Virus record (IMG/VR): IMGVR_UViG_2687453145_000002 | Location: 52,166 to 116,165 of that record | Length of the DNA stretch: 64,000 nucleotides | From: a virus | Lineage: Duplodnaviria > Caudoviricetes | Reading direction: 5' to 3' (one strand) | Shown here: in pieces, positions 1-64,000 of the stretch | Layout of the letters: every line of letters begins with the position of its first letter | How positions within the stretch are numbered: position 1 is the first letter of the stretch | Notes under the pieces: model-generated | What the model was told of the DNA's origin: nothing | What the model saw: only the letters and a program-made list of their open reading frames with translations | Databases searched by the model: none | Position numbers and translations under genes: made by a program

Positions 1-2
1 CA

Positions 3-353
3 CTCAAGGCGTGGACCGGGGGCGATCCCAAGCGCCTGCAGTTTATCAAGGAGGCCAACCAACATGGCAAACTGAGCAGTCTGCTGGATTCCCCGGCCAA
101 GATGAACACGGCCTTTGAGCTTTGGCGCCAAGATGTTGCGAAAGAGGAGGCAGCCAAGCAAGCGGCGGCATCTGCTGAGAAGGTGCGCAACATGGAAGGA
201 GGTAAAGATCAGCCGCATAACTACCGCGCAGCAGAAGAGGCGGCCGTGAATGCGGTTATTGCATCATTTGCAAATGGACAGCCGACGCTCAACAAGGCAC
301 CAGATGGTGCGGCAGCCTATCAGGCGATGAGCCTGGCCCAGGCTCGCCGATAG
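3..353 (+). CDS. C-terminal part of a DNA-ejection (internal virion) protein, 5' partial
   Basis: Open from position 3 (LKAWTGGDPKRLQFIKEANQHGKL...AYQAMSLAQARR); homologous to the end of 58854-59849 with a longer internal segment. Confidence 0.85.
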   Translation, partial: LKAWTGGDPKRLQFIKEANQHGKLSSLLDSPAKMNTAFELWRQDVAKEEAAKQAAASAEKVRNMEGGKDQPHNYRAAEEAAVNAVIASFANGQPTLNKAPDGAAAYQAMSLAQARR

Positions 354-393
354 TTGCCTTTCACCTACCCCAGCGTTAGCATCTCTCCATCGT
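354..393 (+). promoter_or_regulatory. Late-type sigma70 promoter of the giant gene with a pause-like element
   Basis: TTGCCT-17bp(ending AGCGT)-TAGCAT, then CATCGT 5 nt downstream; same design at 38099, 44454, 51187, 59850. Confidence 0.7.
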
Positions 394-424
394 CGATCAG
401 TCTGCATGCTGATCGCCCCATCTC

Positions 425-463
425 AAAAGCCCCAAACGGTTCGCCGCTCGGGGCTTTTCTTTT
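425..463 (+). terminator. Intrinsic terminator in the leader of the giant gene
   Basis: AAGCCCC...CGG-TTCG-CCG...GGGGCTT followed by TTCTTTT; conserved at 59923-59961. Confidence 0.75.
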
Positions 464-483
464 GCTCGAAATCCGAGGACACC

Positions 484-3400
484 ATGGACAAACTTGGACT
501 GCGTGACGCCCTGCCACAGCCGCAACAATCTGACACCCGCAATGACCCTTTCTGGGGCAACCTGGATAGCAGCCTGTCTGCTGCCGCGGCTGCACCGCCC
601 CAATCAGCCCAGCCGACTGCCAAGCGCGACCTTGATGTCGGTCTGGGTGATGTGGCGCGCGGGGTGGGTGCGGGCGCATTGGAGCTGGTCGGCGGCATTG
701 GCGAGCTGGCAAGACAGGCCAGCAACTTCGGCAAGGAGAACGCTGGCAAGCAGGGTGGGGATTATCTGGAGCAGGCCCGGGCCAATATGGCCAACAAGCT
801 GAGCCCTGTGCTGGATGCGGTTGCAGGCGCAGGTGACCTGGCCCAAGGGGGAGCTGAGTCGCTGACCGAGGGAATGAGCGCGGATGCCAAGGAGGCACTG
901 GGGCGCCGGCTGGTAGATGAAACACCGGAAGGACGTTTGACCCTGGGGGATGGTGCAGGGGATATCGATGTCTGGGCCATGAAAATGGCGCAGGGGGTTG
1001 GCTCCCTGCTGCCGACCCTGGCGGCGGGCGGCGTCACAGGATTGGCAGCCAAAGTCTCTATTGGCCGTGCGGTCACCGCATCCATGATCAAGCGTGGCGC
1101 GACCCAGGAGGTAGCCGAAGCGGTCGCCGCCAAGGCAGTATCCAAAATTGCCACCGGCGCCTCTGTGACCACCGGGGTGACCGGATCGGTGGGCAGTGCC
1201 GGGGTGAACGCCCGCGACACTGTGCTGGGAATGAGCTTTGACGAGCTGGCGGGCAGCGACACCTTCCGCCAGGCGTTCACTCGCATCGACCAGGATCAAC
1301 AGACCGCCCATCTCTCTGATGAGGAAAAGCTGGGGCTGGCCCGTGAGGAAACGGCCAACTTGGCCAGCCGAGCCACTATGAGCGACGCCAAGGTGTGGGG
1401 AGCTGCCGCCATGGGTTCCATGATGGGCGACGCCATGCTGTTCAAGATGCTGGCTGGCAAGGCGGCCACCGGTGGAGTGCTGAAAGGTGCTGCCAAGGGG
1501 GCGGCAGGTGAGGGTATCAGCGAAACCCTGGAGGAGGGGGTGCAGCAATACGCCGTCAACGAATCTCTCAACGAGGTGGCCGCCGCTGATATCGACCCGA
1601 TGAAGGGGGTCATGTCGAGCGCGATCGAGGGCGGCTTGATAGGGATGGGGGCAGGTGGTGCGGTAGGTGCTGTCGGTGGGGCGCGAGGCGGTAAGCATGC
1701 CAGCCAGGAAGATGGCGTTGGGACCGATCCGGTTTCAGAACCTTCCGCGCCGGTGACGGAGGGCGCTGCTGGTCCGGCAGTGGATCCGAACTTTGCTTCT
1801 GTTCCACTGGAAGAAGGCGAGCAGGCGCCCTCCGCCTCGCTGGCCGAGGGGGAGCTGAATCCGCTCGGCCCCAGCGCAAGCCAGTTTGACGAGCTGCGTG
1901 ATGTTCCCGCCTATCTGCGTCAAGACGATACCGCCGATCGCTACAAGGGGATGGCGGCTGATAGCGAGGTGCAGCGCGCCTTGGCGGGTGAGTTCGGCCA
2001 GACCGTGCAGGAGCTGGTTGCCTCCCAGATGAAGGCTGGCGATCAGGGCAAGAGCCTTTATGAGCGAGCTCAGGCTGGCGAGCTCGGGCTTGACCCGTTC
2101 GCAGGCAACAAGAGCGCCCAGCAGGTAGCCATGGAGAACCAGCGCCTAGCCCTGCCGCTCAAGGATGTGATCTTTGCGGGCGATGCCAATGCTAAACCCA
2201 AGGGGGAGGCAGTGGCCGCACCTGGGGATCACGATGACCAACAGGCTGGCCCCGGCCCGCAATTCCGAGGTGGTGAGCGTACCCGCTGGCAGAGCGGGCA
2301 GGAGGGGGATGTGTTGCCGCCAGAGGCATCTTCCACCAAGCCCGCTGGCGAGCTGCCGGGCGCGGTGATTGAGGGTGAGGCCCGCGAGGTGGGTAACGAG
2401 TTGCCGCACCGCAATGTGGTCTATGGCAATGACTTGCGCGCCGAGCAGCAACGGGCCGCCGATCTGGCCCGCCGTGAGCGCGAGCTGAACAACCACCCCC
2501 TGCAGATCGGTCAGTCAGAGACCATCTTTGCCGGGGGCACACCGGGCGCTGACCCGCGCAATAGCGCCTATACCCCGCCCAGGCTGTCACGGGATCAGGT
2601 CGATACCAGCATGGGCGAGCAGTCCACCCGCGATCCGCGCAGCCCGGTGGCGCAGTCCATCGAGCAGGCAGGCAGCGCCACCGATTCGGTATTTGGCCCG
2701 CTCAAGTCGTTGCGCATCACCCGCAAAGGCAAGCCGTTCGCAACCGAGAAAGAGGCTGCCATGGCCAGCCGCAAGGGCCAGGAGATGCCGGTGCCGCTCA
2801 ATGGCGGCGGCTTCGGGGTGGCCGAGATCGCCGAAGTCGAGCAGGTGAAGGCGGCTGCAACCACGCAATCAAGCGCCCCACAACTCGACGACATCAGTGT
2901 CACCAACCCGAATCAACCATCTGATCAGCCAGCTGCAAGCGTAAGCGCTGAAACAGTTCCGGCGCCGTCTGCCACCGCTGGCGAGGCCAGCCAACTAGCA
3001 CCAGCCATCGATACCGGATACCGCGAGGTGATTCCCGTCAAGCAACCCAAGACAGAGGTGAGCAATGAGCCAGTTACCCCAGTACCTGCAATCAGCAGTG
3101 AAGGACAACGCGATCAGCCTGGCGCAGGCGAACCGGCTGCAGCAGGCGCTGGACCAGCCGTTGCCGGACTCACCGACCGAGCTGGATCCGGAGATCGGGC
3201 AGATCTCGCTGCGCCTGCACCTGTACCTGACGGACAGCAGCAAAATGACCCAACACTGACAGCCCCGGCCACAGATGCCGGGGCTGCTGTTTCTGGCCGT
3301 ATTGGCGAGGAAGAGTTGCGAGATCGCGACCTGCTAAAAGAGCATGGCGGGCACTGGAAGTATCGTTCTGCAGTAGGCGCAGGCTGGTTTACTGCCAACA

Positions 3401-6400
3401 CCAAGGAGGCCGCCATTCAGCGTGCCGAGGAGGCATACCGCAAGGCAGTATCCAAAGGCGAGCCTGTGCCCACCAGGGATGAGCGGTTCGCACAGGCAGA
3501 CGCAGAGCTGTTTAGTGAAATGGATCGCCGCTACGGAAAGATGTCAACTCCCGAGCTTGAAGCAGAGTACCAGCGACTTGGTGGCGAGGTTGGCGATCTG
3601 CAAAAATCAGGCTCTGGCGAGTTCAACGGCAATGGCGGTCGCCGCACTGGGGCTGCTGTATCCAATGAAGGTGCTCGCCAGGTTGGTGAGGAACGCTTGC
3701 GCCTTGGCGTTTACATGAAGATGCGCCGCGACCGCGATACCGCGTGGTCGGGAGCCAAGTCGCAGCAGATCGAGCCAGCCAACGACTGGCGCGGCGCCAA
3801 GAGCGCAACGGATTACCACGCCGCGAAGCGTCGCCTGTTCTCTGGCGAGATGGAGTTTTCTGAATTTCAAGCGATGAGCCGTTCCGCTCTGGATAACGCC
3901 CCCTCCCTGCGGGCTGAGCTGGAAAAGAAAACCAAGCAGGATTTGCTTGATCAGATGAGCCGCTTCAATGCTGCCCGCTACAAAAATGACAAAAAGGCCG
4001 TCGTGGTCGAGGCCGCATACAACCAGCTGATCGGTGATCTGCGCTGGGCTGCCAATGGTGATGGCAATACCATCAGCGAGACCTATGCCATCGGCGGCGC
4101 CAGACAGAGTATCGAAGAGCGAGTCGCCAAGGCGCTGGATGGCCTCACCCCTGAGCGGTATCAGCAGTTCGTCAACAAGCAGCGGGCGGACGTGGCCAAG
4201 CGCGATGCCGAGTTGGCCGCCACCAAGGAGGCGCTGCGCGACCCGCAGACCCTTGAGCAGTTCAAGACCTTCCTGAAATACCGCTCGCTGGACAAGCTGA
4301 CCCCTGAGCAGCGCGCCCGCTATGAGGATTTGATCGCCGCCAGCAATCTGGACAAGCGGGATCAGGCCAACGAGGTGAAGGCTGCCACCGCCGTGACCCC
4401 GACCGCCAGCGGCGACATTATCAAAACCAAGCACACCAAGAGCGGGGAAGACCTCTTTGTGGTGCAAATGGGCGACCGGGTTGACCGCGACACCTATAAC
4501 CAGATCAACGCGCACGCCAAAAAGCTGGGCGGCTGGTATTCCTCTTACAAGGTCGGTGGCGCCGTGCCGGGCTTTCAGTTCAAGGATGAGGCCAAGGCCA
4601 CCGAGTTTCGTGGTTGGTTGACCGGTCAGGGGGCTGCCAGTGCCGCCCCGTCTGCCGAGGCAGCCCCCACCGAGGTGACTGAACCTGCCCAGACTGACAG
4701 CAAGAGCAAGCAGGTCGAGACCCTGCGCACCCGTGCCAAGACATTGCGTGACAAGGCCACCGCCGCACTCAATGCCGAGCGCAAGGAGAACACCAACAAG
4801 CGCATGACCGAGGCCGCCAACGCCCGCGCCAATGCTGAAAGTGAGTTGCACTTTGCCGGGTTGCTTGATGCCATTGCCGATGGGATTGAGTCTGGCGAGG
4901 TGACTTACCTGCGCAACCTGGCTAACGGCACCCAGTTGACCGAGCTAAACCACGCGCTAAGCCGCAGCTTGTGGAATTTGCCGCCAGCCCGCCGCGAGGC
5001 GCTGACCAGTCAGGGGATGATTGAGCGCGCTGAGGATGACCGGGAACGTTGGTCTGCCAAGGCCACCCCGGAGATGATGGCAGAAGGGGCGCAAATGCCC
5101 GGCATGGATTACTTCGCCCGCAACCTCAAAGATGTGGCAACCAAGATGCAAGGGGCAAGCGGCTTCAAGCAGGCCGGGGCCAAGATCATGGCGCTGGTCA
5201 ATGCGGCGATCAATCGTGACAGCAAGACGGTTTCCATTACCGATCCTGAGCTTATCGCCAAACTCAAAGCCTACACCAGCGGGGTGAGCGACTACGACGC
5301 CAAGGCGGTCAAGGAGCAGATCAACGGCTACAGCCGCTTGGAGCGCATGGGCATTACCAATCATACCGAGTTGCGCGCCGCCCTGCGTGAGCTGGCTCGT
5401 CTGCAAGCCGTGTTGAAAAAGCAGGCCGTGCCGCGCGACCCGTTAGCCGAGAAGATGGTCGCGCTAAAGCGCAAGTTGGTCGGCAACCGTAATGCCTTTA
5501 TCGACTTCTTCCCGACCCCTGAGAGCCACGCCGCCGATCTGGTGACGCTGGCCGGGATCGAGCCTGGCATGACGGTGCTGGAGCCATCTGCCGGGCATGG
5601 CATGTTGGCCGAGGCGGCGCGCGCTGCCGGGGCCAAGGTCGATGCGGTGGAGCTGGCTGTTGACCTGCGCGAGATATTGCAGGCGAAAGGGTTTGGTCTG
5701 GTGGGGGGCGATTTTATGGACACCACCCCGGCCCAGTCTTATGACGCCGTGGTGATGAACCCGCCGTTCTCCAATGACATGGATATTGACCATGTACGCC
5801 ATGCTTATGACCACCTCAAGCCGGGCGGGCGATTGGTGGCGATTGTGTCGGCCACGGCGGGGGATCGCCAAAACAACAAGAACAAAGCCTTCCGTGAGTG
5901 GTTTGACGGGCTAGGAGGCAGTGAGCAGGCCATGCCGGATGGCGCATTCAAGACGTCGCTCAACCCTACCGATGTGCGTACCAAGATATTTGTCATCGAC
6001 AAGCCCGCCAACGAGGTCAAGCCGCTGCTGTCGCCAGAGGGCAAGCGGGTGACGGTGGCCACCCCCAAGGGGCAGAGCGTCGAGGTGCAATACCGGGTGA
6101 TGGAGGCTGCCGATCTGGTGGCGTCCCACGACTTTGAGGGCAATCTCAACCACGACTACCCGCAGCAATTGCAGCCGCGTGACCGTAGCAAGCAGACCTA
6201 TCGGGTACAGGTGGGTCAGATTGCTGCCGCGCCGGATGGGGCGCGCCTAGCCGCCAGCCCGGAGACCGACCGGGGCGCGCCGATTGTGCGTGACGGCATT
6301 GTCGAGAGTGGTAACGGGCGCACCATTGGCTTGAAGCAAGCCTATCAGCGCGGTGATGCCGGGGCGTATCGCGCTTACCTGCTGACCCATGCCACCGAGT

Positions 6401-9400
6401 TTGGCCTTGATGCTGCCGCCATTGAGGCGATGAGCGCGCCGGTACTGGTCCGCGAGCGGCTGACCGAGATGGACGATCAGCAACTGCGTGACTTCGTGGT
6501 GGACTCCAACACCGACGCCAAGATGGCGAACAGTGCCGCCGAGGATGCCGGCGCCGACGCGGGCAAGCTGACAGACGACATGCTGGATCTGCTCAACATC
6601 CCTGAGGGGGGCGACGTACTGGCGAGCCAGAACAACCGATTCCTCCAGGCGTTCCTGTCTGCCATCGGCGAGAACCAGAGCAACAGCTATGTGAGCCGGG
6701 ACGGGCAGTGGAATGATGCCTACCGCAAGCGGGTGACGGCGGCCATCTTCGCCTACGGCTACGGCAACCAGCGGCTGCTGGATGCGGCCACCGGCGAAGT
6801 GGACGCGGACGGCCGTAACATCACTACCGCCCTGATCAACAACGCCGTGGGCATGGCCAAGTTGCGCCAGCACTCGCCGGAGCGGGCCAAGGTTATCTCC
6901 AACTACCTCGCCGAGGCAGTGGAGAGCATCGCCCGCGCCAAGCGCAGCGGGCAGTCCCTGCAAGAAATGGCCGCTCAGTCTGATATGCTGGGAGGCGACA
7001 CCAGCCCAGAGGGCAGCCTGCTGGCCCAGGCCATCGCGGCCAGCGCCCGCAGTGCCAAGGCGATCACCGGCATGGTTGGCGACATCCTGACTATGCTCAA
7101 CAAGACCACTTCCGCCGACATGTTCGGCGCGGCGGTGGACCCTGCAACCCCGGAGACAGCGATCAATGAAACCCTCAAGGCCATCAGCGCCTACAACCAG
7201 CAAAAAGCCAGCCAACCCAAGCCCGGCGGCGATCTTTTTGGCCTCGCCGGAGCACGGAATAACCACGGCGCAGCGCCAAGCGTTCCGCGATCTGGTGACG
7301 CAAGCGCAGCAAAAGGCGCAGGAGGAGTAACCGAGGGGCGCCTCGAGCTGGACGGGGTAAGTATCCGTATTCCGGCCATCGACGAGGAGCAGCAACGCCT
7401 CTACAACCAAGCCACCCACCGGGGCCAGGGCGTGAACTTTGCCAGCGGCATCAGCACCGGCGTGGGGCGGATCCTCAATGACCTGAAGGATGCCGGCCTA
7501 CTGGACACGGTAGAGCAGAGGGCGGCCGCCGAGGCTGAGGTGCAAGCCTGGGCCAATGAGGAGGCCATCAACGCCCGCAAGCTGATGCGCGACGGCATCA
7601 AAAACCCGAGCTGGGCGATCACCGGCCGTTCTGGTCGCAAGGCCCAGAGCAGCGACGCCCAGGACGCCGAGAACCGCCGCCAAGCCGCCCACCACAAAGA
7701 CCAGTCAGACCGCATCACGGCCCTGCGCGGAGAGCTGAAGAAGCTGCGCCCGAAGGAGGTGATCGGGAAAGATTCGTTCAACTACGCATGGGGCAAGGCC
7801 AAAGGCATGATCGCCGACTACGCCAGCGCCCAGAGCAACGGGCAGCCCAATCTGCTGGCCAGTCTGCGCAAGAGCATGAATGCCGAGCTGGCCCGCTACC
7901 TGCAATCCATGGGCAAGATCGACGCACCCAACTTCATCAAGACCCTGAAGGAGCAGGATCAGCGCCTGAAGGCCGCCGGCCATGACGGCTTGGTGGCCAT
8001 CGTGGGTGCGCGCTCCAACCCGGGCAAGATCATCTCCAACGCCATCGATGGCCGGATCCGCTTCTCCAAGCAAGCCATGTCACAAGGGATGCGACCTGCT
8101 AAACACCTGACTCGCAAGGAGGCTGAGCTGGTAACCAAGGGGTGGTTCAAGCAGTACCGCGGCGCTTCCGGCATAGATGTGCAGATCCACGCAACCCAGG
8201 CTGAACTGGAGGAATCCCTCGGGCTGGATGCCAAGGACGGATTGATCCGTCGCGCGGCGTTTGACGACGATGCAGGCACTCTCCATGTGGCTGCCGACAC
8301 CATCTCCGACCCCAAGCGGATGCGCGAGATCCTGCGCCATGAGGTGCTGGCCCACTACGGCCTGGCCAACGTCCTGGGTGATGGGGAATACACCAAGCTG
8401 ATGAGCCGTCTCATCCAGTCGCAGAAGGACCCCAGCATGAAGCCGGTGTGGGACTGGGTAAACACCCATTACGCCGACGAGGACATCGGCACCAAGGCCG
8501 AAGAGGTGGTGGCTCACCTCGCCGAACTGGAACAGGGGGCTTGGGGCCGTGGCTGGGATCGGGTTGTTGCTTGGGTTACCCGGGCGCTGCGAGCGGTCGG
8601 TTTTGTGCCTGATGGCATTACCGCCGCGGAGACGCGTTCCCTGATCGAGGGACTGGGCAAGAAGTTGCAGCGTAGCGGCCCAGACGACAGCGGGCCGGAT
8701 GGCGGCAAGAAGTTCAGCCAGGAAGCCGAGCGGCCAGCCCTGAAAGGCGGTATCAAGATGAGCCAGGCCAGTACCGCAGCTGATGCGGCCATGGAGAAGC
8801 TCAACCTGGGCCCCAAGCCCGACATCATCGACAAGACCAAAACCAACCTGAACAAGCTCCGTCAAGTTGACCGTGGCGTGGTCAGCTCATGGGTTGATCG
8901 CGTCATCAAAAAAGCCAATACCGAGGTGCTCGACGCGCTGGCCCCCATCAAGTACGCCGAGGAGGCTGCCGGCATTACCGATGCTGCTGACTCCGGCTAT
9001 GTGGCTGCACGGATGGCGACGGGGGCCGCCTCCACCATGCAGGCGACCATGCTTTACGGTTTGCCGGAGTGGAAGGATGGGGTGATCCAGCGCAAGGCGG
9101 GCACCGGCGAGAAGGATGCGCTGCTGGGAATCTTTGCCGACCTGGGAGCTGACCTGCACAACTGGCTGGGCTGGATGGCCGGCCACCGGGCCGAGCTGTT
9201 GCTGGCCCAAGGGCGTGAGAACCTTCTCGACGCCCAGGACATCGCTGCCCTCAAGGCTCAAGGTAAAGGCAAAGAGGCCAAGTTTCTTGACGCCAAAGCG
9301 CGCTGGAATCGGCTCAATGCCGCCACCCTGGACCTGGGACAAGAAGCTGGGCTCTTCACCAAAGAGGCCCGGGCGGAGTTCGAAAGCGAGTGGTACATCC

Positions 9401-11337
9401 CGTTCTTCCGCGAATCCGACGACGGCGACGTGATCGCCCCATTCAAGACGAAGGGCATTGCCAACCAGAACGCCGGCATCAAGAAGCTCAAGGGCGGGGA
9501 GGCCAACACCAACGACCTGCTCGAGAACATCTTCACCTCCACCTCCAAGCTGATCGACGCGTCCATGAAGAACATGGCGGCCCAGAAGACGGTTTGGAAC
9601 CTGGCGGATACCGGCATCATCGAGGTCATTCCGAAGCCAAACAAGATGGATTACCAGGCCCTTGCCAATGGCAAAGACAGGATCATGGTCAAGCTGGAGG
9701 GGGAGGACTACATGATCCGGGTTGAGGATCCGGACCTCTATCGCGCTATGACCTTCTTCGACCGCAAGCCGTTCGGCGCCATGGTCAATGTGGCGGCCAA
9801 GGCCAAGCGCCTGCTTACTGCTGGGGTCACTGCATCTCCCGAATTCATGCTGCGCAACTTCCTGCGCGACTCACTCTCCAGCTGGGCGATCAGCAAAGAC
9901 GGCTTCAGGCCGGTGATCGACTCCATCAAGGGGGTGAAAAAGACCCTGGCGATGGACGGCAGTACCATTGATGTGATGTTCAGCGGAGCCTCCTTCCTGG
10001 GCGGCTACGTGAATGGCAATGACCCAGAGGCGATGGCCGATACCGTGCGTAAGTCGCTGCGACGCAAGGGGATGACCCCGGAGCAAATCGCCCGCTACGA
10101 AAAGAGCATTATCCGCAACGCCGCTCAGGCAAAGGGCGTGGTTGCCAATGTGTGGGAGAAGTACAACCGCTATGGCGAGGCTTTCGAGAATGCCAACCGC
10201 GAGGCGGTCTATGCCGCAGCCATCAAGGCTGGCAAGAGCCACGCCCAGGCGGCGTTCGAGTCGAAGGACCTGATGGATTTCTCCATGCTGGGTGCCTCAC
10301 GCACCATGCAGGTCATGACCCAACTGCTGCCGTTCTTCAATGCCAGGGTCCAGGGTCTCGGCAAGCTGAGCCGTGAGCTGCGCGACAACCCGCGCGAGAT
10401 CGCCAAGCGTGCCGGCATGATCACGGCAGCAAGCCTGGCGCTGCTGGCCCTCAACTGGGATGACGAGCGCTATGAGAAGCTGCCGGACTGGGACAAGGAT
10501 GCGAACTGGCACTTCTGGATTGGGGATGAGGAGTTCCGCATCCCCAAGCCGTTCGAGATTGGGGTGTTGTTCGGCACCATCCCGGAGCGCATGGTGCGCG
10601 CCATGGGCGGGAAGGACACTGGCGCGCAACTCGGCAAGGCGATAGCCAGGGCGGTCGGTGAAACGTTCGCGCTCAACCCCACGCCGCAGATCGTCAAGCC
10701 GTTGGTGGAATCCTACTTCAACTACGATGCCTTCCGTGGCATCCCCATCGAGAACGCGCAGGACCTCGCAGTGCAGGCGGAGGCTCGCTACAACGAGCAG
10801 ACCAGTCTGATGATGCGTGAGCTTGGCGAAACCCTGGGTATGTCACCCAAAAAGCTGGAGCACCTGCTGATCGGCTACACGGGCACCATCGGCAGTTACG
10901 TGATGGCGGCGGCCGATGGCCTGATCCGGGCCGGCACGCCCGGGGAGTCTGCAAGCTGGCGCGCCGACGAGATCCCGCTTGTGAAAGCGGTGTACCGCGG
11001 CACTGGCCCTGCAAAGTCCACGCAGCACATGGAGGAGTTCTACCGGATGCTGAACGAGGTGAACCAGCTCAAGCGCACCGTTGACCAGTACCGCAGTGAG
11101 GGGCTCACAGATAAGGCCCGCGAGCTGCTGGAGGAGCAGGGTGGGATCTTGAAGTCGCGCCGCAGCCTGAGCCGCACTCAGCAGCAGGTCCGGGTGGTGC
11201 GCAACAAGATCGAGCTGATCCAGCGCGACCGCACAATGACCGCAGAAGAGAAGCGCCGGCGCATCGATGAGATGCTGGCCCGCCGTAATGACCTAGTGTA
11301 TCAGGCAGTCAATAAGAACAAGGCGAACTGGGAGTAA
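484..11337 (+). CDS. Giant polyvalent ejection protein (~3617 aa): N6-adenine MTase-like, ParB-like, zincin and LPD38-like domains
   Basis: Start MDKLGLRDALP after GAGGA, matching the paralog at 59981; motifs FFPTP/VLEPSAGHG/VVMNPPF, LQPRDR...VESGNGR, LRHEVLAHYGL, RIPKPFEIG; terminal position typical of 933W-like phages. Confidence 0.9.
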   Translation: MDKLGLRDALPQPQQSDTRNDPFWGNLDSSLSAAAAAPPQSAQPTAKRDLDVGLGDVARGVGAGALELVGGIGELARQASNFGKENAGKQGGDYLEQARANMANKLSPVLDAVAGAGDLAQGGAESLTEGMSADAKEALGRRLVDETPEGRLTLGDGAGDIDVWAMKMAQGVGSLLPTLAAGGVTGLAAKVSIGRAVTASMIKRGATQEVAEAVAAKAVSKIATGASVTTGVTGSVGSAGVNARDTVLGMSFDELAGSDTFRQAFTRIDQDQQTAHLSDEEKLGLAREETANLASRATMSDAKVWGAAAMGSMMGDAMLFKMLAGKAATGGVLKGAAKGAAGEGISETLEEGVQQYAVNESLNEVAAADIDPMKGVMSSAIEGGLIGMGAGGAVGAVGGARGGKHASQEDGVGTDPVSEPSAPVTEGAAGPAVDPNFASVPLEEGEQAPSASLAEGELNPLGPSASQFDELRDVPAYLRQDDTADRYKGMAADSEVQRALAGEFGQTVQELVASQMKAGDQGKSLYERAQAGELGLDPFAGNKSAQQVAMENQRLALPLKDVIFAGDANAKPKGEAVAAPGDHDDQQAGPGPQFRGGERTRWQSGQEGDVLPPEASSTKPAGELPGAVIEGEAREVGNELPHRNVVYGNDLRAEQQRAADLARRERELNNHPLQIGQSETIFAGGTPGADPRNSAYTPPRLSRDQVDTSMGEQSTRDPRSPVAQSIEQAGSATDSVFGPLKSLRITRKGKPFATEKEAAMASRKGQEMPVPLNGGGFGVAEIAEVEQVKAAATTQSSAPQLDDISVTNPNQPSDQPAASVSAETVPAPSATAGEASQLAPAIDTGYREVIPVKQPKTEVSNEPVTPVPAISSEGQRDQPGAGEPAAAGAGPAVAGLTDRAGSGDRADLAAPAPVPDGQQQNDPTLTAPATDAGAAVSGRIGEEELRDRDLLKEHGGHWKYRSAVGAGWFTANTKEAAIQRAEEAYRKAVSKGEPVPTRDERFAQADAELFSEMDRRYGKMSTPELEAEYQRLGGEVGDLQKSGSGEFNGNGGRRTGAAVSNEGARQVGEERLRLGVYMKMRRDRDTAWSGAKSQQIEPANDWRGAKSATDYHAAKRRLFSGEMEFSEFQAMSRSALDNAPSLRAELEKKTKQDLLDQMSRFNAARYKNDKKAVVVEAAYNQLIGDLRWAANGDGNTISETYAIGGARQSIEERVAKALDGLTPERYQQFVNKQRADVAKRDAELAATKEALRDPQTLEQFKTFLKYRSLDKLTPEQRARYEDLIAASNLDKRDQANEVKAATAVTPTASGDIIKTKHTKSGEDLFVVQMGDRVDRDTYNQINAHAKKLGGWYSSYKVGGAVPGFQFKDEAKATEFRGWLTGQGAASAAPSAEAAPTEVTEPAQTDSKSKQVETLRTRAKTLRDKATAALNAERKENTNKRMTEAANARANAESELHFAGLLDAIADGIESGEVTYLRNLANGTQLTELNHALSRSLWNLPPARREALTSQGMIERAEDDRERWSAKATPEMMAEGAQMPGMDYFARNLKDVATKMQGASGFKQAGAKIMALVNAAINRDSKTVSITDPELIAKLKAYTSGVSDYDAKAVKEQINGYSRLERMGITNHTELRAALRELARLQAVLKKQAVPRDPLAEKMVALKRKLVGNRNAFIDFFPTPESHAADLVTLAGIEPGMTVLEPSAGHGMLAEAARAAGAKVDAVELAVDLREILQAKGFGLVGGDFMDTTPAQSYDAVVMNPPFSNDMDIDHVRHAYDHLKPGGRLVAIVSATAGDRQNNKNKAFREWFDGLGGSEQAMPDGAFKTSLNPTDVRTKIFVIDKPANEVKPLLSPEGKRVTVATPKGQSVEVQYRVMEAADLVASHDFEGNLNHDYPQQLQPRDRSKQTYRVQVGQIAAAPDGARLAASPETDRGAPIVRDGIVESGNGRTIGLKQAYQRGDAGAYRAYLLTHATEFGLDAAAIEAMSAPVLVRERLTEMDDQQLRDFVVDSNTDAKMANSAAEDAGADAGKLTDDMLDLLNIPEGGDVLASQNNRFLQAFLSAIGENQSNSYVSRDGQWNDAYRKRVTAAIFAYGYGNQRLLDAATGEVDADGRNITTALINNAVGMAKLRQHSPERAKVISNYLAEAVESIARAKRSGQSLQEMAAQSDMLGGDTSPEGSLLAQAIAASARSAKAITGMVGDILTMLNKTTSADMFGAAVDPATPETAINETLKAISAYNQQKASQPKPGGDLFGLAGARNNHGAAPSVPRSGDASAAKGAGGVTEGRLELDGVSIRIPAIDEEQQRLYNQATHRGQGVNFASGISTGVGRILNDLKDAGLLDTVEQRAAAEAEVQAWANEEAINARKLMRDGIKNPSWAITGRSGRKAQSSDAQDAENRRQAAHHKDQSDRITALRGELKKLRPKEVIGKDSFNYAWGKAKGMIADYASAQSNGQPNLLASLRKSMNAELARYLQSMGKIDAPNFIKTLKEQDQRLKAAGHDGLVAIVGARSNPGKIISNAIDGRIRFSKQAMSQGMRPAKHLTRKEAELVTKGWFKQYRGASGIDVQIHATQAELEESLGLDAKDGLIRRAAFDDDAGTLHVAADTISDPKRMREILRHEVLAHYGLANVLGDGEYTKLMSRLIQSQKDPSMKPVWDWVNTHYADEDIGTKAEEVVAHLAELEQGAWGRGWDRVVAWVTRALRAVGFVPDGITAAETRSLIEGLGKKLQRSGPDDSGPDGGKKFSQEAERPALKGGIKMSQASTAADAAMEKLNLGPKPDIIDKTKTNLNKLRQVDRGVVSSWVDRVIKKANTEVLDALAPIKYAEEAAGITDAADSGYVAARMATGAASTMQATMLYGLPEWKDGVIQRKAGTGEKDALLGIFADLGADLHNWLGWMAGHRAELLLAQGRENLLDAQDIAALKAQGKGKEAKFLDAKARWNRLNAATLDLGQEAGLFTKEARAEFESEWYIPFFRESDDGDVIAPFKTKGIANQNAGIKKLKGGEANTNDLLENIFTSTSKLIDASMKNMAAQKTVWNLADTGIIEVIPKPNKMDYQALANGKDRIMVKLEGEDYMIRVEDPDLYRAMTFFDRKPFGAMVNVAAKAKRLLTAGVTASPEFMLRNFLRDSLSSWAISKDGFRPVIDSIKGVKKTLAMDGSTIDVMFSGASFLGGYVNGNDPEAMADTVRKSLRRKGMTPEQIARYEKSIIRNAAQAKGVVANVWEKYNRYGEAFENANREAVYAAAIKAGKSHAQAAFESKDLMDFSMLGASRTMQVMTQLLPFFNARVQGLGKLSRELRDNPREIAKRAGMITAASLALLALNWDDERYEKLPDWDKDANWHFWIGDEEFRIPKPFEIGVLFGTIPERMVRAMGGKDTGAQLGKAIARAVGETFALNPTPQIVKPLVESYFNYDAFRGIPIENAQDLAVQAEARYNEQTSLMMRELGETLGMSPKKLEHLLIGYTGTIGSYVMAAADGLIRAGTPGESASWRADEIPLVKAVYRGTGPAKSTQHMEEFYRMLNEVNQLKRTVDQYRSEGLTDKARELLEEQGGILKSRRSLSRTQQQVRVVRNKIELIQRDRTMTAEEKRRRIDEMLARRNDLVYQAVNKNKANWE
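3065..3259 (+). CDS. Candidate nested small gene (64 aa) in the +1 frame of the giant gene
   Basis: GAGGTGA SD before ATG; helical-looking product; followed by a GC-rich hairpin at ~3260-3294. Confidence 0.5.
   Translation: MSQLPQYLQSAVKDNAISLAQANRLQQALDQPLPDSPTELDPEIGQISLRLHLYLTDSSKMTQH
7166..7330 (+). CDS. Candidate nested small gene (54 aa) in the +1 frame of the giant gene
   Basis: GGAG upstream; MKPSRPSAPTTSKKPANPSPAAIFLASPEHGITTAQRQAFRDLVTQAQQKAQEE*; lies in a linker after the ParB-like region. Confidence 0.35.
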   Translation: MKPSRPSAPTTSKKPANPSPAAIFLASPEHGITTAQRQAFRDLVTQAQQKAQEE

Positions 11338-11410
11338 GGGGTAATAGCGGCCCTAGCTGAGCCTCTGTGATAGGGGTAATCTGGGGCCTTTATCGCAGAG
11401 GGCCCTGACC

Positions 11411-11611
11411 ATGTGGATTCTGTTTGCTCTGATAATGATGGTGGTGGCGCTGAAAGCATTCAGTGTTAGTTTCACCCTAGCGTTGATACCGATAGCGATA
11501 GGGGTCTGGTGTTTCAGTAAATCCAACCGTGAGAGCCTGGATAACTTCATGGCCTTCACTTTCATCATTGTACTGATTGGTTTTGCTGTGAATGTGTTGG
11601 TTTCGCCTTAG
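11411..11611 (+). CDS. Small membrane protein (moron)
   Basis: 66 aa, 2-3 hydrophobic segments, GAGGG SD, lower GC than flanks. Confidence 0.75.
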   Translation: MWILFALIMMVVALKAFSVSFTLALIPIAIGVWCFSKSNRESLDNFMAFTFIIVLIGFAVNVLVSP

Positions 11612-11793
11612 TAAGGTGTAAGTTGCGCATCACTCTCACCAAGTGATGTCTTGAACATACTGGTTTCACGGATCTATGTCACATTGCCGTTGGCTAGTTT
11701 TGTTAGGCTCAACTTAACTACCGAAATGGTATTGATCTTATTGCTTAGTCATGGGATAAGAGGCAGACCCAACTTATGCACAGGATGTGCGTA

Positions 11794-11822
11794 TTGACAA
11801 TTGGGTGCGTTTTTGGTATAGT
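11794..11822 (+). promoter_or_regulatory. Near-consensus sigma70 promoter of the moron
   Basis: TTGACA-17bp-TATAGT with extended -10 TG. Confidence 0.85.
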
Positions 11823-11852
11823 ATTGCGACTCGAAAATCGATAGAGACTCGT

Positions 11853-12614
11853 ATGACCACCACTGTGTGCGATTTCATTAACAGGGTTGTTGCAAGTGAT
11901 TCTCGGTGGTCAACAAAGTTAGATGATTATGGTTTCTACAACCATATCGCTTTTGTCGATGACACCGGTTTTGGAAAGTTGTCGATAAGAGGCAATCACG
12001 TCTTATGCTTAGCAGGTGACGGGAAGCTTATCGAGCAGTGGAAGCAGTGGTGGAAGGCGCCGGTTTTGTATCGGGAGCATCCTCCGGTAGTTTCCGATGC
12101 TGGGGCTGTAGTGATCTATGCAATCAATAGAGCCACTAATCAGCTCGAGTTTGGGCTTCAATTGAGTTGCGCTCACTTAGACCCAGACACTCGCCATATA
12201 CAGGCTGTTTTTTCTGGTTCTGGCGAGACGGCTGCACTGTCAAACTGGCAATCAGCCAAATGCGCTAAAACCGCAGTAGAGCAAGCAAAGCTCAGAGACG
12301 TGTTTACAGGTGGTACTGTACGTTTCGTCAATTTGAGCACCGATGAGATGGACATTGAGGATGAATTGGATTCCCTTGATGCTGTGCTTAATCAATTGCA
12401 AGAGAGAGGGTATGTTATGAGACAAGACGACCCCATGAAAACTATGATTCCTGTTAAAGAATTTGACGCAAAAACTATATCGGCCCTTGCATCAAACGGT
12501 TCTTTGCAGCTATCCGCTCCTTGTGGCAACGAGGCTGTTGTCTGGGATGAGGCTGCCAAGCATAGACTTGGGGCCTTCATTGATAGAGTTATAGAATCGG
12601 AAAGCCGTTCTTAA
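11853..12614 (+). CDS. Proteasome-beta/HslV-like Ntn-hydrolase (253 aa) with C-terminal extension
   Basis: True start (M)TTT lies downstream of the promoter; motifs T1, ASDSR, GK, LAG, SGSG, RDVFTGG in proteasome order. Confidence 0.7.
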   Translation: MTTTVCDFINRVVASDSRWSTKLDDYGFYNHIAFVDDTGFGKLSIRGNHVLCLAGDGKLIEQWKQWWKAPVLYREHPPVVSDAGAVVIYAINRATNQLEFGLQLSCAHLDPDTRHIQAVFSGSGETAALSNWQSAKCAKTAVEQAKLRDVFTGGTVRFVNLSTDEMDIEDELDSLDAVLNQLQERGYVMRQDDPMKTMIPVKEFDAKTISALASNGSLQLSAPCGNEAVVWDEAAKHRLGAFIDRVIESESRS

Positions 12615-12634
12615 TCTATTGATATTATTAGCTT

Positions 12635-12668
12635 AAACCCGTGCATCATGTGCGGGTTTTTGTTTTTT
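12635..12668 (+). terminator. Intrinsic terminator of the moron
   Basis: AAACCCGTGCA-TCA-TGTGCGGGTTT plus T-tract. Confidence 0.8.
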
Positions 12669-12812
12669 GGCTAATAGCTCTAGTAAGTGATCATAAGCGG
12701 GAACCTACAGATATCCGATGTCATTCATCTTTTCGTATTGATCTAAGTCAGCAAAATAGTTCCTGCTCTTCCGTCCCTGGTTAATTTTGTTGATAACCAG
12801 TACATGGGGGCA

Positions 12813-13259
12813 TTATTGCCCCTCTTGCCCCTCTTGCCCCTCTTGCCCCTCTTGCCCCTCTTGCCCCTCTTGCCCCTCTTGCCCCTCTTGTGTTCCTGAC
12901 TTTCTGTCAGTATTTCTCATAACCGCTTTCACTTTCTTTCGCACTTCGTCAGTCATTACACTCCTGATGCTGTTCAGCAGCTCTCTGACCTCTCGCAGTT
13001 CGTCATTCAGAATCTGTGAGTTGTAGATTACTTGAGGGACAAGCACAGTGTCTGGAGACAGCGGGTGCGGAATGCTCGTACTTTTGAAGATCTGCTCACC
13101 ACCACTCTCAGCAAGTTCAGCGTCTTCCTCAAAAGTCCTTTGAAGCCGATAAACGATCTCTGCGTTCATCGTTCGGCCAGCTGCAGCTGCAGCTTCATGG
13201 ATGGCAGTGTGTAGCTCCCTTGGTAGGCGCAACGCAGTCTTCTGTATGTCTTTGCTCAT
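12813..13259 (-). CDS. Arc/Mnt-family ribbon-helix-helix repressor (Mnt-like) with an (EGQ)8 tail
   Basis: TALRLPRELH...GRTMNAEIVYRLQ; divergent from arc-ant; paralog 62480-62779. Confidence 0.85.
   Translation of the reverse strand: MSKDIQKTALRLPRELHTAIHEAAAAAGRTMNAEIVYRLQRTFEEDAELAESGGEQIFKSTSIPHPLSPDTVLVPQVIYNSQILNDELREVRELLNSIRSVMTDEVRKKVKAVMRNTDRKSGTQEGQEGQEGQEGQEGQEGQEGQEGQ
12816..12890. repeat. 9-bp tandem repeat (TTGCCCCTC)x8
   Basis: Directly visible; encodes the EGQ repeats on the minus strand. Confidence 0.97.
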
Positions 13260-13339
13260 GAGGTGTGACTTTGGTTTGTTCAGTAAGCATTAGCTTAACA
13301 AAAGCAATAGGTGAATTCATTCGGACTTTATCAAATCGC

Positions 13340-13392
13340 TTGCCTTCACTATGAAGTCTAACTATCATTAATTTCGACTTCACAGTAAAGTC
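13340..13392 (+). promoter_or_regulatory. Pant-like promoter with two 17-bp palindromic operators
   Basis: TTGCCT-17-TATCAT; GCCTTCACTATGAAGTC (13342-13358) and GACTTCACAGTAAAGTC (13376-13392); cf. GGCTTCATAGTGAAGCC at 62881. Confidence 0.7.
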
Positions 13393-13411
13393 TAGGTGAG
13401 AAGGAGGAGTG

Positions 13412-13582
13412 ATGATAGAAGACAAGGTACGCAACACATCCCTGCGCTTACCGCGTGAGATACGCGATTGGTTAACGAACCGAGCAGCAGATAACTGCCG
13501 CAGCTTCAACGGTGAGATCACTATGATCCTGAAGCAGCAGATGGAGAGGGAGCAAGATAGTGAGAAAGCAGAGTCGGTCTGA
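13412..13582 (+). CDS. Arc-like repressor (56 aa), below the ORF-track size cutoff
   Basis: AGGAGG SD; MIEDKVRNTSLRLPREIRDWLTNRAADNCRSFNGEITMILKQ... Confidence 0.85.
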   Translation: MIEDKVRNTSLRLPREIRDWLTNRAADNCRSFNGEITMILKQQMEREQDSEKAESV

Positions 13583-13585
13583 TGC

Positions 13586-13664
13586 CAGAAAGAGTTCGAC
13601 CCCAACTGGTGGAACAGTTGAGGCCGAGAGATGTAAACCCACCACGCAAATGATTGGAGTTACT
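13586..13664 (-). ncRNA. Sar-like antisense RNA covering the antirepressor RBS
   Basis: Two minus-strand hairpins with G.U pairs that covary with 63101-63179; -10 TATAAT lies inside the first ant codons. Confidence 0.65.
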
Positions 13665-13666
13665 TT

Positions 13667-14467
13667 ATGATTATACAACAACAGTATCAGCAAACCAAAG
13701 TTTTGCCAGGGCCGCTGAATTCCATGCCGGTAATCGCCGGGGTGGAGATCACTACTGATGAGGCGGGGCGGTTCAACCTGAACGCCCTTCACCGGGCCAG
13801 TCAACTTGGTTCGAGCAAAGCCCCAGCTCAGTGGTTGCGCACCAAGCATGCGCAAGAGCTGGTCGCTGAGGTGGAAAAACAAACTGTGCAGATTTGCATA
13901 GTTTCCGTTGAAGGCCGTAACGGCGGTACCTTCGCCCACGAGTTGCTTGCGATCTCCTATGCTGGCTGGATCAGCCCATCATTCCAGCTTCAGGTCAATC
14001 AGGTGTTTCTGGATTACCGTATCGGCAAGCTGGGCCCAATCACCCCACAACTGACCACCATAGAGATCCTGCAGATCGCCATGCAGTCCGAGCAAGAACG
14101 GCTGCGCCTGGAGGCCGCCAACCACGAGTTGGAACTGCAGATGGAGGCAGCCAAACCCATGGTGGAGGCGCTGGAGAGGATCGCTTTGGCCGATGGCTCG
14201 CTGAACCTGACCGAGGCCGCCAAGGCGCTGCAACAGCAGCCGAAGAAGTTCAATCAGCACCTGTGCAGCCTGCGCTGGATCTACAAGCGTGCCGGTGGCA
14301 AGCAGTGGCTTGGTTATCAGGACAAGGTGCAGCAGGGACTGGTTGAGCACAAGGTTACGATGGTGCCCTTGGCTGATGGCGGTGAGCGTCTTTGTGAACA
14401 GGTTCGCATCACACCAAAGGGGCTGACCAAGCTGGCCCAGCAATTCTGTGTCGGGGGTGTGCAATGA
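13667..14467 (+). CDS. ant: Antirepressor, KilA-N plus ANT/KilA-C domains
   Basis: GRFNLNALHRA...GGTFAHELLAISYAGWISPSF; ADGSLNLTEAAKAL...QVRITPKGLTKLA. Confidence 0.9.
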   Translation: MIIQQQYQQTKVLPGPLNSMPVIAGVEITTDEAGRFNLNALHRASQLGSSKAPAQWLRTKHAQELVAEVEKQTVQICIVSVEGRNGGTFAHELLAISYAGWISPSFQLQVNQVFLDYRIGKLGPITPQLTTIEILQIAMQSEQERLRLEAANHELELQMEAAKPMVEALERIALADGSLNLTEAAKALQQQPKKFNQHLCSLRWIYKRAGGKQWLGYQDKVQQGLVEHKVTMVPLADGGERLCEQVRITPKGLTKLAQQFCVGGVQ

Positions 14468-14595
14468 GCGCCGCCCAACTACAGGATGAATTGAATGCAC
14501 TGCTGGGAGAGTTGGAGGTTATCGATCTCTGTCCCCAGGAGCGCAGGGCACTGGTTGACAGGATCCAGCGCATTATGCCTGACAGATCTGAATGA
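14464..14595 (+). CDS. Small protein (43 aa) coupled to ant
   Basis: ATGA overlap; MSAAQLQDELNALLGELEVIDLCPQERRALVDRIQRIMPDRSE; terminator-like hairpin at 14601-14623. Confidence 0.6.
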   Translation: MSAAQLQDELNALLGELEVIDLCPQERRALVDRIQRIMPDRSE

Positions 14596-14664
14596 CACCG
14601 ATGGGGCTGCGGCCCCATTTTTAATACCCAAATCAGTCCGAAAATGATAAATTCAAGAAATGCA

Positions 14665-14680
14665 CTGTATGGGTATACAG
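14665..14680. promoter_or_regulatory. LexA (SOS) box
   Basis: CTGTATGGGTATACAG fits CTGT-N8-ACAG. Confidence 0.85.
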
Positions 14681-14722
14681 TGCTTCACAGTCGAGAGACT
14701 GGGAGAGCAAGGGGGAAATCGG

Positions 14723-14845
14723 ATGGAATCACTGCTAAGCGAACTGGAAGAGTTTGTTGAGACGCTGGACCTGGCGCCTGAGGAGGAGAACAAGATCGCG
14801 CGCATTCTGGAAAAACTTCGCGATGAAGCCACCGTGTCAGCGTGA
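14723..14845 (+). CDS. Small acidic protein (40 aa) downstream of the LexA box
   Basis: AAGGGGG SD; MESLLSELEEFVETLDLAPEEENKIARILEKLRDEATVSA; terminator-like hairpin at 14865-14888. Confidence 0.65.
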   Translation: MESLLSELEEFVETLDLAPEEENKIARILEKLRDEATVSA

Positions 14846-14918
14846 TGCGGAAGGATTCGGATTGGCCCGCCACTGCGCGGGCTTTTCTATGCCTGCGTGA
14901 TACGAGATTCTTAGGTAA

Positions 14919-15156
14919 TTTCTTGGGGCATTTTTGGGGCAAAAAGAGGGGTAAAATACGGGGAAATGCGGTGTTTGATGGGATACATCCGAGGCAATAA
15001 AACTGGCCTCAAGCCTTATGCCAAGCGGCTTGGCAATGGATCCTGATAGAAATCAATCATTCCTTTGCCGGGAATTGTGGGGGTTGACTATTTATCTAAT
15101 AAATCAATCGCTTACTGTTGGATCTTTTTTTCTTGGGGCGTCATTGGGGCAAAAAG
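14919..15156. other. attP-like junction: arm-type direct repeats and an IHF site
   Basis: 28-bp direct repeats 14919-14946 and 15129-15156 (3 mismatches, each with two TTGGGGC 11 bp apart); IHF consensus AATCAATCGCTTA at 15102-15114; adjacent to the int 3' end. Confidence 0.75.
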
Positions 15157-16392
15157 GCCTTTTGATTGCATCTGCTCCCAGATCCTGACCGCCTCAGATT
15201 TGCTCGCCGAGGCGATCCACTTTCCGTAGACGGATTGTAACATTTCAAGGTCAGCGTGACCCATTTGCGCTGCAATATACGCGAGATTTCCATGCGACGT
15301 CAGGTTCCAACTAGCAAACGTATGCCTAAGTTGATAGAAGCGCCGGTATCTTACTCCGGCTCTCCTCATGATGTTGCTCCAGGCATGAGACACCCCGGCG
15401 GCGGTGAAGAACTCTTTGGCGTGTGGAACATGGGGGCCCGTCACCTTAGGCGTGAATACCGGCCTGATGCTCTGGCGCTCGATACGACCGTTCATGTCCA
15501 CATCTACCGACACCACAGCACGCATGAACGACAATGCCATCTGTGACTTGAGAGCTGCGATCACGGGCGGTTGCAGATCAACCTCCCGGGGCTCGTTGGT
15601 CTTGGGCAGTTTGAAATAGTCCGATTCGTTACTGATGTTCCTGCTGATGACCATGACCCCTTTTTCGAGGTCGATGTCCTCCCAAGCAAGAGCCCTCAAC
15701 TCGCCTGTTCTAAGGCCAGTATAGATGGCAAGGGTGATCATGTTTCGTTGCTGCTCGTGGGAGCATGCTTCCAGCAGCCGGGTGTATTCATCAAATTCGA
15801 AAGGGTCTGCCGGTGAGGTTTTTCTGGTGGTGACGGGCCTCACACCTGCTGTGAGTCTTGCTGCATCCGCAAGTAAGTTGTTCTTCTCACACCAGCGAAG
15901 CAACTGCCTGAATCGCCCAAGGTAGGTGACGATGGAGCTGGGTTTGAGTGAGATGTGCAGCTCATTGCGGATCAGCTCTATGTCCTTGGGCATCAGCGTT
16001 GAGACCTGTCGGTCCTTACCCAGGACATTGATGCACGCCTCAATGGCGAACGGGTAGCCATGACGAGAGGTAGGCTTCAGCATCGGTTTGTGAAGCCGCC
16101 AGAAATCCTGATAGGCCTCCCAGATGGTGACGTTTCGCCGGCTTCCTCCAAATCGAGTCAGTGCTGAGCTGTCAGGGAAATGATGTGCGTAGCTGAAGGT
16201 ACCGACCGCAATCTCATGCTTGATGGTTGCGAGCTTGTTGGTGGCAAACTTCACGTTCGCCTTGGTGATGGGGAGGTCGAGGACCTCCCGGCAGCGCGCC
16301 CGTTTATAGGTGAAGGTAATGCGCAGCTTTTTGCCATGAACCTCCAATCCAGTGACTCCAGCTACTAGATCATCAAGTTTGACTCGACCCAC
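15112..16392 (-). CDS. int: Tyrosine integrase with DUF3596-type arm-binding domain
   Basis: TGLEVHGKKLRITF N-terminus; YTGLRTGE, YQLRHT, QMGH...VYGKW catalytic motifs. Confidence 0.95.
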   Translation of the reverse strand: MGRVKLDDLVAGVTGLEVHGKKLRITFTYKRARCREVLDLPITKANVKFATNKLATIKHEIAVGTFSYAHHFPDSSALTRFGGSRRNVTIWEAYQDFWRLHKPMLKPTSRHGYPFAIEACINVLGKDRQVSTLMPKDIELIRNELHISLKPSSIVTYLGRFRQLLRWCEKNNLLADAARLTAGVRPVTTRKTSPADPFEFDEYTRLLEACSHEQQRNMITLAIYTGLRTGELRALAWEDIDLEKGVMVISRNISNESDYFKLPKTNEPREVDLQPPVIAALKSQMALSFMRAVVSVDVDMNGRIERQSIRPVFTPKVTGPHVPHAKEFFTAAGVSHAWSNIMRRAGVRYRRFYQLRHTFASWNLTSHGNLAYIAAQMGHADLEMLQSVYGKWIASASKSEAVRIWEQMQSKGLFAPMTPQEKKIQQ

Positions 16393-16571
16393 TTGTCATA
16401 CTCCGCAACGTTGTAACGAATCTGGTTATCCGGGGCTCGGCACCATACCCGCCCTTCCGGCCACTCTCCTTTTAAGCGCCGTCCCTCGGCGGCTTTTTCT
16501 GTCATGCCTGTCAGTTCGGCGAATAACTTCGGCCTCACCCACCTGGCACATGGGTAGACGAATTGCTGCAT
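16365..16571 (-). CDS. xis: Excisionase
   Basis: 68 aa overlapping the int start; WPEGRVW...APDNQIRYN...DKWVE pattern. Confidence 0.8.
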   Translation of the reverse strand: MQQFVYPCARWVRPKLFAELTGMTEKAAEGRRLKGEWPEGRVWCRAPDNQIRYNVAEYDKWVESNLMI

Positions 16572-16939
16572 CTGTTGGTCCTCATTAGTCTGGTTATTTC
16601 ATCCCGGCCCGCTCGGTTGTAGAGGAAGCATTCCACCTGCTTCCTGCTGCTGACCGCCTGGTCAAGGCGGTACTCCCCGAACGCCGGGCGTTTGAGTTGG
16701 TGCTGGTTGGCCAGCCGGCCAATGGCCTGGGCGCTGACCCCCAGCTCCTTGCCCAGCTCGGTGGCGCTCCAGAGCTGGCCGGCAACCCGGGGCGCTTCGA
16801 TAGGCAGGTCGAAGTGCGCCAGGATGCGGCCGATCTCGGCGAGCTTGGCCGATCGGGAAAGGGTGGGGGAGCGCACGGCGCTGACCAGCTCGTTGAGAAG
16901 CTGGCTGTCCTGGTCGATGGTCAGTTGAAGTTGTTGCAT
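16535..16939 (-). CDS. Antirepressor C-terminal-like DNA-binding protein
   Basis: Start MQQLQLT after GGAGG; WSATELGKELGVSAQAIGRLAN HTH-like segment. Confidence 0.65.
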   Translation of the reverse strand: MQQLQLTIDQDSQLLNELVSAVRSPTLSRSAKLAEIGRILAHFDLPIEAPRVAGQLWSATELGKELGVSAQAIGRLANQHQLKRPAFGEYRLDQAVSSRKQVECFLYNRAGRDEITRLMRTNRCSNSSTHVPGG

Positions 16940-16998
16940 GGCTTGGCCCTCCTGTCCCAGAGGATGGGGCGCCGATTGAGTTGAAGGAAGGGCCGCTA

Positions 16999-17079
16999 TT
17001 ACAGCAGGGTCAGCACCATCAGTGCGGCCAGGGTGTTGAGCGCCAGGATGGTGAGCCCGGCGGCCCGCTGTCTGGTCAT
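16999..17079 (-). CDS. 26-aa hydrophobic mini-protein
   Basis: ATGA overlap with the upstream gene; MTRQRAAGLTILALNTLAALMVLTLL. Confidence 0.5.
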   Translation of the reverse strand: MTRQRAAGLTILALNTLAALMVLTLL

Positions 17080-17387
17080 GCCGCCACCTCGTCAGCCAAG
17101 TGCGGCACGGGTAGGATGATGGTCTTGCCGATCTTGATGGCCAGGGCGTGCTCTGCTCTGGCGCCGGCGCTGCGCTCCCAGCCAGGCAGCATGACCAACT
17201 GATCGGCCATCTTGACCATTTCGATGCAGATGGCCATGTACTCGTGTTGCTCCAGCCCATCCGGCAGGATCGCCGGGTTTAGGGCCACATGGCCCAGGCC
17301 AAGCAGGCGGTGCGCCTCGGCATTGAAGGCGTCGCGGTTGAAGTTCGGCAGGCCTGAGATAGGCCCGGCTATGTAGATTTTCGCCAT
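17076..17387 (-). CDS. DUF4406 / nucleoside deoxyribosyltransferase-like protein
   Basis: KIYIAGPISG...LNPA...LPGWERSAGARAEH. Confidence 0.85.
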   Translation of the reverse strand: MAKIYIAGPISGLPNFNRDAFNAEAHRLLGLGHVALNPAILPDGLEQHEYMAICIEMVKMADQLVMLPGWERSAGARAEHALAIKIGKTIILPVPHLADEVAA

Positions 17388-17431
17388 AGTGAGTCCTTGA
17401 ATTGGAAGCCCCGGACTTGCCGGGGCTATGG

Positions 17432-17650
17432 TTATGCTCGCCAGCCCCGGTACCCGATAAAGCCGGGATCCATGACTTGCCTGAACGGCAGGACGGGGAG
17501 GTGGGCTATCAGGGTCTTGAGCTGGGGGTTATCGGGTTGGCTGTCGATGGTGACCCGGGCGCCGGGATTGATGAGTAGATATCGCTCCCTCACGTTCACC
17601 GCCTCTTCTAGGGTTAACCCTGTTTGGATAATTGGTTCTCTGAAGCGCAC
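17432..17650 (-). CDS. Hypothetical phage protein
   Basis: GTG start just after rdgC; fills the operon gap. Confidence 0.55.
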   Translation of the reverse strand: MRFREPIIQTGLTLEEAVNVRERYLLINPGARVTIDSQPDNPQLKTLIAHLPVLPFRQVMDPGFIGYRGWRA

Positions 17651-17654
17651 CCAT

Positions 17655-18557
17655 TCATTCCTCGCCGCCCAGAGCGGCAAGCAGGGCCGGGATGAACTGG
17701 GAGAGCTCGCCGGTCACCAGGGCGAAGTCCGCGTCCAGGCGGGCGGCCGGATCTTCACTGGTAATGTCGTCGTTCTGCTCGCGCATGTCCTCGCTGAATT
17801 TGAGGCGCTTGATGGAGAGGTCGTCGCCCAGCACAAAGCTGAGGCGCTCACCCCAGTTCAGGGCCAACTTGGTGACCAGCTTGTCGTTGGCCAGGTGATT
17901 TTTCACCTCGTCGGTCATCAGGTCTTGCTGTTTGAAGCGGGCGATCCCGCCGTGCTCCATGGCGCTGCGTAGCTCGGATTCATCCTCCAGGGTGAAAGCT
18001 GCCGGCAGGTTTCCCTCTTGCAGCCACTCGGTCATGGTGATCTCGGGTGGGTTCTTGAGCGCCACCGGCACCACCGGCAGGCTGCCAATGGACTTGCGAA
18101 GCAGAGCCAGCACATCGTCCGCCTTCTTGGCGGAGGAGGCATCGACCATCAGCAGGCCGTCGGCCGGGTTGAGCCAGGCAAAGGTGTTGGCGGTGCGGCT
18201 GAAGGCGCGAGGCAGCAGTGTGTGCAGCAGTTCCTCTTTCAGGGCCTCCTTCTCTTTCTTCTTGAGGGCGCGACCCTGCTCGTACTCGATGGCCTCCACC
18301 TTCTCTGCCAGCGCCTCCTTGATGACGGCGGTCGGCAGGATCTTGTCCTCCTTGCGGGCGCAGATGAGGATCTGGCCGGCGGCGGCATGGGTCAGGGTGC
18401 TGCCGAACTTGCCGAGTGGGCGGGTCCAGCCGAAGCGGGAAATATCCTGGCTGCCGCAGGGGGTGAAGGCGCACGCCTCCAGTTGGGTTTCCAGTTGTTC
18501 GGTGGTCAGCTCGAACGGGCGGGTGAAGCGGTAAACTTGAAGGTTTTTAAACCACAT
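17655..18557 (-). CDS. rdgC: Recombination-associated protein RdgC
   Basis: MWFKNLQVYRF...RLDADFALVTGEL signature, 300 aa. Confidence 0.95.
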   Translation of the reverse strand: MWFKNLQVYRFTRPFELTTEQLETQLEACAFTPCGSQDISRFGWTRPLGKFGSTLTHAAAGQILICARKEDKILPTAVIKEALAEKVEAIEYEQGRALKKKEKEALKEELLHTLLPRAFSRTANTFAWLNPADGLLMVDASSAKKADDVLALLRKSIGSLPVVPVALKNPPEITMTEWLQEGNLPAAFTLEDESELRSAMEHGGIARFKQQDLMTDEVKNHLANDKLVTKLALNWGERLSFVLGDDLSIKRLKFSEDMREQNDDITSEDPAARLDADFALVTGELSQFIPALLAALGGEE

Positions 18558-18576
18558 GGTCTGGGTCCTGTGTTGG

Positions 18577-18756
18577 TTAGTTGCGGGCTTTCTTGGCCTG
18601 CAGGTCGTGGATCTTCTTGGCTGCGGCCTCGGCGGTTTGCCTGTCGCAGGTGATTCCGCCTGGCAGAACGAACTTGCCGGGCTGCTTGGGATCGGGCATG
18701 ACGACACCGAGCCCAATGACTACTGCACCGCAGTAGGGGCTTTCTGTCTTTTGCAT
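18577..18756 (-). CDS. DUF1317-like small phage protein
   Basis: MQKTESPY...FVLPGG...TAEAAAKKI, 59 aa. Confidence 0.6.
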   Translation of the reverse strand: MQKTESPYCGAVVIGLGVVMPDPKQPGKFVLPGGITCDRQTAEAAAKKIHDLQAKKARN

Positions 18757-18815
18757 GGGAGTCCTATGAGTTATCCACCGTTCCTGTATGGCTGGCGGTG
18801 GATGGATTGGGGGTA

Positions 18816-19418
18816 TCAGGCCGCGCGCTTTGAGCCAATGCCGCGCACAAAGGGGATGCGAGGGGATGCACCCACCTTCATGGTGGGGAAGGCAATCAGG
18901 GCGCAACCGAAGTTGGCACCGCTCTTTCTGGTTGCGCCATCGCGCTCGTAGAACTGATAACGGCCATCCGGCTCGTAGATGATCACGTCCTCGGCCAGCA
19001 AGCGGCGCCACCATGTTGTCAGCGGCTCGTATGGCAGCAGCATCATCCCGGGCCTGCCATTGGCTTGCTGCTGGCGGGCCTGGGTGATGAACTCAGGTTT
19101 CAGGTCGAACGGCGGGTTACACCACCAGTGCTCTGGCCAGTCAAGGTTGAGGCTGTCGATGCCGATACAGACCGTGCCAGCCTGCTCGGCCTCACGAATC
19201 TGGGCTCGTACATCTTCCCGGGTGCGGTAGTCCAGCAGCTTTTCCAGCAGCAGGTGGCTGGTGAAGTAGTGGCTGCACTTGGCAGTGAGCGGCTCGGCGG
19301 CGATATCGCACTCGAAGTTGCGTCCGTAGAGCGCCTGCGCATCGGCAAAGCACTCCCAGGTGGTGGCCCAGAAGTTCTTGTCGCTGGCCGGGGTGCCGCT
19401 ATCAATCAGGATTGCCAT
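18816..19418 (-). CDS. Phage DNA N6-adenine methyltransferase (phage Dam family)
   Basis: FWAT..., FECDIAA, WCNPPF, GRYQF motifs. Confidence 0.85.
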   Translation of the reverse strand: MAILIDSGTPASDKNFWATTWECFADAQALYGRNFECDIAAEPLTAKCSHYFTSHLLLEKLLDYRTREDVRAQIREAEQAGTVCIGIDSLNLDWPEHWWCNPPFDLKPEFITQARQQQANGRPGMMLLPYEPLTTWWRRLLAEDVIIYEPDGRYQFYERDGATRKSGANFGCALIAFPTMKVGASPRIPFVRGIGSKRAA

Positions 19419-19558
19419 CAGCGCACCTCCTTGGGGTCGATGCCAAGCTGGCTGGCCAGCTGGCGGCGCTCTATCTCGTCGCGTTTTCGCTGGCGTTGTT
19501 GGAGTAGCGGTTTCGTCTTGCGGTCTTGCACCATGCCGCGGTGGCGGTAGAGGCTCAT
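19418..19558 (-). CDS. Small basic hypothetical protein
   Basis: Coupled on both sides; MSLYRHRG...RDEIERRQLASQLGID. Confidence 0.6.
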   Translation of the reverse strand: MSLYRHRGMVQDRKTKPLLQQRQRKRDEIERRQLASQLGIDPKEVR

Positions 19559-20772
19559 GCTGCCTCCTGGTGTTGCTCTTCCTGCTTGCTGGCGGCGAAC
19601 TGCTCCTCCCACAGCTTCACCTTGAGCTCGCAGGCATAGACGATCTGGCCGACCAGCTTCTGGCCGATCCCCTTCACCTTGTCCAGCTTGTTCCCCTGGT
19701 GGCTCATCACCTTGTAGAGGGTGTCGATCCCGGCCTCTTCCAGCGGCTTGATGGTGCGCGGCGGTAGGCCGCATTCATGGATGCTGACTGTCTTGGCCCA
19801 TTCGGTGCGGGGTTGCAGGTGGGGGTGGCTCTGCTCCAGCGCCTCCTGCATGAAGGCGAAGATGTCCTGCGTCATGGCATCAGGGGCCCCGGAACCATAG
19901 GGCGCCGGGTAGATGGGGTTCATCCACTGGCTCAGCATGACCGAGCAGCCGGAGCCATCGGATTTCATGGCGTGCAGCTTCCAGCTGAGGTCGTTGATGA
20001 GGTAGGGGAGGTTTGATTTCAGGCCATGATCCACCATGTATACGTCCCAGAGCGTGCCATCCTCACCCTTGTAGGTTTTGCCGAGGTGTTTGTGCCAGAT
20101 CAGCTTAGCGGCTCGGGCGCTCTCCAGCTCCATGATGACGGTGTGACGGCGCTCCAGCTCGCGATCCTGCTCGTTGATGGCGCTCAGCAGCTCACTGATA
20201 CGGCGCCCCAGCTTTAACACTTCCGCACGGTAGGAGGCTTCGTTGCTCTTGTGCTTGGCGATCGCAGTGCGCTGCTCCTCCAGCAGCTCGTTCTTCTCCT
20301 TGATGCGGCGTTTCATGCCTGCCGGATCCATGGCGTTGAGGTCGGCCAGTTGACGCTCGAGCTGGCGGGTGGCGTACTGCAGGGCGCCGTACTTGGTCTG
20401 GACATCGTTCAGGATGCGCTGGGTCTTGTAGAGCTCGTCTGCCATGGCCTCCAGCTCGGCGGCGCCTTCTTGCCGTGCTGCTGCAATGCGCTGCTCGGCT
20501 TCGGCTACCTGCTGGCGCAGCTGGCTGACCAGGGCAGCCTGGGTGAGCAGCTCGCCATCCCGGCCTTCCAGCTCGCCGATCAGGGTGTTGAACTCGTCGA
20601 TGTGGGCGTTGGCCGCCTCGCTGATCATGGTCAGGTTGGCGTTGAGCAGGGTTTCGAAGCTGCCGATGGCGGCCTTGGCCGGGCCGTCCGGCATCAGCAG
20701 GATGTTGCGGATCTGGCTGGTGAGGGTGTTCAGGGCGAGACTGGTCGCCTCGCTGGGGTTCAGCGTGGTCAT
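19555..20772 (-). CDS. Coiled-coil protein with a C-terminal RNA polymerase alpha-CTD-like domain
   Basis: Long heptad region; SIHECGLPPRTIKPLEEAGIDTL...KVKGIGQKLVGQI resembles the alpha-CTD HhH fold. Confidence 0.7.
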   Translation of the reverse strand: MTTLNPSEATSLALNTLTSQIRNILLMPDGPAKAAIGSFETLLNANLTMISEAANAHIDEFNTLIGELEGRDGELLTQAALVSQLRQQVAEAEQRIAAARQEGAAELEAMADELYKTQRILNDVQTKYGALQYATRQLERQLADLNAMDPAGMKRRIKEKNELLEEQRTAIAKHKSNEASYRAEVLKLGRRISELLSAINEQDRELERRHTVIMELESARAAKLIWHKHLGKTYKGEDGTLWDVYMVDHGLKSNLPYLINDLSWKLHAMKSDGSGCSVMLSQWMNPIYPAPYGSGAPDAMTQDIFAFMQEALEQSHPHLQPRTEWAKTVSIHECGLPPRTIKPLEEAGIDTLYKVMSHQGNKLDKVKGIGQKLVGQIVYACELKVKLWEEQFAASKQEEQHQEAA

Positions 20773-20821
20773 GGTTGGTCCTCTGGGATTGCAAAAGCCC
20801 CGTTGGCGGCGGGGCGGGTGA

Positions 20822-21910
20822 TCAGTAGTTGATGGTCAGGTGGTCGATCTTGTTGCTGGCGATGTGCTTGATGAGGTTGATGGCTTTCCCCTCATCGATC
20901 CCCAAGCCCATCAGGTCCATCAGGATGGCGTTGTTGATGGTGCGGCGGTGCTCCATGTCGGCGGAGCGCGCAGCATCCTCTGCGGCTTTCTGGCGCTGCT
21001 CGTCGGCGATGCGCTGACGTTCCTGCTCTGCTGCCCGGGCGGCGGCCTCTTCCGCCTGGCGTGCAGCGTTTGCTTCGGCCTGCTGGCGGGCCAGCTCGGC
21101 GGCTTCGGAATCACGCAGGGCCTGCTCTGCAGCCTGCTGTGCCACCTGGGCTTGGCGTTGGGCCTCCTGCTCGCGGTGCTGGGCGGCTTCACGCTCCAGG
21201 CGCTGGCGATTTTCTTCCTCCCGGCGGGCTTGCTCCGCCGCCTGCTCGACTATCAGGCGCTCGCGGTCGATGCGATCCTGTTCGGCCTGCTTCTGGCGCA
21301 GTTGCTCCAGCTCTGCCTGCTCGGATTCGTACTTCTGGCGGGCTGCCAGGGCCTCTCCGAGGCGCTTGGTTGCGAGCTCCTTGGCAACGGTCGCCTGGGG
21401 CAGCAGCTCTTGCCAGGAGTCGTCCAGGGCGTTCTGCTCGACCTCCTGCAGCATGACCTGCAAGTCGGCGGCGGCGATCTCGATGCTGGCAGAGGATCCC
21501 AGTTCATTGAGGCGGGCCAGTCGGGATTGCAGTGCTGCCACTCGGGCTTCCTCTGCCGCTTCGTACTGGGTGAGCGGGGCGCGCACCTCGTCTTTCAGGG
21601 CGTCCAGGGTGTCGCGGATCTGCTTGCGGTTGGCGTCGATGCGCTTGGGGATCTCCTTGAACTTGTCAGTTTGCTCCTTGCCGAGCCCGTCCAGGTAGGT
21701 CTTGGTGCGGGCGACAGCATGGGCGACGCTGGCGATCTCCTTGCGGCCCTTGGCGGTGGTGATGTCGGGTACCAGGCTGGTTGCCTTCTGGCGAATGTCG
21801 GCCAGCAGTTCAGCCACGCCCTGGCCCTCGGTGAACAGGGCGACGGCGGTAGTGGGTTCGATGACAACCAGTTGGGCCTGGGTGTTGTCGGTCTTGGCTT
21901 GTTCGGTCAT
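20822..21910 (-). CDS. Conserved phage coiled-coil protein (often labelled TolA-like)
   Basis: PDITTAKGRKEIASVA motif, A/E/Q/R-rich middle. Confidence 0.8.
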   Translation of the reverse strand: MTEQAKTDNTQAQLVVIEPTTAVALFTEGQGVAELLADIRQKATSLVPDITTAKGRKEIASVAHAVARTKTYLDGLGKEQTDKFKEIPKRIDANRKQIRDTLDALKDEVRAPLTQYEAAEEARVAALQSRLARLNELGSSASIEIAAADLQVMLQEVEQNALDDSWQELLPQATVAKELATKRLGEALAARQKYESEQAELEQLRQKQAEQDRIDRERLIVEQAAEQARREEENRQRLEREAAQHREQEAQRQAQVAQQAAEQALRDSEAAELARQQAEANAARQAEEAAARAAEQERQRIADEQRQKAAEDAARSADMEHRRTINNAILMDLMGLGIDEGKAINLIKHIASNKIDHLTINY

Positions 21911-21958
21911 GACGGGTCCTTAGGATTGAAAAGGCCAGCAGTGAGCGGGCCTGATGAG

Positions 21959-22936
21959 TTATTGCTGGGCGCCGTTCCCGGCACTGAGTTGCTTCTTGCG
22001 CTCGCCGGCGATCTGCTTGATACCTGCGATGATGTTCTGGTCGCCGGTTTCGTTGGCCCAGGTCCAGGCGGTGGTGTAGGCCTGCTGCCATTCGGTGGTA
22101 TCACATGCCCCCTCGATGGCGGCGCAGTGGTCGGCGTAGGCGTTGGCGTGGTCCGCCTGGGCGGGTTCGGCCATCTGCTCATGCTCCAGGGTGACCGATT
22201 CGATGCTCTGGCCGCGGATGGCATCCAGGGTGCGGCTCTTTGCCGGTGCGCCATGCTGCGGTTGGCTACCTGGGATCTCGTTGATGATGATCTCCTTGCC
22301 CTCCATCTCCTCGGCGGTGGGCTCGCTACCGATCTCCGGCCAGGCCTTGCGTAGCGCCTGCGCCTCGGTGCATTTGGCGAGCTGGGCATAGGGCCGCTTG
22401 CGCCACATGGCGTTGGGGCACTCGGTCTTGCCGCTCTGGGTGGCGTAGTTCTCCTTCCAGCGCTCCAGGGCGTGGAAGGCAACCCGCTGGCCGTTGACCA
22501 TCTTATAGACGGTGTACTTGCACCACTGCGGGTAGGTGACCTTGATCTTGGCGCTCTGGTTGTAGGGGTCTTGGAACTCTTCGGTGACATCCGGCCCGAA
22601 CACGGGTTCATCGGCCCCCGCGTAGTTGCCGGAGCGATCGGCCTGGATCCGGTACATGCCGATCCCGGGCATCGGCACATCCCGCCAGACCTTCTCTTTG
22701 CTGCGGGCATCGGTTACCTGCATGGGGACGAGGTGGACCGGCTTGAGCAGAATATCCAGGCCGCGCGCCTTACAGTAGTCGATGGCCATGACCACCGAAT
22801 CGGGGTTGGCTCCCGGGTAAATGGTGTTGCACAGGGCGTTCCAGGTCGGCTCGTCGATGCCTCGCTGGACAAGAATGGGGAACTGGGCGGCGAAGTTATC
22901 GGCCGCCTGCTGTTTGAGGCTGGTGATGTTGCTCAT
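21959..22936 (-). CDS. bet: Red-beta/RecT-family single-strand annealing protein
   Basis: YCKARGLD, GIGMYRIQADRSG, MWRKRPYAQLAKCTEAQALRKAWP. Confidence 0.9.
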   Translation of the reverse strand: MSNITSLKQQAADNFAAQFPILVQRGIDEPTWNALCNTIYPGANPDSVVMAIDYCKARGLDILLKPVHLVPMQVTDARSKEKVWRDVPMPGIGMYRIQADRSGNYAGADEPVFGPDVTEEFQDPYNQSAKIKVTYPQWCKYTVYKMVNGQRVAFHALERWKENYATQSGKTECPNAMWRKRPYAQLAKCTEAQALRKAWPEIGSEPTAEEMEGKEIIINEIPGSQPQHGAPAKSRTLDAIRGQSIESVTLEHEQMAEPAQADHANAYADHCAAIEGACDTTEWQQAYTTAWTWANETGDQNIIAGIKQIAGERKKQLSAGNGAQQ

Positions 22937-23778
22937 GCTGCTTTCCTTGTCGCCCAGGCTGGGCGCTGGAGGGGTTTGAAGTCGTGCCAGTCGTTGTTGA
23001 CCCGGCAGTCGTGGAAGCGCTGGAGATCGCGGCGGAACAGGTCCTTGCCCGCATCCTTCCAGTCGTCGGGGAGGGGCCGCACCCGTACTGGGTAGCGGCC
23101 ACAGTTCACGCTAGTGCTTACCGCCAGAAAGACGAATTCCGGCTCCTCGCCCATCACCCGGTGGAAGCCTTCGGAGTACATAGCGTCCTGAACGTGGTAG
23201 CGGAACTCCTCAACATGGCGCTCGAAGCGGCCCATGTCGTCCACCGACTTCACGTCAATGATGACGGGGGGATTGCTCAGGTGGCGGTCTGGCCGTACCC
23301 GGCACAGCTCCTGGGTCTGGGGGTCAATCCAGTAGAAGGAGGCCTCGCTGTGTCCCTCCTGCTCCAGTAGCCAGCGGGCGTCCGGGTGGGCCATCACGCT
23401 GTCGCGCATCAGGTAGAGCTTGCGGCCCTCTTCGGCATCCATCACCGTCTTGCCCAGCTCGGCGCAGCCAGCCAAAAACTCGACCTCTTCGGCTTTGCCA
23501 GCGTTGGTGCGGCGGTTGAACGGCGGGGCGATGATGAAGCGGTCTTTGAACTCGTCGGGCTCCAGCAGCAGGCAGTGGATGGCGCTGCCCATGTCGAAGG
23601 CCTTGAGCTTTTCTTCATCTACCGGGGCGTTTTTGGCCCATATGTAGGTGGCCGGGCTTTCGGCGATCTGGTCGAGCTGGCTTTTGCTGACCCCGGGGCC
23701 AGCGTGGTACTCCTCATTGGAGAGGCCGAACACCCGACCAAGCGGGTGCGCGGCGGAGGTGTCGGCAATGGCGTTCAT
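22933..23778 (-). CDS. RecE/ExoVIII-like PD-(D/E)xK exonuclease
   Basis: SNEEYHAGPGVSKSQLD, CRVRPD, IIDVKS, YHVQDAMY. Confidence 0.9.
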   Translation of the reverse strand: MNAIADTSAAHPLGRVFGLSNEEYHAGPGVSKSQLDQIAESPATYIWAKNAPVDEEKLKAFDMGSAIHCLLLEPDEFKDRFIIAPPFNRRTNAGKAEEVEFLAGCAELGKTVMDAEEGRKLYLMRDSVMAHPDARWLLEQEGHSEASFYWIDPQTQELCRVRPDRHLSNPPVIIDVKSVDDMGRFERHVEEFRYHVQDAMYSEGFHRVMGEEPEFVFLAVSTSVNCGRYPVRVRPLPDDWKDAGKDLFRRDLQRFHDCRVNNDWHDFKPLQRPAWATRKAA

Positions 23779-24290
23779 GCTGCACCAGCCTTGAGCTTGG
23801 CGATAAGCTCCACCGCATCGGTCAGACTGAGCAGCCAAGTTTCATGCCGCCCACCCACAACAAGCTCACCCCATGGCGCCGGTTCGCCATTTTGGTGCAG
23901 GCCATAGACGCCGCCGCTTTCTTTCATCAGCGCCTCTACGTCACCGGAAAGCTTTTCCAGCGCAGCCAGCAGCTCGTCGCGCTGGGATGTCAGCTCGACC
24001 TCTCGTTTGCTTACACGGCGCTCTTGGGTGGTTAGCGCGCGGTAAACGATGAGATGTTGTGGGTATCCGTACCCACCTCGGCATAGCCTTACCTCAGTGC
24101 GACGAGTTAAAAATCCAGCAACCACAAGTCGCCTGAGTGCCTTCCCGAGAAGCTTCCGATCTTTTGACCCTCTGACCGTTCTCAAGCCGCCATCAATGGC
24201 CTCACTCAGACACATTTCCCCATTTTTTTCAAAAAATGAGACGATCGTGGCGTCATGACCTGCAGGGCAGTCGCTATTGGTAGAATTCAT
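23775..24290 (-). CDS. Hypothetical phage protein
   Basis: ATGA-coupled on both sides. Confidence 0.7.
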   Translation of the reverse strand: MNSTNSDCPAGHDATIVSFFEKNGEMCLSEAIDGGLRTVRGSKDRKLLGKALRRLVVAGFLTRRTEVRLCRGGYGYPQHLIVYRALTTQERRVSKREVELTSQRDELLAALEKLSGDVEALMKESGGVYGLHQNGEPAPWGELVVGGRHETWLLSLTDAVELIAKLKAGAA

Positions 24291-24652
24291 GCTGCGCTCC
24301 TGTGTTGGTACTGCTCCCATTGCTGCTCGCTCATGGCGTCGTGCAGGGCGGCGAGGTGACTGCGCCAGGCGGCCTGTGCCAGCTCTGCCAGCCCGGCATC
24401 GACCACCTGGTCAATGAACTGCATCAGCGGCGCTTGCCGGCCTTCGTGCATCAGCAGCCAGATAGCCTGGTTGTAGTGGCTATGCTGGTCCGCATTGAGT
24501 TCGCCCAGCAGGGTGGCCGGGTCGGTTTCGAGCTGGCCGGCCAGTAGCAGGGGGCGGTTGGCCGCGGTCCACTCGGCGACCCACTCGGCCTTGGCGTTGG
24601 CCTCGGCCTCGCGGCTTTCGAGCAGGGCGAGCATTTCGTTATCTCGGGTCAT
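24287..24652 (-). CDS. Hypothetical phage protein
   Basis: Operon context upstream of exo/bet. Confidence 0.75.
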   Translation of the reverse strand: MTRDNEMLALLESREAEANAKAEWVAEWTAANRPLLLAGQLETDPATLLGELNADQHSHYNQAIWLLMHEGRQAPLMQFIDQVVDAGLAELAQAAWRSHLAALHDAMSEQQWEQYQHRSAA

Positions 24653-24654
24653 GG

Positions 24655-24846
24655 CTAGAGCTCCTGGGCAAGTCGCTGAGCACGCCGTTCGTGATACTCC
24701 TCGATGGCACGGCGGGTGGCGGCCTTGGTCTTGGCCATCCGCTTTTGCTCGGCGGATGGGGCGGCGTCTACGTGGTACTTGCGGCGGGTGGGTGGCACCA
24801 TTGCGCCGCGAAAGCCCATCAGCTGGGCTTCGGTCAGTGGTTTCAT
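24655..24846 (-). CDS. Small basic hypothetical protein
   Basis: CAGGACCCAG RBS; first gene after a terminator. Confidence 0.7.
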   Translation of the reverse strand: MKPLTEAQLMGFRGAMVPPTRRKYHVDAAPSAEQKRMAKTKAATRRAIEEYHERRAQRLAQEL

Positions 24847-24873
24847 GGTCTGGGTCCTGTGGTTGTAAAAACG

Positions 24874-24898
24874 AAAAAGCCCAGCAGTTGCTGGGCTT
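24874..24898 (-). terminator. Intrinsic terminator after the Sel1 gene
   Basis: AAGCCCAGCA/TGCTGGGCTT stem with a U-tract on the minus strand. Confidence 0.75.
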
Positions 24899-24920
24899 GG
24901 TCGGATGGTCTAAGTGGTGA

Positions 24921-25808
24921 CTACTTGGGTTGGTATTTCTCGAAGTAGCTTGCCGCCAACTCTTGGCCTTTGGCTAGTTGATCTGGGGTGAGTCGCTTCG
25001 CGGCATTATCACGTGCATCGTGGGAGCTCCGCTCGCCATTTGCTGCAGCAACAGAATACCAAGCGTATGACTTCACATAATCCTGCGGTACCCCTTCACC
25101 TCGCGCATATCCTGCACCTAAGTTGTATTGCGCATCTGGTAAACCTTGCTCTGCGGCTTTTCGATACCAAGAGAAAGCCTTTTTGAAGTCTTGCCGCACA
25201 CCTCGACCTTGGTAATGTATCACCCCGAGATTGTACTGCGCTTCGGCAACACCTTGTTCGGCGGCCTTGCTGTACCATATCAAGGCTTTGCTAAAATCCT
25301 GTTTTACTCCTTGGCCCTGATCGTACATTACGCCAATGTTGTATTGCGCTGAAGGAAAGCCTTGCTGGGCCGCCTTGTTATACCAGTCGAACGCCAGTTT
25401 TTTATCCTGCACCACAGTAGTGCCACTGGCATACATCCACCCAAGCTGGTTTTGTGCGGCAATCAAACCAAGGTCGGCTGCTTTTTTGAACCAGAACACG
25501 GCGGTTTTGTTATTTTGCGGAACGCCTCGGCCATCTTCATACATACCGCCTAAAAAGAACTGTGAAGTTGCATGGTTTTGTTCGGCTGCTTTTTGGTACC
25601 AAAATACTGCTTGCTTATCATCCTGAGGTACACCGTCACCAATGTCATAGCTAAACCCAAGGCGATATTGGTCGTCCCTACTGCCAGCCTCGGCTAGCTT
25701 CATAATCTTGGCGATGTCAGTATTATCTGGCTCTGCCTGCGCTACTGGCATAACCAGCAACGTCAACCCCAGCAACACCGCTCCTATCCAACCCCCTACT
25801 CGATTCAT
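24921..25808 (-). CDS. Exported Sel1-like repeat protein (moron)
   Basis: Signal peptide ending AQA; repeated AQYNLG.MY..G.GV.QD...A..WY.KAAEQG; lower GC. Confidence 0.92.
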   Translation of the reverse strand: MNRVGGWIGAVLLGLTLLVMPVAQAEPDNTDIAKIMKLAEAGSRDDQYRLGFSYDIGDGVPQDDKQAVFWYQKAAEQNHATSQFFLGGMYEDGRGVPQNNKTAVFWFKKAADLGLIAAQNQLGWMYASGTTVVQDKKLAFDWYNKAAQQGFPSAQYNIGVMYDQGQGVKQDFSKALIWYSKAAEQGVAEAQYNLGVIHYQGRGVRQDFKKAFSWYRKAAEQGLPDAQYNLGAGYARGEGVPQDYVKSYAWYSVAAANGERSSHDARDNAAKRLTPDQLAKGQELAASYFEKYQPK

Positions 25809-26010
25809 AACCCCTCCTTGTTTCGGAAGGGGGCATTATGGATCTGTTTGGGGCGGCTGTCAGCCTGCAACCCCCTGATGCAAGGGGCTCCAGGCTGGCC
25901 ACTGTTGCCAGTGGCCTGCGTTCACGTTCACGCACCGCCTTCCGGATTGAACGGGGTATCGGCGCATCCCTACCGGCATCGGGATTCGTGGTTGTGAGCC
26001 GGTTCCAGGT

Positions 26011-26022
26011 TGTTAAAGAGCA
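26011..26022 (-). promoter_or_regulatory. boxA antitermination element
   Basis: TGCTCTTTAACA on the minus strand equals the rrn/nut boxA consensus. Confidence 0.75.
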
Positions 26023-26121
26023 GGCCCAGCCGAATTTGGCGTGAGCGAAGCCAAAGCATCCTTGCGGTGCTTGAGAAAGAGGCTTTGGCTACGGCGCTAT
26101 GAGGGAAGCGCCAGACCCGGG

Positions 26122-26376
26122 TCAGATGGCGTTGCGGTGGAACTCGGCCCGCCAGTGGAGTAGGGCGCGGCATTTCATGGCGGTCATGGTGCGCACCTTG
26201 GCAGACTGGGCGGTGCGGGCTGCGACGAGCTGGTGCCGCTCGGTGGCCATCATGGCAACCGTCAAGCGTTGCTTGATGGCCCGGCGGCGGGCGGCGTTAC
26301 CGTTCAGGCGGTCGGCGATGGCAGTTACAATCTGGTCTGCATGTTTCGCGGCCCTGGAAAAAATGCGCTTGGTCAT
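26122..26376 (-). CDS. First pL gene, arginine-rich, possible N-like antiterminator
   Basis: AGGAG SD; NAARRRAIKQR motif; position after pL; an in-frame ATG also exists at 26433. Confidence 0.55.
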   Translation of the reverse strand: MTKRIFSRAAKHADQIVTAIADRLNGNAARRRAIKQRLTVAMMATERHQLVAARTAQSAKVRTMTAMKCRALLHWRAEFHRNAI

Positions 26377-26384
26377 GGTACATT
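26376..26384 (+). promoter_or_regulatory. Extended -10 promoter for the candidate sRNA
   Basis: TGGTACATT fits TGnTAnnnT; TGGAAA 18 bp upstream. Confidence 0.55.
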
Positions 26385-26390
26385 CACTCC

Positions 26391-26530
26391 TGTTGGCGAG
26401 TTGGTCCTCGCTAATTCCCAGTTGATTCGTCATGCTGGGTCCTGATTGCTGGGGTTGGTCCCTCGGCTTTCACTGACCGGGTGGTACCCGGTCCTTCGAA
26501 GCCCGCCTTGTGCGGGCTTTGTCGTTCTTA
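26391..26530 (+). ncRNA. Candidate multi-target anti-RBS sRNA (may extend to ~26615)
   Basis: Plus-strand hairpins with G.U pairs; GGTCC motifs at 26403, 26438, 26457, 26490 and 26572; terminator-like stem 26499-26530; complementary to 13 early-gene RBSs. Confidence 0.65.
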
Positions 26531-26665
26531 CGCGCTGGTCAGGCGCTTCACTGCTGCCCTGGTTGGGGCTGGGTCCTGTTGCTGGGTGGTACTCAATTCT
26601 TTGCTGGCTTTTTACTCCGCCAGAGCGGGAGGTTTGCCGGTATTGCCTCCGGCCTACTGATGAGT

Positions 26666-26741
26666 GATTGTTTTCTCGAACAAGATGAAGGTTAATATTC
26701 GCGAACCTGCCAGTCAATAGAAAATGTTCGAGATAACGAAT
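26666..26741 (-). promoter_or_regulatory. pL promoter and three OL operators
   Basis: TTGACT-17-TAACCT (26717-26689); GTTCG-N6-CGAAC-like sites at 26666, 26691 and 26726. Confidence 0.75.
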
Positions 26742-26824
26742 TTTTTAGAGTGAGCGCCATTGCTGTCGATCGAGAGATGCAAAAAAGCCCGCATAAAGCG
26801 GGCTCTTAGTGAAGATTGGTGCTG

Positions 26825-27046
26825 TTATTTCAGGTAGATATTGATGGCTATCGCTACACCGAGACCAAGAAATGCTGAGGTGTAGAGGCCCGTATCAAAG
26901 ATGGCGTGAAACGCAAAGGGGGAGGCGCATAAGCCAATAATCATGGCTAATGTCACGTTTTTGTTTAATCGCTCATCTTCCTTATGCCTCGCTGCCCTTG
27001 CTTCTGCCGCCATCTGTTTCATCATTTCACGTTCGCCTTTTTCCAT
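26825..27046 (-). CDS. Two-TM membrane protein co-transcribed with cI
   Basis: AAGGAG SD directly after cI (rex-like slot); terminator-like stem at 26781-26805. Confidence 0.75.
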   Translation of the reverse strand: MEKGEREMMKQMAAEARAARHKEDERLNKNVTLAMIIGLCASPFAFHAIFDTGLYTSAFLGLGVAIAINIYLK

Positions 27047-27051
27047 GGCGG

Positions 27052-27666
27052 TTACTCCTTCACATCTCTACGCAGTTCAACCATTCGGCCATAAATCAGC
27101 GCCTCTTTGACTGGGATGACACCAAGACGCGGATCATCGGTGACCAATGTAATACCTGATAGGCCATCCAGAGCCTTCAGTAAGCGCTCCTGATTGTTGC
27201 TATCCAGTCGCACCAGAACGATATCGTTATGGCGTGGTTCCCGATCTGCAAGGTCAATGACGCAGATGTCACCACTCTTGATGCCAGAACCGATAAGGTT
27301 GTCATCGTTGGCAACCACGCCAATCAGATGCCCATTGGCATCACTGAATAGGTGGCGGCCGCTATCCAAGGTTGAAAGAGCATCGGTCGGGTGTTTGCCG
27401 AGATCTGACATTTCCCAGACTGGCACCTTGCCAAGGTTAATGTCGGAGACATAGGTGCCACTTTCTTTGCCGGTGTAGAGCCAGAGAGGATCGCAACCGA
27501 GCGCTTTGGCGATAGAAAGCAGACTGCTGACTCGCAAATCCTTGAGCGGGTCAGATAAGAGAACGGAGACCACAGCTTTGCTGACCCCAGACCTGCGTAC
27601 CAGGTCAGCTTGCTTCCAGCCCCGCTCTTTGAGCATGTATTCCAGTCGGTCTCTAAAAGAGGTCAT
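27052..27666 (-). CDS. cI: CI-like repressor, HTH plus degenerate S24 domain
   Basis: MTSFRDRL...QADLVRRSGVS...IAKALGCDPLWLYTG; C-terminal GDICVID...IYGRMVE. Confidence 0.9.
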   Translation of the reverse strand: MTSFRDRLEYMLKERGWKQADLVRRSGVSKAVVSVLLSDPLKDLRVSSLLSIAKALGCDPLWLYTGKESGTYVSDINLGKVPVWEMSDLGKHPTDALSTLDSGRHLFSDANGHLIGVVANDDNLIGSGIKSGDICVIDLADREPRHNDIVLVRLDSNNQERLLKALDGLSGITLVTDDPRLGVIPVKEALIYGRMVELRRDVKE

Positions 27667-27675
27667 GTTGATCTC

Positions 27676-27763
27676 GTTCGCATAATAAAACCATTTTCTA
27701 TTTTCACCTATTGCATGTGCTAAATGGCGATCGCTTGACTTGTTCGGTTTTAAGAATAAAAAT
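27676..27763 (+). promoter_or_regulatory. pR promoter and OR operators
   Basis: TTGACT at 27735 with an A-rich -10; operators GTTCGCATAATAAAAC (27676) and GTTCGGTTTTAAGAAT (27742). Confidence 0.65.
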
Positions 27764-27798
27764 GCCCTTGTATTGTCAGACACCACAGGACCCGACCA

Positions 27799-28014
27799 AT
27801 GAAGAAGCAAGACGTTATCAGCCATTTCGGCAACATGGCCCGCGCCATGAAAGCGATCGGTATCGCTCGTAGCGTGGCCGTGACGTGGGGAGATATTGTC
27901 CCGGCACAGCATGCCGTCAGCTTTGTTATCGCCAGCAACGGCGAGCTGCGGCTGGGGCTGGAGGATTACCCCCTGCTCAAGGAGCAAGACCATTCTACCC
28001 AGCAGGCCGCCTGA
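27799..28014 (+). CDS. cro: Cro-like repressor
   Basis: MKKQDVISHFG...AIGIARSVAVTWGDIVP; divergent from cI. Confidence 0.88.
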   Translation: MKKQDVISHFGNMARAMKAIGIARSVAVTWGDIVPAQHAVSFVIASNGELRLGLEDYPLLKEQDHSTQQAA

Positions 28015-28055
28015 CCACCGGCCAGCTTTTCTACCCAACATAGAGGACCAACCCC

Positions 28056-28445
28056 ATGGGAAGAGTATCGCTCCCAGATCATGAAAATATGAGCACCCGC
28101 TCCCCGCTGAAAGTGCGCGGCACCCCAGCCCAGCGCCAGGTATGGCAGGAAGTAGGCGCCGAGTGTGGCATGACCGAAACCGCATTTGCCCGCACCTCGC
28201 TGCTGATCCTGCTCCAGGCCATATCTCAGCACGAGCCCACCATATTGGCGAGGGCCGTTAAACGGGCCAATCGGAGCTTGCTGGAGCAGGGTTTTCCGCC
28301 CGTGACCGTCGAGGAGATCCTGGAGGGCTCCGGCCTGCCCGAGCGCGGCCTGCTCCAGTTCAGCCAAGAAGACGAGGCCGCCTACAACGAGGAGCGCCCG
28401 CTGCGCCCCCTGCAAAAACTCATCAACTTCGTCCTCGGGAGGTAA
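28056..28445 (+). CDS. Regulator in the cII position
   Basis: Synteny after cro; N-terminus RHH-like. Confidence 0.6.
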   Translation: MGRVSLPDHENMSTRSPLKVRGTPAQRQVWQEVGAECGMTETAFARTSLLILLQAISQHEPTILARAVKRANRSLLEQGFPPVTVEEILEGSGLPERGLLQFSQEDEAAYNEERPLRPLQKLINFVLGR

Positions 28446-28448
28446 CCC

Positions 28449-28667
28449 ATGACCATGCAATTACGTCCGCCGCGCCCGGCATCCCAGCACGTCAGCGATC
28501 GCGACAACATCATCCTGAAGTCGGTCATGCACGAGCTGGCCCTAGCCCTCGACGAGCCGCTGATCTCGACCGCTCACGCAGCCGGCACCGACCGCCAGGC
28601 CGTCCGCCTGGCCCGCGAGCTGGAAGCCCGCACCCTGGAGCGTGCCGAAGCACAACCCAGCGCATAA
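28449..28667 (+). CDS. Hypothetical phage protein
   Basis: GGAGGT SD, operon context. Confidence 0.7.
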   Translation: MTMQLRPPRPASQHVSDRDNIILKSVMHELALALDEPLISTAHAAGTDRQAVRLARELEARTLERAEAQPSA

Positions 28668-28720
28668 GCAGCACCTGCCCGCCTCACCAGCGGGCAGCTT
28701 AAACACCACAGGACCCAACA

Positions 28721-28876
28721 ATGACCAATTCAACCATGGCCCATGGGGGCCACCCCTTGCTGAACGACCTCAACCACTGCCCACTGTGCGGCAGTGATCT
28801 GCAGTCCGGCACCAATGACCGCGCCTACGAGTGCCCCACCTGTGAGTACACCGAGCAGGAGGTGGCTCATGGTTAA
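28721..28876 (+). CDS. Small zinc-ribbon protein (51 aa)
   Basis: CPLC...CPTC; CAGGACCCAA RBS. Confidence 0.65.
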   Translation: MTNSTMAHGGHPLLNDLNHCPLCGSDLQSGTNDRAYECPTCEYTEQEVAHG

Positions 28877-29000
28877 CACCTCATCCGTTGCCACCTGGGA
28901 GCTCTATGAGCTCAAGAAGCGGGAATTGCAAGCAATGGGGTTATCCCAGCGTGAGTACGAATTGGCTGTGCGCCGATTGGCTGATGAATTGGAGGTGTGA
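28869..29000 (+). CDS. Small hypothetical protein (43 aa)
   Basis: GGAGGT SD; YELKKRELQAMGLSQREYELAVRRLADELEV. Confidence 0.65.
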   Translation: MVNTSSVATWELYELKKRELQAMGLSQREYELAVRRLADELEV

Positions 29001-29001
29001 G

Positions 29002-29835
29002 ATGGCGGCGCTTTTGAAGTTTCCAGATAGACGCCCACAGAGTGCCCCACAGGAGGTTCGTGTGGCAGACCTTGATGATGGCTATACCCGCATTGCCAAT
29101 GAGCTCTACGAGGCGCTGATTGGCGCTGATTTGACCAAGCACCAGTTCAAGGTCGTACTGGCGGTGATCCGCAAGACCTATGGCTTTAACCAGACCCATG
29201 ATCGCATCACCAATGGGCAGATAGCCGAGATGACCGGTTTGCCGGAGACCCGAGTTTGCACCGCCAAAAACCAATTATTGGAGATGGGAATACTGGTCAA
29301 CAAAGGGCGAAAAATAGGACCCAACAAGGTACTTTCTGAGTGGGACTTTGACGCTCCCCGAAACAGGGAAAAGCTACCCGAAACAGGGTATAAAAATTTC
29401 CCCGAAACAGGGAATCGAGTTTCCCCGAAACAGGGACACACAAAAGACACTATTCAAAAGACAGTAAAGACAACTACTGATGGGGCATCAGCTTGCGCTG
29501 AACCCCCAGCAGCAACCCCCGAAAAGCGACCAGTGAAAAATACACCATACCAGGCGATCCTGGATGCCTATCACGACATCCTGCCGGAGATGCCAGCCAT
29601 CCGTGAGCTGACCGATTCTCGCAAAACCAAAATCAGGAACTTCTGGACCAAGTTCAAGTTCGACGAGACCCGCTGGCGCGCCTACTTGGATTTCATCGCC
29701 AAGAACTGCCGCTGGATGTGCGAGAGCCGCCCGCGCCGCGATGGCGAGTCGGCCTGGAAGCCGAAGAACTTGGATTTTTTGGTGACCGAGAGGTGTTATC
29801 TGGGCGTGCGGGAGGGGCGGTTCAATGACGAGTGA
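29002..29835 (+). CDS. Lambda O-like replication initiator
   Basis: VADLDDGYTRIANEL...RKTYGFNQ; internal iterons. Confidence 0.92.
   Translation: MAALLKFPDRRPQSAPQEVRVADLDDGYTRIANELYEALIGADLTKHQFKVVLAVIRKTYGFNQTHDRITNGQIAEMTGLPETRVCTAKNQLLEMGILVNKGRKIGPNKVLSEWDFDAPRNREKLPETGYKNFPETGNRVSPKQGHTKDTIQKTVKTTTDGASACAEPPAATPEKRPVKNTPYQAILDAYHDILPEMPAIRELTDSRKTKIRNFWTKFKFDETRWRAYLDFIAKNCRWMCESRPRRDGESAWKPKNLDFLVTERCYLGVREGRFNDE
29357..29435 (+). repeat. Replication origin iterons, CCCGAAACAGGG x4
   Basis: Copies at 29357, 29377, 29401 and 29424, followed by an A-rich tract. Confidence 0.9.
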
Positions 29836-31237
29836 TGCAATGGGGTTTGTGCCCCCTCACAACTTCGAGGCAGAGCAGTCTGTGCTGGGCGGGCTGATGC
29901 TGCGGGCTGACTCGTTCCACGACTTGGGCCTGTCTGAACGCGATTTTTACAGTCGCCCGCACCAGATCATTTTCGGGGCGATCTCCCAACTGATCGCCGC
30001 CAAGCAGCCGGTTGACATCATGACAGTGCAGCACCGTATCGAGCAGGACGGCGAGCTCGATGTTGCCGGCGGGTTTGCCTACCTAGTCGAGATCGCCAAG
30101 AACACCCCAAGCGCGGCGAACATCGTGACCTATGGGGGGATGGTGCGTAGCGCTGCAGAGCGGCGCTTCGCTGTTGCCAAGCTGCATGACTGTATCGCGG
30201 CGATGATGGAGCCTGGATTCAGCAACACCGATGAGCGGTTCGCTGCGATGGGGTCGCTGTTGTCTGAGGTCGATGCCAAGCGCTCTGGGGGTGTGACCGG
30301 GATTGCGGTACACGCCAGCGAAATCGTGCGGGACTGGTGTGATGAGCTGGATCGCCGGGCAAGCCGCCGCCCAGGGGAGATGACCGGTTATGCCACGGGG
30401 ATCGCGTCCTTGGATGAGTTGCTCTACCCAGGTGGGATCAGCCCTACGGCGCTGGTGTGTATCGGCGCTCGACCGAAGATGGGCAAGACCACGCTGATGG
30501 CGAGTCTGTGTAACCACACGTCGCTGGTCAAGAAGCTCCCTGTGGTTGGTTTTTCGCTGGAGATGACACGGGGTGAGCTGTTCGAGGTCATGGTATCGCA
30601 AGCGTCCGGTGTCTCCGGCAAGCATCTGAAATCAATGTCTGACCAGTGCAAGATGGACAAGGCCTACGCTGTTGCCGCAGAGCTTGGTAACTCCAAACTC
30701 CATATCGCAGATCTGCCTGGGCTGACTGTGCACCAGGTGGTGCGTGAGAGTCGCCGGCTGAAGCGACAGTTCGGTCAGCTCGGGCTGATCGCTGTTGACT
30801 ACCTGACGCTGATGACTGCCGACAAGGCTGAGCGTAACGATCTGGCTTACGGCGCGATAACCAAGGCGCTCAAGATGCTAGCCAAGGAGATGGGTTGCCC
30901 GGTGATCCTGCTGACTCAGCTCAATCGAGGGCTGGAGCAGCGTGCAGACAAACGCCCGGTTCCCAGCGACAGCCGTGACACCGGCCAGATCGAGCAGGAT
31001 TGCGATGTGTGGATCGGCTGTTATCGCGATGAGGTCTATAACGAGGCTTCCCCGATGGCAGGAGTCATGGAGTTGCTGGTCAGGCTCAACCGAGGCGGTA
31101 AGACGGGAACCGCTTACTGCCAGTTCCATGATGGGGTGATCTCAAATATCGACCAGCAAGAGGTTGCGCGCATGGCACATGCTGCAGAAGTGGAACGCAG
31201 CAAATCCAAGCCAGCGAAAGGGGGGTGGGATGGCTGA
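29825..31237 (+). CDS. dnaB: DnaB-like replicative helicase
   Basis: PPHNFEAEQSVLG, GARPKMGKT, VDYL, QLNR, SRDTGQIEQDCD. Confidence 0.95.
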   Translation: MTSDAMGFVPPHNFEAEQSVLGGLMLRADSFHDLGLSERDFYSRPHQIIFGAISQLIAAKQPVDIMTVQHRIEQDGELDVAGGFAYLVEIAKNTPSAANIVTYGGMVRSAAERRFAVAKLHDCIAAMMEPGFSNTDERFAAMGSLLSEVDAKRSGGVTGIAVHASEIVRDWCDELDRRASRRPGEMTGYATGIASLDELLYPGGISPTALVCIGARPKMGKTTLMASLCNHTSLVKKLPVVGFSLEMTRGELFEVMVSQASGVSGKHLKSMSDQCKMDKAYAVAAELGNSKLHIADLPGLTVHQVVRESRRLKRQFGQLGLIAVDYLTLMTADKAERNDLAYGAITKALKMLAKEMGCPVILLTQLNRGLEQRADKRPVPSDSRDTGQIEQDCDVWIGCYRDEVYNEASPMAGVMELLVRLNRGGKTGTAYCQFHDGVISNIDQQEVARMAHAAEVERSKSKPAKGGWDG

Positions 31238-31541
31238 TTTTTTCAATCCTGACGTGAGTGCCGCGGTCGTGGCCGCGAAATTCTGCCGGGTGGTGATCTA
31301 TCCCGCCGTGCGGGGCTGGTGTGGGGAGCGGATGCAGCTCGAGGTGGCCGACGAGATCGATGCGTTGGGTCACACCGACCAGCAGCGTGGCGCAGGGCAT
31401 TGGCTGGCGCAAAGCACGACGCCGGAGCGAGTGGCGGAGGAGGCTGCACGGCTGAGAGCCGCGCCAGTGCTGGTGTTGCGGTGTGATGCTTCGTTTGGGG
31501 CTGTGGATAACTTCGAAGGGGAGGGCCTTGCCAACCAGTGA
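31230..31541 (+). CDS. Hypothetical phage protein
   Basis: Overlaps the dnaB end. Confidence 0.6.
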   Translation: MADFFNPDVSAAVVAAKFCRVVIYPAVRGWCGERMQLEVADEIDALGHTDQQRGAGHWLAQSTTPERVAEEAARLRAAPVLVLRCDASFGAVDNFEGEGLANQ

Positions 31542-31617
31542 CACAAGGGGTACCGCGCCGTACCATTGCCAGTGCCGGACCTAGACCACCCGGCTGTTTA
31601 ACCAAAGGACCTAGACC

Positions 31618-31911
31618 ATGACCAAACCGCATACCCGAGATCTATCCATCGCGACCCAGTTGGGGCGCGTGATATCCATCATGAGCGACGGCAAGGCCCG
31701 CACCCTGCGCGACATCGAGCGCGAGTGCTGGAGCCGCTACGGCCACGCTGACACCCAGGCCGCCATCAGCGCCAGACTGCGTGAAGTTTGCTGCTACGGC
31801 TGGGTGAAGCATTCCAGCAATCAGGTCATCGACGGCAAGCAGGTGTGGCATTACCGCATCGCGCTGCCTCCCACCACCGAGGCCGTAGCGGCTAAGGCGG
31901 TGGCAGCATGA
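31618..31911 (+). CDS. Winged-HTH-like hypothetical protein
   Basis: MSDGKARTLRDI...AISARLRE. Confidence 0.7.
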   Translation: MTKPHTRDLSIATQLGRVISIMSDGKARTLRDIERECWSRYGHADTQAAISARLREVCCYGWVKHSSNQVIDGKQVWHYRIALPPTTEAVAAKAVAA

Positions 31912-32087
31912 GACTGACCCACGCTATCGCGGCTGTGCTGTTGGCAGCTACAGGCCAGCCCGCTCGCCTCAATCCGAACGACTTCATCCCCGGCTATGGA
32001 TTCTGCATCCCCAACCCGCGCAATGACCGGGCTGCACAGCGTCAGCGTGCAGCCGCCAAGCGCCGCAACAAGTCCAAGCGGGGGTGA
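31908..32087 (+). CDS. Small basic hypothetical protein (59 aa)
   Basis: ATGA overlap; QRAAAKRRNK tail. Confidence 0.55.
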   Translation: MRLTHAIAAVLLAATGQPARLNPNDFIPGYGFCIPNPRNDRAAQRQRAAAKRRNKSKRG

Positions 32088-32089
32088 GC

Positions 32090-32530
32090 ATGAGCTACCC
32101 CAAGTATTTTCTGCGCAGCCCCGATATCCGGGCCCGCGCCAGCCAGTTGGTCGCCAGCCTGCCGGTTGATCAGGACAAGCCGCTGGTTATCGAAATCAAG
32201 GAGCTGACCCGCAGCCTGGCTCAGAACGCTCTGTTCTGGGCCGTCATGACCGACATCGCCGAGCAGGTCAACTGGCACGGCCGCAAGCTCTCCAAGGAGG
32301 ACTGGAAGCACGTTCTCTCCGCCGCCCTGTACCAGCAGGACGTGGTGCCGAACATCGACGGCAATGGCTTCGTGGTGCTGGGTAAGTCCACTTCCAAGAT
32401 GACCGTGCGCGAGATGCGCGATCTCATTGAGCTGGCCCAATCCTTCGGCGCCCAGCAGGGCGTGAAGTTCGGGGATGAATCCCGCCGAGGTTTCGACTGG
32501 GTGGCGGCCTACGGGAGGGCTGCAGCATGA
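32090..32530 (+). CDS. ninB: NinB recombination protein
   Basis: TRSLAQNALFWA..DIAEQVNWHG..WKHV..STSKMTVREM. Confidence 0.92.
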   Translation: MSYPKYFLRSPDIRARASQLVASLPVDQDKPLVIEIKELTRSLAQNALFWAVMTDIAEQVNWHGRKLSKEDWKHVLSAALYQQDVVPNIDGNGFVVLGKSTSKMTVREMRDLIELAQSFGAQQGVKFGDESRRGFDWVAAYGRAAA

Positions 32531-32844
32531 GCAAGACCAAGGCTGATAAGCAGTGGTTGGACGATGTGAGCTCTCTGTGCTGCATTGCTTGCCGAAATGC
32601 TGGCCTGGGGGCGAGCCTCGCCGAAATTCACCATGTGCGCTCTGGCGCCGGGATGGCGCAGCGCTCTGCTCACACCCAGGTGCTGCCTCTTTGCCCTCGC
32701 CATCATCGCGCCTGCTACCCCACCGGCTTCCACGCCGCACCGCTCACATGGCAGCAGGAGCACGGCAGCGAGGAGGCCCTGCTGGAGCAGGTAGCCAGAG
32801 AAGTCACCGAACTGCGCAAGAACACCATCGGGAGGGCGGCGTGA
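32527..32844 (+). CDS. Ref/DUF968-like HNH zinc nuclease
   Basis: CIAC, EIHHVR, LPLCPRHH. Confidence 0.8.
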   Translation: MSKTKADKQWLDDVSSLCCIACRNAGLGASLAEIHHVRSGAGMAQRSAHTQVLPLCPRHHRACYPTGFHAAPLTWQQEHGSEEALLEQVAREVTELRKNTIGRAA

Positions 32845-33263
32845 TCCATCTATCCGCCCTCGATGCGGCCCGGTTGCTGGGTAGCAGCTCGAAGGTCAGG
32901 AGCGCAGCCAACCAGGTGCGCAAGGCGCAGCAGGTCACCTCCCTGCACGACAAGGTGCTGACCAAGCTGGTCGGCCTTCCTGACCCCGCCACCGAGCTGT
33001 TGTTTCACCCCAAGCGCAAATGGCGCTTCGACTACGCCTGGCCCACCCGCATGATCGCCATTGAGGTCCACGGCGGGATCCACTCCGGCGGCCGGCACAC
33101 CCGGGGGAGGGGGTTCGTAGAGGACCGGGCCAAGATGAACGAAGCCACCTTGCTCGGGTGGACCGTGCTGGAAGTTACCCCAGAACACATCAAATCCGGC
33201 CAGTTGCGCGCCTGGCTGCTCGCCGCCTTCAATCAGGACCCAGACCAGAGGACCAAACTATGA
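32841..33263 (+). CDS. PD-(D/E)xK endonuclease (resolvase position)
   Basis: FHPKRKWRFDYAWP...AIEVHGG...KMNEATLLGWTVL. Confidence 0.8.
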   Translation: MIHLSALDAARLLGSSSKVRSAANQVRKAQQVTSLHDKVLTKLVGLPDPATELLFHPKRKWRFDYAWPTRMIAIEVHGGIHSGGRHTRGRGFVEDRAKMNEATLLGWTVLEVTPEHIKSGQLRAWLLAAFNQDPDQRTKL

Positions 33264-33961
33264 CCCACGCTATCGAAATGGCTCTGCGCCTTTTCTCGCC
33301 GAAAGGGGCGCTCCATGAGCCCGCCGCCGGCAGGCAGTTCAATGCTCTGGGCCGGGACGAGTTTATCGGCGCCCTGCAGGTTGCCGCAAAGAGCAACCCG
33401 CAAGGGCTCCAGTTCCTCATGGCCGACCACCTGGGGGACGAGCAGGCACTGGCGTCATTGCTGGCACACTTCAGCACCACGCTGGGCAGCGAAGAGGCCG
33501 GTGGTATGGCGCTCGCTATTCTGCTGCGCCGGCCTCTGCCTGAGCAGATGGATCAGCTGGTACTGTCTCACCCGCACTATGACAAGGAGCGCCGCCGGGC
33601 CGCCGTGGTGATGGAGAAGGCCAAGCGAGCTCACCGCGGTGGCAATGACCACGAGTACCAGCGCCTTCTGGCCGAGCGTAACGAGATCCTGCAGTTGGCA
33701 CGCGACCACTGTGTCGCCGAGATGCTGCGGTCTGGTCGTTGTCCTCACTGCAAGGGAACCGGGATCCGCCCTCGCAAGGGTGACGACTGCCCGAAGTGCC
33801 ACGGCACCGGGCGAGTGGTGCCCCATGCCGATATGGTCGCGCGCCGCTTCGGGCAGGAGATGCGGCAGGCCGTAGAGCGTGCTGTTGATGAGGTGATCCA
33901 CCAAGCGTCAGACTTGTCCAAACTCATGGACCGGCAGGTGAGGGAGATGCGAGCGGCTTAG
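33260..33961 (+). CDS. Q: Q-like late antiterminator with zinc finger
   Basis: FSPKG N-terminus, CPHCKGTG/CPKCHGTG, last nin-region gene. Confidence 0.8.
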   Translation: MTHAIEMALRLFSPKGALHEPAAGRQFNALGRDEFIGALQVAAKSNPQGLQFLMADHLGDEQALASLLAHFSTTLGSEEAGGMALAILLRRPLPEQMDQLVLSHPHYDKERRRAAVVMEKAKRAHRGGNDHEYQRLLAERNEILQLARDHCVAEMLRSGRCPHCKGTGIRPRKGDDCPKCHGTGRVVPHADMVARRFGQEMRQAVERAVDEVIHQASDLSKLMDRQVREMRAA

Positions 33962-34104
33962 GAAGGAATATCACACCCCATGCTATGGGATGCTTTGATG
34001 AAGACAAAATTCAAATCTAATGGGGTGTGGTATAACTGTATGAATATTTTGTATTTTTATGTTTTTCCTTGTTCCTGGGTAGCACTGGCAGTGCCATAAT
34101 AGGG

Positions 34105-34133
34105 TTGACGGCTAGGTCATCATTGGCCATCAT
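34105..34133 (+). promoter_or_regulatory. Promoter for a candidate antisense RNA (~34140-34372)
   Basis: TTGACG-17-CATCAT followed at once by hairpin 34141-34175. Confidence 0.45.
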
Positions 34134-34187
34134 TCCGGCTACACCATTGACTTACGAATCGTGAGTCCAAGGTGTTAAAAAAGGGCC

Positions 34188-34421
34188 CTAAGGCCCTTGG
34201 ATGTTGATGATTACCTCCTTAATTTGCTCTATAGCATCTAAAACAAGCCTGCCAAGTTTGAACAGTGCGCTGGCTAGTTTGAGGAGTGATTCAAGTGATT
34301 GGGCTATTGCGAGTAGCCTATCAGTCAGTTTCGAAGACCCTGCAGTTACTAGCTGTGGGGTCTTCGCATTCTCGGCCGAAGCCGCACTTCGTCGCCCTAT
34401 CGAGCGTCTTGATTTCGCCAT
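34188..34421 (-). CDS. 77-aa protein, basic N-terminus and amphipathic C-terminal helix
   Basis: AAGGAG SD; the stop lies in a terminator-like stem 34177-34198. Confidence 0.55.
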   Translation of the reverse strand: MAKSRRSIGRRSAASAENAKTPQLVTAGSSKLTDRLLAIAQSLESLLKLASALFKLGRLVLDAIEQIKEVIINIQGP

Positions 34422-34470
34422 GACGTTTCTCCTTGCACGGCGGTGGATAAATTTTCTTGTATAGCATCAT
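34321..34470 (-). CDS. Overlapping upstream ORF (49 aa, 4 Cys)
   Basis: AAGGAG SD; MMLYKKIYPPPCKEKRHGEIKTLDRATKCGFGRECEDPTASNCRVFETD. Confidence 0.4.
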   Translation of the reverse strand: MMLYKKIYPPPCKEKRHGEIKTLDRATKCGFGRECEDPTASNCRVFETD

Positions 34471-34530
34471 CCAATCTCTCCTTTCTGATACCTATTCAAC
34501 ATCGCTGAGCTTAGGTTTTTTGAGCCGCAA

Positions 34531-34634
34531 GCCCAATATATAGTGTTGATTTGAATTCGAACTACAAGATAGTGAGGTCGTCGTGGCATTGCAATCTGTG
34601 GATAACGCATAGGCTGTGGATAAATTGTGGATTC
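34531..34634 (-). promoter_or_regulatory. nrdA-like promoter with DnaA boxes and NrdR-like boxes
   Basis: TTATCCACA at 34597-34605 and 34615-34623; TTGCAA-17-TATCTT; ACACTATATATTGGGC at 34546-34531. Confidence 0.7.
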
Positions 34635-34914
34635 TCGGACTTGTGTTAGTGGCCGCTCACAGTGAGTGGGTTTTCATCCGTCCGATCCGGCAAATGCAAG
34701 TCCGATGATCGAAGATGGAAAATTTAGATAACTTTTTTTACTTGCGAAAACGTGGTGTTTTTCATGGTTGAGTTTATCTGTATGCCCTGTTACGCAAGGG
34801 ATACAGGGAAAATGAGTCCACTGTCAGCTAGTCTGCTTTCTGTGAGCCGAGTAGTATCTCGGAGTTCAGGCCAGATTCGAGACCTTGACATTCATTTTTC
34901 ATTAGGCGGGATGC

Positions 34915-35259
34915 ATGGAAAGCAAGCTGAAACCTATCGCCCTACAAGTCGCCGGTTGGGGGCTGCTCCAGGGCGATTTCTTTGACTTTCACGAGGTGGC
35001 AGAACGGCTGGGTGTCCCTGCTGAGGTGTCCCGCGAGGCGGTCATTTATCTCCGGTCACTCCGCTATGTGGAGACGCTGGCGGAGTCGAGAAGCTGCAAG
35101 CGTGAGGTGGGCAAGAGAAGCTCAAAGCGAGTGTTTATCAAGGTCCTGGCCATCCACCCCGAACCGCCTCAAGGTTCACAATCTTTCAAGCTCAATGTCC
35201 TGCACTCAAAGTTGGCCCGCCTTTCCAAGGCTATGCCTTCACCTCGGGGAGCTCGCTGA
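34915..35259 (+). CDS. CaiF/GrlA-family transcriptional regulator
   Basis: [11 protein letters not shown]...VAERLGV...VIYL...[10 protein letters not shown]. Confidence 0.65.
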
Positions 35260-36511
35260 TGCAGGTGGTGTAGCGGGGGCTGAGCTGCTCCCGTTTCATC
35301 ATCCACTCCCGGGTATCCCGGCCCCGGGCCGCGAAGTAGACCTTTCCCAACCGCCCCTGATTGATCTTGTCGATGACCTGCATCAGTGCCTCACTGCGGG
35401 GCGATTGCTGCTTCGCTGCGAACAGGTCGCCCTGCTGCATGTCGGCTGGGGTAAAGTCGGCCAGCATGACGCCGCCCTTCTGATATCGCTGTTCGTCGCG
35501 CCAGATGTGGGGAAGTAGTTGGGGGATCAGGGCCAGCAGCGCCCGTGTGTCATTGGTGGGCATCGCCAACTTGGTGCTCACCTGGTTGCCGTAGTAGGGT
35601 TCGCGGTCGCTGAACGGGCTGGTGCGGATGAACAGGGTGACGTGGCGGCAGCACATCCCTTCCCCTCTGAGCTTCTCGGCCGCCCGCTCCATGTAGCCGG
35701 CCAGCGCCTGGTGCATGGGGCCGATCTGGGTGATGCGCTCGCCGAAGCTCCGGCTGCAGATGATCTGCTGCTTGGCCTGGGCCTCTTGCTCCAACTCGGC
35801 GCAGGGGATCCCTCGCAGCTCCTGCACGGTGCGCTCCACGACTACGCCATACCGGCGGCGGAGGCTCTTCGGGTCAGCGGCAACCAGGTCGGCCACGGTC
35901 TTGATGTCCTGGGCCTCCAGCTTGGCGGTGAGCCGCCGACCAATGCCCCATATCTCTTCCACCGGAGTGATCGCCATCAGCCGGGCGCGCCGCGCTTCAT
36001 CCCGCAGATCCACCACGCCCCCGGTGGCCGGCCACTTCTTGGCGGCGTAGTTCGCTAATTTCGCGAGCGTCTTGGTGGGGCCGATGCCGACCCCAACGAC
36101 CAGCCCGGTCCACTGCTGCACCCGTTCGCGAATCTGGCGGCCATAGGCCACCAGGTCGCCCGCCCAGGACTCGCTCAGTTCGATGAAAGCCTCGTCGATG
36201 CTGTAGACCTCCACCGCCGGGGCCATCCCCTCCAGAATGGTCATCACCCGGTTCGACATGTCGCCATAGAGGGCATAGTTGCTGGAGAACCAGACCCCGC
36301 CCATGGCCTCGAAGAACTGGCGGATCTGGAAGTAGGGCACGCCCATCTTGATGCCGAGCGCCTTGGCCTCTGCAGAACGGGCAACGACGCAGCCGTCGTT
36401 GTTGGAGAGCACGACGATGGGCCGCCCCTTCAAATCAGGCCGGAACAGCCGCTCGCAGGAGGCGTAGAAGTTGTTCACATCGACCAGAGCCACGGCGCAG
36501 CTCTTGTTCAT
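35231..36511 (-). CDS. umuC: DNA polymerase V catalytic subunit
   Basis: [33 protein letters not shown]. Confidence 0.97.
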
Positions 36512-36930
36512 GGCGCGGGCATCTTGTGGATGACGAAGGTAACCACACCGAAGATCTCCAAGTGCTGCCCGTCACTGAAGTGGATGGGGCGATAGGCCGG
36601 GTTCCCTGGTAAGAGGCAGACTGAGGGGCTGAGCTGGAGCTGCTTCACAGTGAACTCGCCATCTACGGCCGCAACAACCACGCTGCCATGCACTGGCTTG
36701 CTGCTGCGGTCTACGACCAGCATGTCACCATCGTGGATCCCGTGCTCTACCATGCTGTCCCCGGCAGCCCGAACGTAATAAGTCGCGGCCGGGTGCGCTA
36801 TGCATAGCTGGTTCAGGTCGATGGTCTGTTCCACATAGTCCTGGGCGGGGGACGGGAAGCCACAGGCGGCAGGAGAGAGGAACAACGGGATTTCCAACGC
36901 TGGGGCGTCGAGGTCGGGAACTGCAAACAT
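36508..36930 (-). CDS. umuD: DNA polymerase V subunit UmuD
   Basis: [18 protein letters not shown]. Confidence 0.97.
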
Positions 36931-36948
36931 GGTTTTAGGCTCACAATG

Positions 36949-36964
36949 CTGTATATAAACACAG
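36949..36964. promoter_or_regulatory. LexA (SOS) box
   Basis: CTGTATATAAACACAG upstream of umuD. Confidence 0.92.
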
Positions 36965-37053
36965 TATAACGATACCCATGGCGAAGATCACCGTGGAGCG
37001 ATTGGCTCCGGATTCGGGTAATATCGGCAGGTGCCCTATGCGTGGAGTCGCCA

Positions 37054-37251
37054 ATGTCATTCAATCTGTGCTCCCTGCCGAAAGACGAGCAGGAGAAGGT
37101 CGAGGTAGAGAAGGCCGCCGCCTATGCGGTATGGAAGGAAAGGAACCCCGAGATCAAGATCCCAGCCGAGAGCGAGGCCGGGAACTACAAGGGGGAGATG
37201 CAGGCCTACTTCCTGCAGCGGGTAGAGCAGTATCGGAAAAACATACGATGA
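37054..37251 (+). CDS. DNA polymerase III theta-like protein (HolE/Hot family)
   Basis: NLCSLPKDEQEKVEVEKAAAYAVWKERN...YFLQRV resembles theta. Confidence 0.75.
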   Translation: MSFNLCSLPKDEQEKVEVEKAAAYAVWKERNPEIKIPAESEAGNYKGEMQAYFLQRVEQYRKNIR

Positions 37252-37380
37252 AATGGCAATATTAGTAGTGTGTGCATTGAACCTGAAATATGTTTGTAAC
37301 ATTAGATAAAATGCGAGCGATATGATAAAAATCATGTCATTAAAATTATAAGTATTATCGGTAAAACTGCTAGGAGAATT

Positions 37381-38079
37381 ATGGGGTTCTTAGGTTTTAT
37401 GAATTCACAAGTGGGCTTATTGGTTATTGATAAGCTATTAATTGGAGCGATACTGTTACTTGTTGGATATCAAGTCAGTAAAATGCTTGAGAGGTACAAA
37501 AGCGGACAAGCATTTTCTGATGAATTTCAAAAGCAAAAGGTTGTGAGGTTAACTGCTGTTTGTGATTCGTTGGCAGAGTTTGAGATCATGGTACTTCATT
37601 CCCCATACAGGTTTAGTGACATACTAGTAAGGGAGATGAGGAAGCATGGCATCGAAAACGTTCCTGAGTTAGGTCAGAGTATTTCATTCGATGAGGCTAG
37701 AGATATAATTATAATGGCATTTCAAAAATTGGGAAAAGAGGCCGTAGATGCTGTTGTAAAGAAAGATTTTATGCCATATGTCGATAGCTTAAATAAAATT
37801 GTTGAGTCATCATCAGTATTGATGGGGAAGAATCGATTTTGGATAGATGAGCAAATTTATGTTATGTTGCGGAGTTATCATGGCAAACTATCTTCGTACA
37901 ATAAGGATATATATTGCCTGAAAGATGATGCAAAAGAACGTTATGAACGGGCGCGTGATGAGTTAAATTCTAACAGGGATGAAATAAAAAATGCAATCAA
38001 CGCTGCAATGGATGGTGGGGTTAAAATGAAAGCTTTAGCCCGTGAGACCCTAGGTTCGAAAAGGGGCTGGAAGTGGTAG
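37381..38079 (+). CDS. Low-GC moron: N-terminal TM helix plus helical domain, unknown function
   Basis: AGGAG SD, AT-rich leader, 232 aa. Confidence 0.8.
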   Translation: MGFLGFMNSQVGLLVIDKLLIGAILLLVGYQVSKMLERYKSGQAFSDEFQKQKVVRLTAVCDSLAEFEIMVLHSPYRFSDILVREMRKHGIENVPELGQSISFDEARDIIIMAFQKLGKEAVDAVVKKDFMPYVDSLNKIVESSSVLMGKNRFWIDEQIYVMLRSYHGKLSSYNKDIYCLKDDAKERYERARDELNSNRDEIKNAINAAMDGGVKMKALARETLGSKRGWKW

Positions 38080-38098
38080 CCTTCATCTAAATGAAGAG

Positions 38099-38203
38099 TT
38101 GAAAGCCCAACCTCATAGCGTTAGCATCTATCAAAGATGGCCAGAGTCCCCGTGACCCTGGCCTTTTTCATTTCTGGCCCGCCTCGTGCGGGCTTTGTCG
38201 TTT
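38099..38203 (+). promoter_or_regulatory. Late promoter, pause-like element and two terminators before the holin
   Basis: TTGAAA-17(AGCGT)-TAGCAT, AAAGAT, GGCCAG...CTGGCC-TTTTT, GCCCGC...GCGGGC-TTT. Confidence 0.7.
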
Positions 38204-38214
38204 CTGGAGGGGCG

Positions 38215-38529
38215 ATGACGCCTGACAAGGATCCACAGAACTACAGCGTGCTCGCCTATCTGGCATTCGGCGGGCTGAGCGTATGGGGAGGGCTTGTGAC
38301 CTACATACAGACGGTGAAACGCGAGGGAAGGCAGTTCCGATGGGCCGAGGCGCTGCTGCAGGTGGTGGTGTCAGGGTTCGCCGGGATGTTGACCATGCTG
38401 CTGAGCTGGTACATCGCAGCCCCGCTCCCGTTGTGCGGCTTCATGGCTGGCCTGGCAGGCTTGATGGGGTCGAAAGCACTGGAGCTGTACGAACGCCGGG
38501 CAACCGGCTGGATGGGAGGGAGGGAGTGA
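38215..38529 (+). CDS. Holin
   Basis: MTPDKDP..., three TM segments, precedes the endolysin. Confidence 0.88.
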   Translation: MTPDKDPQNYSVLAYLAFGGLSVWGGLVTYIQTVKREGRQFRWAEALLQVVVSGFAGMLTMLLSWYIAAPLPLCGFMAGLAGLMGSKALELYERRATGWMGGRE

Positions 38530-39011
38530 TGGTGAAAATGCGCTGGGTAGATGAAGCCCGTAGGCATATCGGGTTGACGGAGATTAAGGGGCCCCAACAC
38601 AACCCCGAGATCGTGGCGATGTGGAAAGCAATCAAGCGGGGCGGCATCCGTGATGATGAAACCCCGTGGTGTGCTGCCTTTGTCGGGGCGTGCTTGGAGC
38701 GGGTCGGCATTCAGTCCACCCGGTTCGAGGGGGCGCGCTCCTATGCCTCCTGGGGGGAGAAGCTGGAAAAGCCGGTGGCAGGCTGCGTAGTGGTGTTCTC
38801 CCGGGATGGTGGCGGGCATGTCGGGTTCGTAGTGGGGCAGGACAAGGCTGGCAATCTGCTGGTATTGGGCGGCAACCAAGCTGACGCGGTGAACGTGAAG
38901 GCGTTCCCTCGCTCCCGGGTAACCGCATACCGCTGGCCCGCCGGTGAGCCGAAGCCTGTGGGGGAACTGCCTGTGATGGCTGCGGCAGAGTTCTCGAAGT
39001 CCGAGGCATAG
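38529..39011 (+). CDS. TIGR02594-type CHAP/NlpC-P60 endolysin
   Basis: DETPWCAAFV, GGGHVGFV, LGGNQ. Confidence 0.88.
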   Translation: MVKMRWVDEARRHIGLTEIKGPQHNPEIVAMWKAIKRGGIRDDETPWCAAFVGACLERVGIQSTRFEGARSYASWGEKLEKPVAGCVVVFSRDGGGHVGFVVGQDKAGNLLVLGGNQADAVNVKAFPRSRVTAYRWPAGEPKPVGELPVMAAAEFSKSEA

Positions 39012-39064
39012 GCGCAAGCCTTGCCAATATCGCCGGGTAACCGGTAACAGCAGAGGAGAGCGCG

Positions 39065-39289
39065 ATGGAACACATCGTTGAGGTGGTCATCAACTGGATT
39101 GTCATCCTGATGGCTGTAGTGGGCGGCGCGTCCATGGTGGTGCAGGGGCTGGCCAAGGTCGCGGCCATCACCCCGTCCACCCGGGACGATGAGGTGATCG
39201 GGAAGGTGCAGGCCTTCTTGGTTGGCCTGACCAAGGTGCTGGACAAGCTGGCTATGAACCTGCCGGCTGAGAAAGCCAGGAAGCAATAA
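39065..39289 (+). CDS. Lysis-region membrane protein
   Basis: TM segment then TPSTRDD and an amphipathic helix. Confidence 0.75.
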   Translation: MEHIVEVVINWIVILMAVVGGASMVVQGLAKVAAITPSTRDDEVIGKVQAFLVGLTKVLDKLAMNLPAEKARKQ

Positions 39290-39290
39290 C

Positions 39291-39521
39291 ATGAACAGCT
39301 TGCTCCAACTGCTCGACATTCTAACGGCCCTTCTGGGCCGTTGGCTTAAGCGGGAGAGGGCAAGGGAGGTGCAGGAAAGCCATGACAAGAATCATGCGGA
39401 CCCACAGGGGCGTTTTGCTGAGCGTTTCGGTGCTGCTTCTGGCCAGTTGTCAGACAGCTCCAAGCCAAACAGCGAACTGCCCGCCACCCACACCCAGGCT
39501 GACATGGAACCCCGCCGCTAA
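39291..39521 (+). CDS. Possible i-spanin (Rz-like)
   Basis: Leu-rich N-terminus; overlapped by a lipoprotein gene. Confidence 0.5.
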   Translation: MNSLLQLLDILTALLGRWLKRERAREVQESHDKNHADPQGRFAERFGAASGQLSDSSKPNSELPATHTQADMEPRR

Positions 39522-39600
39522 TGGCGGGGTTTGTCTTTCTGGGGAATCCACAGCCGACCTACTGGACTATCTCGATGCACTGGAGCGATGCGGTGGTTAA
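39382..39600 (+). CDS. Lipoprotein, probable o-spanin (Rz1-like)
   Basis: LLLASC lipobox, Pro-rich, overlapping frame. Confidence 0.65.
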   Translation: MTRIMRTHRGVLLSVSVLLLASCQTAPSQTANCPPPTPRLTWNPAANGGVCLSGESTADLLDYLDALERCGG

Positions 39601-39754
39601 TGGCATTACCGTGACCGGGGTGATCTCCAACGTGGTGGAGTATGACGGCATTCATGCCCTGGTCGTCCTGAATACCGGCGTCTCCGTCGTGGTACCGGCA
39701 ACCCATGAGCCTGTACCTGGTGATGCCATCGTTGAAGGCGAGTTATCTCTCTAA
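39593..39754 (+). CDS. Small beta-rich hypothetical protein
   Basis: GTG after GGAG; abuts terS. Confidence 0.55.
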   Translation: MVNGITVTGVISNVVEYDGIHALVVLNTGVSVVVPATHEPVPGDAIVEGELSL

Positions 39755-40627
39755 ATGGCAAAGACCGACTGGGCACAGCTCAATGCAGAGTTCCTGCAGG
39801 AGCATGAAGCGACAGGCATCAGTGCGAAAGACTGGTGTGACAGCCGCGGCCTGAACTACAACTCGGCGCGTCGCTATTTGAAATCTCGGGGGCAATCCCC
39901 TGCGCAACCTGACAAATCTCGCGTAGCTGCGCAATCTGCGCATTCCGAAGTGCGCAAAACTGCGCAATCTGCGCAAAGTGCGCAAACCAAGGGGAATGAG
40001 GCCAAGGCCAAAGGGGGAGAGCGAAGAGGGGAGAAGTCCTCCTCATCCACTCAATCCCAGCCCGAGCCTGAGCAGACCTCGAAAAACAAAGGGCGGGATG
40101 GTGCTGGCCGGTTCGTCCGGGGCGAGTACGAGGGCAACCCTAACCCGCCAGCCAACATCAAGCCCGGCATGCAGATTGCCAAGACCCATGGCGGTTATGC
40201 CAAGTACCTCGATGCCGAGGAGCTGTTCGACCAGGCTCGCGAGCTGCAACTGCGCGACGAGCTGGACTTCACCCGGGCTCGCGTCATTTCCGTCACCAAG
40301 CTGCTCAAGGGGCTGCAGCAGGACCTGGTCACCGCCACCGAGATGACCGACCGGATCGCGCTCTACGACAAGATCCTGAAAGCCGAGCAGGCCCTCGACC
40401 GCAACATCCAGCGGATTGAGTCTATCGAGCGGACCCTGAGCGCCCTTCGCATCGACGAGGTAAGTGTGCCGAAGATTGAGGAGGACACTCGCCGGATCCG
40501 GGCTGCTGCGCGCAAGCTGACCGCCGAAGCGGATAGGCTGGAGAAGGATGGTGGCAGCGAGGCCACCCCGGTCAGCGAGATGGTTTCCGAGCTCCACGAC
40601 ATGGGGACAGGGGGGCTGATGTCATGA
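39755..40627 (+). CDS. terS: Terminase small subunit
   Basis: N-terminal HTH, AKTHGGYAKY, precedes terL. Confidence 0.85.
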   Translation: MAKTDWAQLNAEFLQEHEATGISAKDWCDSRGLNYNSARRYLKSRGQSPAQPDKSRVAAQSAHSEVRKTAQSAQSAQTKGNEAKAKGGERRGEKSSSSTQSQPEPEQTSKNKGRDGAGRFVRGEYEGNPNPPANIKPGMQIAKTHGGYAKYLDAEELFDQARELQLRDELDFTRARVISVTKLLKGLQQDLVTATEMTDRIALYDKILKAEQALDRNIQRIESIERTLSALRIDEVSVPKIEEDTRRIRAAARKLTAEADRLEKDGGSEATPVSEMVSELHDMGTGGLMS

Positions 40628-42324
40628 CTGTTCCCATCGACGCATCTTCCATGACTGAGCAAGAGCAGATGGCCTACATCCGTTCGAAGCTCAGCGATAA
40701 GTGGTGGCGGATGAACAACCTCTACATGATCGAGAACGAGCAGGGCCAGCTGGTACGATTTCGGCTGCGCCCAGCACAGGAGCTGCTGTTCCGGACCATG
40801 TGGTACCTGAACATCATCCTCAAGGCGCGCCAGCTTGGGTTTTCCACCGCCATCGACATCTATCTGCTGGACGAGGCGCTGTTCAACAAGAACCTCAAGT
40901 GCGGGATCATCGCCCAGGACCTGACGGCCGCCGGCGAGATCTACCGCACCAAGATTGAAGTCCCGTTCGATAACCTGCCGGGCTGGCTCAAGGCCCAGTT
41001 CAAGGTGGTGACCCGGCGTGGCGGGGCGAATGGCGGACACATCCTGTTCCGGCATGGCTCCAGCATCCAGGTGGCTACCTCGTTCCGGTCCGGTACCGTC
41101 CAGCGCCTGCATGTCTCCGAGCACGGGAAGATCTGCGCCAAGTATCCCGAGAAGGCCAAGGAGGTGCGTACCGGTACCCTGCAGGCAATCCACCCGGGCG
41201 CCGTGGCCTTCATCGAATCAACAGCGGAAGGCGTGGGCGGCGACTTCCATGCCATGAGCATGAAGTCCCTCGAGCTGGCCCGGGCCTCCGGTGAGCTCAG
41301 CCAGCTCGACTGGAAGTTCCACTTCTTCGCCTGGTGGCAGGACCCCAAGTATCGTGCCGACGTGCCGGCATCCGGCGTGGTGATGAGCAAGACCCAGGCG
41401 GAGTATTTCGCCGCGGTCGAGAAGGCGATGGGTTGCACCATTACCGACGAGCAGCGGCAGTGGTACGTGCTGAAAGAGTCCACTCTGGGCGCCGAGATGA
41501 AGCAAGAGTTCCCCAGCACGCCGCTGGAGGCCTTCCTGACCTCTGGGCGCCGGGTGTTCGACCCCATCCATACCATGGATGCAGAGGGCGATTGCATGGC
41601 CCCGCTCATCGTCTACGACATCGACCCGGTCACTGGCAGGCGTGAGAAGGCCCGCAAGCCAGAGAAGCTGGACGAGCGTGGCCAGCGCTCCCTCGAGAAC
41701 ATGTTGCTGGTCTGGGAGTTGCCAGACCCCGACGAGGATTACGCCATCGGCGCCGACGTGGCGGAAGGGCTGGAGCACGGTGACCGTTCAAGCCTCGATG
41801 TGACTGCCAAGAGCGACGGACGGCAGGTGGCCCACTGGTTCGGGCACCTCGATCCCGGGTTGTTTGCCCAGCTGCTGGCCCACGTCGGCCGCTTCTATGG
41901 TACTGCAGAGCATGGCCCGGCCTACATCGGCCCGGAGCGCAACAACCACGGTCACGCCGTGCTGCTCAAGCTCCGTGAAATCTACCCGACCCGGCGGATC
42001 TACACCCAGGAGCACCTCGACCGGGACCGCGACGACGAGACGCCACGCCTCGGCTGGCTCACCACCCGGCAGTCCAAGCCGATCTTGGTTGATGGCCTCA
42101 AGGCCCTGCTGCGTGCTGGGCAGTCCGGGATCCGCTGGATAGGCACCATTCACGAGGCAACCACCTACGTCTACGACAAGAGCGGCAGCATGAACGCCCA
42201 GGACGGCTGCTACGACGACCAGCTGATGAGCTACATGATTGCCCAAGAGATGCGCGCCCGGATGCCGGCCCGCATCGTCAAATCCGAAACCTCCCGCAAA
42301 CCCAAGCACTGGATGGCCAACTGA
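40624..42324 (+). CDS. terL: Terminase large subunit
   Basis: ILKARQLGFST, HVSE, IESTAEG, IGADVAEG, YDDQLMS. Confidence 0.96.
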   Translation: MTVPIDASSMTEQEQMAYIRSKLSDKWWRMNNLYMIENEQGQLVRFRLRPAQELLFRTMWYLNIILKARQLGFSTAIDIYLLDEALFNKNLKCGIIAQDLTAAGEIYRTKIEVPFDNLPGWLKAQFKVVTRRGGANGGHILFRHGSSIQVATSFRSGTVQRLHVSEHGKICAKYPEKAKEVRTGTLQAIHPGAVAFIESTAEGVGGDFHAMSMKSLELARASGELSQLDWKFHFFAWWQDPKYRADVPASGVVMSKTQAEYFAAVEKAMGCTITDEQRQWYVLKESTLGAEMKQEFPSTPLEAFLTSGRRVFDPIHTMDAEGDCMAPLIVYDIDPVTGRREKARKPEKLDERGQRSLENMLLVWELPDPDEDYAIGADVAEGLEHGDRSSLDVTAKSDGRQVAHWFGHLDPGLFAQLLAHVGRFYGTAEHGPAYIGPERNNHGHAVLLKLREIYPTRRIYTQEHLDRDRDDETPRLGWLTTRQSKPILVDGLKALLRAGQSGIRWIGTIHEATTYVYDKSGSMNAQDGCYDDQLMSYMIAQEMRARMPARIVKSETSRKPKHWMAN

Positions 42325-44450
42325 TGATCAACGCCCAACCCAAGGCCCCTGAGAAAGGTGGCCTCGATACCCCGCGCCTGCTCAAACTGATGAGCGATAT
42401 CAACGGCCAGCCTGACTGGCGCTCACTTGCCAATCGCGCCTGCGCCTACTACGACAACGATCAACTGCCACCTGAGGTGGTCAAGGTGCTCAAGGAGCGG
42501 GGCCAACCCATCACTATCCACAACCTCATTGCCCCGACTATTGATGGCGTGCTGGGGATGGAGGCCAAGAGCCGCACCGATCTGATGGTGATCGCCGATG
42601 ACCATGACGATGAGCTCGAGCAGCTGGCCGAGGCCGTCAATGCCGAATACGCCGACATGTGCCGCCTGGGCGGACTGGACCGCGCCCGGGGCGAGGCTTA
42701 CGGCGGCCAGATCAAGACCGGTGTGGGCTGGGTGGAGGTGTGCCGGCGCGATGACCCGTTCGGCCCGCGCTACAAATTCAGCAACGTCCATCGTGATGAG
42801 GTCTATTGGGACTGGCACAGCCGAGAGCCGGACCTGAGCGACTGCCGCTGGCTGATGCGTCGCCGCTGGGTCGATCTGGATGAGGCCAAGACCATGTTCC
42901 CGAGCAAGGCTCAAGCGTTGGAGTGGGGCGTGAATGACTGGGCGGGGGTTGTCAGCTTGAGCGCCGTAGAGGGGCTCGACCCCAACCTGGTCAGCGCTTA
43001 CGACGAATGGAGCCAGTTCAGTGGTAAGGAGGTGGAGTGGTGCAGCCGTGAGCGGGATCGGGTGTTGCTGCAGGTGGTCTACTACCGCACCTATACCATG
43101 CGGCAGGTGCTGATGCTCGATTCTGGCCGGGCGCTGGAGTACGACAAGACCAATCAGTTGCACCTGGCCGCGCTCGCCATGGGCCGGGCCAGGCTGGAAC
43201 GCCGCCCGGTGGCCGTGATCCGGGAGTCCTGGTTTGTCGGCCCCCATCATCTGGTTGATCGCCCCTGTACAGCTCCTCACAACATGTATCCGCTGGTGCC
43301 GTTCTGGGGATACCGGAAAGACCGCACCGGTGAGCCATACGGGCTGATTGCTCGGGCCATGCCGGCGCAAGACGAGGTGAACCTGCGGCGAATCAAGCTG
43401 ACGTTCCTGCTGCAGGCCAAGCGCGTCATCATGGACAAGGACGCCACCAACATGAGCCGGGATCAGGTTCTTGAGCAGGTGGAGCGCCCGGATGGATATA
43501 TCGAGCTCAACCCGGACCGCGCCAACAAGACCAGCGTGAGCGACGCCTTCAAGGTTGAGCAGGACTTCAACGTGGCGGCCCAGCAGTTCCAGGTGATGCA
43601 AGACTCGGTGAAGCTGATCCAAGACACCATGGGGGTTTATGCGGCCTTCTTGGGGCAGGGTTCAACCGGCCAGTCAGGGGTGGCCATCAGCAACCTGGTA
43701 GAGCAGGGCGCTACGACACTCTCCGAGATCAACGACAACTACCGGATGGGCTGCCAGCAGGTGGGGCAACTGGCTTTGGCATACCTGCTGGAGGATATGG
43801 CCAACAAGCGCAACTACAAGGTGACTGTGAACCGCGACGACCCGCGCCGGCGCAAAGCGGTGGTCCTCAATGTGGAGCAAGAGGACGGCAAGCTGACCAA
43901 CGACGTGACCAGGCTGCGAGCTCATATCGCCTTGGCGCCGATCCAGCAAACCGCAGCTTACAAACAGCAGTTGTCCGAGCGGATGACCCAGGCTATGGCC
44001 CAGTTGCCGCCAGAAGCTGCAGCAGCATGCTTTGACCTGCTGGTCGAGCTGATGGATGTACCGCGCAAGGCCGAGTTTGTGGAGCGGATCCGCAATGCCC
44101 TGAACATCCAGAAAGACCCGGAGGAAATGAACGACGAGGAGCGTGCCGCAGCAGAGCTGCAGGCTCAGCAGGCCCAGATGCAGCAGGAGCTGGCAATGCG
44201 CGAGATGCAGGCCAAGCTGGCAGAGTTGGAAGGCAAGGCCGCCAAGTGGCAGGCAGAGGCCCAGCGCATCGCCAAGCTTACCGACTCCATCCGCTTCGAG
44301 GACGCCCTCAAGCAGGCCCAGACCGGCAAGACGCTGCAGGAGATGGAGCAGCTGGCAGCCCAGCAGGAGGCGATGCAGACCGAGCAGGCAGCCCTGCAGG
44401 CTCAGCTGTTGGACACCATTCAGCAGCAGATAGATGCGATCGCGCTCTGA
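42324..44450 (+). CDS. Portal protein
   Basis: 708 aa after terL; HNLIAPTIDGVLGMEAK; Q-rich helical barrel. Confidence 0.92.
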   Translation: MINAQPKAPEKGGLDTPRLLKLMSDINGQPDWRSLANRACAYYDNDQLPPEVVKVLKERGQPITIHNLIAPTIDGVLGMEAKSRTDLMVIADDHDDELEQLAEAVNAEYADMCRLGGLDRARGEAYGGQIKTGVGWVEVCRRDDPFGPRYKFSNVHRDEVYWDWHSREPDLSDCRWLMRRRWVDLDEAKTMFPSKAQALEWGVNDWAGVVSLSAVEGLDPNLVSAYDEWSQFSGKEVEWCSRERDRVLLQVVYYRTYTMRQVLMLDSGRALEYDKTNQLHLAALAMGRARLERRPVAVIRESWFVGPHHLVDRPCTAPHNMYPLVPFWGYRKDRTGEPYGLIARAMPAQDEVNLRRIKLTFLLQAKRVIMDKDATNMSRDQVLEQVERPDGYIELNPDRANKTSVSDAFKVEQDFNVAAQQFQVMQDSVKLIQDTMGVYAAFLGQGSTGQSGVAISNLVEQGATTLSEINDNYRMGCQQVGQLALAYLLEDMANKRNYKVTVNRDDPRRRKAVVLNVEQEDGKLTNDVTRLRAHIALAPIQQTAAYKQQLSERMTQAMAQLPPEAAAACFDLLVELMDVPRKAEFVERIRNALNIQKDPEEMNDEERAAAELQAQQAQMQQELAMREMQAKLAELEGKAAKWQAEAQRIAKLTDSIRFEDALKQAQTGKTLQEMEQLAAQQEAMQTEQAALQAQLLDTIQQQIDAIAL

Positions 44451-44453
44451 TAG

Positions 44454-44522
44454 TTGCTTTCCTGATCGCCCAGCGTTACGATTTCTCCAACATGGCCCAG
44501 TCTCTCGAGATTGGGCCTTTTT
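44454..44522 (+). promoter_or_regulatory. Late promoter, pause-like element and terminator before scaffold/capsid
   Basis: TTGCTT-17(AGCGT)-TACGAT, CAACAT, GGCCCAGTCT-CTCG-AGATTGGGCC-TTTTT. Confidence 0.7.
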
Positions 44523-44745
44523 CGTTGGTAGAAATGACAGTAGAGCCTGCCTTCCATCTTCGGTACTGTCTCATTTGAGTGTAGCAACTCCCGTGCTTAT
44601 GCCATTGCCCGCCTTCCGCGGGCTTTTTTATAACCAGCCTCGAGCTGGTTTTTTTGTGCCCAGCCCCAGCCGGGGAGCGCTCTTTCAGAGAACCTTCCCC
44701 CGCTTGGGCAGCGATACCACCCACTGAAAACCCACGAGGACAACC

Positions 44746-45684
44746 ATGGATACGAACATCGACAACCTGACCGGGACTGAAAGCCTGGACGAACTGGAAG
44801 CCATGCTGGAGGCGATCGAGCGCGAGCCCGATGCCGAGCTGGACAATGGCACTGGCACCAAGCAAACGGACGTAGAGCAACCCGCGCCGTCGGCGGGCGA
44901 GGTGGCAGCCGGTCACGAACAAGCCAGCACCGAGCAGGGCGGTGAAGGGGCTACGGAGCCTGAGAAGGTGATCCTGGCCAAGAATGGTCAACACACCATC
45001 CCGTATGAAGTGCTGGAGCAGGCGCGCAATGAAGCCAAGCAGCTGCGTGAGCAGTTGGCGTTATCGCAGCAGGCCCAGGCTGAACGGGACAAACTGCAGG
45101 CGCTGATGGAGAAGCACGGGATCAACCCCGACGTGGACCCCGACGACATCAGTCAGGAGGAGCTCGAGCAGCTGGCGCAGGACTACCCGGATCTCGGCAA
45201 GTCCATCGGAGCCATTGCTCGCAAGCTCCAAAAGCTGGAGCCACAAGCAGCCCCGCAGCAGGTTCAACCAACACTCACCCCGGTGCAGGCCGCACTGCAG
45301 GCGGTACCTGATCTGGTGAGCTGGCGGGAAAAGGACCAGGACCGTTTCGACTTCGCCATCATCGTCGATGAAAAGCTCCAGGCTGACCCCGCGTGGCAAG
45401 CCAAGTCGCTGGATGAGCGATTCGCAGAGGCTGCTCGCCGCACCAAGCTGGCCTTTGGCGATGCAGTGGACACCGCGCCACCTCCCGCTAAGGCACCCAG
45501 CAAGGCAGCGGAAAAGCCTACTGACCACATCCCGTCCAGCCCATCAGCCTTGGGCCAAACCCATCACGCGCCGGCTACCGGTGTTGAGCGTTATAGCGCC
45601 ATGTCCCAGACCGAGCTGGTCGGGGAGTTCGGCAACATGACCGACGCCCAGATTGACGCCCTGCTGGAACAGTCCGGGCTTTAA
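44746..45684 (+). CDS. Scaffolding protein
   Basis: Acidic, HTIPYEVL, lies between portal and capsid. Confidence 0.8.
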   Translation: MDTNIDNLTGTESLDELEAMLEAIEREPDAELDNGTGTKQTDVEQPAPSAGEVAAGHEQASTEQGGEGATEPEKVILAKNGQHTIPYEVLEQARNEAKQLREQLALSQQAQAERDKLQALMEKHGINPDVDPDDISQEELEQLAQDYPDLGKSIGAIARKLQKLEPQAAPQQVQPTLTPVQAALQAVPDLVSWREKDQDRFDFAIIVDEKLQADPAWQAKSLDERFAEAARRTKLAFGDAVDTAPPPAKAPSKAAEKPTDHIPSSPSALGQTHHAPATGVERYSAMSQTELVGEFGNMTDAQIDALLEQSGL

Positions 45685-45755
45685 CCAACAACCCATCTAT
45701 ACAAGCCAACCCCGACCACTGCGTCGGGGTTTTTGTTTTCATGTAGGAGAGGATC

Positions 45756-46973
45756 ATGACCCAAGTCACCTCGGCGCAAGCCAACAAGATTTTACAGGCC
45801 GCCCTGTTCACGACGGCCAACCGTTCCCACTCGCTGGTGAACATGCTGACCGAAGAGGCCCCCAAGGGCGCCAAAGTCAACGGCGGCAAGCAGACCAGCG
45901 CCGGAGCTCCGGTGGTCCGTATCACCGATCTCAGCAAAGGGGCGGGCGATGAAGTAGACATGCAGCTGTTCCACCAACTGTCTGGCCGCCCGACCATGGG
46001 TGACAAGAAGCTGGCTGGACGTCTGGAGAGCATGTCCTTCGCAGACTTCTCATTGAAGATCAACCAGTCACGCCATGGTGTGGATGCCGGTGGCAAGATG
46101 AGCCAGAAGCGCACCAAGCACGACCTGATCAAGACCGCCCGGGTACTGCTGGCAGATGGCTACTACGGCCGCCTGGCTGACCAGCGCGGCTTTGCCCAGC
46201 TGGCCGGTGCTCGCGGCGATTACTCGGCAACCGACATCATCCTGCCGCTGGCTGATGATCCCGAGTTTTCGGAGATCATGATCAACCCGCTGACCGCGCC
46301 GACCTACGAGCGCCACTTCTTCGGCGGTGATGCTACCACCTTCGAAGCCATCGACGCGGCGGACCGGTTCAACCTCGGCTGTGTGGACAACATGGCGCTC
46401 TATCTATCCGAGATGGCCAACCCCATCCAACCGATCCGCATGGTGGCAGACCCCTCCGGCGGCGAGCCGCTCTATGTGCTCTACGTCACCCCGCGCCAAT
46501 GGCACGACTTCTACACCTCCAGCTCCGGCAAAGACTGGAACGCCATGCTGGCAGCAGTGGCAGAGCGCGCCAAGGGTTGGAATCACCCCATCTTCCGTGG
46601 TGAAGGTGCAATGTGGCGCGGCATCCTGGTCAAGCAGTACAAGGGCATGCCGATCCGCTTCAACCAAGGCAGCGCCGTCAAGGTGTGCGCGACCAACTCC
46701 GCGACCGGGGTGGAGGTGGACAAGGTTGCCGGTACCACCATCGACCGCGCGGTGCTGCTGGGAGGCCAGGCACTGGCCAATGCCTTCGGCTCTGGCGAGC
46801 AGGGTGGCTCCTTCGGTATGCACGAAGAGAAAACCGACCACGGCAACGCGACCGAGCTCTCCATCAATTGGGTGTCCGGTTTGCAGAAGATCCGCTTCAA
46901 GCAGCGCAACGGCAACATCCAAGACCATGGCTGCATGGTGCTGGATACCGCAGTGAGCCCCATCGGCCGCTAA
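45756..46973 (+). CDS. Major capsid protein (N4-gp56/933W type)
   Basis: 405 aa; PVVRITDLSKGAGDEV; synteny. Confidence 0.92.
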   Translation: MTQVTSAQANKILQAALFTTANRSHSLVNMLTEEAPKGAKVNGGKQTSAGAPVVRITDLSKGAGDEVDMQLFHQLSGRPTMGDKKLAGRLESMSFADFSLKINQSRHGVDAGGKMSQKRTKHDLIKTARVLLADGYYGRLADQRGFAQLAGARGDYSATDIILPLADDPEFSEIMINPLTAPTYERHFFGGDATTFEAIDAADRFNLGCVDNMALYLSEMANPIQPIRMVADPSGGEPLYVLYVTPRQWHDFYTSSSGKDWNAMLAAVAERAKGWNHPIFRGEGAMWRGILVKQYKGMPIRFNQGSAVKVCATNSATGVEVDKVAGTTIDRAVLLGGQALANAFGSGEQGGSFGMHEEKTDHGNATELSINWVSGLQKIRFKQRNGNIQDHGCMVLDTAVSPIGR

Positions 46974-47036
46974 GCCCTAAACCAGAGGGGGTAAGCGCCC
47001 CCTCCCTGTTTATCAGACCCAATAAGGAGCCATGTC

Positions 47037-47426
47037 ATGGCCAAAACTACCCTGATCGCCAAAGCGTACCGCTGGTTTGTCGGTGCCTTCGGCAACCTTT
47101 CCATCTCTCCGACCCTGGTGGCCAAGCTGGCGGCGGTACCGGCCGGCGACGTCGTCGCATTTGGCGACAAAGTGGAGCCCAACCTGAAAGTGGTGGGAGT
47201 GACGATGTTCAGCACTGCGCTGGGCGCGAGTACCACCATCACGGCCAAGATCGGCGACACCGCCATCATCAACGCCGAAGGCACTGTGACGGCGGTGGCC
47301 AAGTACATCCCGGTTGACGACCTGCTGACGGCACCTGACCAGGAGATCACCATCACCGTCGGCGGTGGTGCGGCAACGGGCACCGTCAAGCTCAAGCTGC
47401 ACTATGAGGTGATCGGCAACCTGTAA
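47037..47426 (+). CDS. Capsid decoration-like virion protein
   Basis: 129 aa, beta-rich, after the capsid gene. Confidence 0.7.
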   Translation: MAKTTLIAKAYRWFVGAFGNLSISPTLVAKLAAVPAGDVVAFGDKVEPNLKVVGVTMFSTALGASTTITAKIGDTAIINAEGTVTAVAKYIPVDDLLTAPDQEITITVGGGAATGTVKLKLHYEVIGNL

Positions 47427-47492
47427 GGCTGCCCGTCACGCCATGCCCGGCCCCGCGCCGGGCTTTTTTATTTCTGGATTGGAGATATTGCC

Positions 47493-47933
47493 GTGAGCGA
47501 CAAGATTGCCGTGGTTTATATCGGCGACAAGCCGAGCAAGAAAGACACCGTCACCGGATCCCGCCTGGTGTTCCCGCGCCACACCGCTGTTGATGTGGAG
47601 AGCCACATCGCTATGCAGTTGCTGGAGTTCCCCACCGTCTGGATCCGCCATGACGCACTGGCGGATGAGCTGGAGCGGCAGGGGGCCATTGCCAAGGCTG
47701 AGGCCGATGAGCAGGAACGCCTTGCTGCTGAAGCGGCCCGCCTGGCTGAAGAGCAAAGCTTTGTGGTCGGCGACCGCGACCTCACCAAGATGACCAGCGC
47801 CCAGCTGGCGACATTGGTGGAGGGGGAGGACTTGCAGGTTGAGCCGCAAGCCCCTCAAGAGAAGGTGGGTGACTACCGGCTGCGTGTACGTGACGCCCTG
47901 AAAGACAAGCTGGCGGCTGGCCAGGAGGGGTAA
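47493..47933 (+). CDS. Virion-region hypothetical protein
   Basis: VVYIGDKPSKKDTVTGSRLVFPR; synteny. Confidence 0.75.
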   Translation: MSDKIAVVYIGDKPSKKDTVTGSRLVFPRHTAVDVESHIAMQLLEFPTVWIRHDALADELERQGAIAKAEADEQERLAAEAARLAEEQSFVVGDRDLTKMTSAQLATLVEGEDLQVEPQAPQEKVGDYRLRVRDALKDKLAAGQEG

Positions 47934-47935
47934 TC

Positions 47936-48517
47936 ATGCAGATGGTGCCCCGCGAGCAGTTCCTGCCTACCGTCAGGCTGCACATCACCGGCCCGCTCGA
48001 GATGCTGCTGGAGGAGGCCGTAACCGAAGCGGCGATCACCTTCTGCCGAGAATCAGAGCTGATCACTCTCGATCGCCTCCTTCCCAGCGCGTCAGCCGGT
48101 AGCCTGGAAGCGGTGTGCAATGTGGACGGGGTCACCTCCTGCAATGTGCTGCACCTCACCGGTGCTGATGGCGTGCCACTGGACTCCGGGCGTGACTACT
48201 TCGCCTTATCCGCAAATGAGTTGAGCATCCTGACCGACCTCAATGATGTACGGATCTGGTACGTGGCCGCCCCGGTAAAAGGCGCCAAGGAACTACCAGC
48301 ACAGCTCTACACCGACCACTCAGAGGCCATTGCCCACGGCGTGGCCGCACTGCTTTACGCCCAGCCTGACCGCCCCTGGTCTGATCCAAAGCGTGCCAAC
48401 TACCATCGCGCCGAGTTTGTTGAAGGGTGGCGACGAGCCGGCCGGTTCAGGAAACAGCACAGCGCACCGACTCAAGTTGAGTTCTACAACCCGCCCCGCA
48501 AACACAGCTTTTTCTAA
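47936..48517 (+). CDS. Head-tail adaptor-like protein
   Basis: AAITFCRES...PWSDP; synteny. Confidence 0.7.
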   Translation: MQMVPREQFLPTVRLHITGPLEMLLEEAVTEAAITFCRESELITLDRLLPSASAGSLEAVCNVDGVTSCNVLHLTGADGVPLDSGRDYFALSANELSILTDLNDVRIWYVAAPVKGAKELPAQLYTDHSEAIAHGVAALLYAQPDRPWSDPKRANYHRAEFVEGWRRAGRFRKQHSAPTQVEFYNPPRKHSFF

Positions 48518-48526
48518 GGAGTCGCC

Positions 48527-49204
48527 ATGGCTACCGTGTCCATTGCAACCATCATCAAGCGGGTCAACACCCTGCTGGTCGATCCCACTTTTACCCGTTG
48601 GCCCAAACAGGAGCTGCTGGACTACTACAACGATGCCACCAAGGCGATCGTGCTGGTTCGCCCTGACGCCCACACCAAGAACGTCGAGTTTATCTGCGCG
48701 GCCGGCACCAAGCAGGCGCTGCCAGCTGACGCCCTGCGCTTGATTGAAGTCTTGCGCAATGCCAACGGCAAGGTGGTTCGCTTCGTGCCGCGCAAGGCGT
48801 TGGATGACAGCTACCCAGATTGGCACTCCGGCAAAACAGCGACATCAGTTGATAACTACTGCTATGAAGATCGCGATCCCAAGACCTTCTATCTGCATCC
48901 CGGCCCGGCCGAAGCGGTCAAGGTGGATGTGATCTATTCGGTCGCCCCGCAATCCAAGCAACTGGCCGATGTGGAGAACGCCAACACGCCGGCGCTGGCC
49001 GACCTGGATGATATCTACATCAACCCGATCATCGACTTCATGCTCTACCGCTGTTTCTCCAAGGATGCTGAGTACGCCGCCAACAGCAACCGTGCTGCCG
49101 GCCATTACAACGCATTCCTGCAGCAGCTGGGCGAGAAAACCCAGGCTGACGCCAATATGGAAGCCCGCCAGCAGGCCGGCTTTAACCGGGTGACAGGTCA
49201 GTAA
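48527..49204 (+). CDS. Head-tail adaptor-like protein
   Basis: RWPKQELLDYYNDA...VRPDA...RCFSKDAE. Confidence 0.75.
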   Translation: MATVSIATIIKRVNTLLVDPTFTRWPKQELLDYYNDATKAIVLVRPDAHTKNVEFICAAGTKQALPADALRLIEVLRNANGKVVRFVPRKALDDSYPDWHSGKTATSVDNYCYEDRDPKTFYLHPGPAEAVKVDVIYSVAPQSKQLADVENANTPALADLDDIYINPIIDFMLYRCFSKDAEYAANSNRAAGHYNAFLQQLGEKTQADANMEARQQAGFNRVTGQ

Positions 49205-49216
49205 GGGGGCGCATAG

Positions 49217-50863
49217 ATGGCAGGATTGTGGAAGCGTGACGGCACTGTAGCTGTCACCAGCGGCAGCAAGAAGGTGACCGGCACCGGAACCACCTTCGCA
49301 GATGCCAAGAACGGGGTGGCCAAGGGCCACCTTTTTTGTATGACCACCGGGGCAACGGTTGACCTCTATGAGGTCGATTATGTGGTTTCCAACACGGAGC
49401 TGTTCTTGGTGCAGGCGTTTCGTGGGGTTACCGGTACCGGCAAAGCCTACGAGGTGATCACCACCTTCTCTGACTCTATCCCGGAGTTTGCCCGCAAGCT
49501 AAATGCCTCGCTGTCCTACTACCAGGGCCAATCCGACATGGTGCAGCAGCTGTTTACCAGCGATGCGGCCGAAATCACTGTGACAGCCCCCGATGGCACC
49601 ACCCACAAGTTGGTCCCATGGAAGCGGGTGACCAGCGATGGCGAGGGCCAGGCCGCCCGCGCCAAGGTCGAGGCTGACCGTTCCAAGACCGAAGCAGATC
49701 GCTCGGGCACAGAGGCCGACCGGGCGGCGGGGATTGTGGCTGCTGCCGCGCTCCCCCTGCCCGATGTATGGGCGCCGCTCTCTGACAGCCTGCGCCTCAT
49801 CACCGGCTATGGGCGGGATGTGCTGGTCGGGTCGGATGTGGTGGCCAGGATGGTGAATTTCAGCCGCAGCACCACAGCAACCTACATTGGCAAGGATGGC
49901 CAGCTTAAAACCGCTGCCGCGAATGAGCCGCGCTTTGAGAAAGAGGGGCTGCTGATTGAGGGGCAGAGCGCAAATATATGGTGGGCTCAGGCCGGTGCAG
50001 GGGTATCGGTTGTTAATGCACCTTTGGAATCAGTCACATTGCCGACAGGGGGGGCTGGCAATGCATACAAACTGACACCAAATCCAACAGATTTTTCTTA
50101 TGTGCGCGCCTCATTCGCCCAGCAAACAGGCCAATTCACCTTGTCTTGTTTTGCTCGAAGAGCCGATGGCTCTAACGAAATGCCGACAATTTACACTGGT
50201 CATACTGGCGCCCTGGGTGTAAAGGCTTCAGGCGTTTATCTCGGGTCTGGGTGGTGGCGAATGTACACGGTAATGACCAACCCAGCGGGTAATACTGGGT
50301 TTGGTTTCACAACCACGACAACTGACACGATCCCTGTTCACATTTGTTTCTTCCAGCTGGAAGCTCTGCCGTTTGCCAGCTCATATATCCCAACGGCTGG
50401 GGCCGCAGTCACCCGAGCGCCTGACAAGGCATGGCTCAACGTGGCTGGTAACTTGATCCCGCTCAGCGTCATAGCTCTGGAATTCAATTCCATCGCGCCA
50501 TCTTCGTTCTATCAGGCACCCAACCTGACTCGCTATATCGTCCACACCGGTGATGGCACCGGCATTACTGCCTATCTTGGCCGTTTCACCACACAGTTCG
50601 AAGATGCCGGCGCGGCGCAGGGTTCTACCATATCACCGGGTAGAACAGTTGTTGTGGGTGGCGTGTCAGGCGGCAAGGCTGCCATCAGGTCTGGTGTCGG
50701 ACTTACCGCCGGGGTGGCAGTGAAAGGGTTCAAGCAGACAGAGATTTATCTGTGCAACTCTGGCCCAGGCCCTGCAGATCGCCAAGCGTTCGGGCATGTG
50801 AGAAACCTGCGAATTTATCATCGTGACCTGACAGCTGATCAATATAAGGCGGTGGCAGCATGA
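49217..50863 (+). CDS. Tail fibre/spike
   Basis: GTVAVTSGSKKVTGTGT N-terminus; FSRSTTATY...PRFEKEGLLIEG; lower-GC distal half. Confidence 0.85.
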   Translation: MAGLWKRDGTVAVTSGSKKVTGTGTTFADAKNGVAKGHLFCMTTGATVDLYEVDYVVSNTELFLVQAFRGVTGTGKAYEVITTFSDSIPEFARKLNASLSYYQGQSDMVQQLFTSDAAEITVTAPDGTTHKLVPWKRVTSDGEGQAARAKVEADRSKTEADRSGTEADRAAGIVAAAALPLPDVWAPLSDSLRLITGYGRDVLVGSDVVARMVNFSRSTTATYIGKDGQLKTAAANEPRFEKEGLLIEGQSANIWWAQAGAGVSVVNAPLESVTLPTGGAGNAYKLTPNPTDFSYVRASFAQQTGQFTLSCFARRADGSNEMPTIYTGHTGALGVKASGVYLGSGWWRMYTVMTNPAGNTGFGFTTTTTDTIPVHICFFQLEALPFASSYIPTAGAAVTRAPDKAWLNVAGNLIPLSVIALEFNSIAPSSFYQAPNLTRYIVHTGDGTGITAYLGRFTTQFEDAGAAQGSTISPGRTVVVGGVSGGKAAIRSGVGLTAGVAVKGFKQTEIYLCNSGPGPADRQAFGHVRNLRIYHRDLTADQYKAVAA

Positions 50864-51183
50864 CAGACTTCATCGACCTCAACCTCAAGGCGGCCACTCA
50901 GGCCGCCATGACCAAAGCCCTGCTGGCCGCCGGCTTTATCAAAGACCCTGAAACCAGCACCCTCTATCACCCCACCGCATCGCTGCAGCTGCTGCCGCCA
51001 GGCATGGTTACCCGCCCCACCGGTGTGCTGGATACGGAGGGCCTACCGCTGCGCGAGCCGGTGCCGGGCTATCATGCCAACGTCAGAACCCAAGACCCCG
51101 CAATGGCCGCCGCGCTGGCGCCGGTGACCGTTGTTGTCGAAACCCCGCAATATGTCTGGGCCTCAGATCCGGCTGCTATGTGA
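50860..51183 (+). CDS. Tail-fibre-associated small protein
   Basis: Coupled to the fibre gene; PGYHANVR. Confidence 0.7.
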   Translation: MTDFIDLNLKAATQAAMTKALLAAGFIKDPETSTLYHPTASLQLLPPGMVTRPTGVLDTEGLPLREPVPGYHANVRTQDPAMAAALAPVTVVVETPQYVWASDPAAM

Positions 51184-51186
51184 GTC

Positions 51187-51259
51187 TTGCCTCCTGGCGC
51201 TGTCAGCGTTAGGATTTACCCATCATGGCCCGCTCTATTCTGAGTGGGCCTTTTTGTTT
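51187..51259 (+). promoter_or_regulatory. Late promoter, pause-like element and terminator before tail genes
   Basis: TTGCCT-17(AGCGT)-TAGGAT, CATCAT, GGCCCGCTC...GAGTGGGCC-TTTTT. Confidence 0.7.
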
Positions 51260-51278
51260 CCTGCCCGCCGAGAATTCC

Positions 51279-52883
51279 ATGTCAGCCATCGATATCGTCA
51301 CCATGCGAGGTGTAACGCCGCGCGTGGAGCCTCACCTGTTGCCTGATGAAGTGGCCGTGGTGGCCCGCGATTGCCATTTCGATCACGGCGTAATATCCCC
51401 CCTCGAGGAGGATGTGAGCGTCGGAGTGGTGTTGCCAATCACACCAAAGACCCTGTTTCGCTATGGAGATCACTGGTTCGCATGGAACAAGGTGGTTGAG
51501 GCCATCCATTCTCCAATCGCCCAGGATGGGTATCAGCGCGTCTACTACACCGATGGGGAATATCCCAAGGTGACCCATGCTCAGATCGCCACTGGCGGCA
51601 GCAACAAGCCGACAGCCTGGTATCGGCTTGGGGTGCCTGCACCAGGCGTTCCGGTAGGGATTGGCGCTATCACGCCGCCAGAAGGCGGCAAGGATGACGA
51701 CATTACCGATGACGAGACCCGCTACTACGTAGATACCTACGTGACCGCCATGGGCGAGGAGGGGCCACCAGGACCTGCTAGCGGCAAGGTGGCGATCCCC
51801 ATCCCAGGGTCAACGGTGACGCTGGCGTTATCCCCCCCGCAGTCGCAGGACAACAACATCACCAAGCGCCGGATCTACCGGTCTGTCTCCGGTGGCGGCC
51901 TAGCTGACTACTTGCTGGTCGCAGAGCTGCCTATTGCGCAAGCTTCATTTGTAGATAGCCGCGCTGATGGTGAACTTGGTCCTGTCTTGGAGACTTACGA
52001 TTACGCTCCACCTCCAGCGGCTCTGCGTGGCCTCTGCCAGATGGCCAACGGCATGTGTGCCGGGTTCGCTGGCAACTCTCTCTACCTATGCGAGCCATAC
52101 CTTCCCTATGCCTGGCCGGAGAAGTACCGGCTCACCACAGAGCACGACATCGTGGCGATCGCCGCCATTGATACTGCACTGGTGATCGGCACCAAGGGTT
52201 ACCCCTATCTGGCTCAAGGCGTGAGCTCTTCCTCGGTAACAAACCAGAAGCTCAGCCACCTGCCGCAAGCCTGTATCAGTGCGCGCTCCATGGTGGCGAT
52301 GGATGGTGTCGTGCTCTATGCGTCCCCTGACGGCCTGGTTGGCATTGGCGCCAGCGGTGGGCAGGTGGTGACCGAGCAGGTGATCACCCGCAAGCAGTGG
52401 CAAGCCATGAAGCCTGAAACCCTGCGCGCCTGGCATCACGAAGGCAAGTACGTCGGCCTGACCGATACCCACGCCTTTATCTTTGACCCCAAGTCTGGCG
52501 ACCTGCGTGAGCTGACCAATCGCTGGGATGCCGCCGTCTCTGACATGGAGAGCGACAGCCTGTTTGTAGCCAAGGGGCGTGACCTGCACATCTGGCGTGG
52601 CGGCGAGGCTGGCAATGGCCAGCTTGTCTGGCGTTCAAAGGTCTTCATGGTTGTCAGTGGTGCGTCCTATGGGTGCTGCAGGATCCTGGCCTCAGATCTC
52701 AGCAAGGTCGGGGTGCGGTTGTTTGTAGACAATCAGCAGGTGATGGAGTTGTCGCCTGGCAACCTGACGGCCAGTGCTTTCAGGCTTCCGCCAGTGCGTG
52801 GCCGGTGGTGGCAAATCGAGGTGTTTGGCACCACCACTGTGCGGCGGATCACGTTGGCGGGTTCTATGGCGGAGTTGATGTAA
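51279..52883 (+). CDS. Tail nozzle/tube-like protein
   Basis: 534 aa from MSAIDIVTMRG; CEPYLPYAWP; synteny. Confidence 0.8.
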   Translation: MSAIDIVTMRGVTPRVEPHLLPDEVAVVARDCHFDHGVISPLEEDVSVGVVLPITPKTLFRYGDHWFAWNKVVEAIHSPIAQDGYQRVYYTDGEYPKVTHAQIATGGSNKPTAWYRLGVPAPGVPVGIGAITPPEGGKDDDITDDETRYYVDTYVTAMGEEGPPGPASGKVAIPIPGSTVTLALSPPQSQDNNITKRRIYRSVSGGGLADYLLVAELPIAQASFVDSRADGELGPVLETYDYAPPPAALRGLCQMANGMCAGFAGNSLYLCEPYLPYAWPEKYRLTTEHDIVAIAAIDTALVIGTKGYPYLAQGVSSSSVTNQKLSHLPQACISARSMVAMDGVVLYASPDGLVGIGASGGQVVTEQVITRKQWQAMKPETLRAWHHEGKYVGLTDTHAFIFDPKSGDLRELTNRWDAAVSDMESDSLFVAKGRDLHIWRGGEAGNGQLVWRSKVFMVVSGASYGCCRILASDLSKVGVRLFVDNQQVMELSPGNLTASAFRLPPVRGRWWQIEVFGTTTVRRITLAGSMAELM

Positions 52884-55800
52884 TGGCAAAACCTGCATAC
52901 CGGGCCGGGCGGGACCCGGCAGCGACCGCCGAAAACGTGGAGCTGCTTACCGGGCAGCGAGGCAACAAGCTGGACAAGGCGGTAACGCTGAGAGAACTGA
53001 CAGAGCTTGGCTTGGCCACTCTGCGCCCTGGGGCCGGTGGTGCCTACAACCCAGGCAAGAACCCGGACCTTTTCCCGACCGGCATTTATGACAAGCCCCA
53101 TGCACCGGTCAATGTGCAGGCAAATGGGGCGTTTCATACCGTGGTGGTTGAATGGGATAGCCCCAACTACCGTGGCCACGCTCATACCGAGATATGGCGA
53201 GCCGAGACAGATAGCCTGCCTGCAGCCACGCTGGTCGGTACCACCTCGGCCAATGTGTTCTCTGACGCCATTGGCAAGGGGGCGCAGTTCTACTACTGGG
53301 CGCGTTTCGTAAATGGCAAGGATGATGCCGGCCCCTTTAACGCCAACGGAGTCATGGCGGAGACTAGCCGCGATGTGCAGGACATTCTCGATGAGCTGCA
53401 GGGGAAGATTGAGGATAGCCACTTAGCCAAGGAGCTGCTTGCCCCTATCAAACAGGTCCCGCAGTTAACTCTTGATGTTGAGGCGATCCGCCCCAGGCTG
53501 GAAGAAATCGATGTGTCTATCGGCACCATCCAGAACAAGATCCCCAGCATCGAGGGAGACCTGGCATCACTCAGCCAGAAGCAACAGGAAAGTGAAGATC
53601 TTCTCAAGGATGCCCAGGCGCAGCTTGGCAATGCCAGCATCGACATTGGCCTGGTTCAGGACCGACTGAACAACAAAATAGACAAGTACAAGGGCGACTT
53701 TGACAGTTTCCGCGATGCGGCATTCAAGGTTGACCCTGAGAATGGCAGCATCACCATGGACGCGGTGAATGCTGTCCGTGAGGAGATGCGGACCTCTATC
53801 ACAGAGGTTCACCAGGGCCTGGACGCTGTGTCTGGCCAGATAGCCAGCAAGGCCGACAACGTCACAGTGTACGGCCAGGGGAAACGCATCACCGAGGCGG
53901 AGCAACGCATCAATGGGCTCGATGCCAGCCTGAGCCAGACAGTGACCAAGGGGGAGTTTACCGACGAGCAGAAGAAGGTCACCCAGATCGGTCAGGAGTT
54001 GAATGCCACCAAGGGCGAGTTGGCACAGAAGGCAACTCAACAGCAGGTGGACGAACAGGGCGAACGGCTGGCCAATGCTGAGAGCAAGTTGACGGTTCAT
54101 ACCGATGAGCTATCGAGCCAGGCTCAGCGCATTGATGGGCTGCAGGCCACCGTCAACAGCGGTGATGAGGTGCTTGATGCCAGGATCACTGAACTAGCGC
54201 GCGTGACGGCTGAGGCTGATGGCGTGACGGCCAAGCGTGTCAGTGGGCTGGAGGTGAGGGCTGGTGAAGCGGAAGGCAAGATCAGTGCGCTGGAGGAGGT
54301 TATCGAGTCGAACGGTGGGATAACGGCCGGGCGATTCGATGAAATTAAAGCTGAAGTCGAACTGGCCAAGGACAAGGCCAATGGGGCTGGTGATGCGGGT
54401 CAGGCAGCAATTGATGCCGCCCTGGCAGGGGATGAGCGGGACAGGGGAAACCGGAAGTCCTTTGGCGCCATTCGCACGCAGCAGCAGGTGATCGTGAATG
54501 AGCAGGCCGCCCAAGCCAAACGCATCACCGACATGGACGTCAAGTTTGAGGGGAAGGATGCAGATACCCAGGCTCGCATTACTGGCGTAGAGGAGGTGTT
54601 TGCCGACGCGGGAAGTGCACTGGCCCAGCGCATTGATGATATGAGTGCTTCGACGAGCGTGGCGCTTGGTGAAACAGCGGCAGCCATCAAGGCGCTGGAG
54701 CAGGTATCGACCGACGCTGACAGCGCACTGGCGCTGCGCCAAGACCAGATGCATGCTGAGCTGACCGATGCAGACAATACCCTGAGCGCCGGGATTGCCA
54801 GCGAATCCGAGGCAAGAACGACGGCTATTGATGCCATGTCGCGCAGAGTGGACGAGTTGACCGCCAGCATGGATGGCGAACTTGGCGACCTGAAAGCTCG
54901 CGCAGCTCAAGAGGAGCAGGCGCGGGCAGATGGTGACGGCGCACTGGCCCAGCGAATGACTACGCTTGACGCCAGCGTAAAGGAGGGGGATGCCACCAAC
55001 GCGGCCAGTATCTCCAGCCTGGAAAAGGTGGTTGTTGATACCGCCCAGGCGCTGGCACAGCGTCAGGACAACATGGAGTCATCCATCGACCTTGGCGGCA
55101 AAACGGATGTCGAGGGGGCGCTGGCAAGCGATGAGCGCGACCGGGAGAACCGAAAGGCGCTCGGCAAGGTCATCACTCAGCAGCAAACTCTGGCCAATAC
55201 CCATGAGGCGTTGGCAAGAGATGTGACGCAGCTCACCGCAGATTACAAGGCGGATAGTGCCGACCTGCACAGTCAGGTCACCGAGGAGCGGCTGGTGCGC
55301 AGCACGGCAGTTGATGCGCTGGCACAAAAGACATCGGTGCTTGAGGCGCAGATAGAGGGGGTTGACCAGTCGCTGTCTGCCTCTATTGCCGAGGTGGCCA
55401 AGGCCAACGCTGACGCAAACTCAGCCATGACCGAGAAATTGAGCCAGCAGCAGTCCGCCATGGAGACGGCTGATGCTGCGCTATCCGGGCGCATCAACGA
55501 GGAGGCGACAACCCGGGCTGATGCCGTAGAGTCGCTGGCAAACCAGATCCAGCAGGTTACGGCTAATTATCAGGATGGTGATAATCGGCTGGAAGGCCAG
55601 ATCACTGCGGAGTCAGAGGCCCGCGCCAACGCTGTGCAGTCTCTTGCTAGTCAGATCAACACGGTTTCCGCTGTAGCCGGCAGCAAGAACAAGACATTCT
55701 TCCAAGCCACTGCACCAGGCACTGGCATGGGTACGGGTGACCTGTGGTTTGACACTGCCAATAACAACCGGCCTTACCGTTACAGCGGGACTGCGTGGGT

Positions 55801-56788
55801 GGCTACCGATGACCCGCGCATTGCAGCAAACGCAGCGGCTGTCCAACTGCAGAGCAAGGCGATTGCCGACCTGCAGAACGGCGCCCAGGCGATGTGGACG
55901 GCAAAAGCCACTGCCGGGCAAATCACAGCCGGGATTGGCCTGATTGCCAAGTCAGACGGCACCAGCCAGGTGGCCATCTCAGCCAGCCAGGTTTTTGTGT
56001 TCGACCCCAACAGCGCAATACCCATGGCGCCACTATTCGCCATCGACAACGGGCAGGCAGTCATTGCCGAGGCCATCATTCGCAAGGCGACCATTCAGAT
56101 CCTGACTTCCGAGAAGATCACGGCTGATTATGTGAAAGCGGGGGTGAGCATCACCACCCCGCTGATAAACGGCGGTCAGATCGACATGGGAAATGCTTTT
56201 ATGGCCGGCGGGGCGGCTGGGTTCGGCAAGGGTGGGCCATATGCATGCTGGGGATGGGGTTGGCACACGATCATCTACGCAGATGGTTCGATTTATACCG
56301 ACCGAATGTATGCGTCGAATGGCACATTTACCGGCACCGTGAACGCCAATAATGGCGTGCTAAATAATGTCACCATCAACGAAAGCTGCATAATCAGGGG
56401 CACGTTGGAGGCAGATCGCATCGTCGGGGATGTGACGACGCTGATAAAGCCATCTGGAAACTTCAGCATTGTTGGGTACAAACGTGCCCGTAACCTCGTG
56501 TGCATAAAGCCCATCGCAGGAAACGCGGTGATATCTGGGTCTGGCTTAATTGGCATCTACCTCATCTGCAGGATGAATGGGGTCGAGCAAGGGCGAGCGC
56601 TTTACCAATCCAACTATCCAACCGGCATTAACCGCATTCCAATGCGGGTGACCCTGCAGGATGCATTTGTAATTCCTGCAAATGTGAACGCCTCAATAAC
56701 ATTTGAGATTGCTCCTTACGGTAACGTGAGCAGCATCTCCGAGCAGTACGTAGAGAGTGGCAGTGTATGGCTGATGGGGTTGTTCTGA
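52883..56788 (+). CDS. Long coiled-coil tail/host-specificity protein
   Basis: FN3-like N-terminal part, long coiled coil, J-like C-terminal region (AGIGL...AIIRKATIQ). Confidence 0.85.
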   Translation: MAKPAYRAGRDPAATAENVELLTGQRGNKLDKAVTLRELTELGLATLRPGAGGAYNPGKNPDLFPTGIYDKPHAPVNVQANGAFHTVVVEWDSPNYRGHAHTEIWRAETDSLPAATLVGTTSANVFSDAIGKGAQFYYWARFVNGKDDAGPFNANGVMAETSRDVQDILDELQGKIEDSHLAKELLAPIKQVPQLTLDVEAIRPRLEEIDVSIGTIQNKIPSIEGDLASLSQKQQESEDLLKDAQAQLGNASIDIGLVQDRLNNKIDKYKGDFDSFRDAAFKVDPENGSITMDAVNAVREEMRTSITEVHQGLDAVSGQIASKADNVTVYGQGKRITEAEQRINGLDASLSQTVTKGEFTDEQKKVTQIGQELNATKGELAQKATQQQVDEQGERLANAESKLTVHTDELSSQAQRIDGLQATVNSGDEVLDARITELARVTAEADGVTAKRVSGLEVRAGEAEGKISALEEVIESNGGITAGRFDEIKAEVELAKDKANGAGDAGQAAIDAALAGDERDRGNRKSFGAIRTQQQVIVNEQAAQAKRITDMDVKFEGKDADTQARITGVEEVFADAGSALAQRIDDMSASTSVALGETAAAIKALEQVSTDADSALALRQDQMHAELTDADNTLSAGIASESEARTTAIDAMSRRVDELTASMDGELGDLKARAAQEEQARADGDGALAQRMTTLDASVKEGDATNAASISSLEKVVVDTAQALAQRQDNMESSIDLGGKTDVEGALASDERDRENRKALGKVITQQQTLANTHEALARDVTQLTADYKADSADLHSQVTEERLVRSTAVDALAQKTSVLEAQIEGVDQSLSASIAEVAKANADANSAMTEKLSQQQSAMETADAALSGRINEEATTRADAVESLANQIQQVTANYQDGDNRLEGQITAESEARANAVQSLASQINTVSAVAGSKNKTFFQATAPGTGMGTGDLWFDTANNNRPYRYSGTAWVATDDPRIAANAAAVQLQSKAIADLQNGAQAMWTAKATAGQITAGIGLIAKSDGTSQVAISASQVFVFDPNSAIPMAPLFAIDNGQAVIAEAIIRKATIQILTSEKITADYVKAGVSITTPLINGGQIDMGNAFMAGGAAGFGKGGPYACWGWGWHTIIYADGSIYTDRMYASNGTFTGTVNANNGVLNNVTINESCIIRGTLEADRIVGDVTTLIKPSGNFSIVGYKRARNLVCIKPIAGNAVISGSGLIGIYLICRMNGVEQGRALYQSNYPTGINRIPMRVTLQDAFVIPANVNASITFEIAPYGNVSSISEQYVESGSVWLMGLF

Positions 56789-57147
56789 TGCTAACTCCGA
56801 TCTCGCGCATTTCCAGGGACACCAGCAATCCAGCCCTATCCGCTGAACTACAAGACGCCATCCGAAATCGGGTGGCGTTTTTGTTTGTGCGCGGCACTGA
56901 TGGCTTTGTGCTGAAACCGGTGGTGGAGCAGGGCTTTACTGGGGTCCTGGTCTGGGTTGGATGGGGGGATGGCGGGGCGCCGGAGAGACACCTGCCGGAA
57001 GTTAAGCGGTTGGCTCGCATGATTGGCGCCCGCTGGCTCCGCTTCCATTCGGCCCGTAAGGGGTGGCTCAAGGTCGCACCAAGAATGGGGTGGGTGCGTC
57101 AGCCAGATGATGCTGACGGCCTGTTTGTATTTCAGATCAACTTGTGA
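56788..57147 (+). CDS. Conserved late protein, possibly GNAT-like
   Basis: LARMIGARWLRFHSARKGW; synteny. Confidence 0.7.
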   Translation: MLTPISRISRDTSNPALSAELQDAIRNRVAFLFVRGTDGFVLKPVVEQGFTGVLVWVGWGDGGAPERHLPEVKRLARMIGARWLRFHSARKGWLKVAPRMGWVRQPDDADGLFVFQINL

Positions 57148-57156
57148 GGTGAGGGG

Positions 57157-57789
57157 ATGGGAAAGGGCGGTTCAAACGAAATCAAGGAAACCGAGGCACA
57201 GAAGGCAGCGGCTGATGTGGCCACAGAGCAGTGGAATATCTACAAGAGTGACCTGCAGCAGTATGAAGACGTCTTCATGGACAAGGTGGATGACCTCAAC
57301 AGCGAGCGCGAATATGACAAGCTTGCCGGCACCGCTGCGCTGGGAACCGCTCAATCCTTTGGTGAGGCGCGCTCAGGGTTGGCTGACTCCCTGGCTGCTG
57401 GCGGCGTGGACCCAACCAGCGGCAAGTACCAATCGGCCATGTCCAATTTGGAGACGGATCAGGCTCTGAGCCAGACCGATACGACCAGCCGAGCACAGTC
57501 CAGCCAGCAAGACCGTTATGTGGCAGGGCTCAAGGATGTGGTCAGTATTGGCGCCGGCCAGAAAGCGGAGGCACTTGCTGGGATGGGGGATGTGGCCAAC
57601 ACCAGCTTGCGTAAGGCTGCCAGTGATGCTCAGACATCGTTTCAGAGCAAGCAGGCGACTGCGGGGTTGGTGGGTGCGGTGGCCGGAGCAGGCACGGCAT
57701 ATGGCCTTGGCCAGTTGAAAGCGCCGGCTGCAGTGGAAAGCAAGAAGATCAGCCCTACTGCATCAGTGTTGCAAAACAAAGGTTATTAA
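57157..57789 (+). CDS. Putative ejection protein
   Basis: MGKGGS start, A/G/Q-rich, C-terminal hydrophobic Gly stretch. Confidence 0.8.
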   Translation: MGKGGSNEIKETEAQKAAADVATEQWNIYKSDLQQYEDVFMDKVDDLNSEREYDKLAGTAALGTAQSFGEARSGLADSLAAGGVDPTSGKYQSAMSNLETDQALSQTDTTSRAQSSQQDRYVAGLKDVVSIGAGQKAEALAGMGDVANTSLRKAASDAQTSFQSKQATAGLVGAVAGAGTAYGLGQLKAPAAVESKKISPTASVLQNKGY

Positions 57790-57799
57790 GGGGTTAGCC

Positions 57800-58180
57800 A
57801 TGGGATATGCCGCAGACAAATTTGCCCAGATCACGCGCGATAGCTACCAGGACTGGAAAACTCGTTTCTACCCCAAGCAGAAGGAGCTGATGGAGTTGGC
57901 TACCAATGGCCAATTGCTGCGGGATCAGCTTGGCCGGGTAGACCAGAACAACCAGAACTCGCTGGCAGCCGCCAAGCAAGCAACTGACAACCGAATGGCC
58001 AGGATGGGGGTTAGCCCAAGCCAGGGTGCCGATGACAACAGCCAGGGTCTGCGCATGGCCTTGATGACTGCTGGCACTGAGAACGGCCTTCGTGAGCAAG
58101 AGCAATTACGCCAGATGGGCATTCTGACAGGGGCAGATGCTGGGCTGCGTGAAGCAATCAAGACAGGGGGTAAGGTCTGA
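57800..58180 (+). CDS. Putative internal virion protein
   Basis: Operon context. Confidence 0.75.
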   Translation: MGYAADKFAQITRDSYQDWKTRFYPKQKELMELATNGQLLRDQLGRVDQNNQNSLAAAKQATDNRMARMGVSPSQGADDNSQGLRMALMTAGTENGLREQEQLRQMGILTGADAGLREAIKTGGKV

Positions 58181-58440
58181 TGGGTTACGGAATTCTGGAT
58201 ATCGGCGCTCAAACGCGCCAGCAGGGCATGGCCGGGCTACGTGATGCGGCCAACCGTGAGAATGAAATTGAGATGGGGAACAAGCAACTCAAGACGCAGG
58301 AGAAGCAGGCCAAGATGTCTGCTGCAGGTGCCGGCGCCGCCACTGGCGCCATGATCGGCGCATCCTATGGTTCGGTTGGTGGTCCCGTCGGCGCTCTCAT
58401 TGGGGCGGGCGTTGGTTTTCTGGCAAGCAGCTTATTTTAA
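58180..58440 (+). CDS. Glycine-zipper ejection protein
   Basis: GAATGAMIG...GGPVGALIGAGVG. Confidence 0.8.
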   Translation: MGYGILDIGAQTRQQGMAGLRDAANRENEIEMGNKQLKTQEKQAKMSAAGAGAATGAMIGASYGSVGGPVGALIGAGVGFLASSLF

Positions 58441-58446
58441 GGGGGC

Positions 58447-59849
58447 ATGATGAGCGTATCGGGATTGGCAGAAGGGTTTCTGGCCGGCTTCAACACCATG
58501 GACCGCTATCAGCGTGGCCAGAAAGAAGATGAGCGGATGGACAAGGCCATGAGCCTGCGGGATGCCATGTGGCAGAACGAGCAGGATCGGCAGAAGGTGG
58601 CAGACGAGCGATACCAGGGTGAACGGGAGTACAGCATGGGTCGCGATAAGCTGGCTGATGCCCGCTATGACCGACAGTTCGCTCTGACAGAGAGGCAGGT
58701 AAAATCGTCAGAGGCGCGCGCCAGTGCTGCGGAAGTCGCGCTGCGGCGCAGGATACTCGCCAACAGCAGGAGCATGAGTGGCAGAAAGAGCAGCGCAACA
58801 AACAACTGTTCCAGCAGGAGAACCTGCCGATCATCCAGTCTGGTTGGCAGGCGGTGGCCGAGGGCAAAGACCCGGGTGAGAAATTCTGGGGGGTTGTGCG
58901 AGATCCGCGGGCTGGCTCCTTCAATCCGGAGCGCTATCTGCAGCAGGATTATGCCGACGCCGGCAAGACTTTTGTCACTTATGCCGGTAACCTGGTGCGC
59001 CAGGCCCAGGAGGGTAAGCTCGATCCAACCACGCCCGAGGGGCATGCCGCAGTCAATAACCCGCAGTTCATCAAAGCGGCCGGCACCCTCTATCAGGATG
59101 AGGTCAGCAAAGGGGTTGGTGACATTGACCCGGAGAGCGGCAAGACCATCACCGACAAGCAGCTGAACAACATCATGATCACCCCGGACGGGCGCGGCGT
59201 AGTGCTGGGGGTGGAGGTCACTTATGACGACGGTAGCAAAGCGGTGCGGCCAGTGACCAACAACCGCACTGCAGCGCCGGACGATCACCCCAAGGTCATC
59301 CCCATCAACGACTTCCTTAAGCCGGCGTACCAGCGGGCCGCCCTGGCCAAGCACATGATTGGCAATGCAGATCAGCTGCGCACCTCTCTCGGCCTGACGG
59401 CTGGGCCTGACCAGGGTGGCTACAAGAAAGCCGTCACCGAGCTGGAGAAGCAGCACGGCCAGAACAGGGCGCGCATCTCTGCCAGCAACGCAGAGGATAA
59501 AGACCTGCAGCTGGATGCGCTGGACGCCCAGCTGGAGCAGAGCAAGGCGGCGCTTGCGGACACCTACGGCTTGACCAGCAAAACGGATGAGCCAAAGCAG
59601 GATGCCCCAATCAAGGCGTGGACTGGTGGAGATCCAGAGCGCCTGCAGTTCATCAAGGAAGCGAACCAACATGGCAAGCTGAACGGGCTACTGGAGAACC
59701 CCACCAGGATGAACACCGCATTCGAGCTGTGGCGCCAACAGGCTGCAGGGCAGAAGAAGGCGGAGCAGGCGACTGTGACCGCCAACCGGCTGCGCGATAC
59801 ACAGGTCAATGCCTATCAGGCTATGAGCCTGGCACAGGCCCGCCGCTAG
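58447..59849 (+). pseudogene. Ejection protein gene split by a 1-nt deletion (or a sequencing error)
   Basis: Adding one base near 58733 (GAA[A]GT) joins ORFs 58447 and 58854 into one ~467-aa frame. Confidence 0.8.
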
Positions 59850-59961
59850 TTGCCTTTCAACCACCCCAGCGTTAGCATCTCCCCATAGTCGGTCAGTCTG
59901 CATGCTGGCCACCCCATCCAATAAAGCCCTGATCGGTTCGCCGGTCGGGGCTTTTCTTTTG
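59850..59961 (+). promoter_or_regulatory. Late promoter, pause-like element and terminator before giant gene copy 2
   Basis: TTGCCT-17(AGCGT)-TAGCAT, CATAGT; hairpins covary with 393-463. Confidence 0.7.
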
Positions 59962-59980
59962 CCAGAAACCCGAGGACACC

Positions 59981-62053
59981 ATGGACAAGCCTGGACTGCG
60001 TGACGCCCTGCCAAAGCCGCAATCATCTGACACTCGCACCGATCCATTCTGGAGCAATCTCGATAGCAGCCTGTCAGCTGCCACTGCTGCCCCAGCACAA
60101 GCCGGCCAATCTACCACCAAGCGCGACCTTGATGTTGGTCTGGGCGATGTGGCGCGCGGGGTGGGGGCGGGCGCACTGGACCTGGTAGGCGGCATTGGCG
60201 AGTTGGCACGGCAGGCCAGCAACTTCGGCAAGGAGAACGCTGGCAAGCAGGGGGAGGATTATCTGGAGCAGGCCCGCGCCAAGATGGCCAACAAGCTGAG
60301 CCCCGTACTGGATATGGTGGCCGGCGCCGGCGACCTGGCCACATCAGGGGCTGAGTCACTGACCGAGGGGATGAGCGCGGATGCCAAGGAGGCCATGGGG
60401 CGCAGGCTGATTGATGAAACGCCGGAAGGTCGTTTGACCCTGGGGGGTGGTGCGGGGGATATCGATGTCTGGGCCATGAAAATGGCACAGGGCGTCGGCT
60501 CCATACTGCCGACCTTGATGGCTGGCGGCGTCACAGGTGTGGCTGCCAAAGCCTCTATTGGCCGCGCCGTCACCGCCTCCATGGTAAAGCGTGGCGCGAC
60601 CCAGGAGGTAGCCGAAGCGGTTGCCGCCAAGGCCGTTTCCAAAATCGCCACCGGTGCTGCCGTGACAACGGGGGCGACTGGGTCGGTTGGCAGCGCTGGG
60701 GTGAACACCCGTGACACCGTGCTGGGAATGAGCTTTGATGAGCTGGCTGCCAGTGACACCTTCCGCCAGTCATTCACGCGAATCGACCAGGATCAGCAGA
60801 CACAGCACCTCTCCGATGATGAGAAGCTGGGGCTGGCCCGGGAGGAGACGGCCAATATGGCCAGCCGGGCTACCATGAGCGACGCTAAGGTGTGGGGGGC
60901 CGCCGCCATGGGCTCCATGATGGGCGACGCCATGCTGTTCAAGATGCTGGCTGGCAAAGCCGCAACTGGTGGAGTGCTGAAAGGTGCTGCCAAGGGGGCG
61001 GCAGGTGAGGGTATCAGCGAAACCCTGGAGGAGGGGGTGCAGCAATACGCCGTCAACGAATCCCTCAACGAGGTGGCCGCCGCTGATATCGACCCCATGA
61101 AAGGGGTTGTGTCCAGTGCGCTGGAAGGTGGCTTGATTGGCATGGGGACCGGTGGCGCGCTGGGTGGTGTCGGTGGCCTGCGCGAAGGCAAGTCGCAGGT
61201 AGAAAGCGAAGGAGGCGCCCAGGTAGACCCCGCCTTGGCGGAAGAGGTAGCACCCATTGAGCAGGGTGAACCAGTGCCGGCTGATACGGCTTCCGCTCCG
61301 GTAGAGCCGGGTCTGGCCCCTGCTGTCGATACTGTTGCTGAACCGGTGATGCCTATCGGTGAGCAAAACCCGCTTGGCCCGAGCGCCAGCAAGTTTGACG
61401 AGAAGCGCGATGTGCCAGCCTATTTGCGCCGCGACGATACCGCCGATCGCTTCAAAGGCATGGCAGAAAATAGCCAGACGCAGGAGGTGCTTGCTGGATC
61501 CCCGGCCCCTGCCGTTGACGATCTTCTCTCGCAGGCCACGCCTAAGCAGGATGAGGCGATCGTCGAGCCCGTGATGGCAGAGCAGCCGCTGTCCCCCGCC
61601 GAGGATGTCTCGGAGTCACCATTGGCGCAGTCAACCGAGCTCCCTGCACTGGATGCAATTGTTGGCCAACTCCAGACTCTCCGCATCACCCGCAGAGGCA
61701 AGCCGTTTGCCAGCGAGAAAGAGGCCGCTATGGCCAGCCGCAAGGGCAAGGAGATGCCGGTGCCGCTCAATGGTGGCGGCTTTGGTGTGGCAGAGGTCGC
61801 CGAAGTGGAGCAGGCCCAGGCGGCCGCAACCACGCAACCAAGCCCCCCACCGCTCGGTGACACAGGTACTTCCGACTCGAGTCAACCTTCTGACCTGTCA
61901 GCGGCAAGCACAACCGCTGAAACAGTTCCGGCCCAGCCCGCACCAGCCGGCGATATCAGCCAACTCGCTGTGCCGTTGATTATGGTCGAGTTTCCCATCT
62001 TTGTGGCTGTACTGTTCCAAGAATTACCATCGGCATCTTGTCCTGTGGTGTAA
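59981..62053 (+). pseudogene. Truncated giant ejection protein (copy 2)
   Basis: Homologous to 484-3000 up to ~61968, then reads into the antisense of another gene. Confidence 0.88.
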
Positions 62054-62271
62054 GTACTGTTTCCAAGTTTCTGGCTTTGTTGACTCCAAGTTGACCCAGT
62101 TCTTGAGTTCTGGCCATTCACATAAGTGGTATCGCCAAACTTCTGTACGGTGTATGTATTTCCACTGTCATCATAGCAGGTCTTTAAGCTGCCAGAACCA
62201 ATACAGTCTGCCGACGCTACGCCTGAAAAAAATAGTAGAGTGGCAATAGTTGTAGTGATGATGCGCATCAA
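61882..62271 (-). pseudogene. Exported beta-repeat protein, 3' end removed by the same deletion
   Basis: Signal peptide, (F/L/M)G(D/N)(T/S)T..(N/T)G repeats; the frame becomes antisense giant-gene sequence below ~61968. Confidence 0.75.
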
Positions 62272-62479
62272 GAATCTCCCTTTTCTTCACTCATCTGTCT
62301 GACGAAATCCAACACCCACGTATTTCCTAGACAAAATAAGGTTTCCACTTCGGCGAGATGTTGGGGTCTCTCAGCTCTACATGATGTCCAGTTTGAGGCT
62401 TCATGACTTTGAGATATGTCACAACGCCTCATTTAAAATACCGAAATAAGGTCAGATTGTGTAATCGGGTAAAGGCCAT

Positions 62480-62779
62480 CTACTTATCTTGGGTGGCCTT
62501 GTACTTGTCCCACACTTCCTGGATGCGAACAATCAGCTCTTGCATCACTTCATCGGGCATGTCCGTTTGAAGCGTAGTCTTTTGTAGCCGCTTGTATGCA
62601 CGCGGGTGGCCGCTCAGTTGGGTGCCATCAGTTGACGTTGCGTCTTCGTCAAAGGTCCTTTGAAGCCGATAAACGATCTCTGCATTCATCGTCCTACCAG
62701 ACGCATCGGCAGCCTCATGGATGGCGTTATGCAGGTCTCTTGGTAGGCGTAGGGCCGTTCTTTGGATGTCCTTGCTCAT
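62480..62779 (-). CDS. Arc/Mnt-family repressor (Mnt-like), copy 2
   Basis: First ~46 aa nearly identical to 12813-13259; different tail. Confidence 0.88.
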   Translation of the reverse strand: MSKDIQRTALRLPRDLHNAIHEAADASGRTMNAEIVYRLQRTFDEDATSTDGTQLSGHPRAYKRLQKTTLQTDMPDEVMQELIVRIQEVWDKYKATQDK

Positions 62780-62862
62780 GCTGCAACAGTGACTCTCGAT
62801 TGTTTATATACCCCCATATTAACAACAACGAGAGTTGAATTCATATCGACATCAAAAAGTCA

Positions 62863-62897
62863 TTGACCTCTGAGCATGTCGGCTTCATAGTGAAGCC
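62863..62897 (+). promoter_or_regulatory. Pant-like promoter and palindromic operator
   Basis: TTGACC-17-CATAGT; GGCTTCATAGTGAAGCC. Confidence 0.7.
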
Positions 62898-62926
62898 TTG
62901 TAGTGTCAAAGTAAATTCATAAAGGG

Positions 62927-63100
62927 ATGAACGAAATGGAGCAAGAGAAGGTTAAGAACACATCACTGCGCTTACCAAACGAGATTCGTAAGTGGCTAGG
63001 GCATCGTGCCGTTGATAATGGCCGCAGTATCAACAGCGAAATCATAATGATTTTCAAGGAGATGATGAAGAAAGAGGAACTGGAGAATGCTAGCAAGTAG
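62927..63100 (+). CDS. Arc-like repressor, copy 2 (start may be 62936)
   Basis: EKVKNTSLRLPNEIRKWLGHRAVDNGRSINSEII. Confidence 0.85.
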   Translation: MNEMEQEKVKNTSLRLPNEIRKWLGHRAVDNGRSINSEIIMIFKEMMKKEELENASK

Positions 63101-63179
63101 CAGAAAGAGTTCGACCCAAGCTGTTGGAGCAGCTCGGGCCGAGGGATGTAAACCAAACACGCAAATGATTGGAGTTACG
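63101..63179 (-). ncRNA. Sar-like antisense RNA, copy 2
   Basis: Hairpin 63111-63142 with compensatory changes versus copy 1; -10 TATAGT inside the ant start. Confidence 0.65.
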
Positions 63180-63181
63180 GT

Positions 63182-64000
63182 ATGACTATACAACAACAGT
63201 ATCAGCAAACCAAAGTTTTGACAGGGCCACTGAATAGCGATTGCCTTTCCATGAACAGCCAAGAGATCGCAGATCTGGTTCATAGCCGCCATGATAATGT
63301 TAAGCGGGCGATTGAGCGGCTTGCAAGCAAGAGCGTAATCCAGCTTCCTCCAATGGAGGATTGTGGAAGAATCAATGGGTTAGGTATCAATCAGACGTTT
63401 TCTGTCTACGTGTTCACCGGCAAGCAGGGTAAGCGTGATTCGCTGATCGTGGTCGCCCAGTTGTGTCCAGAATTCACCGCTCGCATTGTGGATCGCTGGC
63501 AGGAGCTGGAGGAGGTGGTATCAACACCGGCCGCCAACCTGCCTGATTTCAGCAATCCAGCAGCTGCAGCTCGGGCTTGGGCTGAGCAGTACGAGCTCGG
63601 GCAGGTGCTGGCCATCGAGAACAAGCAGCAGCAAGAGCAGATCCATTCACTGGAAAGCCTATTCCGCCAAGGGATGACCATCCCTCAGTTCTGCAAGATG
63701 CTAAACGGTGTCAACTCCCAGCAGGTGTGTACCTTCTTTGAAGAGCGCGGCTGGCTGTATAACGAAAGTCGTTCCGGTAAGCGCTGGCGAGCTGCGTCCT
63801 ATGCTCGTGACAGATACCTCACCGAGGAGCAGCACGAGCAGAAACGGCACGGCTTCGAGTCTTTCATCGTCTTCACCCCGGTACTGCTGCAGAAGGGGGC
63901 GGTGCGCATCTACCAGCTTTACCTGAAAGGTGACCTCCCCATGAAGAAGGACTGGGATGGCCTGTTCACCCAGGACAAAGTGATCAAGGGGGCAGCATGA
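63182..64000 (+). CDS. Antirepressor with Rha/Roi-type N-terminal domain
   Basis: MNSQEIADLV...HDNVKRAIE, KRDSLIVVAQLCPEFTARIVDRWQELE, LPDFSNPAAAARAWAEQYE. Confidence 0.88.
   Translation: MTIQQQYQQTKVLTGPLNSDCLSMNSQEIADLVHSRHDNVKRAIERLASKSVIQLPPMEDCGRINGLGINQTFSVYVFTGKQGKRDSLIVVAQLCPEFTARIVDRWQELEEVVSTPAANLPDFSNPAAAARAWAEQYELGQVLAIENKQQQEQIHSLESLFRQGMTIPQFCKMLNGVNSQQVCTFFEERGWLYNESRSGKRWRAASYARDRYLTEEQHEQKRHGFESFIVFTPVLLQKGAVRIYQLYLKGDLPMKKDWDGLFTQDKVIKGAA

What the first reader, a model, noticed from the sequence alone, without database searches (positions are those of the whole stretch)
11794..12668. Stand-alone moron encoding a proteasome/HslV-like Thr1 enzyme
Seen: a TTGACA-17-TATAGT promoter inside the ORF-track call moves the start to 11853, exposing Thr after Met removal. 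ASDSR, K, AG, SGSG and DxxTGG follow in the order of proteasome residues D17, K33, G47, S129 and D166/S169. There is an ~90-aa extra tail, its own terminator and no partner ATPase. Inference: a lysogen-expressed protease or transpeptidase, perhaps anti-phage or acting on host defence proteins.
Basis: partly seen in the sequence, partly recalled or inferred. Interest (0 to 1): 0.7.

Follow-up and report, generated by a model that had tools for sequence, protein, structure and literature searches.

The report
Orphan proteasome-like enzyme in a prophage
A prophage carries a self-contained gene for a small, very divergent relative of the proteasome/HslV protease, placed where temperate phages usually keep genes that protect the lysogen, but nobody has yet shown what this enzyme family cuts.

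Summary
ORF 11853-12614 (+) encodes a 253-aa protein starting Met-Thr-Thr. It has the window's only 11-of-12 sigma-70 promoter match (11794-11822) and a strong intrinsic terminator (12635-12669). Its GC is 0.42-0.49, against 0.60-0.64 in the flanking phage gene.

By its features the protein fits "RPC", one of 22 proteasome homologs described only computationally by Fuchs, Alva and Lupas (2021). RPC lacks helix H2, has an extra C-terminal part and is confined to Proteobacteria. All 34 aligned relatives hit PHROG 1040, "peptidase HslV family".

No ATPase partner is linked. Relatives sit in lysogeny and cargo slots of prophages: just after cI, the nin region, next to int, and the P2 old/tin hotspot. 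Here the gene occupies the P22 sieA slot.

Verdict: a new member of a known but uncharacterised kind. A defence or exclusion role is plausible and untested. Interest is moderate.

The parts
11794..11822 (+). Sigma-70-type promoter TTGACA-17-TATAGT with TG extension. The predicted transcript start is ~11829, about 23 nt before the ATG.
   Evidence: 11 of 12. It is the only site scoring 11 of 12 or better in the 64-kb window; shuffles gave a mean of 0.23. The sequence is identical in metagenome contig L059.
11853..12614 (+). CDS of the 253-aa proteasome/HslV-like protein (P0001), stop codon included.
   Evidence: The same 253-aa sequence is on record in public collections.
11853..12362 (+). Proteasome-like Ntn-hydrolase core, residues 1-170. 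Proposed catalytic residues are Thr2 (nucleophile after Met removal), Asp16, Arg18, Lys42, Gly55, Gly122-Ser123-Gly124, Asp149 and Thr152. Helix H2 is absent.
12363..12611 (+). Family-specific C-terminal extension, residues ~171-253: helices, short strands and a long terminal helix. Gly186, Met189, Ala222-Pro223 and Trp231 are conserved.
   Evidence: Folded alone it gives only pLDDT 70 and pTM 0.39. No structural match was found for it.
12635..12669 (+). Intrinsic terminator: an 11-bp stem, a 3-nt loop and a T-run.
   Evidence: An equivalent hairpin plus T-run lies within 120 nt downstream in 33 of 42 distinct related loci (the window included), against 0 of 41 in each of two control windows inside the gene.
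11411..11611 (+). 66-aa hydrophobic ORF (two predicted membrane helices by eye) that travels with the gene in the same low-GC cassette. Whether it is functionally linked is unknown.
   Evidence: It is conserved, with amino-acid substitutions, in L059, which shares window 11398-12065 at 93.6% and diverges on both sides. It has no Pfam match.

Best explanation
The gene is an independently transcribed accessory gene (a moron) at the right arm of a P22-like prophage. It encodes a very divergent member of the proteasome-beta/HslV family of N-terminal-threonine hydrolases, most probably the 'RPC' group.

Shown here:
- The fold.
- The start codon directly before Thr-Thr.
- Near-invariant conservation of the catalytic set across the family.
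- The gene's own promoter and terminator.
- Its foreign base composition.
- The absence of a linked ATPase.
- The recurrent placement of relatives in lysogeny and cargo slots of prophages and in defence islands.

Inferred mechanism:
1. The cassette is transcribed in the lysogen from its own sigma-70 promoter.
2. Host methionine aminopeptidase removes Met1, as it does for E. coli HslV, which also starts MTT. This frees the Thr amino group.
3. Thr Oγ, with Lys42, Asp16 and the Gly55 oxyanion hole, attacks a peptide bond.
4. The C-terminal extension packs on the core. It replaces the missing H2 surface and supplies assembly, gating or substrate recognition without an unfoldase.

The most likely biological role (about 0.4) is prophage-encoded protection of the lysogen through cleavage of a phage or host target, as superinfection exclusion or abortive infection. 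The confidence given below is for the enzyme, family and moron part of this statement, not for the role.

For: Sequence: PHROG 1040 'peptidase HslV family' matches at E 1.8e-11, and 34 of 34 aligned relatives match it. The family profile aligns GSG and D..SGG to residues 129-130 and 166-170 of yeast beta5, though only at E 0.3-1.7.

Conservation in 199 proteins: Thr2 in 191 (plus 1 Ser and 7 gaps), Asp16 in 197, Arg18 in 198, and Lys42, Gly55, Gly122, Ser/Thr123, Gly124, Asp149 and Thr/Ser152 in all 199.

Start codon: 171 of 206 proteins begin MTT and 8 begin V/LTT. E. coli HslV also begins MTT.

Transcription unit. A terminator-like hairpin follows the gene in 33 of 42 loci, against 0 of 41 in controls.

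Family description: RPC lacks H2, has an extra C-terminal domain with no known structural match, and is found only in Proteobacteria (PMC8665760; passages and section 3.3 read). The model here has no helix between H57-68 and strand 85-92.

Context in 36 IMG/VR loci:
- 9 lie directly downstream of a CI-like repressor on the same strand; genome locus L011 does too.
- 5 lie between dinI and a C5 methylase.
- 5 have an integrase within two ORFs.
- L046 lies between gpA-like and portal genes. That is the P2 old/tin defence hotspot (PMC9122126, passages read).

In the window the cassette lies between the giant virion-type protein and a divergent mnt-like/arc-ant module. P22 carries sieA in that position.

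Genome loci lie beside other conflict genes: capH/capP-like regulators, a NACHT NTPase, a type I restriction-modification system, toxin-antitoxin pairs and an E1/E2/JAB operon.
Against: - No experiment exists. No RNA data were obtainable, so expression in the lysogen is inferred.
- Sequence links to canonical family members are weak. Pfam Proteasome (PF00227) does not match, although it finds the HslV of 5 of 5 host genomes. hhalign against E. coli HslV or a 5-sequence HslV profile gives probability 1.5-2.5%. PDB sequence hits are not significant.
- Foldseek TM-scores are modest (0.32-0.41 by query, rmsd 7-10 Å) because of the extra part.
- Residue equivalences (for example Lys42 = Lys33) rest on motif order and secondary-structure order, not on a printed structural alignment.
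- RPC membership could not be verified against the paper's representative, WP_140207863. It was not among the 20 clusters looked up.
- PADLOC has no model for the protein.
- Only 11 of 42 loci have a strict promoter match upstream, against 4 of 42 inside the gene.
- Neither P0001 nor P0019 finds a relative in 50,697 GenBank phage records.
- Gene neighbourhood is suggestive of a conflict role but proves nothing.
Confidence: 0.8

Rival explanations
1. Alternative peptidase for the host unfoldase. The phage protein assembles into HslV-like rings and docks onto host HslU (or another AAA+ unfoldase), redirecting ATP-dependent proteolysis in the lysogen.
For: The protein belongs to the HslV/BPH-related 'group I' of proteasome homologs. 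It shares the MTT N-terminus with E. coli HslV. All 5 host genomes checked carry a canonical HslV-type gene, so an HslU partner is probably present in these hosts.
Against: Helix H2 is missing and a ~80-residue C-terminal extension is added, so the HslU-facing surface is remodelled. Similarity to HslV is too low for Pfam or hhalign to detect. BPH and Anbu show that group members can lack an unfoldase. The interaction could not be modelled.
Confidence: 0.12
2. A monomeric or low-order, sequence-specific enzyme in the manner of connectase: a ligase, transpeptidase or single-site processing protease rather than a compartmentalised degradation machine.
For: Connectase shows that the fold can act as a specific ligase, and it too lacks flanking helices. 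Fuchs et al. state that some new homologs look incompatible with multi-layer rings. The conserved C-terminal part could cover the active site or select a substrate.
Against: Connectase lacks both H1 and H2 and uses an S3/S4 helical insertion. This protein keeps H1, H3 and H4. Oligomeric state is untested.
Confidence: 0.15
3. A prophage-internal regulator tied to the SOS or induction circuit. It would remove repressor fragments, antirepressor, UmuD-like or DinI-like proteins rather than act against other phages.
For: Neighbours are repeatedly SOS or immunity genes: a CI-like S24 repressor (9 of 36 viral loci plus L011), dinI (5 of 36 plus L006), and UmuD/PolV-like genes (4 of 36). CapH/CapP-like DNA-damage-switch genes lie upstream in L001 and L004. 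In the window the gene sits next to the mnt/arc/ant immunity region.
Against: The gene is often on the opposite strand to those neighbours and has its own terminator. The same slots are generic cargo hotspots. Related phages evidently do without the gene, because the flanks in L059 differ on both sides of the cassette.
Confidence: 0.1
4. Translation starts at GTG 11787, giving a 275-aa precursor whose 22-residue propeptide is removed autocatalytically, as in proteasome beta subunits.
For: The frame is open from 11787. Propeptides exist in proteasome beta subunits and some HslV proteins. The alphaproteobacterial HslV frame in L015 is open upstream of its TT, consistent with an N-terminal extension.
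Against: The strong promoter lies inside this extension. Homologs start at MTT in 171 of 206 cases, and the extensions seen are not conserved. Fuchs et al. report propeptides only in proteasome beta subunits and HslV.
Confidence: 0.04
5. A decaying or non-functional remnant with no current role.
For: There is no direct evidence of expression. One related contig (L059) carries a copy that diverges after codon ~71.
Against: The frame is intact. The catalytic and C-terminal columns are essentially invariant across 199 proteins at 26-80% identity. The profile search finds 437 clusters at E<=1e-3. Terminators are conserved.
Confidence: 0.03

Closest known systems
[quoted passage not shown]
   Same: A proteasome-like core with the Thr1/Asp17/Lys33/Gly47 set, no propeptide, no helix H2, and an extra C-terminal part with no known structural match. 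It is found only in Proteobacteria.
   Different: The paper's Table 1 does not mark RPC as occurring in phages. Here relatives lie in 36 IMG/VR (pro)virus contigs and in classical prophage cargo slots. Identity with the paper's cluster could not be checked by accession. The paper's supplements and alignments were not seen.
[quoted passage not shown]
   Same: Phage-borne, missing H2, no unfoldase gene. 34 of 34 relatives hit PHROG 1040. A 146-aa Caulobacter phage CcrBL9 'Proteasome subunit beta' is among the best BFVD matches.
   Different: PPH is about 110 residues shorter and lacks the C-terminal extension. The PHROG 1040 match covers only residues 1-173 of this protein, on profile positions 14-169 of 277.
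HslV (ClpQ), peptidase of the bacterial HslVU protease
   Same: The fold. An MTT N-terminus in which Thr is exposed by Met removal (the mechanism is established knowledge). The GSG and D..(S/T)GG motifs.
   Different: HslV needs HslU, which is encoded next to it. Here no ATPase is linked. H2 is missing and a C-terminal extension is added. Neither Pfam PF00227 nor hhalign detects the relationship.
BPH and Anbu, bacterial proteasome homologs without a known unfoldase
   Different: BPH and Anbu are chromosomal genes that keep H1-H4. BPH forms double heptamer rings, by the title of PMC5777263 (search listing only). The oligomeric state here is unknown.
Lysogen-expressed exclusion genes in the same map positions: P22 sieA, lambda rexAB (recalled), P2 old/tin
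   Same: Position only. The cassette lies between the ejection/virion-protein genes and mnt, as sieA does in P22. Relatives lie directly after cI. One relative lies between gpA and the portal gene, as old/tin do in P2.
   Different: There is no sequence or fold relationship. An exclusion phenotype has not been tested.

Membership tests
Proteasome-like Ntn hydrolases (proteasome beta / HslV superfamily; MEROPS T1, name recalled) | Alpha-beta-beta-alpha sandwich fold of proteasome beta subunits | tested here: met
Proteasome-like Ntn hydrolases | Nucleophile Thr (or Ser) as the first residue of the mature chain | tested here: met
   Thr directly follows the start codon. The column is Thr in 191 of 199 proteins, plus 1 Ser and 7 gaps. 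179 of 206 proteins start M/V/L-TT. Model residue 2 aligns to chain residue 1. Actual Met removal was not tested.
Proteasome-like Ntn hydrolases | Asp17, Lys33 and the Gly47 oxyanion hole, plus Ser129/Asp166/Ser169 equivalents, in the right order | tested here: met
   Asp16 in 197 of 199, Lys42 in 199, Gly55 in 199, G-S/T-G 122-124 in 199, Asp149 in 199, Thr/Ser152 in 199. GSG and D..SGG align to beta5 residues 129-130 and 166-170 in the profile hit (not significant on its own). Equivalence for Asp16, Lys42 and Gly55 rests on strand order, not on a printed structural alignment.
Proteasome-like Ntn hydrolases | Match to the Pfam Proteasome model PF00227 | tested here: not met
   No Pfam hit even at E<=10. 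No PF00227 match in the record, while the model finds the HslV of 5 of 5 host genomes. This is a limit of the model's reach. Fuchs et al. describe such homologs as too divergent for plain sequence methods.
RPC (Fuchs et al. 2021) | Lacks helix H2 while keeping H1, H3 and H4 | tested here: met
   DSSP on the model gives H57-68, then no helix until strand 85-92, then H125-135 and H138-145.
RPC (Fuchs et al. 2021) | Additional C-terminal domain without a match to known structures | tested here: inconclusive
RPC (Fuchs et al. 2021) | Restricted to Proteobacteria | tested here: met
   All named sources are Gamma-, Beta- or Alphaproteobacteria: Pectobacterium, Serratia, Enterobacter, Vibrio, Pseudomonas, Cupriavidus, Methylopumilus, Komagataeibacter and others. 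Unnamed metagenome members were not assessed.
RPC (Fuchs et al. 2021) | Sequence clustering with the published representative WP_140207863 / KEGG OC.1493145 | not testable with these tools
   The accession was not among the members of the 20 clusters looked up. The paper's alignments and supplements were not available.
HslVU-type two-component protease | Adjacent or co-occurring HslU/AAA+ unfoldase gene | tested here: not met
   No AAA_2 match in the 116-kb record. None among the neighbours of 11 genome loci and 36 viral loci. In E. coli, hslU abuts hslV.
Known anti-phage defence systems (PADLOC-DB 2.0) | Match to a catalogued defence protein model | tested here: not met
   0 families at E<=10.

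The most novel reading that the evidence does not exclude
The RPC-type proteasome homolog is a single-gene, prophage-encoded immune effector. It would be a constitutively made, self-gated Thr1 protease whose C-terminal extension senses an incoming phage component, after which it cleaves a phage or host protein and blocks superinfection. That would make it the first proteasome-family enzyme used in bacterial antiviral defence. It would occupy the rex, sieA and old/tin slots of lambdoid, P22-like and P2-like prophages.
Probability: 0.3. Interest if true: 0.8.

Novelty: new member of a known kind. Interest (0 to 1): 0.5.

Why it matters
Proteasome homologs without an unfoldase (Anbu, BPH and the 22 groups of Fuchs et al.) are a standing puzzle. 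They are widespread and keep an intact active site, yet almost none has a known substrate.

This locus gives one of those groups a concrete biological setting. It is a one-gene cassette with its own promoter and terminator, and it recurs in the slots where temperate phages keep lysogen-protecting genes. That turns 'what does RPC do?' into a directly testable question: clone about 1.3 kb and challenge with phages, using a T2A control.

If the enzyme proves to be an exclusion or abortive-infection protease, it would add a new enzymatic class to bacterial immunity. It would also link the proteasome fold to antiviral defence in prokaryotes. If not, it is still a compact orphan Thr1 enzyme suited to structural and substrate studies.

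Tried and rejected
- RNA evidence: no RNA holder is listed. The 'RNA-Seq' wastewater runs are flagged as probably DNA and are kept only as contigs. Nothing can be said about expression, transcript ends or level. What the contigs do show: one 1418-nt contig covers 11428-12845 in X1 (0 differences) and in X3 (3 differences), and a 1413-nt contig covers 11434-12845 in X5 (6 differences). Other contigs join 13018 to 14001 in X1 and X3.
- hhalign of the family profile against E. coli HslV and against a 5-sequence HslV profile aligned only a 15-residue chance segment (probability 2.5% and 1.5%). The HslV profile was shallow (Neff ~1.5), so this says little.
- NCBIfam returned only a chance hit (E 0.046). 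A single-sequence PDB search returned chance hits only.
- tblastn of P0001 and P0019 against 50,697 GenBank phage records, and of P0001 against 72,556 plasmids, found no match at E<=1e-3.
- The metagenome scan for close relatives returned one partial locus, L059.
- Looking for the RPC representative accession in 20 clusters failed.
- The two small 'ORFs' between the capP-like gene and the homolog in L001 and L004 look non-coding by composition and were dropped as partners.
- A recurrent membrane-protein partner was rejected. A small membrane ORF accompanies the gene here and in L059, and different membrane ORFs lie upstream in L049 and L009, but none is conserved across the family.
- Literature: searches found no experimental or defence-related study of RPC, PPH or phage HslV-like proteins. 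Two papers on P2/P4 hotspots do not mention proteasome, HslV or protease in their main text. Their supplementary tables could not be seen and might list such genes.
Full report
**What is there**

The window is the last 64 kb of a 116-kb IMG/VR provirus record. The record holds two related prophages in tandem: the portal-capsid module at window 42324-46970 has a 91% identical copy earlier in the record.

The finding lies at the right end of the left prophage. The gene order there is as follows.
- 406-11337: a 3643-aa 'polyvalent' protein with LPD38, ddrB-ParB and methyltransferase domains.
- 11398/11428 to about 12845: a low-GC stretch.
- 12813-13259 (-): an Arc-domain gene.
- 13409-13582 (+): an Arc-like gene, followed by a KilA-N/ANT antirepressor at 13667-14467 (+).
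- 15112-16392 (-): the integrase of the next prophage.

The annotated P22 genome has the same architecture: ejection genes 7-20-16, then sieA, then mnt (-) facing arc-ant (+). The cassette therefore sits where P22 carries its superinfection-exclusion gene sieA.

- ORF 11853-12614 encodes 253 residues beginning MTTTV.
- TTGACA-17-TATAGT at 11794-11822 matches 11 of 12 positions and has a TG extension. It is the only site scoring 11 of 12 or better on either strand of the whole window; shuffles gave a mean of 0.23.
- The promoter lies downstream of the alternative in-frame GTG at 11787.
- An 11-bp hairpin with a T-run follows the stop codon by 21 nt. Its MFE is -18.1 kcal/mol, z -3.5.
- GC is 0.42-0.49 across the cassette, against 0.60-0.64 upstream.

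**What the protein is**

Plain sequence libraries are nearly silent. Pfam, PADLOC and NCBIfam give nothing useful. A PDB sequence search gives chance hits. PHROGs does give family 1040, 'peptidase HslV family', at E 1.8e-11 over residues 1-173, and all 34 aligned relatives hit it.

A word-indexed search found 68 relatives of 238-279 aa, plus one 148-aa fragment. Every one that carries a source name is called 'hypothetical' or 'uncharacterized'. A full profile search found 437 clusters at E<=1e-3 and 184 at E<=1e-30, almost all matching from residue 1 to about 250.

An AlphaFold2 model built on 34 sequences is confident: pLDDT 92.1, pTM 0.88.
- Foldseek against the PDB returns only proteasome beta or HslV chains at the top.
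- BFVD returns phage proteins named proteasome subunit beta, HslV and Ntn hydrolase.

The motifs fall in the order of the strands.
- Thr2 lies on strand 1.
- Asp16-Ser-Arg18 follow strand 2.
- Lys42 precedes strand 43-46.
- Ala54-Gly55 end strand 49-56.
- Gly122-Ser123-Gly124 follow strand 116-122.
- Asp149 and Thr152-Gly-Gly follow the H3/H4 helices.

In 199 family proteins these columns are essentially invariant. The start codon sits directly before Thr-Thr in 179 of 206 proteins, exactly as in E. coli HslV.

The results against this reading are as follows.
- PF00227 does not reach the protein, although it finds the HslV of 5 of 5 host genomes.
- hhalign against a shallow HslV profile fails.
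- The family profile's hits to yeast beta5 align the GSG and D..SGG motifs correctly but are not significant, at E 0.3-1.7.
- Foldseek TM-scores are modest.

I read these as extreme divergence, not as evidence against the fold.

**Already in print**

Fuchs, Alva and Lupas (2021; PMC8665760, of which I read the outline, section 3.3 and the passages on phage, RPC, PPH and DPH) describe 22 new proteasome homologs. Their group I includes two relevant members.
- PPH: about 140 aa, found in phages and their hosts.
[quoted passage not shown] It lacks helix H2, has an additional C-terminal domain with no known structural match, occurs only in Proteobacteria, and has 79 sequences in nr90.

The present protein has no helix between H57-68 and strand 85-92. 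It has a conserved ~80-residue extension and only proteobacterial named sources. By its features it is RPC. I could not confirm this by accession, and I could not see the paper's alignments.

The paper's Table 1 does not mark RPC as phage-borne. No functional study turned up in five literature searches.

**The C-terminal part**

In the full-length model it is confident (block means 79-95). Folded alone, with 10 sequences, it drops to pLDDT 70 and pTM 0.39. That suggests it leans on the core and is not an independent domain, though the thinner alignment may also explain the drop. No structural relative was found. I assign no fold.

**Context of relatives**

No gene is constantly linked to the homolog, and no ATPase is. 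The positions, however, are telling.

Of 36 IMG/VR loci:
- 9 have the gene directly downstream of a CI-like repressor on the same strand, as does genome locus L011. From memory, this is where lambda carries rexAB.
- 5 have it antisense between dinI and a C5 methylase in a lambdoid nin-type region; genome locus L006 does too.
- 5 have an integrase within two ORFs.
- 4 have UmuD/PolV-like neighbours.
- L046 has it between a gpA-like replication gene and the portal gene. Rousset et al. 2022 define that interval as the P2 old/tin anti-phage hotspot (PMC9122126, passages read).

Genome loci outside obvious prophages lie beside conflict genes:
- capH/capP-like regulator pairs and a NACHT NTPase (L001, L004);
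- a type I restriction-modification system (L008);
- toxin-antitoxin pairs (L010);
- an E1-JAB plus E2-multiubiquitin operon (L009).

A terminator-like hairpin follows the gene in 33 of 42 distinct loci. Controls gave 0 of 41 and 0 of 41 inside the gene, and 2 of 41 upstream. A strict promoter match precedes it in 11 of 42 loci, against 4 of 42 inside the gene. Many copies may therefore be read through from cI instead.

Several of these loci are near-duplicates (L030-32, L042/43, L051-53, L025-27), so the independent contexts are fewer than the counts suggest.

**Mobility of the cassette**

- A metagenome contig shares window 11398-12065 at 93.6%, including an identical promoter and the small membrane ORF, and differs on both sides.
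- In three public runs a single contig covers 11428/11434-12845 and stops at both ends.
- Neither P0001 nor P0019 finds a relative among 50,697 GenBank phage records, and P0001 finds none among 72,556 plasmids. In these collections the family is seen only integrated or in metagenomic viral contigs.

**How it most likely works**

Shown: the fold, an intact and conserved active-site set, an N-terminus suited to exposure by Met removal, an autonomous transcription unit, no linked unfoldase, and placement in cargo slots.

Inferred: transcription in the lysogen; Met removal by host aminopeptidase, as for HslV; nucleophilic attack by Thr Oγ assisted by Lys42 and Asp16, with Gly55 as the oxyanion hole; and a role for the C-terminal extension in assembly, gating or substrate choice that substitutes for H2 and for an unfoldase.

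Role, as overlapping readings rather than an exclusive set:
- prophage-encoded exclusion or abortive infection by proteolysis, about 0.4 (about 0.3 for the fully specified single-gene effector given as the novel case);
- a specific processing enzyme or ligase, about 0.15;
- use of host HslU, about 0.12;
- prophage-internal SOS or induction control, about 0.1.

None of these was testable here.

**Verdict**

It is a new member of a known, computationally described but experimentally untouched family. Its value lies in giving that family a tractable, one-gene, prophage-borne setting that points to a conflict function.

Noticed in passing
window 406-11337 (+): A 3643-aa 'polyvalent' protein with LPD38, ddrB-like ParB and SAM-methyltransferase domains. 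It sits where P22 has its ejection proteins, so it is probably a virion-delivered multi-domain anti-restriction or takeover protein.
   Followed up: partly
window 11411-11611 (+): A 66-aa very hydrophobic ORF at the left edge of the low-GC cassette. It is conserved, with substitutions, in metagenome contig L059. It may be a second moron (a membrane exclusion protein?) or a partner of the protease-like gene.
   Followed up: partly
window 12813-12885: The 9-nt unit CCCCTCTTG is repeated about 8 times in tandem. It encodes a (QEG)n tail on the Arc-domain, Mnt-like protein (12813-13259, - strand). One public contig skips 45 nt here (12815 to 12861), so the repeat number varies between copies.
   Followed up: partly
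window 12813-14467: A P22-type immI module: an Mnt-like Arc-domain gene on the - strand facing an Arc-like gene (13409-13582) and a KilA-N/ANT antirepressor (13667-14467). Contigs in two runs join 13018 to 14001, so a variant lacking about 982 nt of this module circulates.
   Followed up: partly
whole record; window 15112-64000: A tandem double lysogen. A second, related prophage starts at the integrase (15112-16392, -). It carries RdgC, an S24 CI-type repressor, O/DnaB replication genes, a umuDC-like pair (35231-36930, -) and a P22-like portal. Its portal-capsid block is 91% identical to one in the left prophage (record 35968-40607).
   Followed up: partly
L009:8001-11601: In a Methylopumilus MAG, the proteasome-like homolog lies convergent to an operon encoding a JAB-ThiF (E1) fusion and a multiubiquitin-E2 fusion. 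A ubiquitin-like conjugation system next to a proteasome homolog is suggestive, but this was seen in 1 of 11 genome loci only.
   Followed up: no
L001:6316-8762 and L004:6352-8762: In two Pseudomonas-type genomes the homolog follows a capH-like HTH gene and a capP-like M78 peptidase gene on the same strand, about 730 nt away, and faces a 615-aa NACHT NTPase. It may be under a DNA-damage-responsive switch there.
   Followed up: partly
window 24921-25808 (-): A 294-aa protein made of six Sel1 repeats lies in the early region of the right prophage. This is an unusual cargo gene.
   Followed up: no

Follow-up and report, generated by a model that had tools for sequence, protein, structure and literature searches.

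In temperate lambdoid phages, the timing of early genes is generally ascribed chiefly to transcription, through repressors and through N and Q antitermination. The phage antisense RNAs sar of P22 and c4 of P1 mask ribosome-binding sites. CsrA/RsmA sites consist of GGA in a short hairpin loop, usually with two or more per target. RegB of phage T4 cleaves GGAG in early-gene Shine–Dalgarno sites, its target consensus being GGAG followed by an A-rich tail, and RegA is a repressor that binds about 30 initiation regions (PMC3014915). For module exchange among lambdoid phages, short conserved boundary (linker) sequences have been proposed (PMC3029335).

The window analysed here, i.e. the whole stretch of 64,000 nucleotides taken from positions 52,166 to 116,165 of the IMG/VR virus record IMGVR_UViG_2687453145_000002, contains a hexamer, AGGACC, that may be an early-gene tag of an Aeromonas prophage family. 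The likeness to RegB/RegA is one of concept, a sequence in the Shine–Dalgarno region of early mRNAs serving collective post-transcriptional control (PMC3014915). In contrast to T4, the phage described here is temperate and lambdoid, and its motif is AGGACC followed by C/A-rich sequence, not GGAG or an AU-rich sequence. Lambdoid linkers are likewise short conserved sequences at module joints with breakpoints situated there (PMC3029335); the present motif differs in its fixed start-codon register, its 6 nt core, its strand specificity and its restriction to early genes. CsrA/RsmA targets share the GGA over the ribosome-binding site and the presence of several GGA in one leader (that of pL), but the motif follows the phage lineage, not the host, and its CC is left unexplained. 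The weak, 4 nt AGGA class of canonical Shine–Dalgarno sites has the same tail complementarity, the same 5–8 nt spacing and the same association with real genes; here, however, the CC is as conserved as the core yet unpairable, and use is limited to one temporal class and one phage lineage. A shared ribosome-binding motif across nearly all independently translated early units would alter the transcription-centred view of these phages.

Motif sites in the window

The original prediction listed thirteen early genes with AGGACC-type ribosome-binding sites. All 14 of the AGGACC-type sites that it cited are present on the coding strand at the coordinates it gave, and 12 of the genes are firm. The remaining one was removed from the set, since its supposed variant at 16943 reads AGGAGGGCC, a canonical AGGAGG Shine–Dalgarno sequence that falls outside the motif. 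The firm set, comprising ten genes with AGGACC and two with AGGACT, is as follows.

16577-16582, minus strand: AGGACC, 5 nt before the xis ATG at 16571 (excisionase PHROG hit)
17392-17397, minus strand: AGGACT, 4 nt before the ATG at 17387 (103-aa DUF4406/deoxyribosyltransferase-like gene)
18564-18569, minus strand: AGGACC, 6 nt before the rdgC ATG at 18557 (Pfam RdgC, E = 7.5e-126)
18760-18765, minus strand: AGGACT, 3 nt before the ATG at 18756 (59-aa ORF; phiARM81mr has the same site)
20777-20782, minus strand: AGGACC, 4 nt before the ATG at 20772 (405-aa gene; GC hairpin and T run upstream)
21915-21920, minus strand: AGGACC, 4 nt before the ATG at 21910 (362-aa gene; GC hairpin and T run upstream)
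24853-24858, minus strand: AGGACC, 6 nt before the ATG at 24846 (63-aa ORF; directly after terminator-like hairpin 24898-24877)
27787-27792, plus strand: AGGACC, 6 nt before the cro ATG at 27799 (Pfam P22_Cro)
28044-28049, plus strand: AGGACC, 6 nt before the ATG at 28056 (129-aa gene in the cII position; hairpin upstream)
28710-28715, plus strand: AGGACC, 5 nt before the ATG at 28721 (51-aa four-Cys zinc-ribbon protein; hairpin upstream)
31606-31611, plus strand: AGGACC, 6 nt before the ATG at 31618 (97-aa gene; within the 89 nt island 31560-31646)
33235-33240 and 33249-33254, plus strand: two copies of AGGACC before the Q-position ATG at 33260 (within the 3′ end of the upstream gene)

The distance from AGGACC or AGGACT to the ATG is 3–6 nt in all 12 genes. 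That these genes are genuine is backed by PHROG hits, Pfam hits and GenBank starts. A further copy, absent from the first list, occupies 26438-26443, with an ATG (26433) 4 nt downstream. This ATG is retained in only part of the 23 aligned relatives, and the conserved start of the same gene is at 26376, with an AGGAG site.

Placement of the motif before early, late and host genes

The hexamer is not over-represented in the window as a whole, in which 35 copies were found compared with 31.2 expected. Within the early region, an ATG lies 4–9 nt downstream of 12 of the 18 copies (binomial P = 7.5e-7). The corresponding values are 0 of 11 copies in the late region (Fisher P = 3.9e-4 versus early) and 6 of 41 in 402 kb of Aeromonas popoffii, the host (Fisher P = 1.4e-4 versus early). 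Two further Aeromonas genomes gave 3/37 and 0/23 by the same measure, and for the three genomes pooled (802 kb) the figure is 9 of 101. AGGACC is rare before late and host genes, rather than equally common there, and the predicted specificity for early genes is upheld. Near variants are almost missing from such positions: AGGACA before an ATG was not observed in the early regions of phage B, phage A or phiARM81mr, and AGGAAC occurred there once, in phiARM81mr (0 in phage B and 0 in phage A).

Lineage distribution and conservation

The same pattern was seen in the tandem sister prophage and in phage phiARM81mr. Among 72 NinB-anchored loci, 47 have the motif, namely 44 of the 45 close relatives and three others; the remaining distant loci, 24 in all, are without it. 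In phiARM81ld, an unrelated phage from the same host strain, the motif was found at 0 of 61 genes. It is apparent that the motif is a trait of the phage lineage, not of the host.

Five sets of orthologous heads were picked by protein, not by motif, and AGGACC is present in 122 of the 139 heads that could be classed, i.e. those with a start codon. By set, it was observed for cro in 18/20 (the other two gave no upstream sequence), for the gene at 28056 in 30/30, for that at 28721 in 25/31, for that at 31618 in 20/20 with a start codon (seven further hits were without one) and for the Q-position gene at 33260 in 29/40. Diversity in the 28056 set (22 unique sequences) is 0.00 in the hexamer, compared with 0.3–0.7 upstream; in the 31618 set (12 unique sequences) the values are 0.00 and 0–0.61. 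Across the ortholog sets the six positions of the hexamer are invariant and both flanks vary. In dozens of prophages all of the hexamer is conserved, and as a shared start-site element it is absent from late genes, host genes and the co-resident phage.

This conservation runs counter to the avoidance of the sequence GGWCC, which AGGACC contains. Among 5-mer pairs in the three Aeromonas genomes, GGWCC has the lowest or next-lowest observed/expected ratio (0.48–0.52). Both GGACC and GGTCC are depleted on the sense strand of coding sequences, a pattern indicative of DNA-level pressure. Away from the heads, the phage shares this avoidance with the host: the early region has 30 GGWCC sites, of which 13 (12 of them motif copies) are no more than 25 nt from a head ATG, and the 17 others compare with 55 expected.

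Cluster heads and Shine–Dalgarno properties

The independent GenBank starts of phiARM81mr were used to compare cluster heads with coupled genes, a head being a gene that follows a gap of 12 nt or more. The motif precedes 9 of the 14 early genes after a gap versus 2 of the 24 early coupled genes (P = 4.8e-4), 20 of which have GGAG or GAGG; it precedes 1 of 9 late genes after a gap. These results support the earlier statement that, in translationally coupled clusters, it stands before the first gene. The motif is also, as had been reported, missing from immunity and moron genes: canonical AAGGAG-type sites precede both the Sel1 gene and the membrane gene linked to cI. The annotated CI start of phiARM81mr has no recognizable Shine–Dalgarno sequence. 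Hairpins in the predicted folds stand upstream of the motif, not around it.

To call the site non-standard is an overstatement. AGGA is a normal Shine–Dalgarno core, 5–8 nt from the ATG, and the 3′ tail of the A. popoffii 16S rRNA is canonical and complementary to it, so that both the complementarity and the placement upstream of genuine start codons expected of a Shine–Dalgarno sequence were found. In 41 unique heads, the spacer between hexamer and ATG measures 6 nt (20 heads), 5 nt (13), 4 nt (7) or 3 nt (1). In phiARM81mr, the calculated duplex energy is –4.9 kcal/mol for the 12 AGGACY heads versus –10.05 kcal/mol for 24 early GGAG sites, the A+C fraction is 0.72 versus 0.50, and the predicted unpaired probability from –18 to +3 is 0.64 versus 0.41 (P = 8e-6). 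G is nearly absent from positions –9 to –2 of the heads. The two C residues of AGGACC cannot pair with the 16S tail, and a scan of the 16S rRNA for the hexamer complement, GGTCCT, gave no match. The invariant CC is unexplained by 16S rRNA pairing, as are the retention of the motif against GGWCC avoidance and the five copies in the pL leader described below.

The pL leader

26370-26600, minus strand: conserved pL leader, upstream of the N-like gene (start 26376, AGGAG site)
26572-26577, 26490-26495, 26457-26462 (GGGACC), 26438-26443 and 26403-26408, minus strand: sense copies in the leader
26497-26531, plus strand: GC hairpin, invariant, followed by a T-rich tail; it has the form of an intrinsic terminator in antisense orientation to the leader
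38175-38200, plus strand: near copy of the 26497-26531 hairpin, just upstream of the holin gene

The leader is present in 18 of 46 Aeromonas genomes, with 76–90% identity. Its five copies span approximately 175 nt and are not start sites in the conserved leader. Those at 26457 and 26403 lie partly in predicted hairpin loops, and the hairpin 26403-26420 shows some compensatory and A–C (antisense G–U) patterns. An antisense RNA that ends at a terminator opposite a regulator's initiation region, as in P22 sar and P1 c4, would fit the plus-strand element 26497-26531; to our knowledge, there is no precedent for an antisense RNA acting in trans on about 12 heads. In all records tested, the leader was found together with the heads and the late hairpin, which leaves no variation for a correlation test.

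Possible functions of the motif

The reading that we favour, with about an even chance of being correct, is that one lineage of lambdoid (P22-like) Aeromonas prophages has its own standard cassette for initiating early-gene translation, with AGGACC as the ribosome-binding site. The hexamer precedes genes that have to recruit ribosomes de novo, i.e. the heads of coupled clusters, usually after a GC hairpin, and the downstream coupled genes have strong GGAG sites. The AGGA pairs only weakly with the canonical 16S tail; its surroundings, a leader of roughly 20 nt, are rich in A and C, poor in G and predicted to be single-stranded. Initiation at heads may depend on accessibility, not on strong pairing, which would give a uniform, modest translation rate across the early clusters. 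The cassette could have been kept alike through common descent and recombination at module boundaries, in keeping with the mosaic joints listed below, and the CC would be either a frozen part of it or read by some further factor. Weak pairing in an A/C context would, however, also permit AGGACA, AGGAAC or AGGAAA. The invariance of the whole hexamer, the retention of GGWCC, the leader copies that are not start sites and the near-absence of AGGACA and AGGAAC suggest that something reads the hexamer as a whole.

Such a reader had been predicted, the motif being regarded as an address label for a shared post-transcriptional regulator. In the form considered here, AGGACC with a 3′ C/A-A would be the operator of a lineage-specific trans-acting factor, either an RNA-binding protein or a plus-strand antisense RNA opposite the pL leader, through which all early translational units are repressed or activated together. 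We hold this proposal only tentatively, as a rather unlikely one. The complete conservation of the hexamer between variable flanks, its near-absence from host start regions (9 of 101 copies near an ATG), the leader copies and the persistence of the motif despite GGWCC avoidance fit the prediction; the regulator itself was not found, no RNA-binding, RNase, RegA or RegB family being detected among the 67 window proteins (PHROGs) or 21 early proteins (Pfam). The candidate antisense RNA would carry three GGUCCU anti-tags and one GGUCCC and end at the invariant hairpin that recurs before the holin gene. The head classes CAGGACCCAG and GAGGACCAAC of the original prediction match leader copies over 10–11 nt, and the compensatory and A–C patterns of hairpin 26403-26420 point in the same direction, as does the precedent of RegB and RegA in T4 (PMC3014915). 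Against it, a consensus scan gave no sigma-70-like promoter for the antisense RNA; a crude duplex-energy test gave –36.9 kcal/mol for heads and –36.1 kcal/mol for other early starts (P = 0.92); head flanks vary while leader copies are nearly fixed, with no co-variation of pairing beyond about 8 nt; and leader, heads and late hairpin are inseparable. It is doubtful, more specifically, that AGGACC is an orthogonal address tag exploiting a sequence nearly lacking from Aeromonas genomes owing to genus-wide GGWCC avoidance, read by the pL-leader antisense RNA or a small early protein, with the five sense leader copies acting as decoys. If true, the tag would represent a post-transcriptional regulon through which a temperate phage switches its early translational units all together.

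Mosaic joints are situated at or beside the cassette, the breakpoints of phage B versus phage A and phiARM81mr falling at the motif or ATG at 17387, 18555, 20778, 24858 and 27787, and the 89 nt island 31560-31646 joins unrelated genes and is common to phages with unrelated flanks. Exonuclease and RecT-like genes are also present, and these data would be consistent with a cassette kept mainly as short module-boundary homology for phage Exo/RecT, speeding module exchange. We consider this improbable: joints also occur at coupled boundaries lacking the motif (32087-32093, 32522-32532 and 32840-32846), a linker needs neither a fixed ATG distance nor strand specificity nor restriction to early genes, and the flanks vary more than the hexamer, which at 6 nt is too short for homology. 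Repression of early-gene translation by host CsrA bound to the GGA of the heads, the alternative named in the original prediction, is very improbable. Every site has a GGA over the Shine–Dalgarno position, two copies are found at the Q head and five or six GGA motifs in the pL leader, and multi-site CsrA targets resemble such arrays. The GGA is, however, a trivial match that coupled and late GGAG sites contain as well; most heads have a single GGA, only Q among them having two copies of the motif; the heads are predicted to be unpaired (0.64), not presented in hairpin loops; the conserved CC is not known to belong to the preference of CsrA; and phiARM81ld, from the same host strain, makes no use of the motif. 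Least probable is a DNA-level role, in which GGWCC laid over the AGGA core is read by a methyltransferase or restriction system. AGGA and GGWCC can overlap only as AGGACC, and both the low rank of GGWCC in the Aeromonas genomes and the depletion of its two forms would accord with such a role; the sense strand, however, always has A and never T, and a GGWCC enzyme was not found in this analysis. We know of no reason for GGWCC sites to keep a fixed distance from start codons.

The motif is either a lineage-specific "standard part" of translation or the visible half of a collective post-transcriptional control. Gene prediction and start-site calling in these prophages should allow for AGGACC heads. 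One gene in the phiARM81mr record is seemingly mis-started, the annotated start being 15735 and the motif-bearing one 15702.

Location of the motif in phages A and B

The window takes up the right-hand 64 kb of a 116-kb virus record, on which two P22-like (lambdoid) prophages, related to each other, are arranged in tandem. Each encodes a 426-aa integrase and has an early region carrying the AGGACC ribosome-binding motif, and their head genes are near-identical. The closest named phage is Aeromonas phage phiARM81mr, and related prophages are found in A. popoffii, A. aquatica and A. tecta. The layout of the window is as follows.

1-15100: right end of phage A, the tandem prophage, which ends near 14.8 kb
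406-11337 (+): 3643-aa ORF of phage A, with DNA-methyltransferase-like and virion-protein PHROG matches
15112-64000: phage B, the prophage under study
15112-16392 (-): integrase at the beginning of phage B, followed by xis
After xis, up to ~26.4 kb: leftward early operon of phage B
24921-25808 (-): low-GC insertion, a Sel1-repeat gene with its own promoter-like site and a canonical ribosome site
Right arm of phage B, in order: immunity region, cro (27799), replication genes, nin genes, Q-position gene (33260)
After the Q position: umuDC-like genes, lysis genes, virion genes
37360-38080 (+): low-GC insertion, an AT-rich ORF separating the umuDC-like genes from the holin gene
59981-62053: 690-aa relative, in phage B, of the N-terminal part of the phage A 3643-aa ORF

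All of the sites cited in the original prediction are present in the sequence, although the one at 16943, listed as a motif variant, is actually a canonical AGGAGG. Twelve phage B early genes have the motif 3-6 nt before the ATG (AGGACC in 10, AGGACT in 2). AGGACC is not over-represented in the window (35 copies found, 31 expected); it is its placement, rather than its abundance, that is unusual. Placement was measured as the fraction of AGGACC copies with an ATG 4-9 nt downstream. Since host genes are absent from the record, host controls were drawn from separate Aeromonas genomes, namely A. popoffii (402 kb) and two others (200 kb each).

AGGACC copies with an ATG 4-9 nt downstream
Phage B: early 12/18, late 0/11
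Phage A: early 12/23, late 2/13
phiARM81mr: early 13/24, late 1/8
Three host samples: 6/41, 3/37, 0/23

The frequency in the phage B early region differs from the host rate with a binomial P of 7.5e-7. In phiARM81ld, an unrelated phage from the same host strain, none of the 6 AGGACC copies is near an ATG and the motif is found at 0 of 61 annotated genes. AGGACC is thus not equally common before late or host genes, and the proposed specificity for early genes stands.

Two late genes (44746 and 59981, both +) have AGGACA within an A/C-rich leader, so the A/C-plus-AGGAC style is not wholly early and extends in part to late genes; the CC form is confined to early genes. A further AGGACC, at 33121-33126 (+), lies 8 nt before an ATG (33135) from which a 42-aa frame runs within the gene preceding Q. 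This copy is conserved in phage A, phiARM81mr and sequences L002-L004, which may simply be conservation of the surrounding gene's coding sequence. A literature search found nothing on the motif in the titles and abstracts of the matches listed.

Use of the motif at cluster heads

The motif had been described as marking mostly the first gene of each translationally coupled cluster, the starts here called heads. The independent GenBank gene starts of phiARM81mr bear out that description: AGGACY (AGGACC or AGGACT) is found at 9 of 14 early genes that follow a gap of at least 12 nt, as against 2 of 24 early coupled genes, 20 of which have GGAG or GAGG instead (P = 4.8e-4). Among late genes after a gap, the motif was observed at 1 of 9 (P = 0.03). 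One of the five motif-less post-gap early genes, ARM81mr_p26, appears to be mis-started: its GenBank start (15735) has no ribosome site, and an in-frame ATG at 15702, which matches the phage B gene at 28056, has an AGGACC head.

A GC hairpin is situated upstream of 9 of 13 phage B sites (the 12 firm heads plus 26433), in several cases with a short T run. By sequence these hairpins look like terminators; a consensus terminator scan scored, among them, only that at 24898-24877.

Conservation of the hexamer

Orthologous heads were collected via their proteins and not via the motif.

AGGACC in orthologous heads, by phage B ATG
27799 (cro): 18/20 (the remaining 2 gave no upstream sequence)
28056: 30/30
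28721: 25/31
31618: 20/20 with a start codon
33260 (Q): 29/40

It is apparent that the hexamer is retained among orthologues with differing flanks, its rare variants being AGGATC, TGGACC, AGGACT and AGGAGG-ACT. In the 28056 and 31618 sets, which are free of spacer indels, diversity is zero at all six hexamer positions, with upstream diversity of 0.3-0.7 and 0-0.61, respectively. The terminal CC is therefore as fixed as the AGGA core. Upstream of early ATGs in the three early regions, AGGACA occurs 0 times and AGGAAC once. A Protein Atlas look-up of the 129-aa product of the 28056 gene was uninformative.

The expected conservation in related phages was also observed. AGGACC-ATG heads are present on the operon strand in 47 of 72 NinB-anchored virus loci, typically at 5-7 per 12 kb; these comprise 44 of 45 close relatives and 3 loci with a different NinB allele, and the 24 remaining distant loci have none. 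The observation of the motif is thus confirmed, and it holds across many phages.

Motif composition and pairing with 16S rRNA

In a logo constructed from 41 unique heads, the stretch from -9 to -2 is rich in A and C with hardly any G, and is followed by AGGACC, C/A, A and a C-rich spacer; the coding sequence frequently starts ATG ACC. The AGGA portion is complementary to the canonical host 16S tail, with weak pairing: the duplex is -4.9 kcal/mol for the 12 AGGACY heads, compared with -10.05 kcal/mol for 24 early GGAG sites, and the mean for 7 late GGAG sites is -8.0 kcal/mol. The predicted unpaired probability from -18 to +3 is 0.64 for AGGACY heads and 0.41 for early GGAG sites (P = 8e-6). 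Together, the weak duplex and high unpaired probability support an interpretation in which a weak Shine-Dalgarno core sits on a platform free of structure. The 16S rRNA gene contains no GGTCCT, so the hexamer has no full complement there. Another 16S pairing, of the spacer with a helix 45 strand, was rejected; it fits one head only and requires melting of the helix.

Avoidance of GGWCC

In each of the three Aeromonas samples, at most one 5-mer pair ranks below GGWCC (observed/expected ratio 0.48-0.52 by Markov model and 0.25 by zero order), and coding strands show the depletion in either orientation. A genus-wide deficit of this kind suggests a long-standing restriction or repair pressure on the site. 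The phage shares the avoidance, with 32 sites observed and 83 expected in the late region. The early region has 30 GGWCC sites; 13 of them are no more than 25 nt from the ATG of a head, 12 of these 13 being motif copies.

The pL leader and a candidate antisense RNA

The pL leader, from 26600 down to 26370 (-), is a ~230-nt block that 18 of 46 Aeromonas genomes share at 76-90% identity and that recurs in other virus records. It contains five sense copies of the motif. The N-like gene behind it (26122-26376, -; 84 aa, with an internal arginine-rich stretch) has a conserved start at 26376, served by an AGGAG site; a longest-ORF call would begin 57 nt further upstream, at the ATG at 26433. That ATG, which follows one leader copy, is missing in most relatives. 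Given these two starts, the leader copies are not start sites. Two copies are partly inside small hairpins, one of which has compensatory changes, and the two classes of head distinguished in the original prediction correspond over 10-11 nt to two kinds of leader copy.

Within the leader is a string of short GC hairpins. One of these, in which a 4-bp GCGC stem closes a 7-nt loop, resembles a P22-type boxB, and loops of a similar kind are seen in hairpins ahead of the 28056, 28721 and 31618 genes. Rfam gave no family at the gathering threshold in the window, and chance-level matches only in 26000-28800. Hairpins with ACCA in the loop were rejected for lack of specificity: relative to shuffles they are enriched 2-2.5-fold in early sense strands, but also ~2-fold in the late sense strand and ~5-fold in the left antisense strand. 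The pL-leader cluster of such hairpins is the exception. Of five low-GC relatives tested, four have the leader (the fifth has a short 26-nt match), so that co-occurrence of leader and heads offers no informative variation.

Antisense to the leader is an invariant + strand hairpin (26497-26521) with a T-rich tail to 26531, which reads as an intrinsic terminator. A near copy (26 nt, with a T-rich tail) lies at 38175-38200 (+), just upstream of the holin gene, and both are ~96% identical in relatives. A + strand ORF at 26099-26425 was rejected as the reason for a terminator on this strand, codon-position diversity favouring the N-like gene (-).

Possible roles of the motif

The most likely role, which we rate at about an even chance, is that of a standard initiation cassette peculiar to this lineage, at which ribosomes would load de novo on the heads of early clusters; in it, a weak AGGA core would sit on an open A/C platform. 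A weak Shine-Dalgarno reading leaves unexplained the fixation of CC, for which 16S rRNA offers no complement to the hexamer, the retention of the motif at heads despite GGWCC avoidance, and the five additional copies in the pL leader. A dedicated reader of the whole hexamer is a live, if tentative, possibility. Such a reader could be antisense: a + strand RNA ending at 26531 would carry three GGUCCU anti-tags, complementary to the hexamer, and one GGUCCC, and would in addition lie antisense to the start of the N-like gene. Against this, sequence scans revealed no convincing promoter for the RNA, and a crude comparison of duplex energies failed to tell heads (-36.9 kcal/mol) from other early starts (-36.1 kcal/mol). 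As for a protein reader, PHROG and Pfam searches of the early proteins found no known RNA-binding or RNase family, and for a 51-aa zinc ribbon Pfam at E values up to 10 returned generic zinc-ribbon families only, with no Com family. The T4 RegB/RegA system, as presented in PMC3014915, has the concept in common with the Aeromonas motif, but none of the defining features tested.

The remaining explanations are less likely than either the cassette or a dedicated reader. CsrA acting on the motif, the alternative raised originally, is improbable, and a role at the DNA level very improbable. A pure recombination-linker role is unlikely. Comparison of phage B with phage A or phiARM81mr does place several homology breakpoints at the motif or its ATG, but their location is not motif-specific, since breakpoints also occur at coupled boundaries without it. 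An 89-nt island at 31560-31646 (+), which takes in a hairpin and the motif as well as the first ten codons, is common to phages with differing flanking genes; it is ~90% identical in phage A and three Aeromonas prophages, and the ORFs behind it are of 97, 253, 41, 47 and 202 aa.

Follow-up and report, generated by a model that had tools for sequence, protein, structure and literature searches.

An interval at the head of the leftward early operon of a lambda-like Aeromonas prophage is probably a plus-strand small RNA (sRNA) gene, encoding a new cis-antisense sRNA of the antiterminator-like gene of 84 amino acids (84-aa gene) beside it. The relatives compared share the plus-strand structure and the signals for a promoter and a terminator, always next to the 84-aa gene, and, as judged from the pattern of substitutions, the conserved structured RNA is real and lies on the plus strand. 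A plus-strand sRNA gene cis-antisense to the pL leader had been proposed in a preliminary description of this DNA, and the proposal is strongly supported here by wobble covariation, an invariant TG-n-TAnnnT, an invariant terminator that reads in one direction, and a hairpin that persists in all 19 of its sequence classes.

The window, that is the whole stretch of DNA analysed, comprises 64,000 nt (IMGVR_UViG_2687453145_000002, positions 52,166-116,165), and all coordinates given here are window positions. The phage is a lambda-like Aeromonas prophage with integrase, excisionase, RdgC, RecT, repressor, O, DnaB and NinB in its gene context. Sequence comparisons are based on an alignment, A1, of 52 sequences: the window and 51 distinct related Aeromonas loci. 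The features are collected in Table 1.

Table 1. Features of the putative sRNA gene and the adjoining leftward early region (window positions).
Feature	Position	Strand	Basis or remark
BoxA-like site, TGCTCTTTAACAA	26010..26022	-	follows the 84-aa gene at a distance of about 100 nt
First gene of the leftward early operon, 84 aa, N position	26122..26376	-	ORF
Extended -10, TGGTACATT (TG-n-TAnnnT)	26376..26384	+	sequence; A1 comparison
Predicted 5' end G26392 (8 nt past the -10) and hairpin H1	26392..26415	+	fold, A1 pairing; 9-bp stem, loop UUGGUC; includes GUUGGUCCUC
Hairpin H2	26417..26439	+	shape kept, sequence variable; 3' arm enters CUGGGUCCUG (26435-26444)
Hairpin H3	26448..26467	+	7-bp stem, loop UUGGUC (GCUGGGG-UUGGUC-CCUCGGC)
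Hairpin H4 (GACCGGG-UGGUA-CCCGGUC), then GGUCCUU	26475..26493	+	fold, A1
Hairpin H5 and U-rich tract UUUGUCGUUCUU, intrinsic terminator	26497..26529	+	terminator scan
Conserved block past the terminator: H6, H7, second CUGGGUCCUG (26569-26578)	26532..26588	+	A1
Candidate pL promoter (TTGACT, 17 nt, TAACCT)	26689..26717	-	read from sequence; flanked by TTCGNGAA-type repeats

The plus strand of 26388-26532 folds into five hairpins at -66.4 kcal/mol, compared with -46.0 +/- 3.7 kcal/mol in 200 shuffles, none of which was as good (z = -5.57); the minus strand also outfolds its shuffles (z = -3.0). Throughout A1, the 39 local stem pairs are paired in 99.8% of cells, against 37-54% in slid controls, and compensatory double changes occur at six of them; none of 500 shuffles reached any of these measures. 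Eighteen of the 39 pairs vary via G.U or U.G (317 cells), which pair only on the plus strand, and A.C or C.A is never seen. Four stem pairs run through the full series G-C, G.U and A-U, never via A.C. The A1 consensus folds at -65.3 kcal/mol on the plus strand and at -34.7 kcal/mol as the reverse complement, with 2377 and 1932 canonical cells out of 2385, respectively. The plus strand is rich in G and U and poor in A (15 A in 199 nt), which by itself favours G.U over A.C, yet its few stem A's always pair with U.

The nine pairs of H1 are formed in all 52 sequences, with two compensatory pairs and G.U variants at five further pairs. The G.U-using hairpin TTGGCGAG-TTGGTC-CTCGCTAA that had been read from the window alone is this one (26393-26414), and it has a G.U pair. 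H2 varies in sequence between relatives, and all 19 of its distinct sequence classes among the 52 sequences form a hairpin (mean -10.9 kcal/mol on the plus strand versus -8.05 kcal/mol for the reverse complement). H3 is likewise paired throughout, with pair types that include UG/CG/UA, GC/GU/AU and GC/GU, while H4 shows the series CG/UG/UA/GC and GC/GU and changes its stem length by paired insertions. The UUGGUC loop, as counted from A1, is kept in 43 of the 52 sequences in H1 and in 51 of 52 in H3.

A terminator-like stem had been noted at 26499-26530, and the terminator scan confirmed it on the plus strand, with a stem at 26497-26521 followed by TTTGTCGTTCTT as the sole such site in 25800-28300. 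The H5 terminator works in the plus direction only, the minus reading being without a U tract; its stem and tail are invariant (52/52), its loop varies, one C-G pair is inserted in six sequences, and the U tract is interrupted (UUUGUCGUUCUU). Beyond it, H6 (26532-26546, GCGCU-GGUCA-GGCGC) is invariant and H7 (26556-26569) has GC in 41 and UG in eight sequences, a double substitution compatible with pairing on the plus strand alone. The H5-to-H6 stretch of 60 nt is identical in all 52 sequences, and conservation stops near 26588. The block 26532-26588 could belong to the pL leader or, by read-through, to the RNA, and the 60 nt conserved beyond the terminator, together with the plus-only double change in H7, make the 3' end, and even the role of H5, uncertain. 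A coding role for the small ORF that starts at ATG 26432 on the plus RNA was rejected, as the ORF is missing in classes without CATG.

At the other end of the putative gene, the extended -10 that the preliminary description had pointed out is present on the plus strand, its T overlapping the start codon (CAT, 26374-26376) of the minus-strand 84-aa gene. Its A1 columns T11, G12, T14, A15 and T19 are invariant (52/52), and the hexamer occurs as TGGTACATT in 39 sequences, TGTTATCCT in six, TGATACAGT in five and TGGTATATT in two, with the predicted 5'-end G 8 nt downstream in every variant. The invariant TG and TAnnnT fall in a spacer for which no requirement from the opposite-strand gene is known. 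No match to a -35 was found for this element, and a consensus promoter scan made no call at it because the scan also requires a -35.

The 84-aa protein has 51 distinct variants and an arginine-rich stretch, NGNAARRRAIKQR; it matched nothing in Pfam, PHROGs or the PDB. An N-like nature is suggested by its position, the arginine-rich stretch and the boxA-like site, which we take to resemble the boxA sequences of rrn and lambda and which is present as an exact GCTCTTTAACAA in 44 of 56 loci and as GCTCTTTAACAG in eight more (52/56 in total). The placement of this site near the 84-aa gene suggests an N-type antitermination module. The candidate pL promoter was not listed by the promoter scan and is proposed from its position downstream of the terminator of the repressor operon (about 26785-26805). 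In all six loci tested, about 10 nt separate the conserved block from the end of a tRNA-Pro gene that precedes it on the minus-equivalent strand, so that a minus transcript is certainly made and processed there.

The predicted RNA is fully complementary to the leader of the 84-aa gene, which is its predicted cis target. The antisense relationship to the pL leader that had been proposed is supported, but the start of the first gene has to be corrected from ATG 26433, which is absent or out of register in many relatives, to ATG 26376; in phiARM81mr, a family member carried by Aeromonas sp. ARM81, the ATG equivalent to 26433 is annotated as the start of p21. With the true start at 26376, the predicted 5' end of the RNA (26392) abuts the Shine-Dalgarno sequence AGGAG (26391-26387), one base away, and does not cover it: the RNA would cover the upstream leader and the alternative ATG 26433, not the Shine-Dalgarno sequence or the start codon.

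From these features we infer the transcription, the timing and a repressive outcome of the RNA. Transcribed from the extended -10, which shares a base with the start codon of the 84-aa gene, it would terminate at the one-directional intrinsic terminator and be about 135-140 nt long (roughly 26392 to roughly 26525-26530), possibly reading through to about 26590, with five hairpins, or seven with the read-through part, and with loops and linkers that expose YUGGUC and GGUCCU motifs. In the lysogen, where the early promoter is shut and no collision would occur at the promoter of the RNA, the RNA would accumulate and pair with a leaky or incoming leader transcript, so that ribosome entry would be blocked or the duplex marked for cleavage. 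Such pairing would keep the antiterminator-like protein low and hence the delayed-early genes too. As the leader is near-identical across the phage family and the repressor regions differ, the RNA could also hit superinfecting relatives of another repressor specificity.

The element and the 84-aa gene travel together. Via the protein, the element was found beside the 84-aa gene in 49 viral and eight genome loci, and a search with a 26-mer of the RNA added ten further contigs, again with the element beside the 84-aa gene. The element is present in 59 viral contigs and in 14 of 46 Aeromonas species genomes, and 399 other genomes sampled within the same class yielded no full-length copy. One isolated phage carries it, annotated only as part of a hypothetical protein. 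Parts of the stretch occur in 20 public sequencing runs, all as assembled contigs that do not show strand, ends or level; in four such runs (from four studies), the contigs span 25844-26636, the conserved gene-plus-RNA module (about 25860-26640), and end where relatives diverge. A search of 24000-29000 against Rfam 15 gave nine matches at E values up to 10, none of them near its gathering threshold; the best plus-strand matches, in 26409-26529, were all below threshold (rnk_pseudo, 19.4 of 55 bits; sX14, 18.5 of 80; isrK, 14.9 of 50). Literature searches found no description of this RNA.

The RNA shares its most conserved positions with a start signal of the phage. Five GGTCC motifs, as previously counted, lie between 26403 and 26577, and they are invariant A1 columns (52/52). 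Two 10-mers of the RNA had been reported as exact complements of ribosome-binding sites, and both matches are there: GAGGACCAAC, the complement of 26400-26409, has further copies 1-3 nt before the ATGs at 16571, 20772 and 28056, and CAGGACCCAG, the complement of the 10-mer at 26435-26444 and 26569-26578, precedes the ATGs at 18557 (RdgC) and 24846, with another copy 17 nt before the ATG at 33260 of the Q-position gene. Four copies of GAGGACCAAC occur in the window where 0.06 are expected, and five of CAGGACCCAG where 0.35 are expected; neither count was reached in 100 shuffles. Bare AGGACC is not enriched in the window (35 versus 31.2 expected), so that the signal resides in its placement before start codons. 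Three genes named earlier as variant targets (17387, 18756 and 16939) are weak, having only GGACT or GGAGG. The custom ribosome-binding site suggested at the outset is a real and phage-specific start signal, AGGACC...ACCATG, carried in the window by 11 starts that all open ORFs of 40 codons or more. In five related proviruses, AGGACC..ATG and its reversed control were counted 13 and 0, 6 and 1, 17 and 6, 21 and 4, and 21 and 3 times; in an Aeromonas chromosome of roughly 5 Mb, four of the six matches to a stricter pattern lie within 11 kb of the element. Start-signal matches numbered 105 in the 14 genomes with the element versus 86 in the 32 without it, and the excess clusters beside the element. 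The start signal, which each phage places before about twelve lead genes and which the host chromosome almost lacks, is a finding in its own right.

These matches had led to the proposal of a master trans-acting sRNA, whose GGUCC, UUGGUC and CUGGGUCCUG would pair with AGGACC(N2-4)ACCAUG and so block, in a lysogen or in a superinfecting relative, the cro-, cII- and Q-position genes, xis, rdgC and further lead genes; we consider this doubtful. Pairing energies, computed for 16-nt windows with opening energies included, do separate the ten AGGACC sites (-4.5 to -11.7 kcal/mol, at about -14 to +5 around the ATG) from 27 other starts (-3.7 to +12.4 kcal/mol). Global duplex prediction was rejected: its interactions ran over 60-120 nt, contained huge loops and had net energies above zero. 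The invariant GGUCC motifs and the phage-specific signal are in keeping with such pairing, as are the commonest signal classes, AGGACCAACC and AGGACCCAGA (62 each of 418), which fit the two near-universal motif classes of the RNA. Covariation between loops and start signals, which had been suggested as a check, gave a mixed answer. Over 62 phages and 418 sites, a phage's own RNA fits its own start signals 0.254 nt better than the RNAs of other phages do (0 of 5000 permutations), but the effect is tiny, and concerted evolution of similar cassettes within a genome would give the same. For the four bases after GGACC it is marginal (0.246 versus 0.23; 274 of 5000 permutations as high), and the common CGAC class (32 sites) is used in none of 15 cases where the RNA carries CGAC. 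Provirus G402 runs contrary: both of its UUGGUC loops are changed, yet three of its genes retain GAGGACCAAC, matching their own RNA over 7-9 nt as against 11 nt with the RNAs of other phages, and GAGGACCTAC start sites, which would match the UAGGUC variant of the H1 loop, were seen in G402, G403 and G404 only in the leader itself. Opening the seeds, moreover, much of whose length is in stems, costs 10-12.6 kcal/mol, although the net energies stay negative, as given above; the RNA leaves UUGGUC and UCCUG unpaired, and the flanking bases of each 10-mer are in stems. A/C-rich AGGA flanks are also expected from selection for unstructured start regions, and with two letters free in such flanks, chance repeats of a 10-mer arise more easily. 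The start signal, finally, marks not coupled genes but those that start after a gap, so that a translational reason would suffice to explain it. The claim of one RNA blocking cro, Q, xis and most lead genes therefore stays doubtful, given the small and mixed covariation, the counter-example of G402 and the opening cost. That the RNA of a resident prophage silences in one stroke the early genes (the N-like gene and those in the cro, cII, Q, xis and rdgC positions), its own and those of incoming relatives of any repressor type, we likewise hold to be unlikely; if true, it would amount to a family-wide RNA immunity atop the protein repressors, exerted via a private address, AGGACC..ACCAUG, before the lead gene of each early module.

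The complementarity to start sites would be an automatic by-product if the interval were only a structured leader of the leftward early transcript (nut-like, put-like or acting in ribosome standby) with relic start cassettes and no plus RNA. The place between a pL-like promoter and the first early gene is the usual one for a lambda-type regulatory leader, and this reading accommodates the minus strand's advantage over its shuffles, the adjoining tRNA-Pro gene and six GGA-containing start-like motifs, one of which stands ahead of an in-frame ATG (26433) in some family members. It is nevertheless very improbable: on the minus strand, the 18 wobble-varying pairs would become A.C mismatches, no variant is wobble-compatible on the minus strand alone, the consensus fold loses almost half of its energy, the U tract of H5 is seen in the plus direction only, and the invariant TG-n-TAnnnT is left unexplained. 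A leader of the nut or put type would have conserved structure on the minus strand and a boxA within the element; neither was found, the boxA-like site lying outside the interval, downstream of the gene. CsrA-type binding to the GGA-rich minus leader was set aside, since it is the opposite strand whose structure is conserved and since GGA spans the border between stem and loop. Alternatively, the hairpins might titrate or recruit a phage or host RNA-binding protein, such as the arginine-rich 84-aa protein or an RNA chaperone, instead of pairing with a message. UGGU recurs in the loops of H1, H3, H4, H6 and H7, like the repeated motifs of multi-site decoy RNAs, the identity of the 60 nt from H5 to H6 goes beyond the needs of stem-loops, and RNA and 84-aa gene are always together. 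The YUGG loops, however, fit a YUNR turn, which is typical of the recognition loops of antisense RNAs, so that a protein is not needed as an explanation; the 84-aa protein has no recognised RNA-binding family, and the element is kept in relatives whose loops are altered (to UAGGUC or UGGUC, or, in L030 and L111, by a different H7 loop). We regard this reading, too, as improbable and prefer that of a cis-antisense sRNA.

Among the known phage RNAs nearest in kind is Sar of P22, which is antisense to the ant message, lowers its translation and supports lysogeny (PMC12197685). Like the predicted Aeromonas RNA, Sar is small, belongs to a temperate lambda-like phage and is encoded opposite a regulatory gene, in its case over the start region. 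Sar acts on the antirepressor gene in the immI region, whereas the Aeromonas RNA faces the leader of the first pL gene. The Aeromonas RNA is longer than Sar, has five to seven hairpins and a repeated motif, and shows no likeness in sequence or model, no Rfam family reaching threshold. OOP and aQ of lambda are cis-antisense RNAs with their own promoter and terminator that tune cII and Q (PMC12197685); they overlap the 3' end or body of their target and act at a single locus, whereas the Aeromonas RNA shares motifs with many start sites. Neither an antisense RNA to an N leader nor the present RNA is among the phage RNAs in the portion of PMC12197685 consulted. LPR2 belongs to the lambda late operon and is unrelated to this RNA (bioRxiv 10.1101/2024.10.31.621285). 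STnc6030 of the Salmonella prophage BTP1 is antisense to a tailspike gene (PMC12197685). It is a prophage RNA that pairs with messages of a related incoming phage, giving immunity or exclusion independent of a protein repressor, as the Aeromonas RNA might. For the Aeromonas RNA, exclusion would follow from a near-identical leader in phages with different repressor regions. The immunity RNAs C4 of P1/P7 and CI of P4 also act by pairing on incoming phage messages; both arise by processing of RNA from the strand that also encodes their targets, and they pair via internal repeats. Repeated C/U-rich motifs that are exposed in loops or linkers and pair with ribosome-binding sites of many targets are found in the staphylococcal RsaE and RNAIII, which target ordinary host Shine-Dalgarno sequences, whereas the Aeromonas RNA would target AGGACC..ACCAUG and only the phage's own genes. 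A private start-signal address of this kind was not met in our literature searches. Cluster K mycobacteriophages have conserved, phage-specific start-associated sequences just upstream of the start codons of a subset of their genes, and we know of no RNA complementary to them; they differ in sequence and host, and the Aeromonas motif also recurs in the leader that faces a conserved RNA.

The switches of lambda-type phages are textbook examples of protein circuits, and the antisense RNAs known from them, OOP, aQ and Sar, each touch one gene. If expressed, the RNA described here would put delayed-early expression under a new control at its very first step, and it may add an RNA layer to the lysis-lysogeny switch of these phages. 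Together, the RNA and the start signal bring a long-standing question, whether phages can use RNA to address their own messages collectively, within direct experimental reach in a non-model system that can be cultured.

Opposite the leader of the leftward early (pL) operon, the window carries what is, with strong support, a conserved plus-strand RNA gene. The interval concerned, 26376-26615, belongs to a 116-kb provirus record of lambda-type layout; it is flanked on one side by the end of the repressor operon, made up of the repressor gene and a 73-aa membrane-like ORF, and on the other by the first leftward early gene. The promoter-like element, hairpin, GGTCC motifs and terminator-like stem listed in the preliminary description are all present (see table), and its sequence observation is confirmed throughout. 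Five hairpins (H1-H5) are predicted for the plus strand of 26388-26532, with a folding energy of -66.4 kcal/mol; compared with 200 shuffles, z is -5.57.

Features of the RNA locus and of the surrounding prophage (window coordinates)
Feature	Position	Strand	Remark
Extended -10 TGGTACATT	26376-26384	plus
Hairpin TTGGCGAG-TTGGTC-CTCGCTAA	26393-26414	plus
Five GGTCC motifs	26403 to 26577
Terminator-like stem	26497-26521	plus	followed by TTTGTCGTTCTT
H6; H7	26532-26546; 26556-26569	plus	beyond H5
84-aa gene	26122-26376	minus	N position
Shine-Dalgarno AGGAG of 84-aa gene	26391-26387	minus
boxA-like GCTCTTTAACA	26010-26022	minus	~100 nt downstream of 84-aa gene; kept in 52/56 related loci
Repressor operon terminator	near 26785-26805
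Candidate pL-like promoter TTGACT-17-TAACCT			3' of repressor operon terminator; read from sequence
XRE/S24-type repressor and Cro-like regulator	near 27052-28014		back to back
AGGACC start sites (included)	27799; 28056; 33260		cro-like; cII-position; Q-position gene
Integrase, excisionase-like gene, RdgC, Dam, RecT, PD-(D/E)XK nuclease		minus
Replication O, DnaB-type helicase, NinB		plus
Sel1-repeat gene, 295 aa	24921-25808	minus	six repeats, E 9e-71
405-aa early gene	19555-20772	minus	exact GAGGACCAAC signal
3643-aa ORF	406-11337	plus
690-aa ORF	59981-62053	plus

The decisive question is that of the strand, since complementarity between a leader and its opposite strand is trivial. Window positions 26366-26588 were aligned in plus orientation with 51 distinct relatives, 6 of the 57 loci being left out as exact duplicates, and RNAalifold predicted seven local hairpins. 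Their 39 pairs are standard in 99.8% of 2022 cells, with compensatory changes on both sides at 6 of the 39; none of 500 shuffles equalled any of the pairing measures, and pairing falls to 37-54% when the partner columns are slid by 1-3. G.U or U.G variation occurs at 18 of the 39 pairs (317 cells), including full G-C, G.U, A-U series at four pairs that always pass via G.U. The A.C or C.A variation expected of minus-strand wobble occurs at none, although the scarcity of A on the plus strand (15 in 199 nt) alone disfavours A.C; the A's present in stems are always opposite U; other mismatches amount to 5 cells only. Over the same columns, canonical cells number 2377/2385 on the plus strand versus 1932/2385 on the reverse complement, with consensus energies of -65.3 versus -34.7 kcal/mol. 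The segment between H1 and the first CUGGGUCCUG falls into 19 sequence classes, every one of which forms a hairpin. We take the conserved structure on the plus strand as established.

At the predicted 5' end, the alignment shows no variation in the TG or in the T, A and last T of the -10 hexamer, which reads TACATT (39 sequences), TATCCT (6), TACAGT (5) or TATATT (2). Read on the minus strand, these positions are the spacer ahead of the ATG of the 84-aa gene, and we know of no reason for that strand to keep them. In all forms H1 opens with a G (26392) that stands 8 nt downstream of the hexamer. No -35 element was found, and a promoter scan made no call at the extended -10 site. At the predicted 3' end, none of the 52 sequences differs in the H5 stem or in the TTTGTCGTTCTTACGCGC after it; the loop is variable, and six have an extra C-G pair. 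The U tract is interrupted; being U-rich in the plus direction only, it would let the early leftward transcript pass freely. Since conservation runs ~60 nt further, through H6, H7 and a second CUGGGUCCUG, and one double change in H7 pairs on the plus strand only, the RNA may extend past H5, or else this part may have a role in the leader. Assembled contigs from public runs, which carry neither strand nor ends, span the whole conserved module.

The gene opposite is listed as a 103-aa ORF starting at ATG 26433. Because many of the 51 distinct relatives lack this upstream ATG or have it shifted by non-multiples of three, and the protein is conserved from ATG 26376 onward, we take the real gene to encode 84 aa. 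For the same reason p21 of Aeromonas phage phiARM81mr (KT898134.1, 5920-6222, minus strand), annotated from the upstream ATG inside H2, probably has an N-terminus with 19 residues too many or represents an optional isoform. The 84-aa protein has no relative in Pfam, PHROGs or PDB; its 51 distinct variants keep an arginine-rich stretch, NGNAARRRxIKQRL. Position, this stretch and the boxA-like site, whose TGCTCTTTAACAA we take to be the boxA consensus of rrn operons, suggest an N-type antiterminator; its likeness to N proteins, and that of the site to boxA, is our assumption. Given the placement of the boxA-like site, a nut-like site would stand after, not before, the N-position gene. In 6 of 6 relatives tested (L002, L005, L015, L017, L030 and L052; ~2756-2840, plus strand of those loci), the early leftward leader contains a tRNA-Pro(UGG) gene that is co-oriented with the 84-aa gene and ends ~10 nt ahead of the conserved block; in the window its place is taken by 95 nt of unrelated sequence.

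The 116-kb record contains two related lambda-type prophages in tandem (seen at window 1-14000 and 59500-64000), each with its own copy of the element (G000:C1:8165-8382 and 78541-78765). They have the RNA module in common (84% identity over the element, 82% over 473 nt), and their late genes are similar. The immunity region between this module and the cro side is dissimilar, so that the two appear heteroimmune. The 3643-aa and 690-aa ORFs, with near-identical upstream sequence and start signal (GAGGACACC ATG), are probably equivalent very large tail/host-range genes of the two. Within the early leftward operon, the second gene, encoding the Sel1-repeat protein, has a low third-position GC (0.50) and looks like foreign (moron-type) cargo. 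The 405-aa gene, an odd one for an early operon, matches a PHROG named PmgS-like head morphogenesis (E 3e-110) and, weakly, the RNA polymerase alpha C-terminal domain.

Every one of the 57 related loci for which an organism is named comes from Aeromonas. An invariant 26-mer is present in 59 viral contigs, and in the 10 beyond those reached via the protein it likewise adjoins the start of the 84-aa gene. Of 46 Aeromonas species genomes, 14 contain the element, at a maximum of three copies per genome. A class-wide sample of 400 scored genomes gave a full-length match in the central Aeromonas genome only; partial matches of 22-45 nt, mostly to the terminator hairpin, occur in eleven others. Among 50,697 phage records it is found solely in phiARM81mr (98.1% identity), under hypothetical protein p21 with its start set at the upstream ATG. 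No Rfam family matched at threshold. Literature searches found neither an RNA encoded opposite the leader of an N-position gene nor an RNA that reads a start signal private to a phage, and no such RNA is described in parts of a review on phage small RNAs from 2025 (PMC12197685) or in the LPR2 passages of a lambda preprint (bioRxiv 10.1101/2024.10.31.621285).

The preliminary description had proposed that the RNA silences lytic genes in trans through a start signal shared by lead genes. The signal is real and belongs to the phage: its consensus is A/C-rich, ACCA-n-AGGACC-(2-4 nt)-ACC-ATG, and 11 window start sites of ORFs of at least 40 codons outside the RNA locus have AGGACC. The 10-mers GAGGACCAAC (4 copies versus 0.06 expected) and CAGGACCCAG (5 versus 0.35) reach counts unmatched in any shuffle; outside the interval they lie directly ahead of start codons 16571, 20772, 28056, 18557 and 24846, and 17 nt upstream of 33260. 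The proposed variant targets 17387, 18756 and 16939 proved weaker, with GGACT or GGAGG only. The bare hexamer AGGACC is not enriched (35 versus 31.2 expected), its special trait being position. Five related proviruses contain 13, 6, 17, 21 and 21 AGGACC..ATG sites versus 0, 1, 6, 4 and 3 in the reversed control. In one ~5-Mb Aeromonas chromosome, 4 of 6 matches to a stricter pattern lie within 11 kb of the element. Over 46 genomes, matches total 105 in the 14 that have the element and 86 in the other 32; the reversed control is no lower in either group, and the excess is on the element's contig, within ~10-20 kb. In phiARM81mr, GGACC precedes 8 of 34 CDS, in genes that begin after a gap, and overlapping (coupled) genes have GGAGG-type sites. 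Many Aeromonas genomes, with and without the element, contain GAGGACCCAGACATG once (e.g. G001:C1:721406-721420), a conserved host gene start resembling the phage signal, which could be a host target or mimic.

That the RNA reads this signal in trans is plausible, unproven and, weighing the following points, rather unlikely. Its GGUCC motifs are its most conserved positions, and the two commonest start-signal classes match its two near-universal motif classes; however, the A/C-rich flank around AGGA is also expected from selection for unstructured start regions, and the repeated 10-mers are much less surprising because only two letters are free there. For 10 AGGACC sites, the predicted net pairing energy (16-nt windows, opening energies of both partners included) ranges from -4.5 to -11.7 kcal/mol, the pairing spanning -14 to +5 around the ATG; for 27 other starts it ranges from -3.7 to +12.4. 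Each RNA matches its own sites better than do other phages' RNAs (0/5000 permutations; 62 regions, 418 sites), but by a very small 0.254 nt, equally expected from within-genome homogenisation of similar cassettes. For the four bases after GGACC the test is marginal (274/5000), the frequent CGAC class does not track the RNA, and one provirus (G402) keeps its GAGGACCAAC start sites although both UUGGUC loops are altered.

The structure, its signals and its linkage to the 84-aa gene are shown; they are best read as cis-antisense control of the first early gene, for which we infer the steps of expression, capture and repression. The extended -10 promoter, which faces pL, would give an RNA of ~135-140 nt; with pL shut, as in the lysogen, this promoter would be undisturbed and the RNA would accumulate. 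A leaky or incoming leader transcript would be caught via YUGG loops, a type typical of antisense-RNA recognition, and the duplex, predicted to end one base from the Shine-Dalgarno sequence, would block ribosome entry or trigger cleavage, thereby keeping the antiterminator-like protein low. Conservation of the leader far exceeds that of the repressor regions, and all 52 sequences share one identical block of 60 nt; since immunity regions differ, as between the two tandem prophages, the RNA could also act on heteroimmune relatives.
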